Assembly (NCBI RefSeq): GCF_036588685.1 | Contig: NC_086382.1 | Coordinates: 6,386,001-6,450,000 of the forward strand | Origin: Mytilus trossulus | Taxonomy: Eukaryota | Direction of reading: 5' to 3' | DNA length: 64,000 nt | In this document: one piece after another, positions 1 to 64,000 of the stretch | Layout of the letters: every line of letters begins with the position of its first letter | Position numbering within the stretch: the stretch's first letter is position 1 | Translations under genes and position numbers: made by a program | The notes under the pieces: generated by a model | Database searches by the model: none | Told to the model about the DNA's origin: nothing | The model's input: the letters and a program-made list of their open reading frames with translations, nothing else

Positions 1-270
1 AAATTAAGAAATTATTGAGAAATTAAGAGTTGAACTACCTTAGGCAACTTTGACTCTGGATGAATTTAATTAACCTTTTTTTCTCTGTTGATCATTAAGT
101 TCTTCATGTGTTTGGGTACTTAAACATACTTTATTTTCAAATTGTATCTGGGTCTGAGTGTTACTTGAGAAGATTAAAGATGAAAAGCGTTTTAGATGCA
201 TCAATTGATTAATAAAGTGATATTGTTGTATACTAAAATAAATTCGACACCTGTCTGGTTAAGAAGTACA
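1..270 (+). repeat. Highly decayed family A retrozyme-like copy in intron 2 of gene 1
   Basis: AAATTATTGAGAAATTAAGAGTTGAACTACCTTAGGCAACTTTGACTCTGGATGAATTT aligns by eye to the family A unit; ribozyme core destroyed. Confidence 0.5.
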
Positions 271-336
271 TCAACATTTCCTGTGGATATAGTGCAACAA
301 TGTCATTAAACGCGTAATGTTCCCTTTCTTACATAC

Positions 337-487
337 CTGGGTGACCAGATGCAGCAGCGCTAGGAGTTTCGCCTTTTGTCCACGAGCAGTTTGGGTCTCC
401 AAGTTCCTGTCCATTCGTACGACCATCTTGGTCTGAATCTGTTTGACACAGTTCCTTGGTCCATTTAAATCCAGCAGCCTTAAAGTC
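337..487 (-). CDS. Temptin-like gene 1, exon 2 (exon 3 lies left of the window)
   Basis: AG|DFKAAGFKWTKELCQTDSDQDGRTNGQELGDPNCSWTKGETPSAAASGHPG|GT; 151 nt; temptin W..LC..DSD.DG..NG.ELGDP.C.W motif; frame not shown in the ORF track. Confidence 0.9.
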
Positions 488-1200
488 CTGTCAATTGCCA
501 TACATCAATTTAAAGATAATTCTGACAAACAAAGCAGGGTTGTTAATATCATTTCCAATTCAAAAGTTTATTCAAAGTGAATTTTTGAAATTACTAATTC
601 ATGTATTGAATTCTTGAATTTAAAGATTAAACAAAATAGAAATTTTACATAGATTGTATGCATGCTTTTTACAAAACCATGAAACCAAATATATGTGATT
701 ATTTTTTCATCGATCAATGATAATTAAAACACACGAAAAAAAATGAATACATAGAATACGATATTCATATTATACGCAGAAGTTGTAGAAAGATTTTCAG
801 CTCGATGATTAAAATGGTACTGGAAACCATATCACATTAATTTACATTGATTAAATCTAGAATTTACCCCCAAAAAAACTGTGAAAATCGAACGAAAATC
901 ATGTGAGTCAGAACGTATGGCCCTCTGCATGGGGTTTGAGGCAGATCCGCCGATAAAAAATAACAAATAAAAAATGTTATGGCACATGGTAGGTGTACAG
1001 GGGTAAACATGTTTGCTGCTTAGTAGGATACAACATCAAAATATCTGCAGAACTCTCACCCGTACGTTTATATTTATTCGACTAAGAATTGTGAACTTTC
1101 TCAAATAAATAAATCTATTTTTTTTATATTGGTTATGTTTACAATATATAAATAAAAGAAATGTGGTATTCTTGACTATAAGACAAATGTCCATCATCTT

Positions 1201-2386
1201 ACAGCTCTTCAACGGTTTCGGTACTGATACATCTTCGGATTTCAAATGTTTGGCTTTGAGCGTTCCTGATGAAGGTAAATCCAGAAAAGCGCTTCGGACA
1301 CAAGAAATTAATAACGTGTTGTTTTCAATATTTTACATCACTGGGTCGATACCTATGCTGGTGGACTATCAGTCCCCGAGGGTATCATCAGCTCGGTAGT
1401 CAGCATTTCGGTACTGACATGATTTAACAAACTTTACTCAACTTGTCCGTTTATAAATTTATAAATTATTAAAAAAACTAACGTTTCAACTCCCTCAGGC
1501 AAAGTTGGCTTTAGATGAATTTGGCTGTTTTTTTTAGGTATTTTTTGACAGACAGCTCTTCAACGGTTTCGGTACTTATACATCTTCGGATTTCAAATGT
1601 TTGGCTTTGAGCGTTCCTGATGAAGGTAAATCCAGAAAAGCGCTTCGGACGCAAGAAATTAATAACGTGTTGTTTTCAATTTTTACATCACTGGGTCGAT
1701 ACCTCTGCTGGTGGACTATTAGTCCCCGAGGGTATCATCAGCTCGGTAGTCAGTATTTCGGTACTGACATGATTTAACAAACTTTACTAAACTTGTCCGT
1801 TTATAAATTTATGAATTATTAAAAAACTAACGTTTCAACTCTCTCAGGCAAAGTTGGCTTTAGATGAATTTGGCTATTTATTTTAGGTAATTTTTGACAG
1901 ACAGCTCTTCAACGGTTTCGGTACTTATACATCTTCGGATTTCAAATGTTTGGCTTTGAGCGTTCCTGATGAAGGTAAATCCAGAAAAGCGCTTCGGACG
2001 CAAGAAATTAATAACGTGTTGTTTTCAATATTTTACATCACTGGGTCGATACCTCTGCAGGTGGACTATCAGTCCCTAAGGTATCATCAGCTCGGTAGTC
2101 AGTATTTTGGTACTGACATGATTTAACAAACTTTACTAAACTTGTCCGTTTATAAATTTATAAATTATTAAAAAACTAACGTTTCAACTCTCTCAGGCAA
2201 AGTTGGCTTTAGATGAATTTGACTATTTATTATAGGTTATTTTTGACAGACAGCTCTTCAACGGTTTCGGTACTTGTACATCTTCGGATTTCAAATGTTT
2301 GGCTTTGAGCGTTCCTGATGAAGGTAAATCCAGAAAAGCGCGTCGGACGCAAGAAATTAATAACGTGTTGTTTTCAATATTTTACA
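1201..2386 (+). mobile_element. Tandem ~350-bp hammerhead-ribozyme repeat array (non-LTR retrozyme-like, family A), about 3.4 units, in intron 1 of temptin gene 1 (antisense)
   Basis: Periods of 351/349/349 bp; each unit has GCGTTC-CTGATGA-AGGTAAATCCA-GAAA-AGCGCT-TC-GGACGC (cores at 1266, 1617, 1966, 2315; single variants in units 1 and 4). Confidence 0.85.
1611..1652 (+). ncRNA. Type I hammerhead ribozyme, family A (best copies here and at 1960-2001)
   Basis: Helix I GCGUUC/GGACGC, core CUGAUGA...GAAA, palindromic helix III AAGCGCUU, UUC cleavage triplet ending at 1646; helix II is very short. Confidence 0.75.
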
Positions 2387-2482
2387 AAAACTTAGAATGT
2401 ATAGATTTAGAATCTAGTTTCATTTACATTAGTATCCATAATTAATTATTAAAGAAAATTATAAGAAGAATAAAGGATTTAC

Positions 2483-2665
2483 CAGTCCAAATTGACATCT
2501 TTTCCCTCCTCCTGGTGCCTTGTCGTGTCCTACACCCCACCATGTCTGATTAGTCTGTCCATAACAAGGATCCGGCACCTTATTTCCGTTGGGTATTTTA
2601 TTTTTAAAACCTGGAAATCCAAAAACAACGGTAAACAAGACCAGATATACAATTCCTCTGAACAT
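2483..2665 (-). CDS. Temptin-like gene 1, exon 1 (signal peptide + N-terminal temptin region)
   Basis: ATG at 2665; MFRGIVYLVLFTVVFG-FPGFKNKIPNGNKVPDPC...GVGH...QFGL; 183 nt, phase-0 GT donor at 2482; resembles the Aplysia temptin IPNG..VP.PC...GVGH...NPFG pattern. Confidence 0.9.
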
Positions 2666-5341
2666 GACCACTCGTTTGTAGTGTTTAAAAAATATTGATA
2701 TGCATTTTGCAAAAACTCACATGGAATTAATTGATCCTTTACCTAAGCTTATGTAAAGTAACTACAGTAAAACCTGTAGTTAATTGAACCTTTTTGTTAT
2801 TGAATTTGTTTAGTTATATATACAAATGTTATATTTTAAGGTATACTTTTTTCATATACTGTCACGTCTGCTCTTTCGAGATTGTGACATCACCGAATGC
2901 GACTTACTATATAGTTCTAACTAACATAAGCAACACGACGAGTGCCACTAGCGGAGCAGGGTCTGTGTACCCTTTGGAAGATTATAATTGGTTTTGATTG
3001 AGATTCGTGTTGCTTGCTTGTGTTTGTCTTTTCGTCTTTTTTTATTTTGCAAGTATTTGTAATTTTTTCTCCAACTTATTAAAATGAATTTTACCTTTCC
3101 TCTTTTTCATATTGAGTACAACAGGTTCGTTTACTTATGGCATAAGCTAAACCCAATGTCGATTGATTTAAAACGAGCACATATGTAGAAGTTGTAATAC
3201 CACCAAATCATAGTACGTCACATCTGTTTTCATACGAAAAATGGTCGAAAAAAATTTCCCCTTGGTATTAACAGTAGTAGAAAGTTAACCCTGTGTTTCA
3301 TATATCCTTTTTTTATTGGTTATCTTCCAGTGATGAATATTGCTAAATATGCAATGAAAAGTATGTGAACTGTGTCTGTAGTTATGGATAGGGTAACATT
3401 TCTCTAATGCTAAGTATTTCCGTATTTGAAACGAAGATCAAAGAAGCACATTATTTTTCAAAGTTTCACTTTTACAATGACTTATACAGGGAAATCAATG
3501 GCGGAAAAGGGAAGCTGCACATGCACCAATGATCATGTATGTACTCATGCTTTTCCACCGAAATATCGCAAACATAAGTGGATAAAGTAACAAAGACATA
3601 ATTGTTTAAGAAATGTACAGTAATAAGTAAATGTTAAGTTTTTAAAGCAATAACAACAAATAAATAATAAAAAGGAACCTATCTCTGAAATTCGGCATGA
3701 ATTTAAGATTATCTAAAAACTACAGTAAAATACCATGGAAACTTTTATATAGATAGAAGAAAAAAATGATTAATCATAAAGACATATCCTTGGTGTTCCA
3801 AAAAAACATCCCTGTTGTATTTGATTTTTCTACAGAATATGCTGACATGGTTACTAAAGGTTGTAAAAATGGACGAATATTTGATTGGTAAACTTCAGTG
3901 AGGGTTATTTATATATTTGCACTGAGATGTATGTGAATCTTTGTCTGTAGTATTGGAGAGGATAAAACTAAAGCTAAGTATTTTAAACAAAGATAAGTTC
4001 TGACTTGTTTAGGTAACCATCAACATTCTGATGACTACTTTCTGACGCATGCCTGTGTGAGGTTGCTTTTAAAGTTAATCACAATTTTTTTTTTATTAAT
4101 CAATTTTTACAAATTGTACTTACTTTTAAATTTTTTATACATGTATTCCATGTCAAATTTTCAACCACAAAAATTGATATTTTTCATGATTTTAATTAGA
4201 TTTTAAAGGTTAGATATTATTTGAATAACTCTATTTAAAAAATTCATGTGAATTTTACATAAATATTTTGTATGTGAATTTCGTGTGAATCACATGACTT
4301 TCACCTGAGCATGCTAACTCACATAAACTGATTTCACGTGAGTTTCACGTATAAGCTCGTTTGAGGTGAAATTCATCTGAATTTCACGTGAGATTGACAT
4401 GAATTCAAATTCACGTGAAATTGATGTGAGTGACATTTGCCTTTGTAGCTCTATCATAAATCCCAAAAGTTAATTATGTAGGTTTGACAATCAAATCGGT
4501 TAAGCCGGGTCCCTGGCTTTGGTGAATGATTTTGAAGGATTCATGTGCTGTCATATAGCTCCTCACAACAGGATATGGATCTAAAGGCATCGAAAGACCT
4601 GAAAAACATATATATATAAAGAAATAACAAAAATTCAATTAACCTCATCACAACGTGCATGTGCCGGTTTGTCAAGAAACATGTCGCTTTTGTCTCACTG
4701 TTGTATGTAATTTGGAGAATTGTGTACTGATTGTAGATGTAAGATATATATAGGAAGATGTGGTACGTGTGCTAATGAGAAGACTTTCCATCCAAGTCAC
4801 AATTTATCAAAGTAAACCATTATAGGTCAAGGTACGGTCTTCAACACGGATCCTTTACTCACACCAAACATAATGATATAAAGGGCTCTAAATAAATACT
4901 AGTGTATAACCATTCACACAGGAAACGGTCTATTATATACAGACGAGAGACAAGAAACACTCATAAACCACATCAACAACGACAACTTCTTAACATCCGA
5001 TTCCTGAGGTAAGTTGTAATGCTAGGCACACGGCTAAACGGTAATAAATGGGATTGACAACGAGGCTTTTTTTCAGTTTATAAAAATGAGAATGGAAACT
5101 GGGAATGTGCAGAAGAGATATCAACCCTAACAAAGAGCAGACAATAGCCCAGACCACCATTGGGTCTTCAACACACTTAGATAAGTTTACAAAATATATA
5201 AATATTCAATACTTCCATAAAGTTATGTATCAGTTTGAGAAAGAAAAAAGAGGCCACGTATCTCTACAATCACTAAGTTGCACTCTTCCAAATTTATTAC
5301 TGACGCACTCATCATCCAGTGATTTAACTCATTTTGACCAA

Positions 5342-5492
5342 TTTTATAGCTATAAATACGTTACCATCATAAATTCTGAGTGTAACCCCAATTGCGTCAT
5401 AGGTCAGATGGAAAATCCCAACTAAAAATAAACGTACTCTCACTGGTCCGGACATATACCCCTGTTTGCCCATATTCTTCGATTCAATTTCC
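5342..5492 (+). repeat. DIRS left ITR
   Basis: Reverse complement of 10737-10873 (e.g. CTCACTGGTCCGGACATATACCCCTGTTTGCCCATATTCTTC). Confidence 0.93.
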
Positions 5493-5675
5493 ATCTGCGA
5501 CATCGGTCACACGTGCACATCAAGTTTTACAGATTCAACAGAGAAGTGTTTAGTTTTTTGAATAGCTTAATTGCTTTTCATATATATTGTGTATTTTATT
5601 GGAAATATATTCCCTTGTTTTGTTTAAATATCTAAACAAATTATTTGTGTTTTTTTTACTAAAGTAAAATTTATT

Positions 5676-7541
5676 ATGGACTTTAATTTGAATAGTCCGT
5701 ATGTAAGTATTCCTGGTTCGGACTATCTCTTAGATGGGTCACTACCTTTAAGTCCCCCCCAAACTACCAGTACATTGACCGGTGTTTCGACAACGGTGTC
5801 TGGTAATGCTACCTATCCGACCCTTTCACAAGGTTCGGCCATGCATTTTGGGGGGGTACCTACGTCAACTTCGGTGACTCATACTTTATCTAGGCCTGTT
5901 AATTCAGCGGGTACTATTAGTTCTGTCCCAGGTACAGCTATGGGCTTGAACTTGCCAGGTTTTAGACCCCCATTATCCTATTGTGGATATATGCTTCCCA
6001 ACACGGGCACACAACCTTTACCCTCATTGTCTCAGCCACCTTGGCCACAGTCTTACCCTTATGGTGGGTTTATGCCAAACCAACCTGGTTTTTGGCCTTA
6101 TAGGGACAATTTCTATGGTCCCCCTTCTGGGGTAGCTACTGCACCACCTTGAGCTCCTGCTCTACCCGTAGCAGTATCTTTGACTTCTGCAGTAGCTCCT
6201 TCTACCACCGTACCTGACTCTCAAGCTTCTAGTTCTTCTCATGGTACTCAGGTTTCTGATCATGCATCACCTTTGGATGGTTTACAGAAGTTACTTTTGG
6301 ACTTTGGTGAGTCTTTCAAGGCTGAATTTAGTACTCTATCCAGTCGTATGACTCTACTGGAGAATAGAGTTTCTTCTCATCAACCTTCTCCAGCTAAGTC
6401 TGTAGAATGTGATGAGAGGGAGGATGACGAGCTTTCTGTGTCCCCTGGGAGTCATGAAAGGGCTTTCCTCACTGATGAGGATGTTGAAAGTTCTTCTTCT
6501 CCCAAGGTATCGAAGACGGCCCCTGAGCCTTCTTCTAAGTCAGCTCAACAACCTCCCACCAAGGAGACTGAGGATCCTCCTTCCTTGAAGGATCTTAGGG
6601 ATAAGGTGTATACCTTGATTAGGGATGAAGCACATATCCCTTTTGCCTCTCCTTCCAAGCCGAAGAAACCTTCTTCAACTTTTGAAGCTTCCTGTGGTAT
6701 TTCTCAGGATACTGTGACTTCTCACAATTCTTTTCCTGAATCTGGCCATATGGCTTTTGCTTTACAATTTATTAATGAAGGTATCGCTAATTCTGCTAGT
6801 GAAAAGGTTGCTAATAACAATATCTCAGGATTTGGAATGTCATCCTTTTCTGATCAGGTTAAGTACAAGGATTTTGATATCTTTGATTCTTCACTGGGTA
6901 GACTTGTTCCCAGTTGTGACAAATCTATGTCATCTTTATTGGAAAAAAAGCCAGTATATGGTCTTCGTCTCACTCAACCTGTTTGGTCAAAGACTGAGAA
7001 TCTCCTTCGTAGTGCTTCTCAAGTTCTTGGCACAGCCGAACATTTTCTAGCTGCAACCGGACATTTGCTTAACAGCGAAGATTCGGTTGTTCCAGCAGAA
7101 GTACGATCCTTCTTACTTCAACTGGATAAAGCTTTAGGTTCATCTCAGTTGCTTTTAATGGGTTCTATTGCTAATTGCACCCTATCTAAAAGAGCAGAGT
7201 TTCTTGAAAACATTTCTATCGCTGAGCCTTTGAAATATTCTTTACTGAAATCTCCACTCTCTGACAAGATGTTTGGTTTACCCTTACAGCGGGTTAAAGA
7301 GGAACTCAGCAAAAACCCTCCTCCAGTCAAAGTTAGTGTTCAAGTTACTAATAGCAAGAGGTCGGTTAATGCTACATCTAGTTCTACTAGTACTTCTGCT
7401 TCAGGTGGTCCTCCTTCTTCTGCTAAGAAAAGGAAGAATAACTACGGCAAACCGCAGAACAAACCCAATAACTCAGGAAAAAGCTCAGGTAAGCCTTCTG
7501 GTGGTTTTAAGGGTTCCAAGAAACCTGGGTCTAGTACCTAG
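5676..7541 (+). pseudogene. DIRS ORF1 (gag-like), one in-frame stop at 6150-6152
   Basis: ORFs 5676-6152 and 6180-7541 share a frame; P/S-rich N-terminus, basic C-terminus, position upstream of RT. Confidence 0.75.
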
Positions 7542-9660
7542 GTTATTGCCCCCTCGTACGTTATTGACAGCTTCCCCAGGGGAAAATTTACAACAAGTTC
7601 CTCAAAAATCAATACCAGTAGGGGGGAGGTTAAGTTTTTTCCTAAATCAGTAGAAGAAAATTACCTCAGACTGTTATGTGCTGTCAATAATTCGAGGGGG
7701 ATTAACACTTCAGTTCAAGAACCCACCTCCTCTGTCTGCAGTTCCAATAAGTTTGTCTCATACTCAAGACCCAGTCAAGTGTCAACTTCTATCAGTAGAA
7801 GTGGACACAATGTTACAAAAAGCTGCAATAGAGGAGGTGTCGATCTTAACTCTGTCTCCAGGATTTTATTCCCGTCTTTTTCTGGTTCCAAAGAAGACTG
7901 GAGGAATGAGGCCAGTCATAGACCTATCTATTCTGAACAAATTTCTTATTGTTCCCCACTTCAAAATGGAAACAAACAGATCCATCAGGGCTTCAATCCT
8001 TCCAGGAATGTGGACTACTTCTCTGGATCTTTCAGACGCGTATCTCCACATTCCCATTTCCAAAACTTACAGGAAATACCTTCGCTTCGTTTGGAACAAC
8101 AAAGTTTTCCAGTTCAAGGCTCTCCCTTTTGGCCTGTCTACAGCCCCTTTGGCTTTTACCAAAATCATGCAGGCAGCTATAGCTCACCTACATTCCCTGT
8201 CTATTCAGATTCATTCCTACCTGGACGATTCCCTTCTCAAGGAATTTTGCCCAATCAAATTGAGGGTTCAGACAGATTTGGTCATCAATTGTTTTCTGTC
8301 CCTAGGCTTCCTTATCTCTTGGAAAAAGTCAGAGATAATTCCGTCTCAAGACTTTGTTTTCCTGGGAGAACATTTCCTAACCAGTGTAGGCCTAGTCCTC
8401 CTACCAGAGGAGAACTTTACAAAACTATGTCAGAAAATACATTTATTCCTGACGGTTCAATCAGTCACAGCACGTCAATTCTTGCAACTTCTGGGTCTAT
8501 TGAACTCTCTGGCAGATGTAATTCCATTGAGACGACTTCACATTCGTCCGCTTCAGTTTTATCTGCACAAGTTATGGATTGCAGCTTCACAAGAATGGGA
8601 AGCATTGATTCCAATCACTCAGCCTTTATTTCCACACCTTCAATGGTGGTTAGTACGGGAAAATGTAATGAGGGGCCTATGTCTGTCCCCTCAAGTTCCC
8701 AGTCTAACATTATTCACAGATGCCTCCAACCTCGGTTGGGGAGCATATCTGGAGGGGCTTACAATCTCGGGAGTCTAGAGTCCAGATCTTTTGGAAGAGC
8801 ATATCAATGTATTGGAAATGAAAGCAGTTCTGTTTGCACTGAATCATTTCCAAATGTCTCTAAAGAATCAGTCTGTCATTCTGGCCACGGACAATACAAC
8901 AGTTGTAGCTTATCTCAAGAATCAGGGAGGAACTCATTCACCTTCTCTTTATCAGATAGCCAGAGACATTCTCCTTCTGTGTTTTCAACTCCAGGTTCAT
9001 CTAGTGGTGAGACATATTGCGGGGCACCTCAATATTCTAGCCGACACTCTATCCAGATCCCTTGCTCCAGTAAACACGGAGTGGGAACTACTTCAAGTTG
9101 TTTTCAAAGCTGTGACTCTTCATTGGGGGTCACCTCAGATAGATCTGTTTGCGACCAGTCTCAATCACAAACTTCTAACATTTGTGTCTCCGGTTCCAGA
9201 TCCAAAATCTTTTGCGGTAGACGCAATGAGCCTATCTTGGAAAGGAATGTTCGGGTACGCCTTCCCTCCTTTCAGGTTTCTCTCCCCAGTACTTCAGAAA
9301 ATAGCAGGGGAAAATTGCAAGATCATAGTTATTGCTCCAGCATGGCCAAAACAGTCTTGGTTTCCAGACCTTCTGCGCCTATCATGTGCTTGTCCTCTAG
9401 TTCTACCTCTGAGACCAGACCTTCTGTCTCAAATCAAGGGCAAGGTTCTTTATCAAAATCCAGAAAAACTTCATCTACACGCCTGGCTTCTCTCAGGGTT
9501 AGTCTCAGAAAGAGAGGTTTTTCTGAAGGAGCAACCAAGCATCTCACAAAGTCTGTCAGAGACTCCACTAGCATTGTCTATGATGCAAAATGGTCAATCT
9601 TCTCAGATTGGTTTAGTGAGCGGGAAATTGATCCTTTCCAAGTCACTGTACAACAATTAG
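7540..9660 (+). pseudogene. DIRS pol: reverse transcriptase, RNase H and Dam-like methyltransferase; in-frame TAG at 7651 and 8776 (5' boundary approximate)
   Basis: GGRL..F, FYSRLFLVPKKTGGMRPVIDL, LDLSDAYLH, LPFGL, YLDD, FTDASNLGWG, HINVLEM, DNTT, DLFA...YAFPPF motifs all in one frame. Confidence 0.93.
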
Positions 9661-10578
9661 CAGACTTTCTAGGTTTTTTTTTTTGAATCCAAAGGATTAT
9701 GTCCCTCTACTATTAAGGGATATAGATCAGCTATCTCAAGAACTATTCATATTTCTGGTGGCCCAGATCTTGGAATCAATGAGCATATTTCTCTTTTGGT
9801 TCGTAGTTTTAGTCTTGAAGGACCAAGACAAAAAACTTTAGTTCCTAAGTGGGACCTTGGACTAGTTTTATCCTTTTTAAAACTTCCTCCTTTTGAACCA
9901 GCAGAAACAATAGATCTAAGGTTTCTTTCCTATAAATGCTGTTTTCTTTTAGCTTTGGCTTCTGGACGGAGAAGGAGTGAAATCCATGCCTTCTCTATTT
10001 CTGATGCTTGCCTTCGATTTAACAGGGATAAATCTTCTGTTACTCTTTTAACGGATCCTGCTTTTTTGGCAAAGAATCAGATTCCAGATAAGGGTGCAGA
10101 ACCAGTTGTGATTCCTGCACTCCATAGCGATTCTATTTCTGTACTTTTATGTCCAGTAAGAATCCTTTCTATTTATCTGGAAAGAACGTGTAGTTTACGT
10201 TCTGTTTCTAACTCAAGACTCTTTATTCCTATTAAAAAAGGAATCTCAGATATTTCTGTTAAAACTATTTCTACTTGGATATGCAAATGCAGATCTTTAG
10301 CTTATGGTTCTTCTAAGGCAGAACTTTTAAATAGTTTTAATGTTAAAGCCCATGATGTTAGGGGTGTCTCTACATCCTGGGCTCTGTTTAACAGTGCATC
10401 TTTAGAAGAGGTACTGTCTGCAGGTTTCTGGAGAAATGAGAACTCTTTTATATCTCACTACCTCCAATCGTTGGCTACTTTTGCCGAGAGTTTATACTCT
10501 CTTGGACCTATAGTTTCAGCACAAAGATTGAACTTTCCTCCTGTTTCTTCTGTTACAGGGGATTCAGCTTTACGTTAG
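7779..10578 (+). pseudogene. DIRS ORF3: tyrosine recombinase with long N-terminal frame overlapping pol; frameshift at T11 run 9674-9684
   Basis: YDAKW..F..W, PSTIKGYRSAI, LASGRRRSEI, LCPVR, AHDVR, AGFW, FISHY (R-H-R-W-Y catalytic set); removing one T joins 7779-9686 to 9796-10578. Confidence 0.9.
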
Positions 10579-10586
10579 ATTCTGTT

Positions 10587-10686
10587 ACTCAGAATTTATG
10601 ATGGTAACGTATTTATAGCTATAAAATATTCAAATTTTAAAGTAAATTTGGATTTTATTAGATAAATACTTACCATCATAAATTAT
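10587..10686. repeat. DIRS internal complementary region (ICR)
   Basis: First part is the reverse complement of the element's left end, second part the reverse complement of the right end, joined at GCTATAAAATATTC. Confidence 0.92.
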
Positions 10687-10736
10687 AGGTCCCACCCACC
10701 TCCCCTTCATCCCCTTTCCTTATGTTTCTGTCTTGA

Positions 10737-10914
10737 GGAAATTGAATGGAAGAATATGGGCAAACAGGGGTATATGTCCGGACCAGTGAGAGTACGTTTA
10801 TTTTTAGTTTGGATTTTCCATCTGACCTATGACGCAATTGGGGTTACACTCATAATTTATTATGGTAAGTATTTATCTAATAAAATCCAAATTTACTTTA
10901 AAATTTGAATATTT
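10737..10914 (-). repeat. DIRS right ITR plus right extension
   Basis: Inverted copy of the left ITR followed by a ~40-nt extension complementary to the ICR. Confidence 0.93.
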
Positions 10915-11181
10915 ACACACCCAGTGGTCAAACAGTGTCCGGAGTGCATTTTTAAGTCCAGTGCGATGTAAGACCTACTGTAAAGTTCTCCTCTTAATTT
11001 TGTGTGCGTAGTATTTTTGAAATGAATCTATGCTATAGGTTTATTTATTAACTATTCTATTAATCACACTTACAAGAGGATGATAAATTCCAACCCCCTC
11101 AAAATAAAATTTAAATGTAGAATCATGTTAACGCTCCTGTACCAAATTAGGAAATCTCTTATTTGAAGTATAGGTAATACA

Positions 11182-11822
11182 AATAAACTCATCATAGATT
11201 TCAGGACAAAATTGTGTACATACGCCAGACGCGCGTTTCGTCTACATAAGACTCATCAGTGACGCTCGAATCCAAAAAAAGTTAAAAGGCCACACAAAGT
11301 CCGAAGTTGAAGAGCATTGACGATAAAAATTCCTAAAATTTTTGCCAAATACAGCTAAGGTAAGCTATGCCTGATGTAGAAAAGCCTTAAAATTTAAAAA
11401 ATTCAAAATTTTGTAAACAGTTAATTTATAAATATAACCATATCAATAATAATTCATGTCAGCACGAAAAGTGCTGACTACTGGGCTGGTAATAACCTCG
11501 GGGAAATAGATCTCCACCAGCAGTGGCATCGACCCAGTGGTTGTAATAAAACTCATCATAGATATCAGGACACAATTTTGTACATACGCCACACGCGTGT
11601 TTCGTCTACATAAGACTCATCAGTGACGCTCGAATCCAAAAAAAGTTAAAAGGCCAAATAAAGTCCGAAGTTGAAGAGCATTGACGATCAAAATTCTTAA
11701 AGTTTTGCCAAATACAGCTAAGATAATCAATGCCTGAGGTAGAAAAGCCTTATAATTTCAAAAATTCAAACATTTAGTTTATAAATATAACCATATCAAT
11801 GATAATTCATGTCAGCACAAAA
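11182..11822 (-). mobile_element. Retrozyme-like family B tandem (364-bp period, about 1.8 units)
   Basis: Hammerheads at 11222-11265 (intact, GUC) and 11586-11629 (GUG triplet, predicted inactive). Confidence 0.85.
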
Positions 11823-12018
11823 AGGAGTTGCCCGATTTCTAAATACAGACTGTTACATACATTTACAACTTTTCTAGAGGCGGGCAATTTACAGCTCGAC
11901 AAATTTCTATTAATGACGCTAATATATATTAATCGAAGATAGACTGTTATATTATGTTAAGGGTAATGAAGGTATTTGCTGACAACACAATCGTATCATA
12001 CCACGTCTATTCTTTTAA

Positions 12019-12315
12019 GGGAGTTCGCTTCTCAGTTTCAAAATAAATAACTTTTCAAAACACAAGTCTATATTGATAGGGGATAAATAAAGGAATCTAA
12101 TAAGCATATTCGCCATTGAAATGTTGGCGGGAAAATATTCTCTCTTGACTTTAAATAGCTTTATCATTGACAAAATTAATTTCTCAAAAACGTAAAAGAT
12201 TTGCAAAAAGAAAAATGGGGGTAACCGGGCAATTTTTTTCAAGGCATTCAAATAGATAAAACCAGAGAATTTCGAAAATCTGACAAAAAATCCAAAACAT
12301 GACAAGCCAGCTTCC
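12019..12315. mobile_element. Small non-autonomous DNA transposon, Kolobok-like
   Basis: TTAA on both sides; imperfect TIR GGGAGTTCGCTT / AAGCCAGCTTCC. Confidence 0.5.
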
Positions 12316-13637
12316 TTAAGCATTGTTAAGTTCCGTCGTGAATGTACTTTTTTGGAAACTTTAACGAAAATTTCACATCAATTAATATGTCCATGTATTT
12401 ATAAATCTCAACGAGACTAAACTGTTAACAGAATAAAATTTGTCAGTTTCAACGTTTCGCAAAAAATATTTTTTTCTAATAAAAAAATTCATTCTTTTTA
12501 CAGATATATATATTTTTACATGTACTAATAACGACAATAGACCGGACGGTTACCTTTTCGGTGGATAGATGTCTCACTAGCAATCATACCTCATGTCCTT
12601 ATTTCTATACTTTTTTAATCGCCGATATTTGTTTAAGTATTTGAGGATGGCATATAGCATATAAACAATATCATTCTAAACAATGAAATTATATGCACTG
12701 CAATTTAGACATTAGATATGTAGTATGTAAGCAAAACGAAACATACACAACAAAATGATGAACACATTATGATTAAATTTATATTATGTTGACATTAACT
12801 CAAGCGCAAAAAACCCACACATTTAACTATAATTAAGGTATATTGCAAATAACATACGATTTTTTTTAAATAGGCTTTAACCTTTTTGGCATATCAATCA
12901 AAATTCTTGCTACTCAAATCGATAATTTAAATATAAAATATACATGTCTTTGTTACCTTTGTTATTCATAGGATTTAAAAATTTCTTTCACTCTCATTAA
13001 AAAACCAGTTTAACGTATAATGTAAAGATCTGATACCATTACGGAATGTATAAATATGTTTTAAAATTAACTGTAAAACATAAACGTCGTCTAAAAGGGA
13101 ATAGAGTGTATCTTCCAGTGATATACAAGACGGAGAACCTTTCAATTTTGAGTAAATTTCCAGTATATTATAAGGTAAATAATAATAAGAGTTGTATTTT
13201 CTTTAAGACTTAATTTCGTGGTTTTAACAAATTCCGCATAAAAGCCTATAAAAGCTTGTTTTTCGTCCATAGGTGAAAAGCATGCATCACCTATATCTTA
13301 AATTATCCCCGGTTTATGTTGGTGTTAATGTTGCTCAGTCGTTAAATTTCTATGTAGCTTTTTGTGCCTTTTTTAATCGTTTTTCGATTGCACTGTATGT
13401 GTGTTTCCAACCTATGAGTTTGAATATTTTTCTGTTATGACCCCGTTATATTTATCAAATAGGTAATTGTCAAAACAGTATATTTAATAAGGGAAGTCTA
13501 AAAAAACTGATAAAATTAAACGTTAAACTATGCCAACCAACGAATCGAATTGAAAACTAAATATCATATTTCTGTCTTGGTACAGACATTTTACGAAACA
13601 AAATGATTGTTTAAACCTGGTATTATATTTACTCTAA

Positions 13638-13841
13638 GAGAGGGACGGAAGATACCAATGGGATAGTCAAACTCATAAATCTTAAACAAACTGACAACGC
13701 CATGGCTAAAAATGAAAAAGACAAACAGAAAAACAATAGTACACATGACACAACATAGAAAACTAAAGAATAAACAACACGAACCTCTCCAGAAACTAGG
13801 GGTGATCTCAGGTGCTCCGGTGATCTCAGGTGCTCCGGAAC
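13638..13841. repeat. Dispersed SINE-like repeat (other copies near 25341-25562 and 51334-51470; inverted and decayed near 2930, 25630, 29392, 49165)
   Basis: Shared AGAGGGACG.AAGATACCA..GGGA.AGTCAAACTCA...GGTGATCTCAGGTGCTCCGGAA. Confidence 0.7.
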
Positions 13842-15033
13842 CTCGTTCTTCAAAGGTTTTTATAGTTCCGTTAGATTGACAAAATTTTGTGCTCAAATAA
13901 ACTATTGACACTTGATAAGATACGTACAACAGAACAACGTAAATCAAAAACATTTAAATTTGCATGAATTCCAATTGAAAAGACACAAGATACAGCTATT
14001 CTTACATACATATGGGGGCGGGAAGCGGAACTCAGGGAATGGGGAACGAGGGATGAAATGAGTAAAAACAGTAATATTTGATTGATTGTAGTCTCTGGGA
14101 GTATGTTAGGTATTGAGAGTAGAGAAGGAGAGAAGTGGGAGAAGAAGTGGTATTGAGAATAGAGGGGGAGAGAAGGGGAAATTGTCTACCCCTCAATAAA
14201 TATGGGATTGGAATCAATCGATTTTTGGTGTGTATGACAAAATTAAAAAGTCTTAATATGTTCCCTCCTATGTATCTCTTAAATTCATCTACACGTTTAA
14301 ATATGTTTTATGGAGCCAAGGTCAAGAGAATGTGTAAAAAACACATGGAACAACTTCGGTGAACATTATTCTGGAGCACGTGATATCTTACATGTCTGTT
14401 TTTATCTAATACTGTAAATAAGTGCTAGTCGAAAGTAAAATCACGATAATAACGAACTCCGAGGAAAATTCTAACGAACATATAATTTGATACGCCAGAC
14501 ACCAGACACGCGTTTCATCTACATAAGACTCAAAAGTGAAGCCTAGATCAAAATAGTTAGAAAAACCAAACAAGTATAAGGTTTAAGAGCATTAAGAACC
14601 CATGAACAGCAACTTATGAATATTCTAAGAAGAAATGCAACACTCGAAGAGAGTGTTTAAATACTTGTCCTATTGGGATCACACAACTATCACTATAATT
14701 GAAATGTTGATTCATATTTTGTTTTCCTCGAGACGTAAAGCTTTAATTAGAAAAAGACATATTTAGCACTATCGAACATACACAGATGCTACGTATATTG
14801 TTAATATGTCTATCTGGAAAGATCAAAGCTTATGATGATTGTTTTAATTAGTTAACTAGTCTTCATATACAAGAACATTTTCAACAACAAGTAAAGGTGT
14901 TTTTAATTTTTTAGATGAAGTAAAATCAACTTATGTAAAGAATCAAGTTATGAGTCATTCCATTTCATTGGACTATAGAAAAATATCAGATCATCATAGA
15001 GGATATTAAAAATTAGCTACTGAACGTGTTGCA

Positions 15034-17379
15034 ATGTCATCAGTCACTTACATAGTAGACAGAAATAGCAGGGTTCATGCTGCACAAGTTAGCAATTTTA
15101 AATATTTCATTTCCGGGACTCTTTGTAGCATTGTACCATTTTTGGTATATCACAGTTCCAATACCATACTAGACCCTTATTTTGCAATAGTTGTTTGTCA
15201 AATCACATCAGTTTTTGTTTCAATGTTGGTACCAATGCAAATGAGATTCATATTTCGTTATATGATACCAATTATAATTGTTCCATTTGAATTTGAATAC
15301 TTACAAAGTGGATTACATCTAAAAACGTCAGTTGTCGGCAAAAGCTGCCAGCGGTACGGAGATCTTACACTTTTGCTGTTGCCAGCGTATTACATAGTGG
15401 ATGGATTCTATGTACGACTTGCTTTCGGAAATTTTGTGATTTTATTCAAAAAATGGTCGTTTCAATATAGGCACATACGAATTATTGGATATATCGCCTT
15501 GTGTCTTGTAAACGCAGTTACTCTAACTTACGTTATCTATATAGTTATCATTTACGTTTTCTATGGATGGTTATATTTTCTTGTGCGTTCTGACATTGAC
15601 AATTCTTCAATATCTGTAGAGGTAACGGATGTTTTTAGGTACAAAGATTATGCTTTGAAACCTCTGCAACCTTTTGAAAGAACAATTACCTGGGAAATAA
15701 ACCGCCACAATAGCAGTCATTCTTGGTCATATACAGGATATGATGCAAAATTTGATGATGATAAACTGCCAGTATGTAGAGGGATTTATTATAGAGTTGA
15801 GGGTGAAGATGTTGACATAACCTGTAATATTAATAACACGTATGGGATGGTTGAAGTAAATGAAAGCAACGAAACCAACTGCATGAGTTTTAATGTCTTT
15901 GACCATTTCCAATGGTACATAGGGAAAGGCTTGAGGGTCGGTTCATTGAAAGTATTAGCTACAACTGAACCAAATTATTTATCTATACTTACACTGCGAT
16001 TAACTGACTTAGTAGCTGAAAACTTCAAACAGGAAATAACTTTGTGGGGATCATTCAACCAAGAAGGAACATTAAAAGTCAAATTCGGATCATTCTTTAT
16101 ATACAGACAGAAACAAATATTTAAGTATGTCCATGTACCTCCAGGGCATATTGTATCATATATTGCATTGCCATTTTACAGTTTTTCCGATATTGATGTA
16201 CATGCGATAACCTATGACAGTATTCTTTTTTCGAAATATGCTCGAAATACTACCGGTGATACAAATGCCGTATATTTTGGCACTGATAAGGGTTGCGGAC
16301 CGATGATTAGTGTGCTGTTTGATTTGAGTAAGGTTGGGAATATATTCAATAAAAAACCGCTTTTATTGCACAGGATGTTAAATTCTATCCTCATTTCTTC
16401 TACTTTAACTGAAACTGGGAAACAAACAGTAAGTTCATACCAATGCGTTAGCGAACATAGTTATGGCAAACATACTTTCAGCATTATGACGTTCCGCTAT
16501 AACACTTTAAATAATATGTCGTATATGTCTGAGATTAAATTACCAAATACGTTTTTCGTCCTACCAAGGGGACTCACGCATTTTGCGCCGAACAAGTATA
16601 AAGAATTGCAAAATGACGTCAGAAAAGCAATAAATGAAGGAAAAAATGATTGGAGGGATCCTTGGAGATATTTTGTCGATGATCTACGTTTTGAATATTT
16701 CATTTCTTTCCATGTGCAAAAAGTCATTTTAATGATGATTTTGATTGAAAGTACCATCATTATAGGGATTTTTATCAAAGTTTACTGCAAAGTGTGTGTC
16801 CACCATTTAGCTAAAATGATATTAAAACCAAAATCTCCATTTGCCATACGCGATGAATTGCGTATTACTCAGACAAATATTGGGAACTTTGTCATTGATG
16901 ACAACATAACACATGACATTATGATAATCACTGCTAGAGATAGTGAAAATGATTATGCATTTGCAGTACAGAATCTTATTCCTTTCTTCGAGGATCTGAG
17001 ACTCTCCGTCCTATTTCCACAAACGGATATTCACTGTGGACAATCAAATATTAATGGTTATTCTCAAGCAGTGTTTTCGTCATTAATATATGTGGTTGTT
17101 GGAACTATAGATTTCGAAAATGACCCATGGAGCAATGGTTTTATTTTTTCCGATTTAATTCTATCCCAAATGTATGAGCAACAACAAAACCAGCATAGAA
17201 TCCTGTTGATAAAGTTTAGTGATGTGAACATCCCATACGCACTCACATGGAATGAACACGTTACAATAGCTAATTGGTCTATCAGACAAAGTGATGATGA
17301 CAATTACAGAACATTGAGAAACAAATTTAAATCCATGATTGAAGCACATCATTATGGCATCCTTAATGGAGTTGGGTAA
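15034..17379 (+). CDS. Intronless membrane protein with N-terminal hydrophobic segments, Ig-like ectodomain, TM helix and C-terminal TIR-like domain (IL-1R/TLR-related)
   Basis: 781-aa ORF in AT-rich DNA; EGEDVDITC...WY..LTLRLTDL Ig-like pattern; TM VILMMILIESTIIIGIFIKVYC; TIR-like boxes HDIMI, LFPQTDIHCG, SSLIYVVV...DPW, NYRTLR from 16912. Confidence 0.8.
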   Translation: MSSVTYIVDRNSRVHAAQVSNFKYFISGTLCSIVPFLVYHSSNTILDPYFAIVVCQITSVFVSMLVPMQMRFIFRYMIPIIIVPFEFEYLQSGLHLKTSVVGKSCQRYGDLTLLLLPAYYIVDGFYVRLAFGNFVILFKKWSFQYRHIRIIGYIALCLVNAVTLTYVIYIVIIYVFYGWLYFLVRSDIDNSSISVEVTDVFRYKDYALKPLQPFERTITWEINRHNSSHSWSYTGYDAKFDDDKLPVCRGIYYRVEGEDVDITCNINNTYGMVEVNESNETNCMSFNVFDHFQWYIGKGLRVGSLKVLATTEPNYLSILTLRLTDLVAENFKQEITLWGSFNQEGTLKVKFGSFFIYRQKQIFKYVHVPPGHIVSYIALPFYSFSDIDVHAITYDSILFSKYARNTTGDTNAVYFGTDKGCGPMISVLFDLSKVGNIFNKKPLLLHRMLNSILISSTLTETGKQTVSSYQCVSEHSYGKHTFSIMTFRYNTLNNMSYMSEIKLPNTFFVLPRGLTHFAPNKYKELQNDVRKAINEGKNDWRDPWRYFVDDLRFEYFISFHVQKVILMMILIESTIIIGIFIKVYCKVCVHHLAKMILKPKSPFAIRDELRITQTNIGNFVIDDNITHDIMIITARDSENDYAFAVQNLIPFFEDLRLSVLFPQTDIHCGQSNINGYSQAVFSSLIYVVVGTIDFENDPWSNGFIFSDLILSQMYEQQQNQHRILLIKFSDVNIPYALTWNEHVTIANWSIRQSDDDNYRTLRNKFKSMIEAHHYGILNGVG

Positions 17380-19222
17380 CATATTGTTATTCTACGTTTC
17401 TTATTAATTTAATTTTCCACTTTTTTTTCTAACTGATATCAACCAATTTTAATGTAGGTATATCATAATGTTAAACAGCATGTGCAGATTTACATACAGG
17501 TATATGATTTTCAAGATGGCTACCGTTACCATGGAAACTGTAACGATACGAAAAAATCTACATTATCAATAATCTTTCATGATAAGACCTAACTAAATCA
17601 AACTTTATGGAATTATTCCTGGGCAAGCATATATTAAAATTTGTAATTTGTAGACTATATAAATATATAAATACAACAGGCTATCATTTCAACTTGGATT
17701 TTTGTGTATTTATGGAATTTGCATAATTTCTTGCTTGAAATTTTTAATAAATTCTATGTTTAATTTGTATTATAATGTGTTGAGCGGTGCATAACACTTT
17801 CCATACATGATATTTTTCATAGATAGTGTTGTGCGCGGCACAGTACATTCTATTGAAAATGTTCTGTTTTTTTGTAATAGGTAGTGTTATGCGCAGCACA
17901 GAACATCATAATAATCATGGAATTTATTAAAATTTCAAGCACAAGAAATTGTGCAAATTCCGTAATTAAAGATAATTCCAAGTTGAAAGAATAGCCTGTT
18001 ATAAAACGGCTTGATATAAGTAAACAGTCTTTCTAACGAGGGCGCTGGATCGTTACGAGTAACCAAAATGTTCCAAACTTGATAAATTACAAAAATGTTA
18101 ATTGGGATGTGTAGATGCGCTGTTTCAATTTTGGAAATATCCAAAATTGCTGCTGTTACCCTAGCAATTAGAAGACGAGTACGCCATCCGCAACTACTAA
18201 CATTGCAAATATGTGTATGTTCGTGTTGCTTTTGTTCAGACTTGCATTTGTTCATCTCGTGACAGCTTTGTTATGATTCGGAACATGTAGCTGAGAAAAA
18301 GAAAACTATCATGACCTTTTTGACCCTATATATTTATAAAATAAAATTTATAATATAGTCCTTATACTGTTAAAAGTCAGTATTTTCGAAAAGTGTCATT
18401 AACGTAACTGATGACATGATATATAGAAATAAGAAGAAGTGGTATGAGTTTCAATGAGACAACTCGCCATCGAAGTCACAAGTGTAAAAGGCAACTAACT
18501 ATAGGTCCTTATACGGCCTTGGGCTTTGCTCATTGTTGAAGGCCGAACGGTGACCTATAGTTGTTAATGTTTGTGTCATTTTGGTATTTTGTGGATAGTT
18601 GTCTCATTGGCAATCATACCACATCTTCTTTTTATATGTGTAGCAAGCTATAAAGGCCCCAACAAAGACTCAGAACACGCAGAAATATCAACGGTATGTA
18701 CGTAAAGCAATGTAAACAAAGAAAAACCAATCGACATAAATGATGACAGAGGAATAAATGGAAAAAAACAAATATGACAAACAGCAGCCAGACACGCCTC
18801 CTGACTTTAGACAGACACACATATACTTCTTGTATGGCGGAATACAATATCCTCAAACCTTGACAGTACAAATAAAGACGAACTGTATTAACTAATTGGA
18901 TTTCAGATCGAAATGAAGCACGAGAAGAAAAAGTAACAAAAAAGAAAAGACACAAGTACCTTACACAAACAGAAATCAGGCTAAAATACCAATCAATTTA
19001 GATCCAAAGATTATGATAGTTTCTGTGTGTGTTACATTTTTGTGTTATGTCGTTGTTCTCCTCTTATATTTAATGCGTTTCCCTCGGTTTTAGTTTATTA
19101 CCCCGATTTTGTTTTTTGTCCATGGATTTATGAGTTTTGAACAGCGGTATACTACTGTTGCCTTTATTTAATAACATAGAAATCAGCAAAATGTCCGCTT
19201 TAAAATCAAGTAATTCTCATCG

Positions 19223-19343
19223 CAATCTCCGGCGCAGAGCTCATATCCGTTCCGTACTTACTACGTATCACTACACTAAATAAAGTCATTGTATTGTAGT
19301 GTACTAAGTATACGGAAAGGAAACGAGCGCTGTACGGAGATTG
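19223..19343. mobile_element. 121-bp hairpin MITE with 9-bp TSD (Mutator-like)
   Basis: TIR CAATCTCCG / CGGAGATTG; TTCTCATCG duplicated at 19214-19222 and 19344-19352. Confidence 0.85.
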
Positions 19344-19562
19344 TTCTCATCGGTGAAACAATACTACAACAAAAAATGTAAAATAACCAATAAGAGTCTT
19401 ATATATACATCACACTCAAATGGAAGGAAATTATGTAATATTTAAACCATCCATAAGATTAAAGAAAAGGAATGCATTACAGTTTAAAATATATATATAT
19501 TCTATCTAACAAAAAACTACATGTTCTAAAGACATATTGATTCTTCCATTCCGAGGAAACTT

Positions 19563-19672
19563 CTACACACAATGACCAAATAGGCACCATTTCCCTGTGC
19601 TCGATGTTGATGGACATTTTATTTTTTTATTTACTGTGGCACATTTTGGATCACTCAGTGGTTCACAAATAC
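19563..19672 (-). CDS. Temptin-like gene 2, exon 3 (total about 147 aa)
   Basis: TTTTAG acceptor, phase 1: (G)ICEPLSDPKCATVNKKIKCPSTSSTGKWCLFGHCV*; homologous to the GICEP exons of genes 3 and 4. Confidence 0.85.
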
Positions 19673-20039
19673 CTAAAATAAAAAAAGTATATAATAAATT
19701 TGAAAAAAGTGAATTATTGATATAATTCATATTGCATTATTATGCAACGCCGATGTTATTTTATTTACCTTTTATTGCATACAGCCTTTCATTCTTATTA
19801 AAACACCTATCAATGTAACAAGTATTCATATGTAATCACTACAAAAAAGTTTCTGGACTGTTAGTCCATGGAAGTATTATGTCAATATAATGTTTCCATG
19901 GTTAGTCCAATCGGTTTTTATCAAGCCAATAATCAGTAAATGATTTATAACATTCCGGTCTTTGAATCTCTGTTGATCAAGTTAGAAATTATTTATGAAC
20001 CGAGACTCCATCTCCTTTTAATTTATAAAAAAAAAAACA

Positions 20040-20320
20040 CACAAGAATGTGTCCTAAGTACACGGATGTCCCATCTGGACTATCATTTTCTAATTCAGTG
20101 GACCATGAAAATGGGATAAAATCTCTAATTTGACATTTAAATTGGAAAGATCATATCATAGGGAACATGTTTTCTAAGTTTCAAATTGATTGGACTTCCA
20201 CTTCATCAAAAACTACCTCGACCAAAAACTTTAACCTGCAGCGGGACGAACGGACGGACGGTACAACGTATAGACGGACGCATAGATCAGAAAACATAAT
20301 GCCCATAATTGGGGCTTAAA
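20040..20320 (+). mobile_element. Helentron-associated (HINE-like) non-autonomous element
   Basis: ACAAGAATGTGTCC start, (CGGA)n microsatellite, 3' short palindrome GCCCATAATTGGGGC. Confidence 0.55.
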
Positions 20321-20622
20321 CATACCATAGATGAACTACGCAAACGTTTTTCTCCGCTTATATTTGATGTGTTTCCCTCTATTTTAGTTTGTTACTAGGA
20401 TTTGTGTTTTTTTCAATCGATTTATGAATTTCGAACAGCGGTATACTACTGTTGCCTTTATCTATTTTTTTGGTGGTAATTAAATTATTCTTATGTTCAG
20501 GTAAATAAGGCAACAGAAGTATACCACTTTTCAAAAGTCATAAATCGTTTAAAAGAAACAAATTAATGTGTGTTACAAACTTAAAACAAAGGGAAACACA
20601 TCCACTGACATCTTACTTCAAT

Positions 20623-21098
20623 AATAGTTATCAAAGGTTCCAGGATTATAATTTAGTACGCCAGACGCGCGTTTCGTCTTCATAAGACTCATCAGTGACG
20701 CTCATATCAAAACATTTATAGAGCCAAATAAGTACAAAGTTGAAGAGCATTGAGGATACAAAATTCCAAAAAGTGGTGCCAAATACGGCTAAGGTAATCT
20801 ATGCCTGGGATAAGAAATCCTTAGTTTTTGATAAATTCAAAATTTTGTAAACAGGAAATTTATAAAAATGACCACATTATTGATATTCATGTCAACACCG
20901 AAGTGTTGACTACTGGGCTGGTGATACCCTCGGAGACGAAACGTCCACCAGCAGTGGCATCGACCCAGTGGTGTAAATAGTTATCAAAGGTTCCAGGATT
21001 ATAATTTAGTACGTCAGACGTGCGTTTCGTCTTCATACGACTCATCAGTGACGCTCATATCAAAATATTTTTAAAGTCAAATAAGTACAAAATTGAAG
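20623..21098 (-). mobile_element. Retrozyme-like family B tandem (353-bp period) in intron 2 of temptin gene 2, sense to the gene
   Basis: Two hammerheads at 20658-20701 and 21011-21054, both with CUGAUGA/GAAA/GUC intact. Confidence 0.88.
20658..20701 (-). ncRNA. Type I hammerhead ribozyme, family B
   Basis: RNA GCGUCA-CUGAUGA-GUC-UUAUGAA-GAC-GAAA-CGCGCG-UC-UGGCGU; helix III palindrome ACGCGCGU. Confidence 0.88.
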
Positions 21099-21191
21099 GA
21101 ATTGTTTCATTGCGAAGATATATTTGTTCCGCATAATACTTGATTCCCCAAGAACAAAACTATTGATAATTATAAACCAATTGCTCAGAAA

Positions 21192-22026
21192 AACAATTGA
21201 AGGTCTTTCCACCATATAAGATCTTTTTTTATATTAAAATATTAAAAATCAGTCTAAAATGTCCGTTCCTATGGATAAATGATGTATAAATATGAATTGA
21301 AAGCAAAGGTCAAAATCTAGAACGTCCTATTAACCAATGACCTTGACCCCATTTTCATGGACACAAAAGTTAAATCACTTTAAGCATAACTCTAAATATA
21401 AGATTGGCAAAAACTTCCATTTATTGTTTACGTAACATTTCAGCCAAAATTTATAAGTAACGACATGTCACAACTAACAATTTAGTCAAAATAATTTGTA
21501 GATATCTTATATGTATTTTGAAAATAAATGAAATAAGCCAAAATCTAAATTTATAATATGATCTTGACCTTTGACCCTGACCTTATTTTCATTTTTTTGG
21601 ACCAAGGACCTTAAACTAAAAGACCCTAGGTCTCTATCACTTATGGGTTACCAGTTAGAAATGCATATTACTAATATCAAATGCATAAGGGGAAATAACT
21701 CTCATATGAAGAGTGTATATCGCTTTAGTTAAAATAGGACAAATCATGTGAAGAATATAACAAATAAAATTGCCGTAAACTTTTACGGTTGCGAAGGAGT
21801 AGCGGACACAACGAAAACAGTGTTTGGGGAGATAACTCTTACAAAGAAAATTGTTCATCTTAGCAGGGTGAAATTTAAAAGCGTATAAACTATACGATAC
21901 TATTTTTAAAATATCTAAGCGACATATTGCAAAACAAAAATTTCAAAATGTGGCGGGAATTTTTTTTTAATAATAATCAGAAGAAAAACAATAGGTCTTT
22001 CCACAGAAAAGTGGAAAGACCTAATA
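21192..22026 (+). mobile_element. HINE-like element
   Basis: AGGTCTTTCCAC near both ends and 3' hairpin AGGTCTTTCCACAGAAAAGTGGAAAGACCT. Confidence 0.55.
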
Positions 22027-22248
22027 AATTAAAAGTTCCTTGGAACAAACATTACATAATATTATTTACACCTTAATAATAATATTATTCACACCTTAAT
22101 AATAATATTATTTACACCTTAATAAGATATTAATTTCCTGGAACTAAAACGTCATATGGTTTCATAAAATTTGTTCCTTTAATGAAAGAGTGTCGTTTGA
22201 TTTTTTACATCTGCTTACATGTTAGTTAATGTTCACCTGTAATCATAT

Positions 22249-22430
22249 TGTAACTGGAGAACATGATTCTACTTGCAAAATCGCATGTCTCCACCGGGAC
22301 TCGAACCCGGGACCTCTGTGTTATTAGGCAGCGCGCTAACCGATTGAACTAAAAAAGCACTTCCTTCGCTCAACCGTTTACGGCTGACTAAGTATCTACC
22401 ACATGTTCTAAGGAACGCAATCCCGTCACA
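22249..22430 (-). mobile_element. 182-bp solo LTR containing a tRNA-like sequence (Helenus-type TRIM)
   Basis: TG...CA termini with short inverted repeats, ATAT duplicated at 22245-22248 and 22431-22434. Confidence 0.75.
22286..22358 (-). pseudogene. tRNA-Ile(AAT)-like sequence inside the solo LTR; not a functional tRNA
   Basis: A box TAGTTCAATCGG, CTAATAA loop, T arm CCGGGTTCGAGTCCCGG intact; acceptor and anticodon stems defective. Confidence 0.75.
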
Positions 22431-22943
22431 ATATAGTAGATATTTCAAGAACTTAAATCATCTAATGACCATGATAACTATTCCTGGAACATTTATAATA
22501 AAGTCAATATTCAAATCTGATGTACAGTAGTTGTCGTTTGTTTATGTAATATATACGTGTTTCTCGTTTCTCGTTTTGTTTATATAGATTAGACCGTTGG
22601 TTTTCCCGTTTGAATGGTTTTACACTAGTAATTTTGGGGCCCTTTATAGCTTGTTGTTCGGGGTGAGCCAAGGCTCCGTGTTGAAGGTCGTAATTTAACC
22701 TATAATGGTTTACTTTTTAAATTGTTATTTGGATGGAGAGTTGTCTCATTTGCACTCACATCACATCTTCCTATATCTATGGAACTTTTATAATGTAACA
22801 AATATTCCTTATGTAATATTTTATCCACTGTGAAGGAAATAGCATTGGAAAGTTCCAACTAGATCTTTTGTTATATGCTTAAAGTTCTTTGGAACAAAAA
22901 TTATGTTTGGGACTTATATTCTGTCACACCCTGTCCTCCTTAC

Positions 22944-23094
22944 CTGGGTGACCAGATGCAGCGGCACTAGGAGTTCCACCTTTTTTCCATGTACAATCAG
23001 GGTCTCCAAGTTCTTCACCATTTGTACGACCATCTTGGTCTGAATCTTTTTGACACAAATCTTTTGTCCATTCAAATATAGCGCCCTTAAAGTC
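22944..23094 (-). CDS. Temptin-like gene 2, exon 2
   Basis: AG|DFKGAIFEWTKDLCQKDSDQDGRTNGEELGDPDCTWKKGGTPSAAASGHPG|GTAAG; 151 nt. Confidence 0.9.
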
Positions 23095-24582
23095 CTGCAT
23101 AGTTAAGAACAACAGTTTACAGATTATTCAGATCAGACGATCAAGAACTAAAGCAGGGTTTTCATATCGTTTCCAATAGAAAATTTTCATATTACTAACT
23201 TATCAAGCTGATTTACATGTATTTCAATGTTATATTAACACTGGCTTATGTAAGGCAGATAATCATATTGCCACGAAGAAGGAAGTGTGACGACAAATTA
23301 GTCAAAATTCGGTAATATGAAAATTAAATTTTCAAAAGCTAATATAAGAATTAAATAAATGTTCTAACAGTTTAACGAATATGCGATACACAATTACAGG
23401 AAGATTTATATGTCACTTATCAAAATGGTAGGGGGGAAGCGTAATTTATACTGATATTAGAACAGTGTATTATTACATGCCTAATATTTAGGCAAGAAAA
23501 AGTTACTAGACGTCAATTTCGAAAAATTTATATTGATTAAGTCTAATACGTCTTAAATTGCAAACTTTTTGTCATTGATGAAAATTTGAGGCAGATCCGC
23601 CAAAAACGCTAATGAACCTTAGTTATAGCGGAAAGGCGGAGGAGCAGCGGTTTTCCATAACATGTTTACTGTTTAGCAGTAAACTATATAGTAAAAATGT
23701 CTACAGAACTGCAGGACACATTTTTTTTTTATTAATTAGACGATAATTAAAAGCTTTCCAATTATTTAACAGATATCGTAAAATAAATTACTTATTTTTA
23801 CATTTCAATATTTTATTGATATATAAATGAGAATTTGTGACACCATTGCCAATATCCATTATATATAAAATGAGAATGTATTGTTTGCATAAAGGTGGTA
23901 TTGAAGTATAAATTAAAAATGATATAATTTGTTCATAATTTGGCAAAACATAGTATATGAAGACCTGTTGGTGACCTTCTGCTGTCGTCTGCTCAATGGT
24001 CGGGTTGTTGTCTCTTTGACACATTCCCCATTTCCGTAATCAATTTTATATATTGTGATATCCCCCCCCCCCAAAAAAAAAAAATAATGATACGTCACCG
24101 TTAATTTCCTCAAGCTGCATGATGTGACAAAATGACACATTTTGTATGGATTATACATGGGGAACACATCATTTTGTGATAAGAAGCTATACTAAATGAT
24201 AGAATTGTAAAATAATAGTTTATAGAAAATTCTTTGGGAATGCCAAAAGAACAGATAGAGTCACCGTACGTTTTATCCGGCTAAGATACTAAATGGTCAA
24301 ATTTCAATTTTTCTTCAGAAAATGCAATATTTCAAAGTTACAACCCCTGAAATGTTAACACATTAAAAAGCAAGCAAAAATAGCCATGCTTGTACAAATA
24401 TTGATATTGATAAGTGTAACTCTTGTTCTTTTTAAAAATGAGAATTCACATTAGTTATCTGCATTCCTGCATTAAATTTTGCTTACTTGATGGCAAATTT
24501 GAACCTTATGTTCTCTTTTATTTACAATCACAAATGGCGAAAGACGCCCATACTATTTTAATATGAATAAGTGATCATGATG

Positions 24583-24920
24583 ATAAAATTGAGAAAGGAA
24601 ATGGTGAATATGTCAAAGCGACAACCACTCGACCATAGAGCAAACAACAGCCGAAGGCAACCAATGGGCCTTCAATGTAGCGAGAATTCCCGCACCCGTA
24701 GGTGTCCTTCAGCTGGCCCCTAAAATATGCATAATAGTACAGTGATAATGGACGTCATACTAAACTCCGAATTATACACAAGAAATTAGAATTTAAAATC
24801 ATACAAGTCTAACAAAGGCCAGAGGCTCCTGACTTGGGACAGGCGCAAAATTGCGGCGGGGTTAAACATGTTTGTGAGATCTCAACCCTCCCCCTATACC
24901 TCTAGCCAATGTAGAAAAAT
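24583..24920. repeat. Dispersed SINE-like repeat (related copies near 5083-5175, 23959-24050, 57420-57575)
   Basis: Shared GGAAAT.G.GAAT.TGTCAAAG.GACAAC.AC.CGACCA motif. Confidence 0.65.
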
Positions 24921-24964
24921 AAAAGAATAATGAGAATTTATTGGTAATAAGAAGATATTTTTAC

Positions 24965-25147
24965 CAGTCCAAATTGATTTCTAGGCCCTCCACCTGGTGC
25001 CTGGTCGTGTCCTACTCCTTTCCATATCTCACCAGTCTGTCCGCTGCAAGGATCTGGTACATTATTACCATTTGGAATATCATTTCTAAACCATGGAAAT
25101 CCAAAAACAACAGCTGCCAAGGCTAAATATACAATTTCTCTGAACAT
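24965..25147 (-). CDS. Temptin-like gene 2, exon 1
   Basis: MFREIVYLALAAVVFGFPWFRNDIPNGNNVPDPC...GVGHDQAPGGGPRNQFGL|GT; 183 nt, same length as gene 1 exon 1. Confidence 0.9.
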
Positions 25148-28100
25148 GACCGCTCTGTTGAAGTACTTCAAAACTATGAAAGTGTGTTTGTCTCCCTTTG
25201 CAAGAAATCACATGGAATGGTTCAGTCTTTATCTGGCCTTATGTAAAGTAACTACAGTGGAACCTGTGTCAATCGTAACCGTATCTTTGTGTGCCTCAAT
25301 TTTGTTAAGTTATATAAAAGTTTGGTTTGAAGAGATACAAAAGAGGGACTAAAGATGCCAAAGGGATAGTCAAACTCAAAGATTGAAAATAAACTGACAA
25401 CGCCATGGCTAAAAGTAAAAATACAAACAAACAAAAAATTGTACAGAAGACAAAACATAGAAAACTAAAGACTAAGCAACACAAACCCCACCAAAAACTG
25501 CGGTGGATATCAGGTGCTCCGGAAGTGTAAGCAGATCCCGCTCCACTTGTGACACCCGTCGTATACTATCCTGTCCGCTTTTTCAATATTTTGACATCAC
25601 CGGATGCGACTAATCAGATTTTTAATTACAATAGGCAACATGATGAGCGTCACTAGTGGAGCAGGATCTGTGTTCCCTTTGGAAGATCACCCTCGGGGTT
25701 TTTTTTCGGTTCGTGTTTCTAAGTATAGTTTTAAATTTGAAGACTGTTGTATATGTTTTCGTCGTTTTTGTTTTTTAGCAAGGTATTGTTGGTTTTTGTG
25801 CAATTTTATTTGCCCTTATTCCTTGGTATATTTCTCCTTATTTATACTGCGTACAACAAGTGCCCGTCTTCTGTTGCCTCATTATGATTCATTTATATAT
25901 GTATATATACAGAGAGAGAAATAAATTAAATTATGTTTTAAGCTATGAAGCCTCCATTTTTTTTTATATGTAGCCCTGGTTGTGGGGATCAGTTACAATC
26001 ATGGAGAAATCGAAGTGTGTAGTTTATTAAGAATGACGGACTAAAGTTAAATTTTGAATTTTTAAAATTAAGAAAAAAAAATTAATACTATAAGTTGAAG
26101 GAGCATCAGTTAATGAACAAAATAAACTAAAAAGTATTGATCAATAGGTTAGGGAGTTCCGTTTTTAGATATTTGAGTTTTAAAAATGGTGGGAAAAGGC
26201 TTACAAGTACTTTTACCTTACATTTGCATTGGTATCACTTGGGTCTCATTTGCTGCTTTAATTTGAAAATTGACCTTTTATGAGCTATTGAAGTCTTTTA
26301 TGAAAATACAAATGGTTGTAATGGGGCAAAATATTTTACCAAGTATGGTTGGAAAAAGACCAAGGAGTCCGAACATCTGACACTAATTTCCAAAACCTCG
26401 CCTAGGAACAACGAGACAACAACCCGTACACATGTACATTAACGCTATGACCAAGTGAAATATGAAAGAGCCCATTGTTTTAATCGGTTTGGAAACAGCC
26501 TGATAGGCTGTTTACAGGTTTAACTGTTTAAGTATCTGCTCCGATTCCTATGACCTTTTGTTTGTTCTTATTTCATGGACATTCGGTGTTATCTTAAATT
26601 CTACATTTCCGTAGATGTCACTATCTGGGTCTTATATAAGTACATCTAGACGAAGTTATGTAAGAAATTTAGAATTATAGAGACTATATGATATATTGTT
26701 ACGATAAAGCATGGTCATAAAAAAAAACACTATACATTGGTTTCCAAAGACTATAGAAAGAACATTTTAACAAATATATACCATTTTAGGTGGATGCAAG
26801 GAGTACAATTTAACACTTTTTCTCAAACCCAAACGACAAACATATTATGTCCCTCATACTAATCGTACATGGAGAGAGATAATCTGATAGCATCGTAGGC
26901 TATGTCAATTCACATTTGGTGGATGAATGGGTGGATTGAGATCCTTTTCTAACAGAAAAAAATTGTATTTTTCCTTATAAAAGGAAAGAATGTTTACTTA
27001 AAACACTCAAACACGTTAAAAGAACTAACTGGTCTAACTTAGCTTCAGAAACATTCTTAAGACACAAAAAAATAGATTTTTATTCAAGTAAAAAAATATC
27101 TTTGAATAAAGACTATTTTCCATTGAAACACATCCGATGCGTCCAATTGTGATAGTTGATAACGTATGTACCACATTCTTGAAGACTATATATACATTTA
27201 CAATAAACTGGACACTTGTTGTTTTCCTTCGTCGCTACACTAACCTTCGGAGCAGACATTTGGATTGAATGGCGGACAGGTTTAACATTTACCCTTCACC
27301 GAAATACAGTCATTTATAAATAATACATGTTCTATAATATATATAATAAAATATGTATGACCTTAAAAATACCGTGTTAATCAATGTTGAGATTGACATG
27401 AAACAGCTCTCAATTATTCCTCAATAGACTTTTTTTTTAAATTATTACAGAATCTTCCTTTACTCCGTGAACCAATAGATTATGCAAAATTGTTAATGAA
27501 ACATGCACCAATTTAAGTAACAACAGTACTAACAAAATTCTCGTACATGGTGTACTCAACATAGCACGCATATTTTGCCATACCTTTCTATGCTTAAAGC
27601 AAAATGACTGCCCCTTAAATGTAAATCTCTTGAAAAGGTTATGAAAAATGATTATAAACCAACGAGATATTAACTTAACACCAATATAAGTACGTTATGC
27701 ATTGTCAATCCCTTAGGAAATCAGTGCTATATATATATTTATATGTATTTGCTATGTTTTTGTTTTGGTGATTTATTTTCAGGGCGGGCTTTAAAGAAGC
27801 AGCAGTTAATTTTCAAGACAGTCCTAATTTCAACGTTTCTACCTTTTACGGATCCGTTGGTCCAGTTTAATGACATGATTTTAATGAGGTGCTCGTTTTA
27901 TACTGAGGGGGTCTCGGATATTATTAATTAACTCTCTGAGATTGCAAAATTTGACACTTTCCTAAAGCTTCTGTCTAACCAGCCAATGTGATAGTGAAGG
28001 ATTTGTTGAATACACTGGATAAGCTTGTTTCATAAATACGGATTAGTAAATGTATCTATAAAACCTATTTATAGCAGTATATACTAAACTACCATAATAT

Positions 28101-30811
28101 TTCGTGTTTGTACTCTTAAAATAGATGCGTTCTTAAGACTTTACATGATAATGAACACTATAGTTATGAAGGTTAGATACATTTCCTCCTAATCAATAAG
28201 AAAATTTTACAGTTTGTTACATTGTAAAAAAGTTGCATCACTGTCTAAGGACAAAGTCAAAGTGAAGGTTTCAAAAACATACTAAATTGTGTAAGTTATT
28301 TTAATATGATTTTTTAAATAAATAACTTTTGATGTGACCATACGGTATATATTTCTCTCATTGTTGAAGGCCGTACGGTGCCTTATAATATATTTTATCA
28401 TCCGTCATTTAAACTGTGGTGGGTAGTTGTCTCAATACCTCATATCCTTATTTTGATAGAATGTGACATTGAAATATGTTCGCATATAAACACTCATTAC
28501 TAGTTCCAGACTACATGTAATTATTTAGTACGACAAACAGACTGTTAGCCGACACTCGAATCAAAATAGTTGCGAGATCATTTCAATTACAAAATTAAAA
28601 CCCATTGATTAACACAACTCCAAAAAATGTAGAATATGCGAAATCTGAAAAAGCTTTAACATTTTATGAATAAGTTTACAGAAAATGACAGTATCAATAT
28701 TTCATTCCAACAAAGGAGCACTGACTATCGTGCTTGTGATTGCTACGCGGACGAAACTTCTAGCAACAGGGAGACCTTGTAGTGCAAACCATTTGAAGTT
28801 TTCATAGTTATTAGTACATGAACCATGCACGTATATTCAGAGGCACTCGTTTATAAACAGATAGACCGCCAAATTGTGTTGCATTGGAAAACCAAACATT
28901 CAACAACTTTGTGCTTTCAGCTATATAAACCTAGTACTACAATAAGGTAAATTAATTTTCGAAATTATCACTTCATAAGTTCTACATTCGTGAATGGATT
29001 AATCTTTACGGGTTTATTATGCAAGTTTTATATTTGTACCGGTGAAGTTACAATTTGTTCCAGACTTATATATTTAAACCTATCACGGTTTACCATTTAC
29101 AAATTGTGAATTGGAATTGCGAGTTATCTCATTGTCACTCATACCACATCTTTTTTATATCTATTTGATTAATTTGGCTCTTAATGGCCAGTGTATGGTT
29201 TTATAGATGCTCACGACCTCGGATATTTATACACCATTGGCTGTAACTTATATCGGTTTAAGCATTCTTGATGAATTTTTTTTTTCTTCAGAAAAGCACT
29301 TCAGACGCGCGAAATCTCTTAAATCTTATTTACATTTTCCACTCTTACTTTACGGTTACATTAGCTGTTTCAACATTGCCACATAATCATTTGGAGCAGG
29401 ATCTACTTACCCTTCAGGAGTACTTTTTCTGTTTTTGGTTTGGTTAGTATTGTGAAGTCTTTAATTTTCTATGTTCTGTTTTGTTTACATGTATTGGTGT
29501 TTTAGTTTTTATTTGATTGCTAATTATGACACAAAAACCAAAGCTGTCGATAATTTTTTTTTTAACAATTATCAATTTATAGGACTTTAACTGTAATTGA
29601 ACTAAAACTAAGATGAGAACCGGCACAAGCCAATTTTTCAATTTTGGTTGTCTTGTTTCTTTTTAAATTGATGCTGGTCAATATCGTATGCATTTGATTT
29701 AATTCAAAAACATTTGGTTGTGAGTGTTCCTGTTGCATGATATTCCATATTCAAAAAGTACCAGTTGAGTGCGTACTGTTATTGAAATAACTACCACTGT
29801 AATCGCATATAATAAGTCAACATTCTGGTATTTCTTGGGTTTTATTTCAATTTGTTTTTTTTTTTCATTTTTATTGATCTATTTTTCTGTCGGCGATCAT
29901 GTTTTTTTGTGACTATTACTAAGTCATAGATCAGGCTGTTTGGTTTTCTTGTTTTTGTTTTTATTTTGTCATGTCTGAGACTTAAAAGTTTATAATTACT
30001 GACAACAGGGGTTTATCCATAATTGAAGACAGTACAATAACGATAGTTGCGCATGCTTACATCCATGTCATTTTGATTCTGGTTGATAGCTGTCCCATTG
30101 GCTATCATACCCATATCTTATTATCTTCATATCGCAGGTTTTTTTATTTTGGTAATAGCAACGAAGACGTTTTATGAGTAGTGTTTTCATGTTACTGCAA
30201 TTAAAAAACTAAAGGACCAAAAATATCATGACATGTCCTGTTTTGAAACTGGATTATCAAGTAGTGTTTTTTTTTATTGTTGAAGGCCGTACTGATACCT
30301 ATAGTTGTTAAAGGCTATGTCATTTTGTTTCTGGTTGAGAGTTGTTTCATTAGAAATCATAACACAGCCATCTTTTATCGGTACTGCTTGTGCATCGATG
30401 TTTACCTTCCGAAAAACTGATAACACTGGTTATGAATGGAGCAATGCGCACGCTTTACTACGTGTAGATAGTGTGTTGGTCTTGTACATTGCTATTACTG
30501 TTTCCTTGACCTTTATTTTATTATATATACTATCAGTGAAGGTTAGTGATAAATGAAAGTCATTAAAAATTGAAATTCCTTTTATTTATTTTTTTATTTT
30601 TTTCTAAATTACATACAATTTGTCAACGAATAAATGTAATAAACGATAAAATGAAAAATGTGACATTTTGAAAAAAAATAGCAATGACATTAAATAAATG
30701 ACATCTTGTAGGACAGTCATATTGCACATGTTTGGTGTTGCCGAAAACACAGAATATTTGTGTGTCCGTTGTTAGGAATCCCTTTCCAGTTCGTCTTTGT
30801 TGGATACCAGG

Positions 30812-30900
30812 TTATCGGCCAAACTTTGGATTCGGATGGTTACAATATATACCCAAATTCTTTATTAAACATTTTGCACTACTCATTGGCTCGCATATCC
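30812..30900 (-). CDS. Temptin-like gene 3, exon 3
   Basis: TTTGCAG acceptor; (G)ICEPMSSAKCLIKNLGIYCNHPNPKFGR*. Confidence 0.85.
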
Positions 30901-31641
30901 CTGCAAAGAGAAAAAGAAATTGAACATACATAGAAACAAGGAGAGGGACGTGGTTTGTTTGTCCTTATGGTCATTGGAAGTCCTTACTTTTTCAAAAATT
31001 CATAACTGCAACAACAAAATCACTAACAAAGATTGATTTGAAACTTGAGTTACATCTCAAACATTGTTTTCTGACTTTAATTGTCACATGGTTTACTTTT
31101 ATAAATTGTTATTTGGATGGAGAGTTGTCTCATTGGCACTCACATCACATCTTCTTATATCTATATATGTTAACCGATTAATCTATAAAACCTACGTTTT
31201 ATGTTTTTGGCTTTAAAAAATTTCGTACCAGGCATACCGGATGTCAGATCGTTGTGTTCATAAACATGTGAATGTTAATTTAATAAACATACACGCAATA
31301 TGAATATGTCATCAATGGTTCACTATCCAAATAAAGATCAACAGCAATACAATGCAGTCTATGAAACTCAATCTGTCGTGAATGGACGATGTTTTGTTTT
31401 CCGAAATTGTTGTCTTCTCGGAATCAAACTCAAAGGAACGTATATGTCAGGCAATTATAGAAAATAACAAACAATAAGGCATTAAATATAACAAAAACGA
31501 AGTTACTAGAACACGAGTTTTTAAAGACTGTAAGTGCGGCTATCACATTGACGAATACAAAATTATAACCTATAGATCTCTAATTAAAAAAAAAGGCTAA
31601 TTTCATTTAAAATCAGTGTACAATTCTTATGACGAACTAAC

Positions 31642-31798
31642 CTGGGTGTCCAGTTGCGTTAAATATAACAGGGTTTGTAGCTTCCATGTACCATTCACAT
31701 TTTGGATCTCCTAGTTCTTCTCCATTTGTTTTGCCGTCACCATCAGAATCCATTTCACAAAGATTAACAGTCCATCTTAAACCAGCTTGGAAAAAGTC
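31642..31798 (-). CDS. Temptin-like gene 3, exon 2
   Basis: AG|DFFQAGLRWTVNLCEMDSDGDGKTNGEELGDPKCEWYMEATNPVIFNATGHPG|GTTAGT; 157 nt. Confidence 0.9.
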
Positions 31799-32452
31799 CT
31801 AAATACAAAAGAAATAGTCTTGTTAAATGTATGTTTTTCAACAACTCCTTTCCGTGTTTAAAATAGAGAGAGGAAATAGAAGTATATAAGATTGTGATAA
31901 AAAAAAATTGTCTATCTAATATTCTCGTCAGCAGTTGTCTCAGGTATAGTTTAGTCTGCTTTTTTGTCCTTTTTGAACACAGTAGGACATCTGGTTTGCT
32001 TTTAGTTTCTTTAAATCCGTGGCAAATATTTAACGAATAATCAGGACAGAAAGATATAACGCACTTGGTATATACAAAACTCCTTCACAATAAAAGAACG
32101 GCCACTATAAAAGTAAACTTAAAGATGAAGAACAATTGCCAGTATACAATGCAATCGTATTCAAATAAAATAAATACAACAATACAACTATATATGAGTT
32201 AAACTTGAAGATATTACTAAACACTTTTAGGGCCATGCTTTTTTACTTTTCCAATTCAATATATTAACAGATTATTTATTTGATATAACAAATATGCATA
32301 AATTTAAACATGTAGAAAATATTCTTCAAATGAACAAAAAGGGTTAATACCAATTTTTAAGAATTTGTTTTAAAAATTGTCATTTTCAATATGCAATAAA
32401 TATTTGCTCATGGAATTAAAAAAAATGCACATCAATTAAATAAAGAACTTAC

Positions 32453-32644
32453 CTGTCCAAATATATTACGGTTCCCTCCTCCAACTTCCCTTAAATGTCC
32501 GACACCTAGCCATGTTCCTCTGTTACAGGGGTTCGGAACACGGTTGCCATTCGGAATCCTTCCTTGGAACCACGGAAATCCATATACTAAAGAAAATAAT
32601 GAAACAGAAATCAATATTTGTTGCATTTTGCAGACTTTGAACAT
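32453..32644 (-). CDS. Temptin-like gene 3, exon 1 (start at ATG 32644 or 32626)
   Basis: MQQILISVSLFSLVYGFPWFQGRIPNGNRVPNPC...GVGH...RNIFGQ|GTAAGT. Confidence 0.9.
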
Positions 32645-32685
32645 TCGACGTTTAAAAACAGTTTATTCTATTCACTATGAAAGAG

Positions 32686-32920
32686 TTGTATACTAAATTT
32701 CAGAATGGGTTCTTATTTATATACCAAGCATTGTGGGCGGGATTTTTAATCCAATAAACACGACTTTTGGAGGGACACCCAAGAATTTTTAATTCAACCT
32801 TTTAAAATCTCAGTTGATAACATTTGAATACATTAGGTTTGTTTATGTGTTTAAGAAATACAGGCCGAAATACCCCATGTGCAGTTTTTATTTTCTTGAG
32901 TACGTGTAAATAGCCACTGC
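32686..32920 (-). promoter_or_regulatory. Putative proximal promoter of temptin-like gene 3 (TATA box plus blocks conserved with gene 4)
   Basis: TATATAAA on minus at about 32716-32723; CAGTTGATAACATTT (32811) and TGTAAATAGCCACTGC (32905) recur in the same order upstream of gene 4. Confidence 0.55.
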
Positions 32921-34690
32921 GAAGGGTTTGTAATCGATAGGACATTGATGTATACACCTTATTTGCATGATTTTGGTTTGACTCCTTAAGTCAAAATGAC
33001 TTTATTATAATGTAATATGTAAGCTAGGCCTTGTCCTTAAACAAAATATATTTTAAAATAATATCTTATAGTCTGTATTTTTTTTTGAATAGTTATAAGT
33101 TTTCCTTATATTTACTTTTTTTTTTATAATTCATATATATCTATTTACTCTTTATACATTCTATCATTGTTATTTTTATCATAAAAATGGAAATCAAGTC
33201 ATGCCTATAAAAAAAAAAATCCAGCGCAAACAAGTCGGAAACTTTTAATGAACGAATTTTAACAAATACTACATCAATTCTCTATACTCTTATTATCAAA
33301 TTCCAAAAACGTGGAAAATACTAGTACTGCTAAAAATGTACTATATGCTATTTTGACATTTTTGATACAGTCAATCTGCGATTCCTAAAAATCTAAGCTC
33401 GATTAAAAAATACACAAAAGTATTTTTTATCATAGCATTCTTTGAAACATTTTCTTTATTTCATGTTTTTATTTTAAAACGCGTTGTTCAACGCACGCAT
33501 ACAACAGGTATTTCGTTCAATTTGCAATTTAGTCTTTTTATATAGTAAGTTGGGAATAAGTTTGAAACCACCACGAGGCATAAGTACGATTCGCATCCTG
33601 TTCCTGGTCCTGTCTCTTGCAACATACAGGTATCTGTCAGAGACAAACAAACAGAAGACAGAGAACCAGTCAAACTACTAGAAAAATCCTAGTTTTCTAC
33701 CGGTTTCTTTTGGTCGGTTGTCTATTGTGACGGTCAAATATGTATGGAAATTGTTATAGTTCATGCAAACAAAACCATATGTGTAGATATATACTGCAGC
33801 TTTAATTTTCTAGAAATTATCCTGCCTTATTGTCTAATACCGACCGCTGAATTTCTCGGAGATGATCTCATACAAAAAAGTTATAGACAGCGGAGAAAAA
33901 AGACCTTGTGTATTAATGCTCATAATAAATGTGTACGGAATTACGATGTATTTAAAAGTATAAAGAATAGTTTTACTAAATGTTTTCAACTATTAATAAG
34001 TGAACTGGTATAATCCCATAATTAATACCAGATGCAATGATTTAAACGTACATTTATCCTAATAAGGGAAAAGTCAAATGAGCAATAAAGAAAGATTGAA
34101 TGGTCATTTTGTGAACTTATAGACTTTTATTAAATATTATCATTAAAAGCAGCTGCGTGTTTAATGCAGTTATATTTTAAGTTGAAATCTTACTTTTATG
34201 ATACATTTTGTATGAATTTGTCATACAGTTTAGTTAACGGTTTCACTTAGGGTTTTTTTTTTCAAACGATCTTCATTTAAGAAAATGTGTTATAAATATT
34301 CAATTTCTTTGTATCATTTTTTTCAGTTTTCCAAATAACAAATATGAAACTCACTGAATTTTCTGTTTTGATCATGCATATATCTTACATATGTTCTTGT
34401 TTGAATGTTTATAGCTTCAGATTTATACAATTTTTATTTCAAATATATAATTCACACAATGACATGCATAAACTTAATAAAGTAAAGTGTTGTTCTTATG
34501 TCTGAACAGTAACCAACATTAAACATTGTTGAAATAGTCCCCCTTTCAAACTTACGAATACTGCATATTTTTATCATAAAACTTTGATATATGTATTTAT
34601 ATTATTAGATTTTCCTTTTTTGTAGAGAATAAGAGAAAGGAATTAAAATGTTTCAAACATATTTGTATACTGAGTATCTTTTGATTACTA

Positions 34691-35469
34691 AGACCCCGTT
34701 CACACTAGGACATTTTTATCGATTTAATCTAGACCGGTTCACTTTAGATCGGTTTAAGGGCTAATGTGAACGCATTGAATCGATCTTCAATCGGTCTAAA
34801 CTAAAACACCAAAAGAGGTAGTTTAGTTTGAATCGATCTAAAATAAAACGATCTTACTTTTAATGTGAACGCATAGATCGGTTTAAACTAGTACGATTGA
34901 ATCGAAAATAACGTATGCGCATGTATAGTGGCAAAACTATCTCAGAAGTTAGTTGTTTAACCCATATTTCTCTGTTAAAAGACCTGTAAAACAAACTATA
35001 AAGATGTTGTCTTCGTCATAGCATAGATTTGCGAAATCTGTGTCTTTTTTTTATTATGTTGATTTTTTTTTTCATTGCAGGAACCCTAGTATTTCCGGCG
35101 TCGTGTTGTAACTTCGTTGCTACAGTTATTTTTTTTCAAAATTAAAGAAAACTGCAAAAACACCAGTATCAAAGTTTTAACTTGTGATTCAAGAGAAACA
35201 ATAAGTTTATCCATTTTTCTTTTCCAAGTGTGTGTATCAGTGTATCAACACATAAATTTGATAAATCAGTTCTATTTATACACATTGTTTACAGTTTTAC
35301 GGGCAAAAAGGTTAGACCGATTGCGTTTTTAATTGTAGTGTGAACGCAGTGGTTCAGATTAGACCGATAGAGATCGATATGATTAGAGAAAATGTGAACG
35401 CTTACTGGTTTTATTTAGATCGATTCAAATTAGATCGATAAAACAAAAATGCTAGTGTGAACAGGGTCT
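34691..35469. mobile_element. MITE with 18-bp TIRs and subterminal repeats (Harbinger-like TIR)
   Basis: AGACCCCGTTCACACTAG / CTAGTGTGAACAGGGTCT, TA on both sides, internal TGTGAACGC and ATCGAT repeats. Confidence 0.85.
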
Positions 35470-35808
35470 TAGTTTGTTAAATTTATAGGTCAAGTCCGGC
35501 TACTATAGGATCATGTTTATACATTATAGTATACCATTTAATTTGCAATGGATAAAGGGAGGTATTTGATTTCGTGGTGGGAGGTGGAGGCTGTTTAGGT
35601 TTTTTAGGGGGTATTGATGGAAGTGTTGGTTACATGTGTGAAGCTTGTTGTTTGGGTTGCCTTTTTTTGTTCTGTCTTGTTGTAAATCACTGTCCTGCTA
35701 TTAATTTTTTTATGTATCCTTAGCGTGTCATTTCGGTTTTGCATATTCTTAAGAGTTAATGTTTGCTTTATTCGATACCGAAAATAACACATGATATGTA
35801 GTAATTAA

Positions 35809-36361
35809 AGTCATATGAAACATCAATTTAAAAAAATGATGCATATGAGTTTTATAACTAAATGGATAGTCTTCACTATAAAACTTATGTACATATACTT
35901 TTTTCTGAAGAAAACTCTTTGATTGTTCACATTCACGAGAAGTTTACTTTATTTTAATTGCTTGCTTCCAGGAAACTATTCGCCGACATATATTTTCCGT
36001 ATATGCAAGTGACCTTAGCTTGACCCGTTTCGTAAAAATCCGGTGTTTGCAATACACATGAATATGTCAATAAAGTAAACAATTATCTAATTGTATGTGT
36101 TAAACACGTGCTCAGAATCCATGCTTTTAGTTGATTGTTTACAATAAGGTGACAATCGGTAAACTTCGGCTACAAACACGGCAAATAATGAACTGACATA
36201 TTTGTTAAATCATAACAGAGAAATAAAATTGACTACTATACGATATCTTAACGTAAAACATGATAAAAATCTTTCACAGAAGACTAAGTTTATGATATAC
36301 ATGCATTGGTTCAAGATTTGGATAAACAATATTTTTCATCAGCCACTCGTGTCATATGACT
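35809..36361. mobile_element. Kolobok-like non-autonomous DNA transposon
   Basis: TTAA flanks; TIR AGTCATATGA / TCATATGACT. Confidence 0.75.
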
Positions 36362-37381
36362 TTAAAGGAAAGGGGAAAGATTCAACATGACAGCAATCTA
36401 GTGACGACATAAAATCATAAAAGGGAGGAATGTAAAAATTACACTTTTTCAATTTTTACTCCTAAGTTTCTCACATATTCAAATGTTTTGCTGAATAATG
36501 CCTCGTCACAGTATACCACGGGCCCCAAATTTGCATCCTTGGAATTATAGTAAACACACAAAAAGTATTATAATACCATTTGGAGTTCCAGGGGTGGGGA
36601 TTCTTGGGTTGAATTCCCCCTTTTTCGATATTTATTTTTTTTTCAATATAATTTATTCTATTTTTAATTGTAAACGTTTCATGTTGTTCCAACTGTTAGA
36701 ACCCCTTCCCCCTTTTTTTGAAAAACGGCTTGATCTGTGTCTGACTACTGATAATGTTATAAAATTGCAAGATAAAATAATATTTTTCATAAAATTTCAT
36801 TTAGATTAACTCGTAAATATATATCAATTTCAAGTTCAAATTATAGGACCAAATAATATCGTTGAATTCGGGGGGTCTGGGTTACTAAAACCGACAATAC
36901 ATATCCATGAATTATTTAAATAAATCGCCCGACCTTGTCACGTTTTTATAATTGATAAGTTTCTCTAACACAGATTAGGAATTATATTTTTAGCCCCCAA
37001 CTTTTATTTATGTTCGTCTTAACCTTCAAATTCATAATATAAATACATGAAATATATGTAGACAATGTCACGCTTAAACATGATTAATATGTGTGTTACT
37101 TTTTAATAGCCAAACAACGTTGCATTAAACAGATACAGAAATTTTCTGCAATTTAAAATCGTGATTGGTGTTTATTTTGACATCTCTCGTTGCTGTTTGC
37201 ATCTTAGCAATAAAGATTTTTTTGAAACACTCTATGATCATTGTCAGCAGACTTATTGAAAAATAGGGCAACATGAATCGCACAAATATGTCTATTGAAA
37301 TTGATTGATTGATTGATTGGTGTTTAAAACCAGAGTTTCCGGAGAAAACCATGGAGCTTCTGTAGGAAAAACTTAAGTCTT

Positions 37382-37531
37382 ATCGGGGCCTTTTTATAGC
37401 TGATTATGCGGTATGGGCTTTGCTCATTGTTAATGGCCGTACGGTTACCTATAGTTGTTAATGTCTGTGTCATTTTAGTCTTTTGTGGATAGTTGTCTCA
37501 TTGACAATCATACCACATCTTCGTTTTTATA
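37382..37531 (-). repeat. Abundant dispersed repeat (other copies near 4745, 18420-18635, 22520-22780, 31085, 41250, 46160, 49430, 53935, 55875, 61115)
   Basis: Recurring AAGATGTGGTATGATTGCCAATGAGACAACT...ACTATAGGTCA..GTACGGCCTTCAACAATGAGCAAAGCCCATAC. Confidence 0.8.
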
Positions 37532-39436
37532 AGAGTGAACTCGTGTGCTCTGCAAAGTTCAGCAGGTTTCCAAAATAGTGTTACAGGCGAAGTTGATCAG
37601 AAGAAGTTAAATATGGTGATAGGATGCTTTCAGTGACATGACTTTAACGTGTTTTGGCGTACACATGTATACGCACTATCTGAGATGCTTTAATACCAAA
37701 CTTTATATTGGGTCAAACCCAGAACCTAACTGCAACTTATAATTTGTGCTATTAACTACGAGACCATCCGTATAAAATTTGAATCTAAACTATACATTCC
37801 ATTCTCAATTTTATACAAAGAAACAACAAAATTATTCACAATTTACTCTGTATTCAAAAGTCTTATCTATATAAATTTAACATATATTATCATCTGAGGT
37901 CCCAATGTATCAATCAAACTGTAACCTTTCTGATGTTATAATTTGTATGTTCTTCTGTATACTTTTGTATATACAGCGGTTTATCAGAATTAAGTATATA
38001 TATTATATTTAAGTTGAAAAGAAACCGAGACTTCAACTTATAAACCACAATCAATGCTCCAAATACCGAGTCTGGAAATTCTTAGTCTCCGAGACATCAT
38101 ATATATGTGCCATAAACGGTCAGCCAAGTCATGATGATGTCCCTAAATTTAAAGCGATTGGGATGTGGTTGGATTGCTGGCGCCCAGATATTTAACCCAC
38201 ATATTTTGAGTTAATAAAGAGATACATGGAACACGTCTATGAGAAAGCAACCCAACGAAATAAATTACCAACTAAACGTAGAGGTAAACACAATGTCTTC
38301 AGCAATAGTGTGTATAAATCATACCAAGCTCTTATAATCACTATGAAGTATATTTTATACAAACAAGAAATAAAAAAGAGAGAGCAACTTTGGCACTTTA
38401 TCGGTCAGACCTAAACAGATAAAGAATATGGAACATGTAAACACGGCGGGTCTCAAAATTTGGACAGCAACTGCTTTTTCCGGTTATAAAATTTAATGTT
38501 GTATGTGTCCACTTATGTTGGTATAGTGTACTCTGTCAATTAATGAAATAATCTGCACTGTCACATATGGAAGAGGCAGCATACCTTTTTAATTGTAAGA
38601 TATATCATTTCTGAGCATAAAATCGTCCCACACAAAAAAAATCCATTCACTTCACTCGGCAGTAGTTATTCCGTTTCATGTAAATACACACCCTTTTCAA
38701 TCATGGATCCGCCCTGTTCTGTTTAACGTTGTTGTTACATTTATATTTAACATCAAACTTATCTGGTTCTGGTGGATTAATTGTATTTGATAGTAGCTAG
38801 AAATATAATCATACTAGTACATTTCGTCTCAAAGTTTATGTTGTCCAATACTAATTGCAACTTTTGTCAAAGGTTTGTTTCTTACAATATCGCGTCTGTT
38901 CATTGTACAGATATCTTATACGGCATCGATTAAATAATCGCATTGTTATAGCGTCTGATATATAAAACTCTGTGAGTTTAGTCTGTTTATGTGATATCCA
39001 TTTGAAGTGACTCTCATGACTTTTAAACTGGTGCGCACGACTTTTAAAAGTATGTGCACGACTTCGAAAATGCATCCCATCATTGTGTTATTGATCTGTA
39101 TTTCTTTATTTCATTTTGCTTACGTGCTTTGTCTATATGACTTTTTTTGTTTCTTTGATCTTTTTTAGAAGAAATCCATACTAAGCATATACATGTCGAG
39201 AAGAAGAACAAGGGAAACTTCTAATTGGGGTTCTGCAGAGGATGTGCCTTCAATTAGTTTATATCTACCTGTGTGACGTCAAACGCGATTCTACATCAGA
39301 GTTAATGTTAATCTAAGCATGTGTCTGTCAAGGTAAGGAGTCAGTCCCTGTACTTAAAAAATCTTTCAATCCTTTATGGGTAGATTTTACATATGAATAA
39401 AATCGGATAATAAAAAAGACAACGAATGAGGTTGTT

Positions 39437-39530
39437 AATAGTTATCAAAGGTATCAGGATTATAATTTAGTACGCCAGACGTGCGTTTCGTCTACATTAA
39501 ACGCATCAGTGACGCTCATGTCAAAATATT
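39437..39530 (-). repeat. Truncated family B retrozyme-like copy, ribozyme core mutated
   Basis: AATAGTTATCAAAGG...TACGCCAGACGTGCGTTTCG...CGCATCAGTGACGCTC. Confidence 0.75.
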
Positions 39531-39622
39531 TAAATTTAAAGTTGTTAAGTTTGATGTATCATAATGCCTTTTAGGCTTCTTTGTTACATTTGTTTGTTTT
39601 ATGGTGATTAAGATAATGACAT

Positions 39623-40328
39623 AGACAATAACTGTTTAGTGTCTTTAAATATCAGCTGTATTTGTACGAGGCTAGGAAACAAGGTGTATGCGAGCTTTTA
39701 GCGAGCTAATACATCTGTTTCGAGCCGAGTACAAATACAGCTGATATTTAAAGACACTAAACAGTTATTGTCTTTATCCTGCAATTAAATCTGAATATTG
39801 TTTGTGTTTTGAAAGACACAAAAACTAACATATTTAGCATTTATTTTCGATTTGTAATCCTTAAAAGCCCGCGTAGTAATATCAAAATTACACATTACGC
39901 TGAAGACGGGTTCGCAAAAAAGAATCTCGAATGGTCAACAATAATACATCGCTCAAGGTGAATAATTATATATTTAAACATAACAACTAATGTCAACCGT
40001 TAAAACAAATAACAAAACATTGTCAAATTTGAAACAGAAGTGTACGAGTTGTCATACGCTTCAGACTTGACATTCACTAAACATGCATGCTGAAATTGAC
40101 ATGGTTGATTTTGTAACACAATCATACGCATTCAAGTTTTGAAATCGACAATTGTCATCGTCATTGGAATGCAACTGGAATACACATTCTGAGGTCACAC
40201 AGGTTCAAACGTTACTCAGTCCAGCAGTGGGCGAAGCTTCAAAGCGATATCTGTATAGTAAACAGATACAGCAAAGCGATATCTGTAGGGATGTATCTGT
40301 ATAGTAGGACACCCAATTGCAGGATAAA
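39623..40328. mobile_element. Long-hairpin non-autonomous element 1 (possibly Crypton-type)
   Basis: ~150-bp palindrome 39623-39773 plus inverted pair TTTATCCTGCAATT (39773) / AATTGCAGGATAAA (40315). Confidence 0.65.
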
Positions 40329-40341
40329 TAATGTAAACTGC

Positions 40342-40740
40342 TTTATTTCTTATGCAGCAAAAATACTGAAATCTGATTGGTTACTTACCCGGGTGTAAAT
40401 AATACCCAACCATGGTTCACCCCAGGATTAATAAAATTTTGCTAAATATTTCAGAATTTTTTTTTCCAAGATAAAGAAAAAAGAAGAAAAAAAAAATTTA
40501 TATAAAATGTCAGAAAAATTTAAAAAACAAAATTTTTTTATTACCATTTTTTAATTTTACATCCTGGTTCCAAAAGAAATTGCTCATAAGAAATAAATTT
40601 GTTATCTTGGTGTAATCAGGGGTGTTCAGATTTTTACACCGTTGTTGAAAATTCATACACTCTGAGGCGCCTCAGGGTGTATGAATTTTCAACAACGGTG
40701 TAAAATTCTGTACACCCCTGATTACACCAAGATAACTAAT
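40342..40740. mobile_element. Long-hairpin non-autonomous element 2 (same architecture, mirror orientation)
   Basis: TTTATTTCTTATG (40342) / CATAAGAAATAAA (40585) plus 136-bp palindrome 40601-40736 centred on CTGAGGCGCCTCAG. Confidence 0.65.
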
Positions 40741-41545
40741 AGTACCCCTATTATTATTTTTTTCTATTTTTACATATTTTGTCTGTTTGTTTTGTTCACG
40801 TATCGTTGTCAATATAATGGAATTTGATGCAACTGTCATACAAGTGAGAGATTTATCTGGTTATAAAACCAAGTTCAATCCACCATTTTCTACATAAGAT
40901 CATACTTAATTTATGCAGGAGTATGATAGCTGTTATTCATTCGTTTGGTGTGTTTGAGATTTTGAGTTTGCCATTATTTTGATTAGGGACTTTACTTTTT
41001 GAATTTTCCTCGGAGTTCAGTATTAATGTGATTCTACTTTTTCGGACCAAATGTATAATAGTAATTATATCTATGGTAGGACAAACGGAATATAATAGCT
41101 AACAAATTCGACATATAAAATGTAAATGTCCCCATGATATCTTCCGATTCGTTTTTATAATCCAAACTTCGCCACAAGTTAAGGACAAGTGCCACTTACA
41201 ACAAATACAATTTAATGTATATAGTAAAGGCAGTATTCAAATTTAAATATAAGAATAAAAAGATGTGATATGATTGTCAAGAAGACAATTCTCCACCAGA
41301 AACCATATGATAAAGAAGTTAGCGACTATATGTTATCAGACAGTTGTATCATATGTCTCTGATGTCACCGTACGGCCTTTAAAAATTAGCAAAACCCAAT
41401 ACCTCGAAATGATAAAATTAATGCTTTACAATTCACACGATAAATCTAACAATCTGATGTATGTACAAAACAACAAACAGAAAAAAAACTAAACTTACAT
41501 AGCAGGCATTGCCTGGGACAGGCACATACAGTCGACTTAGAATAT

Positions 41546-41727
41546 ATAGTTATCAAAGGTACCAGGATTATAATTTAATACGCCAGACGAGCTTCTCATC
41601 TACATAAGACTCATCAGTGACGCTCAGATCAAAACAGTTATAAAGCCAAACAAGTACAAAGTTGAAGAGCATTGAAGACACAAAATTCCAAAACGTTGTG
41701 CCAAATACGGCTAAGGTAATCTATTCC
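41546..41727 (-). repeat. Truncated family B retrozyme-like copy downstream of gene 4, GAAA core mutated
   Basis: Aligns to the 20623-20810 segment. Confidence 0.8.
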
Positions 41728-42151
41728 AAACTATATATATTCGATGAAAATGAAATGAAAATGTCTCTCATCATCAGTGTAAATGAACCAAGTCTGTTAA
41801 TATATAAGACAGACAATTTTTTTTTATCTGAAAACTTAAAACAACATAAAGTTTTATTCTATTAACACCAACATAACACAGAAAATTGCAAAAAGCATGC
41901 AGCTTTTATTGTCGTTCCCTTGTATCTACTTTTCTAATAATACACATGTTTGATTACAGGTTCATATACATGAAAATATAGTTTTACAGATGAATAAAAT
42001 GCAATTACAAAATACGTTTTGTAAGGATTTGTTCATGAATGACTTTTTATAAAACAACGTCATATTGCACTTGCTCGTGTAACCGAACAATGATTGTGTG
42101 TTTGTTATGCAGAATTCCTTTTCAGTTCGTCTTGCATGGTTTGAAAACTGC

Positions 42152-42243
42152 TTATCGGCCAATAACTTTACCATTAACACTGTCACAGTACATCCCAATA
42201 TTTTTTACTCTGCATTTAGGACTACCCATAGGCTCGCATATTC
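42152..42243 (-). CDS. Temptin-like gene 4, exon 3
   Basis: TTTTAG acceptor; (G)ICEPMGSPKCRVKNIGMYCDSVNGKVIGR*. Confidence 0.85.
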
Positions 42244-43013
42244 CTAAAATCATACACAAACATTCATTGATTGTATCAAATGACTATTTATAATAGCTTT
42301 GTATTTATAATCTTAATATTTTGCAAAAATTAAAATCACAAAAATACTCAACTCCGAGGAAAATTGATAACGGAAAGTCCCTAATCAAATGGCAAAATCA
42401 AATAATAAAACACATCAAACGAATGGACAGTAACGGTATTGTGTTTCGTCTTATTTTTTTGTATGTATTTGCTGTTTTTTGTTTTGTTTTCAACATCTTT
42501 TGTTTTTGTTAATTTTTGATGGAATTCAATTTCGTTGAAAACATATTTTGTTTTGATATGTATTACTACTAACAATTCATATGAGCTCCAATCATCAGCA
42601 GGGATTTTAACACAAAACCGGAATAATATGTTCTTTTTTTTAGGGGGTCGTTTCATACTATTGTGTTGCTGCCTCATGGATGTTAAACCACATGTTGTTA
42701 TGATGTGATCTGTACAATAAGATACCTGTATGATTTAAAAGGAGCTGCATGAAAAATTAAGATAAAAATACAGACAGAAATATGTGTGAAATAAAGGCAA
42801 CAGTACTATACAGCTGTCCGATAGTCAATAATCGACTTAGACTATTGTTTTACACAAATTCAGTGCTTTTGTCTATATTATGACAGCCATGTTTTATTAA
42901 TGAAGGACGTCAGAGTACCCGGATAGAAAAACAGACTTTTGGCAGGAAATCTTTAACAATTTAAATAAGCTTTCTTAATGGTGTGTACAGTATGCACTCT
43001 ACAGTTTACTAAC

Positions 43014-43170
43014 CTGGATGGCCAGTGGCATTAAATATCACCGGGTTTATTGCTTCAATGTACCATTCACATTTTGGATCTCCTAGTTCTTCACCATTGG
43101 TTTTACCGTCCCCATCAGAATCCATTTCACAAAGGTTAACAGTCCATTTGAAATTAGCATAGAAAAAGTC
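43014..43170 (-). CDS. Temptin-like gene 4, exon 2
   Basis: AG|DFFYANFKWTVNLCEMDSDGDGKTNGEELGDPKCEWYIEAINPVIFNATGHPG|GTTAGT; 157 nt. Confidence 0.9.
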
Positions 43171-43494
43171 CTACAAAATAATCCCCATTAAAGTTTCAAT
43201 TTACATACTGTTTGAAAGGTGATGTGTCTTTTTGATATATTTTTGTTTTAATTTCTAGATACATATATTGCATACAATGAATTGTCTATATCAAATTGAA
43301 ATCAATGAAATTAACGAATTTAAATTTTATAATATATATTTAGTTTTACAACCGATTATTTAGGGAAAGGTAATACTAATTTGGCTCTCTGGTACCACAT
43401 CAAATTTAAAATGACAGTAAAGCCACATGTGCGTAGAACAACCAACATATATATGCCAAGTTTATCACAATTGTCATGAAAACCAAAAGCTCAC

Positions 43495-43674
43495 CTGTCC
43501 GAAACTGTTCCTGGGACCGCTTCCTGCTTCACTTTTATGTCCAACAGCAAGCCATATGTACGAGCCTCCTTTACAGGGATCTGGGACTTTGTTACCATTT
43601 GGAATTTTCCCTTGAAACCACGGATATCCATATGTTACAGAAATAAGGAATACAGAAATTGCAATTTGACGCAT
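43495..43674 (-). CDS. Temptin-like gene 4, exon 1
   Basis: MRQIAISVFLISVTYGYPWFQGKIPNGNKVPDPC...AVGH...RNSFGQ|GTGAG; 180 nt. Confidence 0.9.
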
Positions 43675-43724
43675 TTTTAATATTTGCAATTTTCAAAAAC
43701 TCTGTTCTGTCAACCCTGAATTTA

Positions 43725-43897
43725 TTGTATATAAAAATTTCAGAATTGCGTTTTATTTATATATAACGTTAACAGAATTTTGACCTAAAAAAATCAGTCG
43801 ATAACATTTTTATAAGAATTGAAACCAATTAATCAAAAGACGTCACATGCCAAAATACATTTAAGATGGTGCGTGAGTGTATGTAAATAGCCATTGC
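43725..43897 (-). promoter_or_regulatory. Putative proximal promoter of temptin-like gene 4
   Basis: TATATAAA on minus at about 43756-43763; CAGTCGATAACATTT (43795) and TGTAAATAGCCATTGC (43882). Confidence 0.55.
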
Positions 43898-44095
43898 AAA
43901 GCTATAAAATTAATAGGAAACCTTTTTTCATTTCAAGGTGAAACTACGGGGAGTATGTGTCGTATGACTTAATAATAGATTTTTTTTTAAATCTTAAGAT
44001 ACGTTTTTCTATCCACGACATGTACATGATAAAGTTAACGTTGGATTGCTTTTTCAAAAGCCATGCACTAACGTATTGAGTGCATGATTTAACAT

Positions 44096-44239
44096 AATAG
44101 TTATCAAAAGTACCAGGATTATAATTTTATACGCCAGACGCGCGTTTCGTCTACATAAGACTCATCAGTGACGCTCAGATCAAAATAGTTAAAAAGCCAA
44201 ACAAATACAAAGTTGAAGAGCATTGAGGACCCAAAATTC
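44096..44239 (-). mobile_element. Truncated family B copy with intact hammerhead (44131-44174) upstream of gene 4
   Basis: ACGCCAGACGCGCGTTTCGTCTACATAAGACTCATCAGTGACGC, identical to 11222-11265. Confidence 0.85.
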
Positions 44240-47200
44240 ATAAGTCATGAAAAGAAAGTTAGGAAGTCAGAAAAGGTCTGATATCAGCATCGTCTTATTA
44301 GGTTGGTCCATCCTTTATCGCTTTATTGTCACTTCCTGGATGACGTCTTTCTTATATATCCCTTCTTGGTAGGTTCCAATATCAGAAACATCGTAAAAAT
44401 TGTCATATTTGTTCAATTTACTGTTTATAATGTTTTAATTGTCACATGTCTGATAAAAACTTGCTTACATTTATATGCATTTAAATTTTTTAAAGGTTTA
44501 ATTCTATCAGGACTATCATTATTGTTCATATATTTTGAAAACTGTATTTCATCTTTAAAGGGAGTTTCCATTCCTCCCCCTTTCAAGTTGTTTTTGTATT
44601 AAGACAACTTTATTGTCAGATTGAAAGATACTATATGATGTTTAGCAGATTTTAAAAATTAGCTGAATGCCAAAATCAAAAACTTTATTGGAAAATTGAT
44701 AGTGTTTGAATGTTAAAGTGTATAAATATGTTTTTTGATGGCTTCTAAGAAATACATGTACCTTGTCAGAAGTATGACAGTTGTTTTCCATTCGTTTGAT
44801 CTGTGTGAGCTTGTTTTTTTCGTAATGGTATTCCGTTTTGAAATTTCCTTGAAGTTTGTTATGTTTTGTTATTGTACTTTTTATAATTAAATCTTTGAGA
44901 GCTCTCAAAATATAAAGGCTCAATTAAGAAGAAAACAAAAATATGTAAAAAAAAAAACCAACTAATGCAATGGTCCAGAAATATTAACAATAAAATTAAT
45001 AAGTCAATGAAAGTGTTGCTTGTTGATAAGTATAGAACAAATTAGGCATTATATAGAAATAACAGATTTGTGATTAAAAAAGAAAGCACTGACTTGTGAT
45101 CCCTTTTCAAAAAAGATACATCTAAAGCATTACAGGATCGGTAATTTTCGGATCTTCTCATAAAAAGTGAGTAGCATATTTTACTTCAATGCCGATATAT
45201 AATTTGGCATTACATATTACAATCGTAAAGTAAAAATCACAAAAATACTGAAACTGAACTCCAAGGAAAATACAAAACGGAAAGTCCCTAACCGAATGTC
45301 AAAATCAAATAATAAAACACATCAAACGAATGGACAACAACTGTTTTTTTTCCTGACTTGGAACATTATTATATTAAAATAGAAGGTAAATTGTGTCGTA
45401 TTCCGATCTTCTACCTACCCCCTTCCCCCCCAAAAAAAAATAACCAATGAATAAGTTGAAGTGTTTCGAACGGGTAACAAATTCGTGTCGTATCAATAAA
45501 TACCAAGGCTACTTATACAATAAACGTAGAACCAGCTAGAAACACACTCAAAAATACAATTTCGATCATTTTTTATTGTTTGACCTCAAAATTTATAAAA
45601 AACATAAAAAAAAAATGAGTTAAACAATAGCCAATACAACATTTTATACGAAGTTCATTTTCTTTCAAATGCTTTAACTATCCCAGCATTTCACGCAAAC
45701 ATACTCAGAAAAGTCCTCTAAGGGAACGACAGCATACTAAGAAATCCCCTTTTAGAGACACAATTATTAAATATCACATTAGCTAAAGTGACTTTCGATG
45801 TTCTGCTAGTAGCGGTAGTAGACTACAATAAAGATGTATCATGGAAGATTAGAAGAAAGAACGCTAAAGATACTCAAGATTGAGTTCAAAATATTGTTGT
45901 ATTGGTATGTAAATATTGACACTTTACTTCCGCGATGTTAGTGTGGGAATTTATCTTGACTTTTGGTCATGAGATTTAATTGTTGTTAAATTGTAAATAA
46001 TGCGATAAGAGTGGGTTTGCATGACGTCACATTGATTCCCACGTAGCAAGTATAAACACCTTATATCTACATATTGGTGTGCCAAGATACCACATGCATT
46101 GTGTATAATGAAGTATGTATTAAGGAAACCGACATCAACATGAAAAAGGGTACCAAAAAAATAAAAGATGTGGTATGATTGCCAATGAGTCAACTTTCTA
46201 CCAGAGAAAAAAATGACACAGAAGTTGCTGACTACATTTCGCCGTATGACTGTCTGCAATGAGCAAAACCCAAGATATTGAAGGCCCTTTTACAATGTAA
46301 ACAAGAAAAATAAACGAAAAACAAATATACATGTAATATACAGATACACACGACAATCACCGAATTACGTTCTCCATACTTGGTACTGTATTTTACAGAA
46401 TATGACATGGGTTAAACATGTTAGCGGGTAACCAAATTTCCCATGACCTGGGACAGTGGTGTAACGTCACAAAAAGAACAAACTATAAGAAGCAATTCAC
46501 AAGGCTTAACACCTACATGTATCTCCCTCTTTGAATTTAGATACAAAAAAAATCATACAAGGACGAGGTTTCAAAATTGTAGAAACCTTGCTTAAACTCG
46601 AACTTGAATACTAGGTATTCAATAATCAGTCATGTCATTCAAATAATAACCATTTTTACTATATCAATAACTTACATTAAAAAAATACGACATTTCAAAT
46701 TTCAATTGTTTTTCTAAAAAAGTTAACTCAAAGAACATTTTTTTCATAATATTATTATTATATTGAACAGTTTTTATTTTTCAATTTGGGAAAAATAATG
46801 ATCCAACTCCCACACTGGGTGTAGATAATTAGAAAATATGACATTTATATAATCTTGAACTATATATATTATGTTTATTTAACCACCGAAAACAGATGTC
46901 AAAGGGCGTTCACATTTATGCCATAAATATATTCTATTTCAATTATCAAATTTAATAACCAAAACATTGCAGATCTTCACACTTGTTGGTTTGTTTATAA
47001 CAATGTTGAGGGTGGTACATGTTGAAGGTGATTAACGACATTAGTATTTGTATAACAAGAATAGCACTGTTTACCAATGACAAAGCTGTCTTGTACACTT
47101 CATACAATTCAAATAAATAAATTGTTTGCATGAATTCAGTTTGCTGAATTAGTAAAATAATTTTTAATATGAAACAGTCCCCCCCACAATTTGATTTTTC

Positions 47201-49514
47201 TTACAGTCAATTTTCAGACTAATTTATTGCGGTAAATTCAGAACTATTAACACAATTCGCTTACAGTCAATTAAGATCAGCCCTATCAAGGACTGTTTAC
47301 GGGTTGTTGTTTGCCTGACCACACAAACAATATTCTGAAATTGAAAAATTAAAGGCGTATTGTCTGAACAAAGACAACTTTTTTAAAAACAGCGAAGACG
47401 TCTAAAATTTGACTAAACGACTAGAAATGACTGACTATTTAGTTGATCCGATTTTTCAGATAATTTTAAGATCGAAATTACCGTTTAAGACTAAAATTGA
47501 TAAACAAGACGTGCTTGTACTAGTTCTTATATTTCACGAACGTATTTCCTTAGTTGTTACATGATACCTACCTGTATCCGTTTCTTTTATGTTTTGGGTA
47601 TAAAATAGTAATAAAAAAATCTGGAAGAGTGGACTAAAATTTTTTTCGATGTTTCTGACATTGGAACTCACTATGGTTACAGAAATTTAATGTGTACGAA
47701 GGCGCAATCAAGAAAATGACAACACAGTGCAAACTGATAACGCATGGACAAACCAAATATACCGTCGCTAACACCAGACTCTTTTTGACTTTCTTTAAAT
47801 TATCCAATCACTGTGACCACTTACTGGTGATTTGTCATACATAGATGGTATGTTACTTGAAATGGGATGATTTTTAATGATTTCATTGGACGAATTTTGA
47901 GTAGATATATGAGGCAGTTATCATCATCATTATTAGAAGTTGCATACTCTCAGAAATATTTGTTTACAATCATTAATGGGCCAACGACGACCATTCCTCT
48001 TTTGCGAAAGGAATTATATGATATATACTATATGGCATACAAATAAACAACAACATAATCTTATTAATACCCGTGCAAATGGATTTTAATATTTTTCATA
48101 TTTATTTATACCTATCGCAACCTTTTATCTTTTGTTCATGAGGTATTAATTTGTTGTGTGGCCGAGATAAAATAGAAAACATTGGAACGTAAGAAGGAAA
48201 TCAACTCTAAAAGACTCTAAAAGAAGGTTTATATATTTACGTCACAACAGAACAGTATTCTTGTTTGAATACACAAATTGATTCTCAAATATTAATCTAT
48301 TGAATAAGATCAAAACCTCGCCATAATTCGTTCTCATATGAAATGAAGCGTAAAGGAGACAAAATTGTCCGTACAAAGACAATGATAAAACCACTATACC
48401 GTATTGTTAGCTATAAAAGATCCTTACAATTCAAAAACGTGAACAATTCAAACAAAATGAAAAGCAACAACATTAAAACAAATGACAAATTTAGGCAAAA
48501 AACATATGGCATTCCATGTACATAAACCAACGACAATCACTTTAATTATAGGCTCTAAATTTGGGGCAGGTGTTAACTGAATGTGGCTGAGGTCAGACAT
48601 GTTTGTGAGTGCTCAATTTTTCCTTAACCTGGGACAGTTGTGTTACAGCATAGCATAAGAACTAACAAAACAAAAAAAGACAAAACAAGACAAAACACAA
48701 CACAACAATCTCAAAATCAGCTGGAAATGGCTTGACTCAACAAATAGTCTTGATTGGCAAAAGTAATTAATATAAGAAATGACAAGACGTTAGGGAATAC
48801 TAAACATACATTATAGAATTCTAAATAAAAATCATATTGGAGAAACGCAGAGTTATTCATTTATTTACAACTGTCAGGTAAGGTGTAATTCGGTAGCTCA
48901 TTTAAATAAAAAGTACGACAAAAACAGACAAATTCAGTGTACAAAAAAACGATGGTATTAAGTAAAAAACACCGACAGAAAACACTTACAGAAAGCAAAA
49001 GATAACTGGCAACACGAACCCCGCCTTAACTAGTTAGTGAACTTTCCGACAAGAAGTTAAATGTTTAAGGATGTCGAAGTATTATACTAGTAATTGAGTA
49101 ACGTTTTTCATGACATCATGGTCTTAATTTGAAATGCTATTTTGGTGTCATATTAAAAACAGGCCTGCGTACCCTTTCGAAGCACCCGAAATCATCCCCA
49201 TTTTTTTTGTTGGATTAGTTTAATTTGCTCAGTCTTCAGTTCGCTATGTTGTGTTTTGTGTCCTGTTGTTTGTCTTTTTATCGTATTTAGTTAGTTAGGG
49301 ATGTTTTGCCATCGCATTATCGTTAAGTTTGGCACTTAATATCCATTTAAAAGTTTAAATATCAATGTGTTCCTCTTGCTTCATTCTCATTTTGTGTATC
49401 TGAAGCAATTAGATATATAAGATGAATATTAGTGCCAATGAGACAATTCTCCATCCAAGCCACAATTTGTTAAAGTAAACCTGTATAGGTCAAGGTACGG
49501 TCTTCAACACGGAG

Positions 49515-49764
49515 CCTAGGCTGACACCGAACAGAAAGCTTTAAAAGGCCCGAAAAATGGCATATATATTGTTTTGAATATGATTCGGACCGGGTGTTCG
49601 TAGACGTACCCATTTAACTCTTTAATTATTCAACAGAACCCTAGGCTGACACCGAACAGCAAGCTTTAAAAGGACCCGAAAAATTGCATATATATTGTTT
49701 AGAAAGTGATTCGGACCGGGTGTTCGTAGACGTACCCATTTAACTCTTTAATTATTCAACAGAA
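49515..49764. repeat. Tandem duplication of about 125 bp
   Basis: CCTAGGCTGACACCGAACAG...TTATTCAACAGAA occurs twice. Confidence 0.85.
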
Positions 49765-52700
49765 TTAGAAAATATTTTGGTTTATATGTCAAGGCAGGTC
49801 ATATGTTGTTCTGCTGATTAGCCATACATTGGTCTGATTACTATTAAGTATAGAGATCAAGATTATATTGTGTTTATGTCTTTATTACAGTATTATGAAA
49901 TGAATTAAACATTCTTAGATAACAATTTCATTCATTTGTTGGTTATTTATCATAATAATTTATTTATTTGTCAGTAACTTATAAATGTCAATTATTCTGG
50001 ACCTTGGTCGATTTATGTTGATCAAAGAAATTTTATCAATCAAATGTAAAATTAAAATATTTAAGATTAAATGTCTGATTTGAAAGTCTTAAATTATTTA
50101 CATAATTAATTGAAAACTTGGCCTCGGCCTTTGTTTTACATAACGATAAATTACATGCAAATCGTAGTAAGTCAACGTAATTTATCTAAGGAGTTCTATA
50201 ACCTAACCTACTCAACTTACTGAACTAAGACGGTTCCTTGCAGTGAATGCACTAGCCAATTTGCACGTTCAAATATTCAATATTCCCGCCAAAGTTTAAC
50301 AATGCTGTCTGATATTGTAGACGGCTTTTCATTGAATATTGCATCTTCAAAAATTACAAAAAAATAATATGTAGGTCATTAATCCTGTGTTATTTGTGTT
50401 TTAGCCTATCGATCAATTTGATGGGTTGGTTTTAGTGCAGTGATAGTGTTGGCTTTTTTCAAAACTACCTCTACCCTTTTTTATTGGGAAAATATGCGTC
50501 ATTTTCATCAAATTGAGAAATTTGAAGTAAACCATGAATTTGACTGAAACTTCAACTTACAGACCCATTTTCAAAAGTCAAACCATGCTTTAAAATAAGA
50601 CCTCATTTTGTCAGTGATGATACATAAATAGACCCTCAAATCTGCACATATATATAGTCATTTTAGGCATAAAAATGTAAAAGGATAGTGTTTTTCAATT
50701 TGTATTCATGCACAAATACTACTGAGACTACACTGTTTGGGCAAAAAATTGTCTTTCTGGGAATAATTTCAAGCCATTTTTTTCAAATTGGGATTCTTCT
50801 CCAGGGGAAAAAGACTTTATTCTCCACTTATTAAAGGCAACCAATATCACTGTAGTGGCAAATTATAGTTTTTATGCTTGCTGTATAATTCCATAACTCC
50901 AAAAGCTAAGCGATATGTTTTTTTACACACAATTACCCGTGATTTTGATATATTCTGTGCGTGATGTTTGACCAACTTCCAGTGGCAAATATCCCATGCA
51001 CACCTTGACATATAATACAGATATAGGTCTATTGATATAAATTTTGGTCTGATTATGGATATTGTGTTGTAATATTTTTATGTCATTATTGACATTTTCC
51101 CCCCGAACTCCAATTTCTTCATTTTGGTGGTACCTGTCAAGAAACTAAAAATACACATGCAAAATATTTCCGTTCTGGAGAATTTCTTTTTAAAGTCATA
51201 TTCCGTTGTTTAAGAAAGTATCGGTTTAAATTTTAAAACAAATAACGACATGTTGAATTCGAAATTCGATTTCGGTAAATGAATCTTGCATCATGCTTCA
51301 TGTACAAATTAAGAAAATTTAAAACAATATACTAGAGGGACGAAAGATACCAGAGGGACAGTCAAACTCATATATTGAAAATAAGCTGACAACGCAATGG
51401 CTAAATATAAAAAGACAAACAAATAATAGTACAGAAAACACACCATGGAAAACTACAGACTAAGCAACATTATCAATTTACTGTCATACTAAAGATATTT
51501 TTCGTACAAATTAAGAATCAAATAATTTATCTAGAAACTTTTAAGTTTAAATTAATAGAAATAACTTTCGGCCAGACCATGTTTGTGTTCTTCTCGTTAA
51601 TAAATGTAAATTAATTGTAAATAAACGGAGATGTCGGTCTAAGCATGTTTGTTTTTCCCGTTTGACTGGTTTAATATACACTAGACATTTTTGGGGTTAG
51701 CTCCATAGCTTGCTGTTCGATGTGCCACTTAAAACCACATCTTCTTATAAACAATTAAGACGTTTTATTTTTTCAAATGCAACGATATGTTTGTTTATTC
51801 CTGTTATGGGACTATGATACTTGCCAACGGTTATTTTAATTCTTCTATCAGTTTCTACATTTTAAGTGAATACAGCCCAAATAAATTTAAAATAATGTAA
51901 TCGTTATTTAGGTCAACCATTTTTCTAGATTTTTCTTTTACTTCGAATTCGCAAGGTCAGAGTTATTTACGGTTAGAGTTGTGTCACATTTAGAAGGAAA
52001 AGTCATTTATTAATCCTTCTGCAAATAATATGCAACAAAAAAAATGTAGCCTGCATATAATTAATTATTGTATAACGACAACATATACAACTATATCTAT
52101 CTTTAAGTAATTTATCTGCTGCAGCAATAGAAACCGATATAACAGTTCTTTACATAAATTATCTTTTATTGGAATACCCTTGAACTATTTTTAAATATTT
52201 TCATTTGTTAAAACATATCCATGACCCTTTGAAATAATACAAACTGTGACATTATCAGAAGTCATATTGCGTCCTTAAGAACTACATGTATCAAACATTG
52301 TAATCAGGAACGAATCATGGTTAACATTTTTTGATAGATTCGGAACGAATAAAAAGTCGACATGTTGTAAACAATTGTTGTGAACGTTTGTTGAAGACTG
52401 TATGTGTGTATTTTGGTTGCTGTCCAATTGACATTATGTGACCTTTTATGTATATATACTAGTGCCAGTCGTAATACCTTTTGCCAAAATATGACCTTGA
52501 ATTTTAACATTTTCATATACATTACGAAAAAGGTCACAAGATTATTGTTGAAAGGGTCTATCTCAATAGACATAAAGTAAAGAAAATATCTTCATAAAAG
52601 AATGTTATAGGCTCATAAGTCAGCGCATTTGAAAGATGATGTTACTAATTAATGATCTTATGTCGTTAAAAGCCTCAGAAAAATCTACGATCGAAATTTT

Positions 52701-55700
52701 TCTTTGAACAAGAGATGCTAATTATCATACTGATTTCCTAGACACAGATTTTTTAAACCTGAGGGGGTAAGGCGTCCAAACTTATTATATTTTTTTTTTT
52801 CAAAATCTGTGATAATTCGTGGATAAAATAAACCAAACCTAATGTTTCAATCAAATCATTGCATAGATAAGGGAATTTACCTTCCTAATGTATAACTTGA
52901 TATGCAAAAGATGTTGTCTTGTATTTATAATTTCACTGTACAGTCATATTTGTTTAATTTTTTTAGCATTCAGGTAAGAGTTGTAAAAATATAAGTCTAA
53001 GTCCAATGCTAAACCTTGGTAGACCTCAACAAAGATTTATTGTTAACCGTTGTTGGTCCATCTATGTTTGTGATGCTAGGTTGCTGTCTTGTTGACATTC
53101 ACCTTATATCTCATTAATCCAAACGTCTTTACGTCCTGCCCCAGAGCGTCCTTGTGTCGGGTTGGTAGAGAATGCAGCCAAACTCCAATGGTAAACTCTA
53201 AAGCTATACATTGTATATACCTCAGGGGAAAATTTCCATGGAATGTCAATAAAATTGTTCGAACCATTCTGGGTCCTTGCTTATGTATGAAAGATCTGAT
53301 AATGTCTCATCAAATAGACTACTGCAGAAAATATTTTGTTCAGAGATCCCATTGATGCTGAAACTGCAATTTACATTAACACAATTAACTGAAAGTACTG
53401 GTATGACCACATCACGCAATATATAGTATAGATTTGTATCTTGAATTAACAAGACTAGGCATTGTATTTGTAACGTGTCTTGTGGTATAGTTTCCCTCAT
53501 TGTTGACAGCGCTACGGCGACATACTTGTTAACTTGTTCTTCATTTGGTTTCTGCATGGTGGAGAGTAGTATCAGACGGAATTTCTCATTCTAATATTGC
53601 TAACATCATCTGAGAACTTATTATCAAGCAAATCAAACCTTGTTCGTATTTTCTAACACGTGTTTTGTAATATATTCTTTTGCTCACCTGGAGATATTTA
53701 TAGAACTGTAGATGTATTTTCTTATTTCAGTGTATTGTTGGGTAACTTGGGTTGTTGTTTCACCAGCGTATCTCAATTTTTGCTATGTTTTTAATCATAC
53801 TATGTAAAACATTATATAATTTCTTCAACATTGTATTTTATATGTTGTAGTCAGATGATTATGTCTATCGACTTTAGTTTCAGTTTTCAAAACAGGAAGG
53901 AGTAATCAAATTAAAAAAGGTAGATTTGTTTGATAACCAATGAGACAACTCTCCACAAAGAGAGGAAATGACACAGAAAATAACAACTATAGGTCAAGGT
54001 CAGAGTACAACCTTCAACAATGAGAAAGTCCATGCCGCATAGTCAAATGCGGTCGATATATTCAAGCATGTGTCATTGCAATCATCCTTTCAAATCATAT
54101 GACTAGTTAAATATCGCACGTTAACAACATCTAATAAATTATCAAAAAATTTCGTCAGAATAACATTTTTATTTAAAAAAAACAAAATCAAAAATAAGTT
54201 AATTACATGATGATTCATCTGGTTGTTTTACAAGAGCAGCATAACAAATTTCTCAACAATTTTCGACCAAGCTTATTTGTTTTTCTTTTTTGTGTGTCTG
54301 AAAGAGACTGAGAGTCTGTTTTTGCTATTTTGCAAAACTTGTTTTCCTCTGCTGGTGTTTCACTTGAAGTATATCCGTCTGCTACTTCCCACAGTCCTCC
54401 ATTCTCTGAGACTGCTTCCGGTAACATATCTACACCAGCTATGTCCCAGAATTCCTCACTGGGATAGAACTCAAAATCGTTACCCAAATCCAGCCATTCG
54501 TTATCAATATTCATGGTTGTCGTCGTAAATTCTGAAAATAAAACAATTTAAATTGAATACCCGTATGTTATATATACAATTTCTATTTTGAATAATCTAA
54601 AAATGAAAAAAAGCCATAGCCGTTTCCATTAAAACGGATTTTTTTTCGCCATTTGATGCATACATTATTAAAGTATGACCTTACTGGTTATTTTTTATAA
54701 TTCTTTCAGAAAATATGTCTATAGACGATTCCAGAAATATTCTACTTACTTAACACATGAAATACATGTAGGTACAAATCTATTTGTTGTTACGTTCCTA
54801 TGAGTCGTGGATTGTGGAATATTATCTGTATATTTCCAAATCGTTCGAACTTCGAGTAAATTGGTCATTGTCATGTGTTTAACAGCTATTTGCCAATAAA
54901 ATCGGTATATATCATTTAATCTGCACGGTCTTGGTGGTCCTTTAATACGAACTCCTAGGTCGCTCGGGTAAATTACGTCACCCAAGCCGTGATGATATAT
55001 ACCGACTTGCATTGTCATTAACGGTAACATATTGCTGTAAAAAAAACGTAATGACTGACATAATTCTCCTTATTCTCCTGACTGTGTGAGATTTGTGATA
55101 AAAAAAAAGTTCAAATTCCTCGCCCCCACCCTCCCCCTAAAAACAACAACAAAAAACATAAATCTTCCTAAACGTTATAAGTGTAGTTACCTTGCTGATA
55201 ATATTCCTCTTCGTCTTCAAAACAAAACTCCGTATCACGTGTCTGTCTATGTTTTACTCGTCTGGTCATTGATCCTTTAATCTAGGAGAGAGAAAAAATA
55301 CATTTTAACTCTCCTCGTATACTTCTATTACTACTTAACACATACTTATGACGCGTATATACAAGCACAAATAAAGTGCATACATTATAACCTAATGTCT
55401 GCCTTTAAACAATGGGACAAAAAAGGACAAATAAAGAACACAAAAAACAACCTAAATATCTAAAGTTTTAGCAACATAAACCCCAACAAAATCCAGCGGA
55501 TGCTCTCATGTTTTCCGGAACCCTGCTCAACATGAGGCACCAGCCGTAACAAGTATTCATAGACAGGCTATATATATATGTCATTGCGTGGTACCAGGAC
55601 CTATAGGGTTTTTTGTTGTTGTATTGACTAGTATTGATATATTAATGTTAAAAATCCTATTATTATTAGTTATACTAAATTATATTAAATACGCGTTTAA

Positions 55701-57897
55701 TCTTTTTCAGAAAATATTATTAGTTATACTAGTATACGAGGATTTGGATAGTGGACCTTCAGTTCTGTATTCTTTGTACTCTTATTCTTTTAGCCTTATT
55801 CTTAAGTTTATACATATTGTCTACTAGTATATTCTTTATAACTGATCACCTCATTATTTTCTTCATATTTTGTATATATAAAAAATAAAAGGTGTGGTAT
55901 GATTCCCAATGAGACAACCGTCCACAAGAGACCAAAAATGACACAAAAATTAACAACTATAGGTCATCATACGACCTTCAACAATGAGCAAAGCCCATAC
56001 CACATAGCCAGCTATAAAAGGCCCCGAAATGCACCCTTTTCTGTTGTGTTCACTAACTGATTAAGTACAAATTAGACTTGTGGCATGTAAAACCATCTGT
56101 CCTTTCTTAATTACCTTCATAATTTTGTTGAGTACGTGCCTAGTCCAAGACGATTTCTTTTTGTTTGATTGTTTATCTGAAATTAGAAAATGTTCTTAAA
56201 TACCTATAAAATATAAATATCGCATAAAAAGAAAAAAGAAAAAAACGTTCTCAATTGAAGTGACTGATTTATGTCTCAAACTTCTACTTTTTTATTCTAC
56301 ACGATCTATGAGAAAGTTATCATATTCCTTCGAAATTTGCTGTCTCGTTTAAATGCATTGTAAAGGCTATACTGTTCTATTTTTTTTAATTAAGTTACTC
56401 GTTCCAAAAACTTACTGTCAAATGCAGTAATTATCATTTCTTGACCAGGGTTCTTCGTTTGTGTACATCCAAAACTATCCTTTTTCTGAAAAAGATTAAA
56501 CGAAGACTATCTTTATGTAACAATCTACAGGACACAAGCATTTGTATATCGGATATAATTTGTACATGTAGCTCCAAATTTCAGAACCTATTTTGTTTTT
56601 TGTTATATAATGCCAACAAAATTGTATTCAATTTGCTGAAAATTAAGATCTAGCAGAACTCGTGCGCTCGTCGAAGCTCATATGAGCATAACAAAATGCT
56701 TAGCGACGAGATATTACGAGATCTGTATTTTCGAGTTGCTCTAGATCTGTCTTGTCTTCAATTTATTTTATGGACTGTTAGTGTAAACATATTTTATTAA
56801 TTATATTCAGGTACATACATAGGCATTTACATAATAATACAAGTAAAATAATTAATAGGATCCAGAAACAAGCTTTAGCTTTTATTAATTTGTTTCCTAA
56901 TAAGAACATTTCATATTTTAATACTCAAAGGGTAAAATGTTATAAAAAATAACAATGTTACACTAGATGGAAAGAAGAAAAAAACATATAATAAGGTTTG
57001 TGACACACAAGAAAGAAGAAAAAAATATATACATCGGAATAATAAAATGTATGTTTCTGAACGGACACAATTATAGATATAAGTATTACTTGTTGAACAA
57101 GATGTGTGCTATCATATGACAAATCTTTTGCTACTGAGTATAAATGTTTGAACTGCCAAGAAGATTTCAATGTTTTTGTTCGTAGCTGAAGTCCGTTGAA
57201 CCATAAGGACTGTTGTTTGTCTGTTTATATGCTTTCTTTTTTAAAATGGTATTGTCAGATAATTTTCGACTGATGAGTATCAACGTCCTTTTTGCGAATT
57301 TCGCCTCATTTTAAAATTTTGGTTTTATTGAAGAGATATTACGAATTTCAAAATTCGCAATTACAATATTTATGTGCATTAGGAATCTTTATTTGATTTA
57401 ATCCTATAAGAAATGCGGGGGACTTTTATGAGCCAGCTGAAGCAAGCTCCGGATGCAGGATTTTTTTCTTGCTACATTTAAGACCCATTTGTGGTCTTGG
57501 ACTGTTTTCTCCTCTCTGGTCGGGTTGTTGTCTCTTGAAGAGACATTATTCGTTCCCATTTTCATTTCTATTTTGCATTCCTTCACTTGTTTAAACAGAT
57601 GAAATTTTATTCAAAAATAAGAGTCTTGTTAAAAGTATCCGTGTTCTGCAGATTGCAATCAACTAACCTCAATGTTAATTCCATGTTGGGTTTTGTCGCT
57701 ACAAGCAGCAGACAGAATGATTGAAACATCTATAGAGCCAGATCCAGCCATATCTGTCATGAGAAAAATAATTTAATGTTAAATTTTTTGCTGTGTATAT
57801 AAAAAAAAATTGAAGAAATAGAAATATTCATTTCACAGCAAGTAAGTATAAAAAATAATAAAAAATAATGTTTTTTTTTTCTTCAGATAAACATTTA

Positions 57898-58130
57898 ATA
57901 AAATTAACTGAAATGCTAAAAGGCATCCACATTTTCTGATTAAACGTTCAAACTTAATATGTTTTGCTCTTTGATGAATCTATTATTATCAATAATTCTT
58001 CTTCTTTTTTTCATAAATTTTTTTTTTTATAAAATTCACTGAAATGCTGTAAAGTATCCAAATTTTCTGATTAAACATTCAAACCTTAATATGCTTTGCT
58101 CTTTAATAAATCTTTTTTCATCAATTCTTT
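57898..58130. repeat. Diverged tandem duplication of about 130 bp
   Basis: TAAAATT.ACTGAAATGCT..AAG..ATCCA.ATTTTCTGATTAAAC.TTCAAAC occurs twice. Confidence 0.7.
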
Positions 58131-58395
58131 TTTTATTTTGTAAATAATTGTTAAATTAAACAAAGTTTAACGTACTTACCAAATCTGTATACAAGATGTC
58201 TGTATGATTTTATTTGCAAAATGTTCAAGCTCAAATCTAGTGACTGTCTTGAAGATGGATAACGTCGCGAAGATATCTCCTTGTCAACAGCGGTATATAG
58301 TGACGTACACGACGTCGGTAGTCACATGTTTAAAAACGATAGTCCGTAAACACAACAGCAGTTATAGGCCAAAAAATATAGACGTTGATAAATCT

Positions 58396-58897
58396 TTCAC
58401 TACTATCAAAGAACTTATCATAAATAATTGTAATAAAATATATGAAATTAATTTTTTGGGGAGTGTAAAACATTCTTTGGATGTTTTAGATAAATAACAT
58501 GCTTTGGATGGTCCTTTTGATTCTGTTGACAGTGACTAGTCTACTCTTTACACTACACAACCACAAAATCTTATTAAGAATATTTTTTCCTATTTAATTG
58601 AATTGTCGTTTGGTTAATCTGAATGCAAATACATTTGCAGCAATTCATTTAAAGCCTTCTTCTAATTAATACACTGCCAAAATTTACGTAAAACGAACTT
58701 TCTTCAAATAAATGTAATTTAAACGGTGATAAATGTCCTTTCCTAGATTATGATATTTCGGATTTCACGGGAAACTCGACTCTCAAATTTACGACAAAAG
58801 GGACGATTGTTCATTCCCTACATTTGGTAATTTTTCCTTTTTGGATGGTTATGTTTCTTTGGCACCATCTTCCGGTGTTTATAATCGCGAATTCGTT
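58396..58897 (+). pseudogene. Decayed Penelope-like element reverse transcriptase fragment
   Basis: Broken frames read TIKELIIN..NFLGSVKHSLDVLDK, STLYTT.P..LIK, CPFLD, IYDKRDD, NFPFLDG.V.LAPS.GVY, which match PLE RT motifs (STLYT, YDKRDD, GVY) from recall. Confidence 0.7.
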
Positions 58898-60011
58898 TTA
58901 GGTCCTATATTATTATTGATATTTATTAATGATTTGCATTTGTGTAATCCTAATCATAACCTTGATCTTTTTGCTGATGATAGCACTATTTCTGTAATTG
59001 GAAAAGACAAAAGGTATATACGTCAGACACTCAATGTTGTATTAGAAAATATTTGTCAATGGGTTGATGAAAACAAAATGTTAGTTAATGTGTCAAAAAC
59101 TAAGACAATGTGTATAGGTTCAAAACAAAAACTGTCTGTGATGTGTAATGACACATTAAATGTATCCATTAATGGCCAAAAGATTAATGAAAGTCACTGT
59201 GAAAAAGTCCTAGGTATTTTTGTTGACAAAACTCTTTCTTGGTATGATCAAATTATATAATCAAAAAAGTTAAATTCTTCATTAGCTTTATTAAAACGAA
59301 TCAAGAAATTCTTGAATCACAATGCACGAATTCTATTTTACAATGCGTATATTCTTTCACATTTGGATTACTGTTGTTCAGTATGGGGAAACTGTAACAA
59401 GTTTTTAGTTGACAGTTTACTAAAATTGCAAAAAAGGGCAGCTAGAGTTATTTTAAACGAACACGATATTCGTAAACCATCCATTGAACTATTTAAGGAA
59501 TCTGGAATTATTCCTGTTACTAACAGAATTTCTTACCACAAATCATTATTAATGTATAAATCACAACACCAACTGGCACCAAAATATTTATCCAATCTTA
59601 TTGTGCCTACAAGTAGTAAACAATCGTACAATACTCGACTTTCATCATCGGATAATTTTATTGTCCCTAAATCAAATACAGAATTATACAAATTAAGTTT
59701 TTCTTTTAGTGGTCCAAAAGTGTGGAATTCACGGTCCAGTGAAATTAAAAAAATCAAAAAGTATATCTGCATTTAAAAACTCTTACAAGTCATTTTATTT
59801 TTAAAAGTGTTAAATTTATAAGTTAAGCCACAATGTATACCATAGGTGTTTTTGTTGTTGTTGTTACATTACTTTATATACGTCTATTGTTTACATGTGT
59901 GTAATAGTAGATTAATTATGTTTTATATATATTGTTAACATTGTATGTATATATAGAGAGCCTTATTGAAAATTAGTTTGATCCAAATAAGTTACTTTCT
60001 TTAAATAAAGC

Positions 60012-60083
<72 letters not shown>
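58896..60083 (+). mobile_element. 5'-truncated CR1/L2-clade LINE (RT C-terminal half, 3' UTR, microsatellite tail)
   Basis: LGPILLLIFINDL, FADDST, NVSKTK, EKVLGI, LDYCCSVWG, LQKRAAR, SFSFSGPKVWN; frameshift near 59260; AATAAA then (ATT)n. Confidence 0.9.
60013..60083 (+). repeat. (ATT)n microsatellite (LINE tail)
   Basis: About 23 consecutive TAT/ATT units. Confidence 0.95.
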
Positions 60084-60084
<1 letters not shown>

Positions 60085-61476
60085 ACGCAAAATCGCGAAG
60101 TCGAAAACGCAAAATCGAAAAGAAAAAATATTTCGCCTTTTCGCGTTTTCGACTTCGCGTTTTCAATTTTCGACTTCGCGATTTCGCGTTTTCGACTTCG
60201 CCCTATAGAATATGAAGTGTAAAATTGCCTTAACCGGCCACCATAAGATGTAGACATTTATTGAAAAGGTCTACTAGAGACGCACTGGCTTTTTAGATTA
60301 TTTATATTTTAAATTTGCTATCGGGGTTTATAGAACTTTGTTGAATTGGATTATCTCCCATATAACACTGTGGATGAAATTCTATATCCGTATTTATCTA
60401 GAGTGCATTTCTTTTTAACACAATCGATGCAAACGGCTAAGAGCGTACATGTTTTGATTATTTCTTTCAAACCTACGTTTGAAAAGTTTGCATAAACTTT
60501 GACAAACTATGCAAACGAACCTGATTAAACGAAGTATTTGTTTCTACGTTTGTAAAAGTTTGTTTACCATCAACAGGTGCATGCCTTATTAAAAGTTCAA
60601 ACAGGGTCAGTAAAGACTTATTAAACGATGTATTTGTTTCTACTTTTGTAGCGTTTAGAAAGAAAGAAAAAAACGCGACACAACGCTTACAAAAGAATTA
60701 GAAAGAAATGCGGCCATAGTTACAACCGGTATGACTGCACGTGCTATCCGTGACTATGCTGAACTAATACAAAGAAAATAAACGAGGAGTGTGACTGAAC
60801 TCTCAATGTCGTGGTTGTAGCATACACATATTATTATATGAATTGAGTGTTCCTCATAAAATACCATAAAGATTTAAAAGGACGCATTCAATTTTTAGAT
60901 GCAATCTCCCTTATTCTTATGCTTCAAAACTGTCATATTGACATTCTTCTTGTTCGTGAGTTGTCATCTTTTTCCAAATGATTTATATTTTGAAAGCAAT
61001 CTCTTTTGTCCGCTACAGAATAGCACATTAGTGCTGAAAATGTCTTTAAGCACCAACCAACCAATCAATCAATATTTTAAACTTCTTTTAATAGATCTAT
61101 ACGAAAATAAACAAAATATGGTATGATTGCCAAAGAGACAACTCTCAACAAGAGACGAAATGACACAGAAATTTACAATTATCGGTCATCGTACGGACTT
61201 CAACAATGATCAAAAGTTATACCACATAGTCGGCTATAGAAGGCCCTGAAATGACAGATGTAAAACAATCCAGACGAGGTGACTAACCTTTGGCTCTGTA
61301 CGCATATACATCCCGTCATTGTGTTATTGTGCTATGGTAATTTTTTGTATTATTGTCTATCATTTGTGCTACATGACTTCGTCTATATGACTTTTTGTGT
61401 TTCTTTGTTGCCTATTTGTTTGGTTTTTAGTGATTAAGAATATATGGTATTTTTGACTGCTGTACCCCTACTTTTT

Positions 61477-61626
61477 GGAATTTTAGATCCTTAATGCTTT
61501 TCAACTTCGTACCTGTTTGGCTAAAAATATAAATATTTTGATATGAGCGTCACTGATGAGTCTCTGATGAGATGAAACGCGCGTCTGGCGTACTCAATTA
61601 TAATTCTGGTTCCTTTGATAACTATT
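61477..61626 (+). mobile_element. Truncated family B copy with variant hammerhead (61547-61591)
   Basis: GCGTCA-CTGATGA-GTCTC-TGAT-GAGAT-GAAA-CGCGCG-TC-TGGCGT. Confidence 0.8.
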
Positions 61627-62138
61627 CGACATTTTTACCTATTATGTCTTTTCGGTTTGTTCATGCATTTTTGTCAATATATTGGAATTTAATTTGATTG
61701 TCATGCAAGTGAGAGGTTTAGCTAGCAATGTATAAACTCAGGTTTAATTCACCATTTTCTACACAAGAAAATGCCTGTACCAATTGCCATATTCCTGACT
61801 TAGAACAGACATGTTTGGTGTGTTTGAGCTATTGATTTTGACATTGGATTAGGGACTTTACGTTTTGAATTTTCCTCGGCGTTGTGATTTTAATTTAGAC
61901 TAGGATTATACAGGAAAACTAATATTTTCGTTAGAGAATCTCCGAAAACTATACACCGAAAATTTGTCTAAAGCAAAGCAAATGAACTTGAAGGTTTCAT
62001 AGTCAATATTAAAAATCTTTTCATAAAGCTAACAACAACAAAATTACATAGTCCAACTACATACAGGATGACCATTAACTGGAACACATTAGGGCGATTA
62101 AAAGGCAGGGAATATAGAAATCAGAGTCAACTGTGTGA

Positions 62139-64000
62139 TCGACACTACAGCAACACCCGTTGGATAGATACGACACTACAGCTACACTACAGCTACACCT
62201 GTTGGATAGATACGACACTACAGCTACACTACAGCTACACCTGTTGGATAGATACGACACTACAGCTACACTACAGCTACACCTGTTGGATAGATACGAC
62301 ACTACAGCTACACTACAGCTACACCTGTTGGATAGATACGACACTACAGCTACACTTCAGCTACACCTGTTGGATAGATACGACACTACAGCTACACTAC
62401 AGCTACACCTGTTGGATAGATACGACACTACAGCTACACTACAGCTACACCTGTCGGATAGATACGACACTACAGCTACACTTCAGCTACACCTGTTGGA
62501 TAGATACGACACTACAGCTACACCTGTTGGATAGATACGACACTACAGCTACACTACAGCTACACCTGTTGGATAGATACGAAACTACAGCTACACTTCA
62601 GCTACACCTGTTGGATAGATACGAAACTACAGCTACACTTCAGCTACACCTGTTGGATAGATACGACACTACAGCTACACCTGTTGGATAGATACGACAC
62701 TACAGCTACACTACAGCTACACCTGTTGGATAGATACGACACTACAGCTACACTACAGCTACACCTGTTGGATAGATACGAAACTACAGCTACACTACAG
62801 CTACACCTGTTGGATAGATACGAAACTACAGCTACACTTCAGCTACACCTGTTGGATAGATACGACACTACAGCTACACCTGTTGGATAGATACGACACT
62901 ACAGCTACACTACAGCTACACTACAGCTACACCTGTTGGATAGATACGACACTACAGCTACACCTGTTGGATAGATACGACACTACAGCTACACTTCAGC
63001 TACACCTGTTGGATAGATACGACACTACAACTACACCTGTTGGATAGATACGACACTACAGCTACACCTGTTGGATAGATACGACACTACAGCTACACTA
63101 CAGCTACACCTGTTGGATAGATACGAAACTACAGCTACACTTCAGCTACACCTGTTGGATAGATACGAAACTACAGCTACACTTCAGCTACACCTGTTGG
63201 ATAGATACGACACTACAGCTACACCTGTTGGATAGATACGACACTACAGCTACACTACAGCTACACCTGTTGGATAGATACGAAACTACAGCTACACTTC
63301 AGCTACACCTGTTGGATAGATACGACACTACAGCTACACCTGTTGGATAGATACGACGCTACAGCTACACTACAGCTACACCTGTTGGATAGATACGACA
63401 CTACAGCTACACTTCAGCTACACCTGTTGGATAGATACGACACTACAGCTACACCTGTTGGATAGATACGACACTACAGCTACACTACAGCTACACCTGT
63501 CGGATAGATACGACACTACAGCTACACTTCAGCTACACCTGTTGGATAGATACGACACTACAGCTACACCTGTTGGATAGATACGACACTACAGCTACAC
63601 TACAGCTACACCTGTTGGATAGATACGACACTACAGCTACACTACAGCTACACCTGTTGGATAGATACGACACTACAGCTACACTTCAGCTACACCTGTT
63701 GGATAGAAACGACACTACAGCTACACCTGTTGGATAGATACGACACTACAGCTACACCTGTTGGATAGATACGACACTACAGCTACACTACAGCTACACC
63801 TGTTGGATAGATACGACACTACAGCTACACCTGTTAGATAGATACGACACTACAGCTACACCTGTTGGATAGATACGAAACTACAGCTACACTACAGCTA
63901 CACCTGTTGGATAGATACGACACTACAGCTACACTTCAGCTATACCTGTTGGATAGATAAGACACTACAGCTACACCTGTTGGATAGATACGACACTACA
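62139..64000. repeat. Minisatellite with 31/42/53-bp units, continuing past the window end
   Basis: Constant CCTGTTGGATAGATACGACA (20 bp) followed by 1-3 copies of CTACAGCTACA (11 bp). Confidence 0.95.

Follow-up and report, generated by a model that had tools for sequence, protein, structure and literature searches.

The 3' ends of retrozyme insertions in the genome of the mussel Mytilus trossulus keep a constant distance to a predicted stem-loop that lies downstream of them, and are not anchored by the ribozyme that these repeats carry. This predicted stem-loop is common to four retrozyme families (A to D) and to the starts of Naiad, a young, ribozyme-free retrotransposon of the same genome in which the stem is present with compensatory changes. 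Since retrozymes and Naiad end at the same spot before the shared stem, the Naiad enzyme likely copies the retrozymes. From sequence comparison, we consider it probable that the stem is bound by the Naiad protein, which would then start reverse transcription inside the retrozyme RNA, at AUU/UUU just 5' of the stem. Retrozymes are already published, as is internal priming by a Penelope-like element (PLE); we found no published paper linking retrozymes to Naiad. Both the mobiliser of animal retrozymes and the priming spot on the circle are stated as open in the available portion of a review, according to which the repeats share no conserved motif from which the mobiliser could be identified (PMC7761336). 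The shared cis element and the identical end register point to a candidate enzyme, with intact young copies in the same genome.

The window, that is, the whole 64,000-nucleotide stretch analysed, contains type I hammerhead retrozymes of families A, B and C, with units of about 350 nt (349-368 nt) arranged in tandem, a size within the 150-450 nt expected of metazoan non-LTR retrozymes. Genome-wide, a 40-nt core of these repeats occurs 10,228 times as an exact copy. By description, they resemble the non-LTR retrozyme of M. galloprovincialis, which has a type I hammerhead, tandem units of about 350-390 nt and thousands of copies, and for which self-cleavage and abundant circular RNA are published and PLEs are proposed as mobiliser through circular RNA; unlike here, no insertion ends, start site or partner are given in the portion of that paper available to us (PMC7229834). 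Family A forms an array of 3.4 units of 349 nt on the forward strand (1201..2386), with predicted cleavage C residues at 1295, 1646, 1995 and 2344 and stem-loop domains at 1328-1425, 1678..1775 and 2028-2124. It ends at +42 from the cut; the final ACA is a possible target duplication, in which case the true end may be +39. The family C array lies on the reverse strand (11182..11824, predicted cleavage C at 11592 and 11228, stem-loop domain at 11451..11550) and ends at +46. The longest family B copy, also on the reverse strand, comprises 1.35 units of 353 nt (20623..21098; predicted cleavage C at 21017 and 20664) and ends at +41 from the cut, which is -7 in the stem register. Its stem-loop domain (20884..20981, reverse strand) consists of an outer 7-bp stem from 20969, inner bulged stems and then a UUCG hairpin. 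Its two type I hammerheads, in the first unit (21011..21054, reverse strand) and in the last (20658..20701, reverse strand), match RF00163 with 33.8 bits (E 1e-6) and 33.0 bits (E 2e-6), slightly below the gathering score of 34, and the Rfam scan of the whole window gave no match above gathering score; hammerhead core and stems are legible in families A, C and D. No frame of at least 150 codons overlaps the retrozyme copies of the window.

An earlier note on this DNA had reported that family B insertions stop 40-41 nt past the cleavage site while their 5' ends vary, that the family A array stops 42 nt after its last site, and that the array at 11182 stops about 46 nt after its own. All of these distances were confirmed (2344 to 2386 in family A, 11228 to 11182 in family C), including the five coordinate pairs of family B. 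Besides the copy at 20623..21098, four 5'-truncated family B copies, whose 5' ends are approximate, occur on the reverse strand at 39437..39542 (predicted cleavage C at 39478, end at +41), 41546..41727 (41586, +40) and 44096..44243 (44137, +41), and on the forward strand at 61470..61626 (61585, +41), the last being nested in a Naiad 3'-UTR fragment. Their 5' ends do vary (21098, then about 39542, 41727, 44243 and 61470). That all B copies share the end stands for the five copies named in the note, which omitted a worn B-like fragment on the reverse strand (14481..14602) that ends elsewhere: it stops early in the spacer and joins a Naiad 3' fragment.

In an even sample of 140 evenly spaced 10-kb stretches (1.4 Mb), 75 of 120 retrozyme 3' ends were located at most 12 nt before the conserved stem-loop; another 8 lay close to the cut. 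The cluster departs from a uniform distribution in family B (36/48, p = 6e-43), family C (29/47, p = 2e-31), family D (7/14, p = 1.5e-7) and, weakly, in family A (3/11, p = 0.005); the 45 ends outside it belong mostly to worn copies. Pattern counts over the whole genome agree, with 2,326 copies breaking and 3,893 continuing at the point before the stem, against 125 breaking and 14,164 continuing at the cut site. Genome-wide 3' breakpoints are thus neither uniform nor at the cleavage site, which bears out the fixed end read from the window. Four D-type ends near the cut belong to another family with only the hammerhead in common, and an apparent second end before the hammerhead core, together with a fixed 5' end, proved on reading the loci to be a search cut-off artefact.

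A fixed end could also be propagated at the DNA level, by segmental duplication of an old truncated copy, by recombination or by carriage in another repeat. A few copies are indeed duplicates (L027/L028, L063), and one 27-29-nt fragment is carried within a Naiad subfamily. However, the flanks past the end are unrelated, both among the 100 genome-wide junctions listed, bar one repeated pair, and in the even sample, so that a DNA-level origin is largely refuted; with four families and Naiad in one register and 5' ends spread, we regard it as extremely improbable.

What stays constant is seen when families are compared. The distance from end to cut differs by family, with medians of 34, 41 and 48 nt (Kruskal p = 9e-13), while the distance from end to stem is steady, with medians of -6, -7 and -6 (p = 0.10), a comparison that is partly circular because only ends near the stem were selected. 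The figure of about 41 nt past the cleavage site therefore holds in family B and is not general. Likewise, the boundary was said to sit just before a shared box; it is close by, in family B 5 nt upstream of the CACTGGG box. In one copy (L077) the spacer is lengthened by (TA)n, and the end is still at the motif. The end position shifts between -9 and -3, via microhomology. The ribozyme is not the ruler, because the end register is the same in Naiad, which has no ribozyme: of 12 full-length Naiad loci that could be scored, 11 have their end between -8 and -3, and of 124 sampled Naiad fragments, 51 stop between -12 and -1. The hammerhead is thereby uncoupled from end definition.

At least 16 frames of 1056 codons are intact in the resident Naiad, with identities of 99-100%. 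Its protein carries an N-terminal GIY-YIG domain (PF01541 at residues 183-273 of 1056) and, read by eye, the diagnostic motifs of the group (a lengthened Cx..CxxC finger, a KR block, CxC, GxKF and DKA); YIDD and GIPMG motifs were seen, while Pfam RVT_1 gave no match at E 0.01. Its start and N-terminus match Naiad_Mgal, with the same first bases and a near-identical N-terminal protein, and like Naiad_Mgal (consensus start at -6) and other Naiads it forms partial tandems and has no hammerhead (PMC8557442). The tandems (pseudo-LTRs, pLTR) have a 4,277-nt period with truncated upstream copies; no CTGANGA was found on the sense strand of the unit, and no Rfam hammerhead in the 500 nt around the start. 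In the available main text of PMC8557442 no conserved 5' RNA stem and no non-autonomous Naiad client are named, and retrozymes appear once, as possible exploiters of PLEs. Naiad 3'-end fragments in the window lie at 14426..14474 (reverse strand, -51 to -3 of the stem), 40758..41042 (forward, ending at -7), 42325..42426 (reverse, -7), 44750..44883 (forward, -6) and 45227..45365 (reverse, -9), and a Naiad 3'-UTR fragment (61387..61883, forward, -372 to -32) is split by a B copy. The idea that retrozymes favour Naiad fragments as neighbours was rejected (1/121 observed, 4.9 expected). Assembled RNA contigs cover Naiad and retrozyme at one locus, and are of a kind from which strand, ends and circles are unreadable.

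No other part of the retrozymes is as conserved between families as the stem, which shows compensatory changes. In a set of 8 related sequences, from which the structure was itself derived, 96% of cells are paired and 7 of 30 pairs are changed on both sides, three of these being outer-stem pairs that differ between retrozymes and Naiad. Matches to a model of the domain were confined to retrozymes and Naiad starts, with none in three C-terminal-endonuclease PLE families (at two loci, only about 120-135 nt upstream of the frame was covered), and Rfam holds no family for it, ribozymes included. The core word of the stem opens 15 of 54 published Naiad consensuses, from corals to a fish. In the resident Naiad, the stem carries one additional hairpin and its last hairpin is shorter, two features that retrozymes lack, and the retrozyme version looks, from its sequence, closer to Naiads of other species. 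One narrow pattern for a second, hairpin-free Naiad gave 27 matches, of which the 8 inspected had no Naiad frame. With the extra hairpin and no hairpin-free Naiad from that pattern, the donor of the stem and the present mobiliser may differ.

The stem might even be a relic of an old Naiad capture, with a hammerhead-bearing Neptune/Poseidon PLE or a LINE mobilising retrozymes now. Long open frames occur in this genome in several C-terminal-endonuclease PLE families, a few of which bear hammerhead-like motifs close to their ends, and Xenopus retrozymes share sequence with the pseudo-LTRs of such PLEs, whose enzymes are proposed to move them (preprint, bioRxiv 10.64898/2026.07.22.740005). That case is a vertebrate one resting on whole-pLTR likeness, and the available portion of the preprint presents no breakpoint mapping, cis element or Naiad link. 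Conservation of the stem above all other parts, an end register equal to that of Naiad and the absence of stem matches in the C-terminal-endonuclease families make a relic very unlikely.

Copying by Naiad would begin with its GIY-YIG domain nicking AT-rich, TTAA/TTATA-like DNA; the last two or three A of the primer would next anneal to AUU/UUU at -9 to -7. The reverse transcriptase (RT) would then copy 5'-ward over a ligated or uncut hammerhead junction and stop at variable points, at times after more than one round, and the role of the hammerhead would be to make the circle and not to set the end. Being 3' of the start, the stem would enter the copy only where the RT rounds a circle or traverses a multimer. 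In SINE/LINE pairs, a non-coding client bears the RT-recognition 3' stem-loop of its autonomous partner. That structure is inside the inserted 3' end, whereas the retrozyme stem is beyond the insertion end and uncopied in the first round.

Canonical inserts crossed the cut site by more than 10 nt in 63 of 70 cases, which requires a template that was uncut or re-ligated at this site; eight of the 70 hold two or more cut sites. Their 5' ends are scattered (19 different 12-nt bins in family B, 16 in C). The earlier proposal of a circular or multimeric template with 5' truncation thus fits both the crossing of the cut and the spread of 5' ends, which are equally compatible with circle and multimer. 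A 5' pile-up at the cut, from run-off on cleaved monomers, was rejected as a major class (42 matches against 29 at a control position); under a crude filter, 16 of 30 inspected matches were true junctions, and in the even sample some ten 5' ends lie no more than 7 nt from the cut. A stricter pattern gave 20 matches for 5' ends in the first stem arm, where RT stalling had been considered. No empty allele of 20623-21098 appeared among the matches listed from four DNA runs, which were mostly other copies.

An internal start of reverse transcription, also proposed earlier, agrees with an end cluster away from the cut, with which a processed RNA 3' end is compatible too. The RNA itself could end at -7, through a stem-directed cut (by a ribozyme, nuclease or terminator) yielding linear units from -6 to -7, on whose true 3' ends Naiad would prime, with template jumps producing tandems. 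Naiads have no hammerhead and thus require some means of making unit RNA, runs of T occur upstream of the stem in Naiad and in families A and D, and published Naiad consensuses start 4-9 nt before the stem, some being annotated "no pLTR" (PMC8557442). Yet none of the sampled retrozyme hits has its 5' end between -7 and +1 in the stem register, family B has just three T there and the domain has no Rfam ribozyme match; moreover, most retrozyme RNA in mussels consists of intact circles (PMC7229834) and a related PLE initiates internally (PMC11167929). We therefore find an RNA end at -7 unlikely.

Naiad might also prime internally on uncleaved linear multimers transcribed from genomic arrays, leaving circles and hammerhead uninvolved, a reading compatible with the Naiad link that we hold possible, on the doubtful side. 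Genomic arrays can be long (dozens of units at C1:269-301 kb), Naiad manages the same without a hammerhead, mussel hammerheads cleave slowly (PMC7229834) and insertion by the PLE Poseidon_Ac in vitro is unaffected by hammerhead mutants (PMC11167929). Against this, the circle is the dominant RNA form in mussel tissue (PMC7229834), and four families with diverged flanks have all retained the hammerhead core, which implies selection on it.

Poseidon_Ac, of another PLE clade, is a precedent for an internal start: its genomic ends match its start sites, it depends on RNA lying 3' of the start but not on hammerhead cleavage, and targets are ATT-type (PMC11167929). Its two start sites, however, lie inside an AC-rich stem-loop, give a 30-40-bp tail and are primed without homology, whereas retrozymes here have one cluster (-9 to -3), 5' of the stem, with 2-3 nt of microhomology; in the available portion of that paper, retrozymes, Naiads and circles are unmentioned (PMC11167929). 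An RNA of about 100 nt, a start position and compensatory mutants are now definable for the kind of assay built for Poseidon_Ac. More broadly, Naiads across animals may use an undescribed structured RNA to position their telomerase-like RT just 5' of it, and mussel retrozymes may be circles, produced by the hammerhead, which have acquired this element and exploit the ribozyme-free Naiad as parasites through rolling-circle reverse transcription, a reading that we advance tentatively and lean slightly against. As daughter Naiad copies end before the element, full-length transposition would in that case need a circle, tandem read-through or a template jump. PLE pseudo-LTRs would be explained by a start that lies 5' of where the protein binds, and the stem points to a telomerase-related RT with a conserved RNA partner.

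Target duplications, which in metazoan non-LTR retrozymes exceed 4 bp when present, bear on the priming site. A first, loose test was null (mean 2.98 against 2.96 shuffled, 57 inserts). Duplications of at least 6 nt were found in 14 of 85 inserts against 2.0 shuffled, in a test designed after cases had been seen and with 45 of the 85 loci targeted; the other 71 inserts lack a duplication of this length. Where short duplications occur, in a minority of inserts, they begin with TTAA/TTATA and overlap the terminal TT of the element, an overlap that suggests short primer-template homology.

The 3' ends of hammerhead retrozyme insertions in Mytilus trossulus form a cluster a few tens of nucleotides past the hammerhead cut, and this cluster is a real feature. 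In the window (G000:C10:6386001-6450000, within a genome of 1.30 Gb), the repeats contain a type I hammerhead, two units of 20623-21098 matching RF00163 at 33.8 and 33.0 bits, just below the gathering score. Counted from the predicted cleavage C, five family B copies end at +40 or +41, the family A array at +42 and the family C array at +46, exactly where the earlier note had placed them; the 5' ends are unequal. One worn copy (14481-14602) is an exception: it ends earlier and abuts a fragment of Naiad, a young, ribozyme-free Penelope-like retrotransposon (PLE).

Elsewhere in the genome, 3' ends are neither uniform nor located at the cut, the two patterns that the earlier note had opposed to its fixed end about 41 nt past the cleavage site. 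Insertions were called, using real units as queries, in 140 evenly spaced stretches of 10 kb. This sample yielded 121 retrozyme matches, 120 of them with a scorable 3' end: 75 end at most 12 nt before a conserved stem-loop lying downstream of the cut, against eight no more than 5 nt away from the cut; half of these eight, four copies, belong to a different family that has only the hammerhead in common. Ends near the stem account for 36/48 copies in family B, 29/47 in C, 7/14 in D and 3/11 in A, and, among copies of at least 85% identity, for 29/33, 17/22, 6/9 and 0/1, respectively. Whole-genome counts relied on exact patterns with a 22-nt anchor just 5' of either the end point or the cut. At the end point, 2,326 sites differ from the stem at each of its first three bases, against 3,893 that read on into it; at the cut, 125 sites mismatch (many being small deletions) and 14,164 continue.

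The spacer between cut and stem differs among families (44 nt in A, 47 in B, 53 in C and 39 in D), and the ends follow the stem. Median 3' ends lie at +41 (B), +48 (C) and +34 (D) from the cut, and at -7, -6 and -6 from the stem. Across these three families, a Kruskal test gives p = 9e-13 for distance from the cut versus 0.10 for distance from the stem, a comparison that is partly circular as ends were chosen near the stem. A fixed ruler of +41 would fit nearly no C or D end in the sample, and in a C copy whose spacer is lengthened by (TA)n the end remains at the motif. The B spacer is predicted to be unpaired, a long bulged stem starting at the CACTGGG box. The fixed end proposed in the earlier note holds and its interpretation is supported in part, with the anchor moved from the ribozyme to a Naiad-type RNA element.

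A whole-genome search for GIY-YIG domains returned 149 matches and led to a family whose start matches the retrozyme stem. This family is Naiad: GIY-YIG lies at residues 183-273 of 1056, the motifs are those listed in PMC8557442, and the first bases and N-terminal protein agree with Naiad_Mgal in its supplement. At least 16 intact frames share 99-100% identity, and tandem copies have a period of 4,277 nt. Full-length Naiads end at the same place as retrozymes, with 11 of 12 scorable loci at -8 to -3 from the stem and the twelfth at +1, while three further loci ran off the stretch; among sampled Naiad fragments, 51/124 end at -12 to -1 (median -6). No hammerhead core was detected on the sense strand of the Naiad unit.

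Retrozymes and Naiad have a common fold. In eight related sequences, from which the structure was itself derived and in which the Naiad inner hairpin is misaligned over three columns, 96% of cells are paired, and in 7 of 30 pairs both partners have changed; three of these seven are outer-stem changes between retrozyme and Naiad. A covariance model run on 28 sources gave 12 matches, every one a retrozyme or a Naiad start, and none in three PLE families with a C-terminal endonuclease. In the PMC8557442 supplement, which lists 54 Naiads, CTGGTGGA is present at 23 places, 14 being Naiad consensus starts, and a second word identifies a fifteenth start; these Naiads come from corals, bivalves, hemichordates and one fish. 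Read by eye, seven consensuses form 7/7 pairs of the outer 7-bp stem and two form 6/7, with letters that differ. An extra hairpin in the resident Naiad, missing from retrozymes and several foreign Naiads, counts against a simple story; one narrow search for a hairpin-free Naiad in the same genome was negative. The conserved GCUGGUG also has an alternative partner in the 3' bulge region, pairing by eye at 7/7 positions in A and B and 6/7 in Naiad (window 20884-20981; L172:2077-2187). This pairing is also predicted in the window's C copy, and a switch is possible.

Inserts read through the cut: 63 of 70 with a canonical end cross it by more than 10 nt and 8/70 contain at least two cuts, fragments shorter than about 35 nt being undetectable. 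At the cut, 42 5' ends were counted genome-wide versus 29 at a control position, with true junctions in 16 of 30 inspected. The cleaved monomer is therefore not the main template, and a circle and an uncleaved multimer both fit. Close to a contig end, dozens of B units form an array (G000:C1:269000-301000) that is a possible source locus or a locally amplified satellite.

These data favour a mechanism in which the Naiad protein would bind the stem and nick AT-rich DNA, priming would occur at -9 to -7, and copying would run 5'-ward across the hammerhead junction. As the inserted copies of both elements stop short of the stem, a full-length daughter would require a circular template, a tandem transcript or template jumping. 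The main rival, an RNA 3' end produced at -7 by processing, is made less likely by the lack of sampled retrozyme 5' ends at -7 to +1, and Rfam detects no ribozyme at the stem. For the target site, a loose duplication test was null and sequencing-run contigs gave nothing decisive. A second test, devised once cases had been seen and tied to the terminal ATT, found duplications of at least 6 nt in 14/85 inserts versus 2.0 after shuffling (maximum 7 in 500). Most begin with TTAA or TTATA, overlapping the element's last TT. This suggests nicking of AT-rich DNA and a primer match of 2-3 nt, which would account for the wobble of ends between -9 and -3.

Earlier work reports that mussel retrozymes self-cleave and form abundant circles, and relates retrozymes to PLEs as a hypothesis (PMC7229834); it also describes internal initiation (PMC11167929) and similarity of Xenopus retrozymes to PLE pseudo-LTRs (bioRxiv 10.64898/2026.07.22.740005), and states that retrozymes have no conserved motif by which their mobiliser could be identified (PMC7761336). 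A retrozyme-Naiad link or a description of the stem was not found in a literature search whose coverage excluded most subscription journals.

Several composite loci were seen. At 14426-14602 of the window, a retrozyme fragment and a Naiad 3' end in the same sense could have arisen by the RT switching from one RNA template to the other, or by nested insertion; neighbouring retrozymes and Naiads were not enriched in the sample. A Naiad 3'-UTR fragment (61387-61883) hosts a B copy (61470-61626) with T-rich microhomology at both junctions. Outside the window, a young full-length Naiad interrupts a B retrozyme at a T-run (L173:1752-6770), and a family C copy hosts a family D array (L067, minus strand, 79-1195), where what looks like a 7-nt duplication overlaps the terminal TT. 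A second Naiad subfamily has a retrozyme 3' end of 27-29 nt as a fixed part of its 3' region, and the two travel together (L149:550-578; L181:1553-1581 and 6153-6181); its empty site is seen in neighbouring repeats, TT being common to both junctions. A hammerhead repeat family of about 548 nt with a D-type core (L189:427 and 975, L215, L220, L165) has no match to the stem model and may have a different partner. Four loci (L160, L159, L164, L169) carry a 330-440-nt tandem repeat that adjoins (TA)n and PLE ends and has a segment that looks tRNA-like by eye.

The window also holds a DIRS-like retrotransposon (5341-10914; inverted repeats 5341-5492/10737-10886) with long overlapping frames and, by eye, RT, RNase H and tyrosine-recombinase-like motifs; a single 789-codon open frame (15010-17379) that has hydrophobic stretches and whose C-terminal region appears TIR-domain-like by eye; and, at 58754-59776 and 62142-64000, broken non-LTR RT-like frames and a 31/11-nt composite satellite that runs past the window end.

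What the first reader, a model, noticed from the sequence alone, without database searches (positions are those of the whole stretch)
20623..21098. Sense-oriented double hammerhead inside intron 2 of temptin gene 2
Seen: two family B hammerheads with intact cores (cleavage between 20664/20663 and 21017/21016) lie on the same strand as the gene, so they are part of its pre-mRNA and flank a 353-nt unit. The 21011 copy has one helix III mismatch but a fully paired helix I. Inference: host transcription could release a retrozyme monomer or circRNA and cut the intron co-transcriptionally, coupling retrozyme production to temptin expression or affecting exon 2-3 splicing.
Basis: partly seen in the sequence, partly recalled or inferred. 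Interest (0 to 1): 0.8.

Follow-up and report, generated by a model that had tools for sequence, protein, structure and literature searches.

The report
Ordinary mussel retrozyme copy in intron
Two self-cleaving hammerhead RNA motifs really do sit 353 bases apart, in the gene's own orientation, inside a confirmed intron of a temptin-like gene. They are one slightly decayed copy of a mobile element already described in mussels and present in thousands of copies, and nothing shows that it affects the gene.

Summary
Two type I hammerheads lie on the minus strand (21011-21054 and 20658-20701; Rfam RF00163 33.8 and 33.0 bits against a cut-off of 34). Both cores are intact, with GUC cleavage sites at 21017/21016 and 20664/20663, so the unit is 353 nt.

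The 476-bp block (20623-21098) is unit positions 272-353, one full unit, then positions 1-41. This is the usual 5'-truncated, fixed-3'-end form of a family with at least 4,764 first-look matches in this 1.3-Gb genome. Published Mytilus galloprovincialis retrozyme primers match it, and the published clone is also 353 nt, so it belongs to the known mussel non-LTR retrozyme.

The three-exon temptin model holds. Pfam Temptin_C covers exons 1 and 2, exon 3 is conserved in paralogs, and RNA contigs join exon 1 to 2 and, by depth arithmetic, exon 2 to 3. The element is therefore part of the pre-mRNA.

No evidence shows locus-specific cleavage, circle formation or any effect on splicing. The upstream hammerhead carries three private substitutions at family-invariant positions. 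The internal repeats have diverged to 91.5%. The paralogs' second introns lack the element.

This scan already holds 33 notes on intronic hammerhead retrozymes elsewhere in this genome. The kind is known and interest is low.

The parts
20623..21098 (-). Whole retrozyme insertion, 476 bp or 1.35 units: unit positions 272-353, then 1-353, then 1-41.
   Evidence: Homology limits to the unit and to genome copies.
21011..21054 (-). Upstream (5') type I hammerhead, cutting after C21017. The core is intact. It has three private substitutions in helices I, II and III.
   Evidence: Rfam RF00163 33.8 bits. Compared with 58 family hammerheads.
20658..20701 (-). Downstream (3') type I hammerhead, cutting after C20664. 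It matches the family majority except for one loop-2 base, which the upstream copy shares.
   Evidence: Rfam RF00163 33.0 bits..
20664..21016 (-). 353-nt unit between the two cleavage sites. This is the RNA that double cleavage would release.
   Evidence: Read. It is 93-96% identical to many genome copies. It differs from the majority of 45 other units at 11 of 353 positions. GC content is 38%.
21017..21098 (-). 5' partial repeat (unit positions 272-353), carrying most of the upstream hammerhead.
   Evidence: 91.5% identical to the same part of the adjacent full unit.
20623..20663 (-). 3' partial repeat (unit positions 1-41), ending at the family's fixed 3' terminus ...GATAACTATT.
   Evidence: The same terminus is seen in all 16 other loci whose 3' junction was read and in 5 shorter copies in the window.
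19673..22943 (-). Intron 2 of temptin-like gene B, 3271 nt (GT..AG) and almost entirely repeat-derived.
   Evidence: Splice sites read; phase checked. The exon 3 to exon 2 junction is inferred from RNA contigs. Repeat depth is 1e3-1e7 in the DNA runs against about 100-400 in unique parts.
22944..23094 (-). Exon 2 of temptin-like gene B.
   Evidence: Pfam Temptin_C profile positions 45-97, E 3.2e-20. RNA contig X6 record 30 joins it to exon 1.
24965..25147 (-). Exon 1 coding part (ATG at 25147), including the signal-peptide-like start.
   Evidence: Pfam Temptin_C profile positions 2-45, E 6e-10. RNA contigs X6 record 30 and X1 record 8.
19563..19672 (-). Exon 3, the Cys-rich tail ICEPLSDPKC..., with its stop at 19563-19565.
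   Evidence: Frame is consistent with exon 2 (phase 1). It is conserved in paralogs A, C and D. RNA contigs X1 record 1 and X6 record 24 both stop fitting at 19669 and then continue.

Best explanation
The block 20623-21098 is one ordinary, moderately old genomic copy of the known mussel non-LTR retrozyme, the 353-nt family cloned from Mytilus galloprovincialis by Cervera and de la Pena (2020).

As in the other copies examined, reverse transcription seems to have started at a fixed point about 41 nt downstream of the hammerhead cleavage site. It then ran a variable distance round a circular or multimeric RNA template, here 1.35 units. Any copy longer than about 430 nt therefore carries two hammerheads automatically.

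The copy landed, by chance in sense orientation, in intron 2 of a temptin-like gene. That intron has been inflated to 3.3 kb by many repeat insertions.

Shown:
- the element's identity, anatomy and strand;
- its place inside a spliced intron;
- the decay of the upstream hammerhead.

Inferred:
- The element is transcribed passively with the pre-mRNA.
- The intron is removed normally.
- At most a small fraction of pre-mRNA or excised intron is cut at one or both sites. [quoted passage not shown]
- Nothing has selected for this, and it has no measurable effect on temptin mRNA.
For: Identity:
- Rfam type I hammerhead hits with intact cores.
- The unit has 4,764 first-look candidates in the genome. 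These include long tandem arrays and many copies of the form 'one unit plus short partials', at 93-96% identity.
- Published mussel retrozyme primers 110R and 109R_HH match at 20905-20933 (1 mismatch) and 20664-20688 (2 mismatches), with 0 matches expected by chance.
- The published genomic clone Mg353 has the same 353-nt unit, and by eye a near-identical hammerhead.
- The paper describes about 5,000 hammerheads in two families within 350-390-bp repeats.

Insertion form:
- In all 16 other loci whose 3' junction was read, the 3' end lies within a few bases of ...GATAACTATT (unit position about 37-51, mostly 41-42). The 5' end varies from position 28 to 328.
- Five shorter copies in the window show the same pattern.

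Intron:
- Exon phases fit and Pfam Temptin_C covers exons 1 and 2.
- Exon 3 is conserved in three paralogs.
- RNA contig X6 record 30 joins exon 2 to exon 1.
- X1 record 1 and X6 record 24 leave exon 3 at 19669 with 74 and 25 letters over. The depths in bin 22946-23142 (1.12 and 6.86) equal exactly what those letters give if laid on exon 2.

No sign of selection at this locus:
- The upstream hammerhead has three private changes at positions 98-100% invariant in 58 relatives.
- The helix III trans duplex weakens from -13.3 to -7.9 kcal/mol. The double-hammerhead fold is the predicted optimum for two majority-type copies but not for this pair.
- Internal repeats are 91.5% and 97.6% alike, against 98-100% in several other loci.
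- Intron 2 of paralogs A, C and D is 570-775 nt and lacks the element.

Intronic copies are common:
- About 43% of retrozyme copies in Xenopus are intronic.
- This scan holds 33 notes on intronic hammerhead retrozymes in this genome (unchecked AI notes).
Against: - Both catalytic cores are intact and the downstream hammerhead is of the family's majority type, so some processing of the host transcript cannot be excluded.
- The published mussel clone, with a single hammerhead, self-cleaves in vitro at about 0.1 per min. The weakened double-hammerhead pairing therefore need not abolish activity.
- Animal retrozymes have no demonstrated promoter of their own in the papers read here. Host read-through of sense copies like this one could thus be a real source of the abundant circles.
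- The contig data cannot show RNA ends or rare variants, so absence of locus-specific retrozyme RNA is not shown.
- Six of the 7 family B copies in the window share the strand of the four temptin genes. This is not significant (two-sided binomial about 0.13).
Confidence: 0.8

Rival explanations
1. Passive by-product with real output. Whenever the temptin-like gene is transcribed, the two sense hammerheads cut a substantial share of the pre-mRNA or excised intron. The 353-nt monomer is ligated into a circle, so this locus feeds the retrozyme circRNA pool in the tissues where the gene is on. The gene itself is unaffected.
For: - Cores are intact and in sense orientation inside a confirmed intron.
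- The family's hammerhead self-cleaves in vitro, and family circRNAs reach up to 1% of mussel RNA.
- Spliced mRNA coexists with the element, as expected if slow intronic cleavage does not block splicing.
Against: - The upstream hammerhead has private changes in helices II and III at family-invariant positions, and the double-hammerhead pairing is predicted to be weaker.
- In run X1, which holds this gene's mRNA, all 12 RNA contigs covering 20832, where this unit's base occurs in none of the 45 other units sampled, carry the family base and not the locus base.
- mRNA contig depth is only 3-9, so any output would be tiny beside thousands of other copies.
Confidence: 0.15
2. Regulatory coupling. 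Hammerhead cleavage inside intron 2 lowers or tunes exon 2-3 splicing or causes early termination, so the insertion changes temptin output, or the released circle has a function tied to temptin expression.
For: There is only the anatomy: sense orientation, with cleavage sites 1.9 kb after the donor and 1.0 kb before the acceptor. Fast ribozymes in introns can inhibit splicing (Fong et al. 2009, as summarised in PMC2995048).
Against: - Correctly spliced mRNA is present in two RNA runs.
- The family's ribozyme is slow, about 0.1 per min, and slow hammerheads in introns did not impair splicing.
- The hammerhead is not conserved at this locus.
- Paralogs lack the element.
- The intron is a repeat dump.
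- Many other genes in this genome are noted with similar insertions.
Confidence: 0.04
3. Chance look-alikes: the two motifs are not ribozymes at all.
For: - Both fall 0.2-1.0 bit below Rfam's gathering score.
- The minimum-energy fold of each isolated 58-mer is not the hammerhead fold, and z-scores are not significant.
Against: - The full-length model matches with E about 1e-4 on the whole window.
- The box occurs 5 times against 0.02 expected.
- The sequence is near-identical to the hammerhead of a published, experimentally self-cleaving mussel clone.
- The motif is invariant across 58 copies.
Confidence: 0.01

Closest known systems
Metazoan non-LTR retrozymes of the mussel Mytilus galloprovincialis (Cervera and de la Pena 2020, NAR 48:5054, PMC7229834; clone 'Mg353')
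   Same: - The unit length is 353 nt.
- The type I hammerhead has the same core and, by eye, near-identical helices.
- Published primers match with 1-2 mismatches.
- GC content is low (38%).
- Thousands of copies occur as dimers up to long tandem arrays.
- There are no LTRs and no coding capacity.
   Different: Nothing essential differs. This copy is a 1.35-unit fragment with a partly decayed upstream hammerhead. The paper does not discuss location or orientation relative to host genes.
Intronic hammerheads of amniotes (RECK, CTCL and DTNB introns; de la Pena and Garcia-Robles 2010, EMBO Rep, cited in PMC7229834)
   Same: A hammerhead lies in sense orientation inside an intron of a protein-coding gene, so it is part of the pre-mRNA. 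A role in mRNA biogenesis has been proposed.
   Different: Those are single motifs that are ultraconserved at orthologous positions. Here there is a pair belonging to a high-copy mobile element. It is absent from paralog introns and shows private substitutions in one ribozyme.
Newt satellite 2, Schistosoma Sm-alpha and avocado sunblotch viroid 'double hammerheads'
   Same: Helix III is very short in cis (2 bp plus a tetraloop) with a palindromic centre (ACGCGCGU). Two copies can pair to form a stable 8-bp helix III, and this was the predicted optimum for two majority-type copies.
   Different: At this locus the pairing has an A.C mismatch (-7.9 against -13.3 kcal/mol). The published mussel clone also cleaves with a single hammerhead, so dimer dependence is not established.
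Penelope-like elements and their non-autonomous derivatives (preprint 10.64898/2026.07.22.740005)
   Same: Copies are 5'-truncated, partial-tandem and carry a hammerhead. Retrozymes are proposed there to be mobilised by Penelope-like reverse transcriptases, and about 43% of Xenopus copies are intronic.
   Different: I did not test any sequence relation between this unit and a Penelope-like element of this genome.

Membership tests
Type I hammerhead ribozyme (Rfam RF00163) | Conserved catalytic core: CUGANGA, GAAA, and a cleavage triplet NUH. | tested here: met
   Both copies have CUGAUGA, GAAA and GUC.
Type I hammerhead ribozyme (Rfam RF00163) | Three helices around the core, with helix I open (type I topology). 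| tested here: met
   Helix I has 6 bp and helix II 3 bp (upstream copy) or 4 bp (downstream copy). Helix III has 2 bp in cis, or 7-8 bp in trans between the two copies.
Type I hammerhead ribozyme (Rfam RF00163) | Score at or above Rfam's gathering cut-off of 34 bits. | tested here: not met
   Scores are 33.8 and 33.0 bits, which is 0.2-1.0 bit short. E-values are 1.3e-4 and 2.3e-4 on 64 kb.
Type I hammerhead ribozyme (Rfam RF00163) | Self-cleavage activity. | not testable with these tools
   A near-identical hammerhead in the published mussel clone cleaves at about 0.1 per min. This locus was not assayed.
Metazoan non-LTR retrozyme, mussel family | Repeat unit of 150-450 bp, one type I hammerhead per unit, at least two hammerheads in tandem. 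| tested here: met
   The unit is 353 nt with two hammerheads 353 nt apart.
Metazoan non-LTR retrozyme, mussel family | Many genomic copies, from dimers to long multimers. | tested here: met
   There are 4,764 first-look candidates, including arrays such as C1:113060-118410 and many short copies.
Metazoan non-LTR retrozyme, mussel family | Low GC content (under 45-50%), no LTR, PBS or PPT, and no coding capacity. | tested here: met
   GC content is 38%. Only ORFs of 52 aa or less lie in the block. Flanks of different copies are unrelated. PBS and PPT were not searched for specifically.
Metazoan non-LTR retrozyme, mussel family | Sequence relation to the published M. galloprovincialis retrozyme. 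| tested here: met
   Primers 110R and 109R_HH match with 1 and 2 mismatches against 0 expected by chance. I did not run a full alignment to clone Mg353, because its sequence is not window or locus sequence. I compared it only by eye.
Metazoan non-LTR retrozyme, mussel family | Expressed as a monomeric circular RNA. | tested here: inconclusive
   RNA-run contigs of the family cover the unit, but they are 7-9% unlike this locus. Contigs cannot show circles or ends.
Metazoan non-LTR retrozyme, mussel family | Highly self-paired predicted structure. | tested here: inconclusive
   The linear MFE is -80.5 kcal/mol (z -1.30). The circular MFE is -74.0 kcal/mol with 67% of bases paired (z -1.23; 23 of 200 shuffles fold as well).
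Functionally conserved intronic hammerhead (amniote type) | The ribozyme is conserved at the same intron position in related genes or species. | tested here: not met
   Intron 2 of paralogs A, C and D lacks it. The upstream hammerhead has three private substitutions. Orthologs in other species could not be examined.
Temptin-like gene (host) | Temptin domain, and a three-exon structure with the element inside an intron. | tested here: met
   Pfam PF24784 Temptin_C hits exon 1 (E 6e-10) and exon 2 (E 3.2e-20), together covering profile positions 2-97 of 98. Splice phases fit. RNA contigs support the junctions.

The most novel reading that the evidence does not exclude
Animal retrozymes may have no promoter of their own. 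Sense copies inside introns, like this one, would then be the real source of the very abundant retrozyme circular RNAs. The hammerheads would cut the circles' precursors out of host pre-mRNAs or excised introns, so that circle output follows host-gene expression tissue by tissue. This locus would be one small contributor, active where the temptin-like gene is on.
Probability: 0.12. Interest if true: 0.5.

Novelty: already known. Interest (0 to 1): 0.17.

Why it matters
Taken alone, it matters little. It is one more copy of a described, highly abundant mobile element, and hammerheads lying in sense inside introns have been discussed since 2010.

Its only wider value is as a convenient test locus. 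The host gene is small and expressed, the intron is confirmed, the downstream ribozyme is intact and the upstream one is slightly damaged. That allows a test of whether host transcription feeds the retrozyme circular-RNA pool, and whether a slow natural ribozyme in an intron disturbs splicing.

The family's insertion pattern, a fixed 3' end with a variable 5' end, is useful evidence for how these elements are copied into DNA. It is a property of the family, not of this locus.

Tried and rejected
- The default Rfam scan of the window was blank. The motifs only appear below the gathering score.
- Single-strand folding of each 58-mer did not return the hammerhead fold and was not better than shuffles. 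I took this as uninformative for such short helices and evaluated the hammerhead and double-hammerhead pairings explicitly instead.
- I looked for target-site duplications or a poly(A) tail at 17 insertions, counting this one, and found nothing convincing.
- I tested whether the hammerhead part of the unit is more conserved than the body among 45 close copies. It is not (0.984 against 0.980), because the sampled subfamily is uniformly young. This gives no argument either way.
- I tested whether L021, which has nearly the same architecture (271-353, full unit, 1-41), is a segmental duplicate of this locus. Its flanks are unrelated.
- I considered an orientation bias of retrozyme copies relative to the temptin genes. 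Six of 7 family B copies are on the minus strand, which is not significant. The 349-bp array in intron 1 of paralog A lies on the opposite strand.
- Laying reads at 90% likeness flooded the repeat-rich intron with contigs from other copies. No contig crossing 20623 or 21098 was listed, so presence or absence of the insertion in other individuals could not be judged.
- ARAGORN found no tRNA-like gene in 19400-25300.
Exons were translated and searched separately.
- I did not align the published Mg353 clone by tool, because its letters are not window or locus sequence.
- I neither built nor printed a consensus of the element.

Full report
**Observation**

On the minus strand of 20400-21400 the same roughly 60-nt motif occurs twice. 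It reads: GAGCGUCA (helix I, 5' strand), CUGAUGA, G-UC..GA-C (helix II), GAAA, C-GCRC-G-UC, the cut, then UGRCGU (helix I, 3' strand). The RNA between the cuts is 20664-21016, 353 nt.

- Rfam's type I hammerhead model (RF00163) matches both copies over its full length. Scores are 33.8 bits (21011-21054) and 33.0 bits (20658-20701). E-values are 2.5e-6 and 4.3e-6 on the local 1.2 kb and 1.3e-4 and 2.3e-4 on the whole window.
- Both are just under the curated cut-off of 34 bits, which explains the blank default scan.
- The box CTGATGAG-N(6-30)-CGAAAC occurs five times in the window against 0.02 expected.

**What the block is**

The 353-nt unit gave 4,764 first-look candidates in the window's own assembly (1.30 Gb, 541 contigs; the window is C10:6386001-6450000). 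Only 40 candidates were scored. They include long head-to-tail arrays, such as C1:113060-118410, and many short copies at 93-96% identity.

I fetched 19 other loci.

- Sixteen show the element's 3' junction. Every copy or array ends, in RNA sense, within a few bases of the same point, about 41-42 nt after the cleavage site (...GATAACTATT).
- The 5' end lies anywhere in the unit, at positions 28, 95, 111, 162, 235, 245, 251, 271, 289, 297, 326 and others.
- Five shorter copies in the window follow the same rule.
- I found no target-site duplication and no poly(A) tail.

This is the pattern of a retroelement copied from a fixed 3' start for a variable distance on a circular or multimeric template.

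The window block 20623-21098 is unit positions 272-353, then 1-353, then 1-41. It is a typical copy. Its 'double hammerhead' follows simply from being longer than about 1.2 units.

**Identity with a described family**

Cervera and de la Pena (2020, PMC7229834) report about 5,000 type I hammerheads in Mytilus galloprovincialis. They fall in two closely similar families, inside repeats of 350-390 bp. A cloned genomic repeat self-cleaves at about 0.1 per min. The repeats are expressed as circular RNAs reaching up to 1% of total RNA.

- Their supplement lists primers and a clone named Mg353.
- Primer 110R matches the unit at 20905-20933 with one mismatch.
- Primer 109R_HH matches at 20664-20688 with two mismatches. 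None is expected by chance.
- By eye, the Mg353 hammerhead and the conserved body segment are near-identical to the window unit. I did not align the clone by tool, because its letters are not window or locus sequence.
- GC content is 38% and the block has no ORF above 52 aa.
- The predicted structure is not significantly more stable than shuffles, whether linear (z -1.30) or circular (-74.0 kcal/mol, z -1.23). That family trait is inconclusive here.

**The host gene**

Four temptin-like paralogs lie on the minus strand. For the gene in question:

- Exon 1 is 25147-24965.
- Exon 2 is 23094-22944.
- Exon 3 is 19672-19563.
- The introns are GT..AG with consistent phases (0, then 1), and the coding length is 444 nt.

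Pfam Temptin_C (PF24784) covers profile positions 2-45 on exon 1 (E 6e-10) and 45-97 on exon 2 (E 3.2e-20). Exon 3 (ICEPLSDPKC...) is conserved after exon 2 in paralogs A (just outside the window, in L013), C and D.

RNA evidence comes, where only assembled contigs were available.

- In run X6, an RNA-seq library, record 30 joins 22941-23093 directly to 24964-25177. That is exon 2 spliced to exon 1, with one differing letter in each piece.
- X1 record 1 (185 nt, depth 3.2) fits 19559-19669 and has 74 letters left over.
- X6 record 24 (151 nt, depth 3.39) fits 19544-19669 and has 25 letters left over.
- The three bases at the break (gta) are the same at the start of exon 3 and at the start of intron 2.
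- If the left-over letters lie on exon 2 from 22941 upward, the bin 22946-23142 should have depth 3.2 x 69/197 = 1.12 in X1. In X6 it should have 8.68 x 148/197 + 3.39 x 20/197 = 6.86.
- These are exactly the tabulated values.

I conclude that exon 2 is spliced to exon 3 at the predicted sites. The element therefore lies in a real intron, on the transcribed strand.

**State of the two ribozymes**

I compared them with 58 hammerhead-containing 60-mers from 22 other loci.

- The downstream copy differs from the majority only at one loop-2 base. The upstream copy shares that base, which argues for a common template.
- The upstream copy has three private changes at positions that are 98-100% invariant:
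  - U to G, which removes the fourth pair of helix II;
  - G to A at the centre of the palindrome ACGCGCGU that forms helix III;
  - G to A in helix I, which turns a G.U pair into A-U.
- In cis, helix III is only 2 bp closed by a tetraloop. In trans, two copies can form 8 bp.
- For two majority-type copies, the predicted optimum of the pair is the classical double hammerhead (-31.1 kcal/mol). For the actual pair it is not.
- The helix III duplex drops from -13.3 to -7.9 kcal/mol.
- The published single-hammerhead clone does cleave, so this weakening need not be fatal. Activity at this locus remains untested.

**Age and selection**

- The repeated parts of the block are 91.5% alike over the 82-nt 5' partial and 97.6% alike over the 41-nt 3' partial.
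- In five other loci (L017, L021, L022, L023 and L024) the 5' partial is 98-100% identical to the adjacent full unit.
- The full unit differs from the majority of 45 other units at 11 of 353 positions.
- The copy has therefore aged by a few per cent since insertion, and the upstream hammerhead has decayed at least as fast as the rest.
- Intron 2 is about 570, 745 and 775 nt in paralogs A, C and D and has no retrozyme there. Here it is 3271 nt.
- Nearly all of 19991-22945 has repeat-level depth in the DNA runs, 1e3-1e7 against about 100-400 in unique parts.
- The retrozyme is one of many insertions that inflated this intron.

**Is this locus a source of retrozyme RNA?**

- RNA-run contigs cover the unit, but those listed differ from the locus by 7-9% (X1 record 2 and X6 record 25).
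- At 20832 this unit's base occurs in none of the 45 other units sampled. There, all 12 X1 contigs carry the family base.
- Contigs drop rare variants and show no ends, so this does not prove the locus is silent. It only means there is no positive evidence.

**Mechanism**

The most likely picture is passive. The element is transcribed with the pre-mRNA, and the intron is spliced out normally. A slow ribozyme cuts at most a fraction of the pre-mRNA or the excised intron.

Published experiments, summarised in PMC2995048, found two things. A hammerhead cutting within an intron left splicing efficiency unchanged (Dye et al. 2006). Only a fast ribozyme blocked splicing (Fong et al. 2009). This fits the presence of spliced mRNA here.

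A regulatory coupling to temptin has no support.

**Context and verdict**

- In Xenopus about 43% of retrozyme copies are intronic (preprint 10.64898/2026.07.22.740005).
- This scan already holds 33 notes on hammerhead retrozymes in introns elsewhere in this genome, several of them in sense orientation (unchecked AI notes).
- The finding is real but ordinary, a copy of an already known element.
- The open general question is whether host transcription of sense intronic copies feeds the circular-RNA pool. It cannot be settled with the contig data available here.

Noticed in passing
L014-L032 and window 39433-39532, 41543-41727, 44096-44239, 61470-61626: Copies of this retrozyme family end within a few bases of one 3' point, about 41-42 nt after the hammerhead cut (...GATAACTATT). 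This holds at every 3' junction read. Their 5' ends are scattered across the unit, and I saw no target-site duplication or poly(A) tail. This suggests reverse transcription from a fixed start on a circular or multimeric RNA. L032 appears to begin exactly at the cleavage site, and L025 within a few bases of it.
   Followed up: partly
Rfam finds no hammerhead there at E <= 0.1. Each unit does have a CTGATGA...GAAAT box on the plus strand.
   Followed up: partly
window 20366-20602: A long, AT-rich inverted repeat of about 240 nt (MITE-like hairpin) starts 20 nt downstream of the retrozyme's 3' end. It draws weak plant-miRNA-precursor hits in Rfam. Its left arm is repeated at 19051-19170 (family D17).
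   Followed up: no
window 20461-20465 joined to 20621 or 20973-20977, in DNA runs X19 and X20: Several DNA contigs join the end of the hairpin's left arm directly to the retrozyme's 3' terminus (table 5). The matching sides are short (19-48 nt), so this may be repeat noise. It could also hint at a preferred insertion context.
   Followed up: no
L013:9665-9763 (window -335 to -237): Exon 3 of temptin paralog A aligns to exon 3 of the gene studied at 71% identity. The alignment has a two-residue gap and an in-frame stop, so paralog A may be a pseudogene or may end differently.
   Followed up: no
window 11228-11818: A second two-hammerhead retrozyme copy of 1.65 units with 364-bp spacing lies on the minus strand in the intergenic space between temptin paralogs A and B. 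It is 78-80% identical to the intron copy, so it belongs to a different subfamily.
   Followed up: no
window 62027-63100 and beyond: A large tandem array shows spacings of 42 nt and of 31 plus 11 nt, with 62 overlapping 300-nt copies reported (family D1).
   Followed up: no
window 15034-17379 (+): An intronless 781-aa ORF lies on the opposite strand between temptin paralogs.
   Followed up: no
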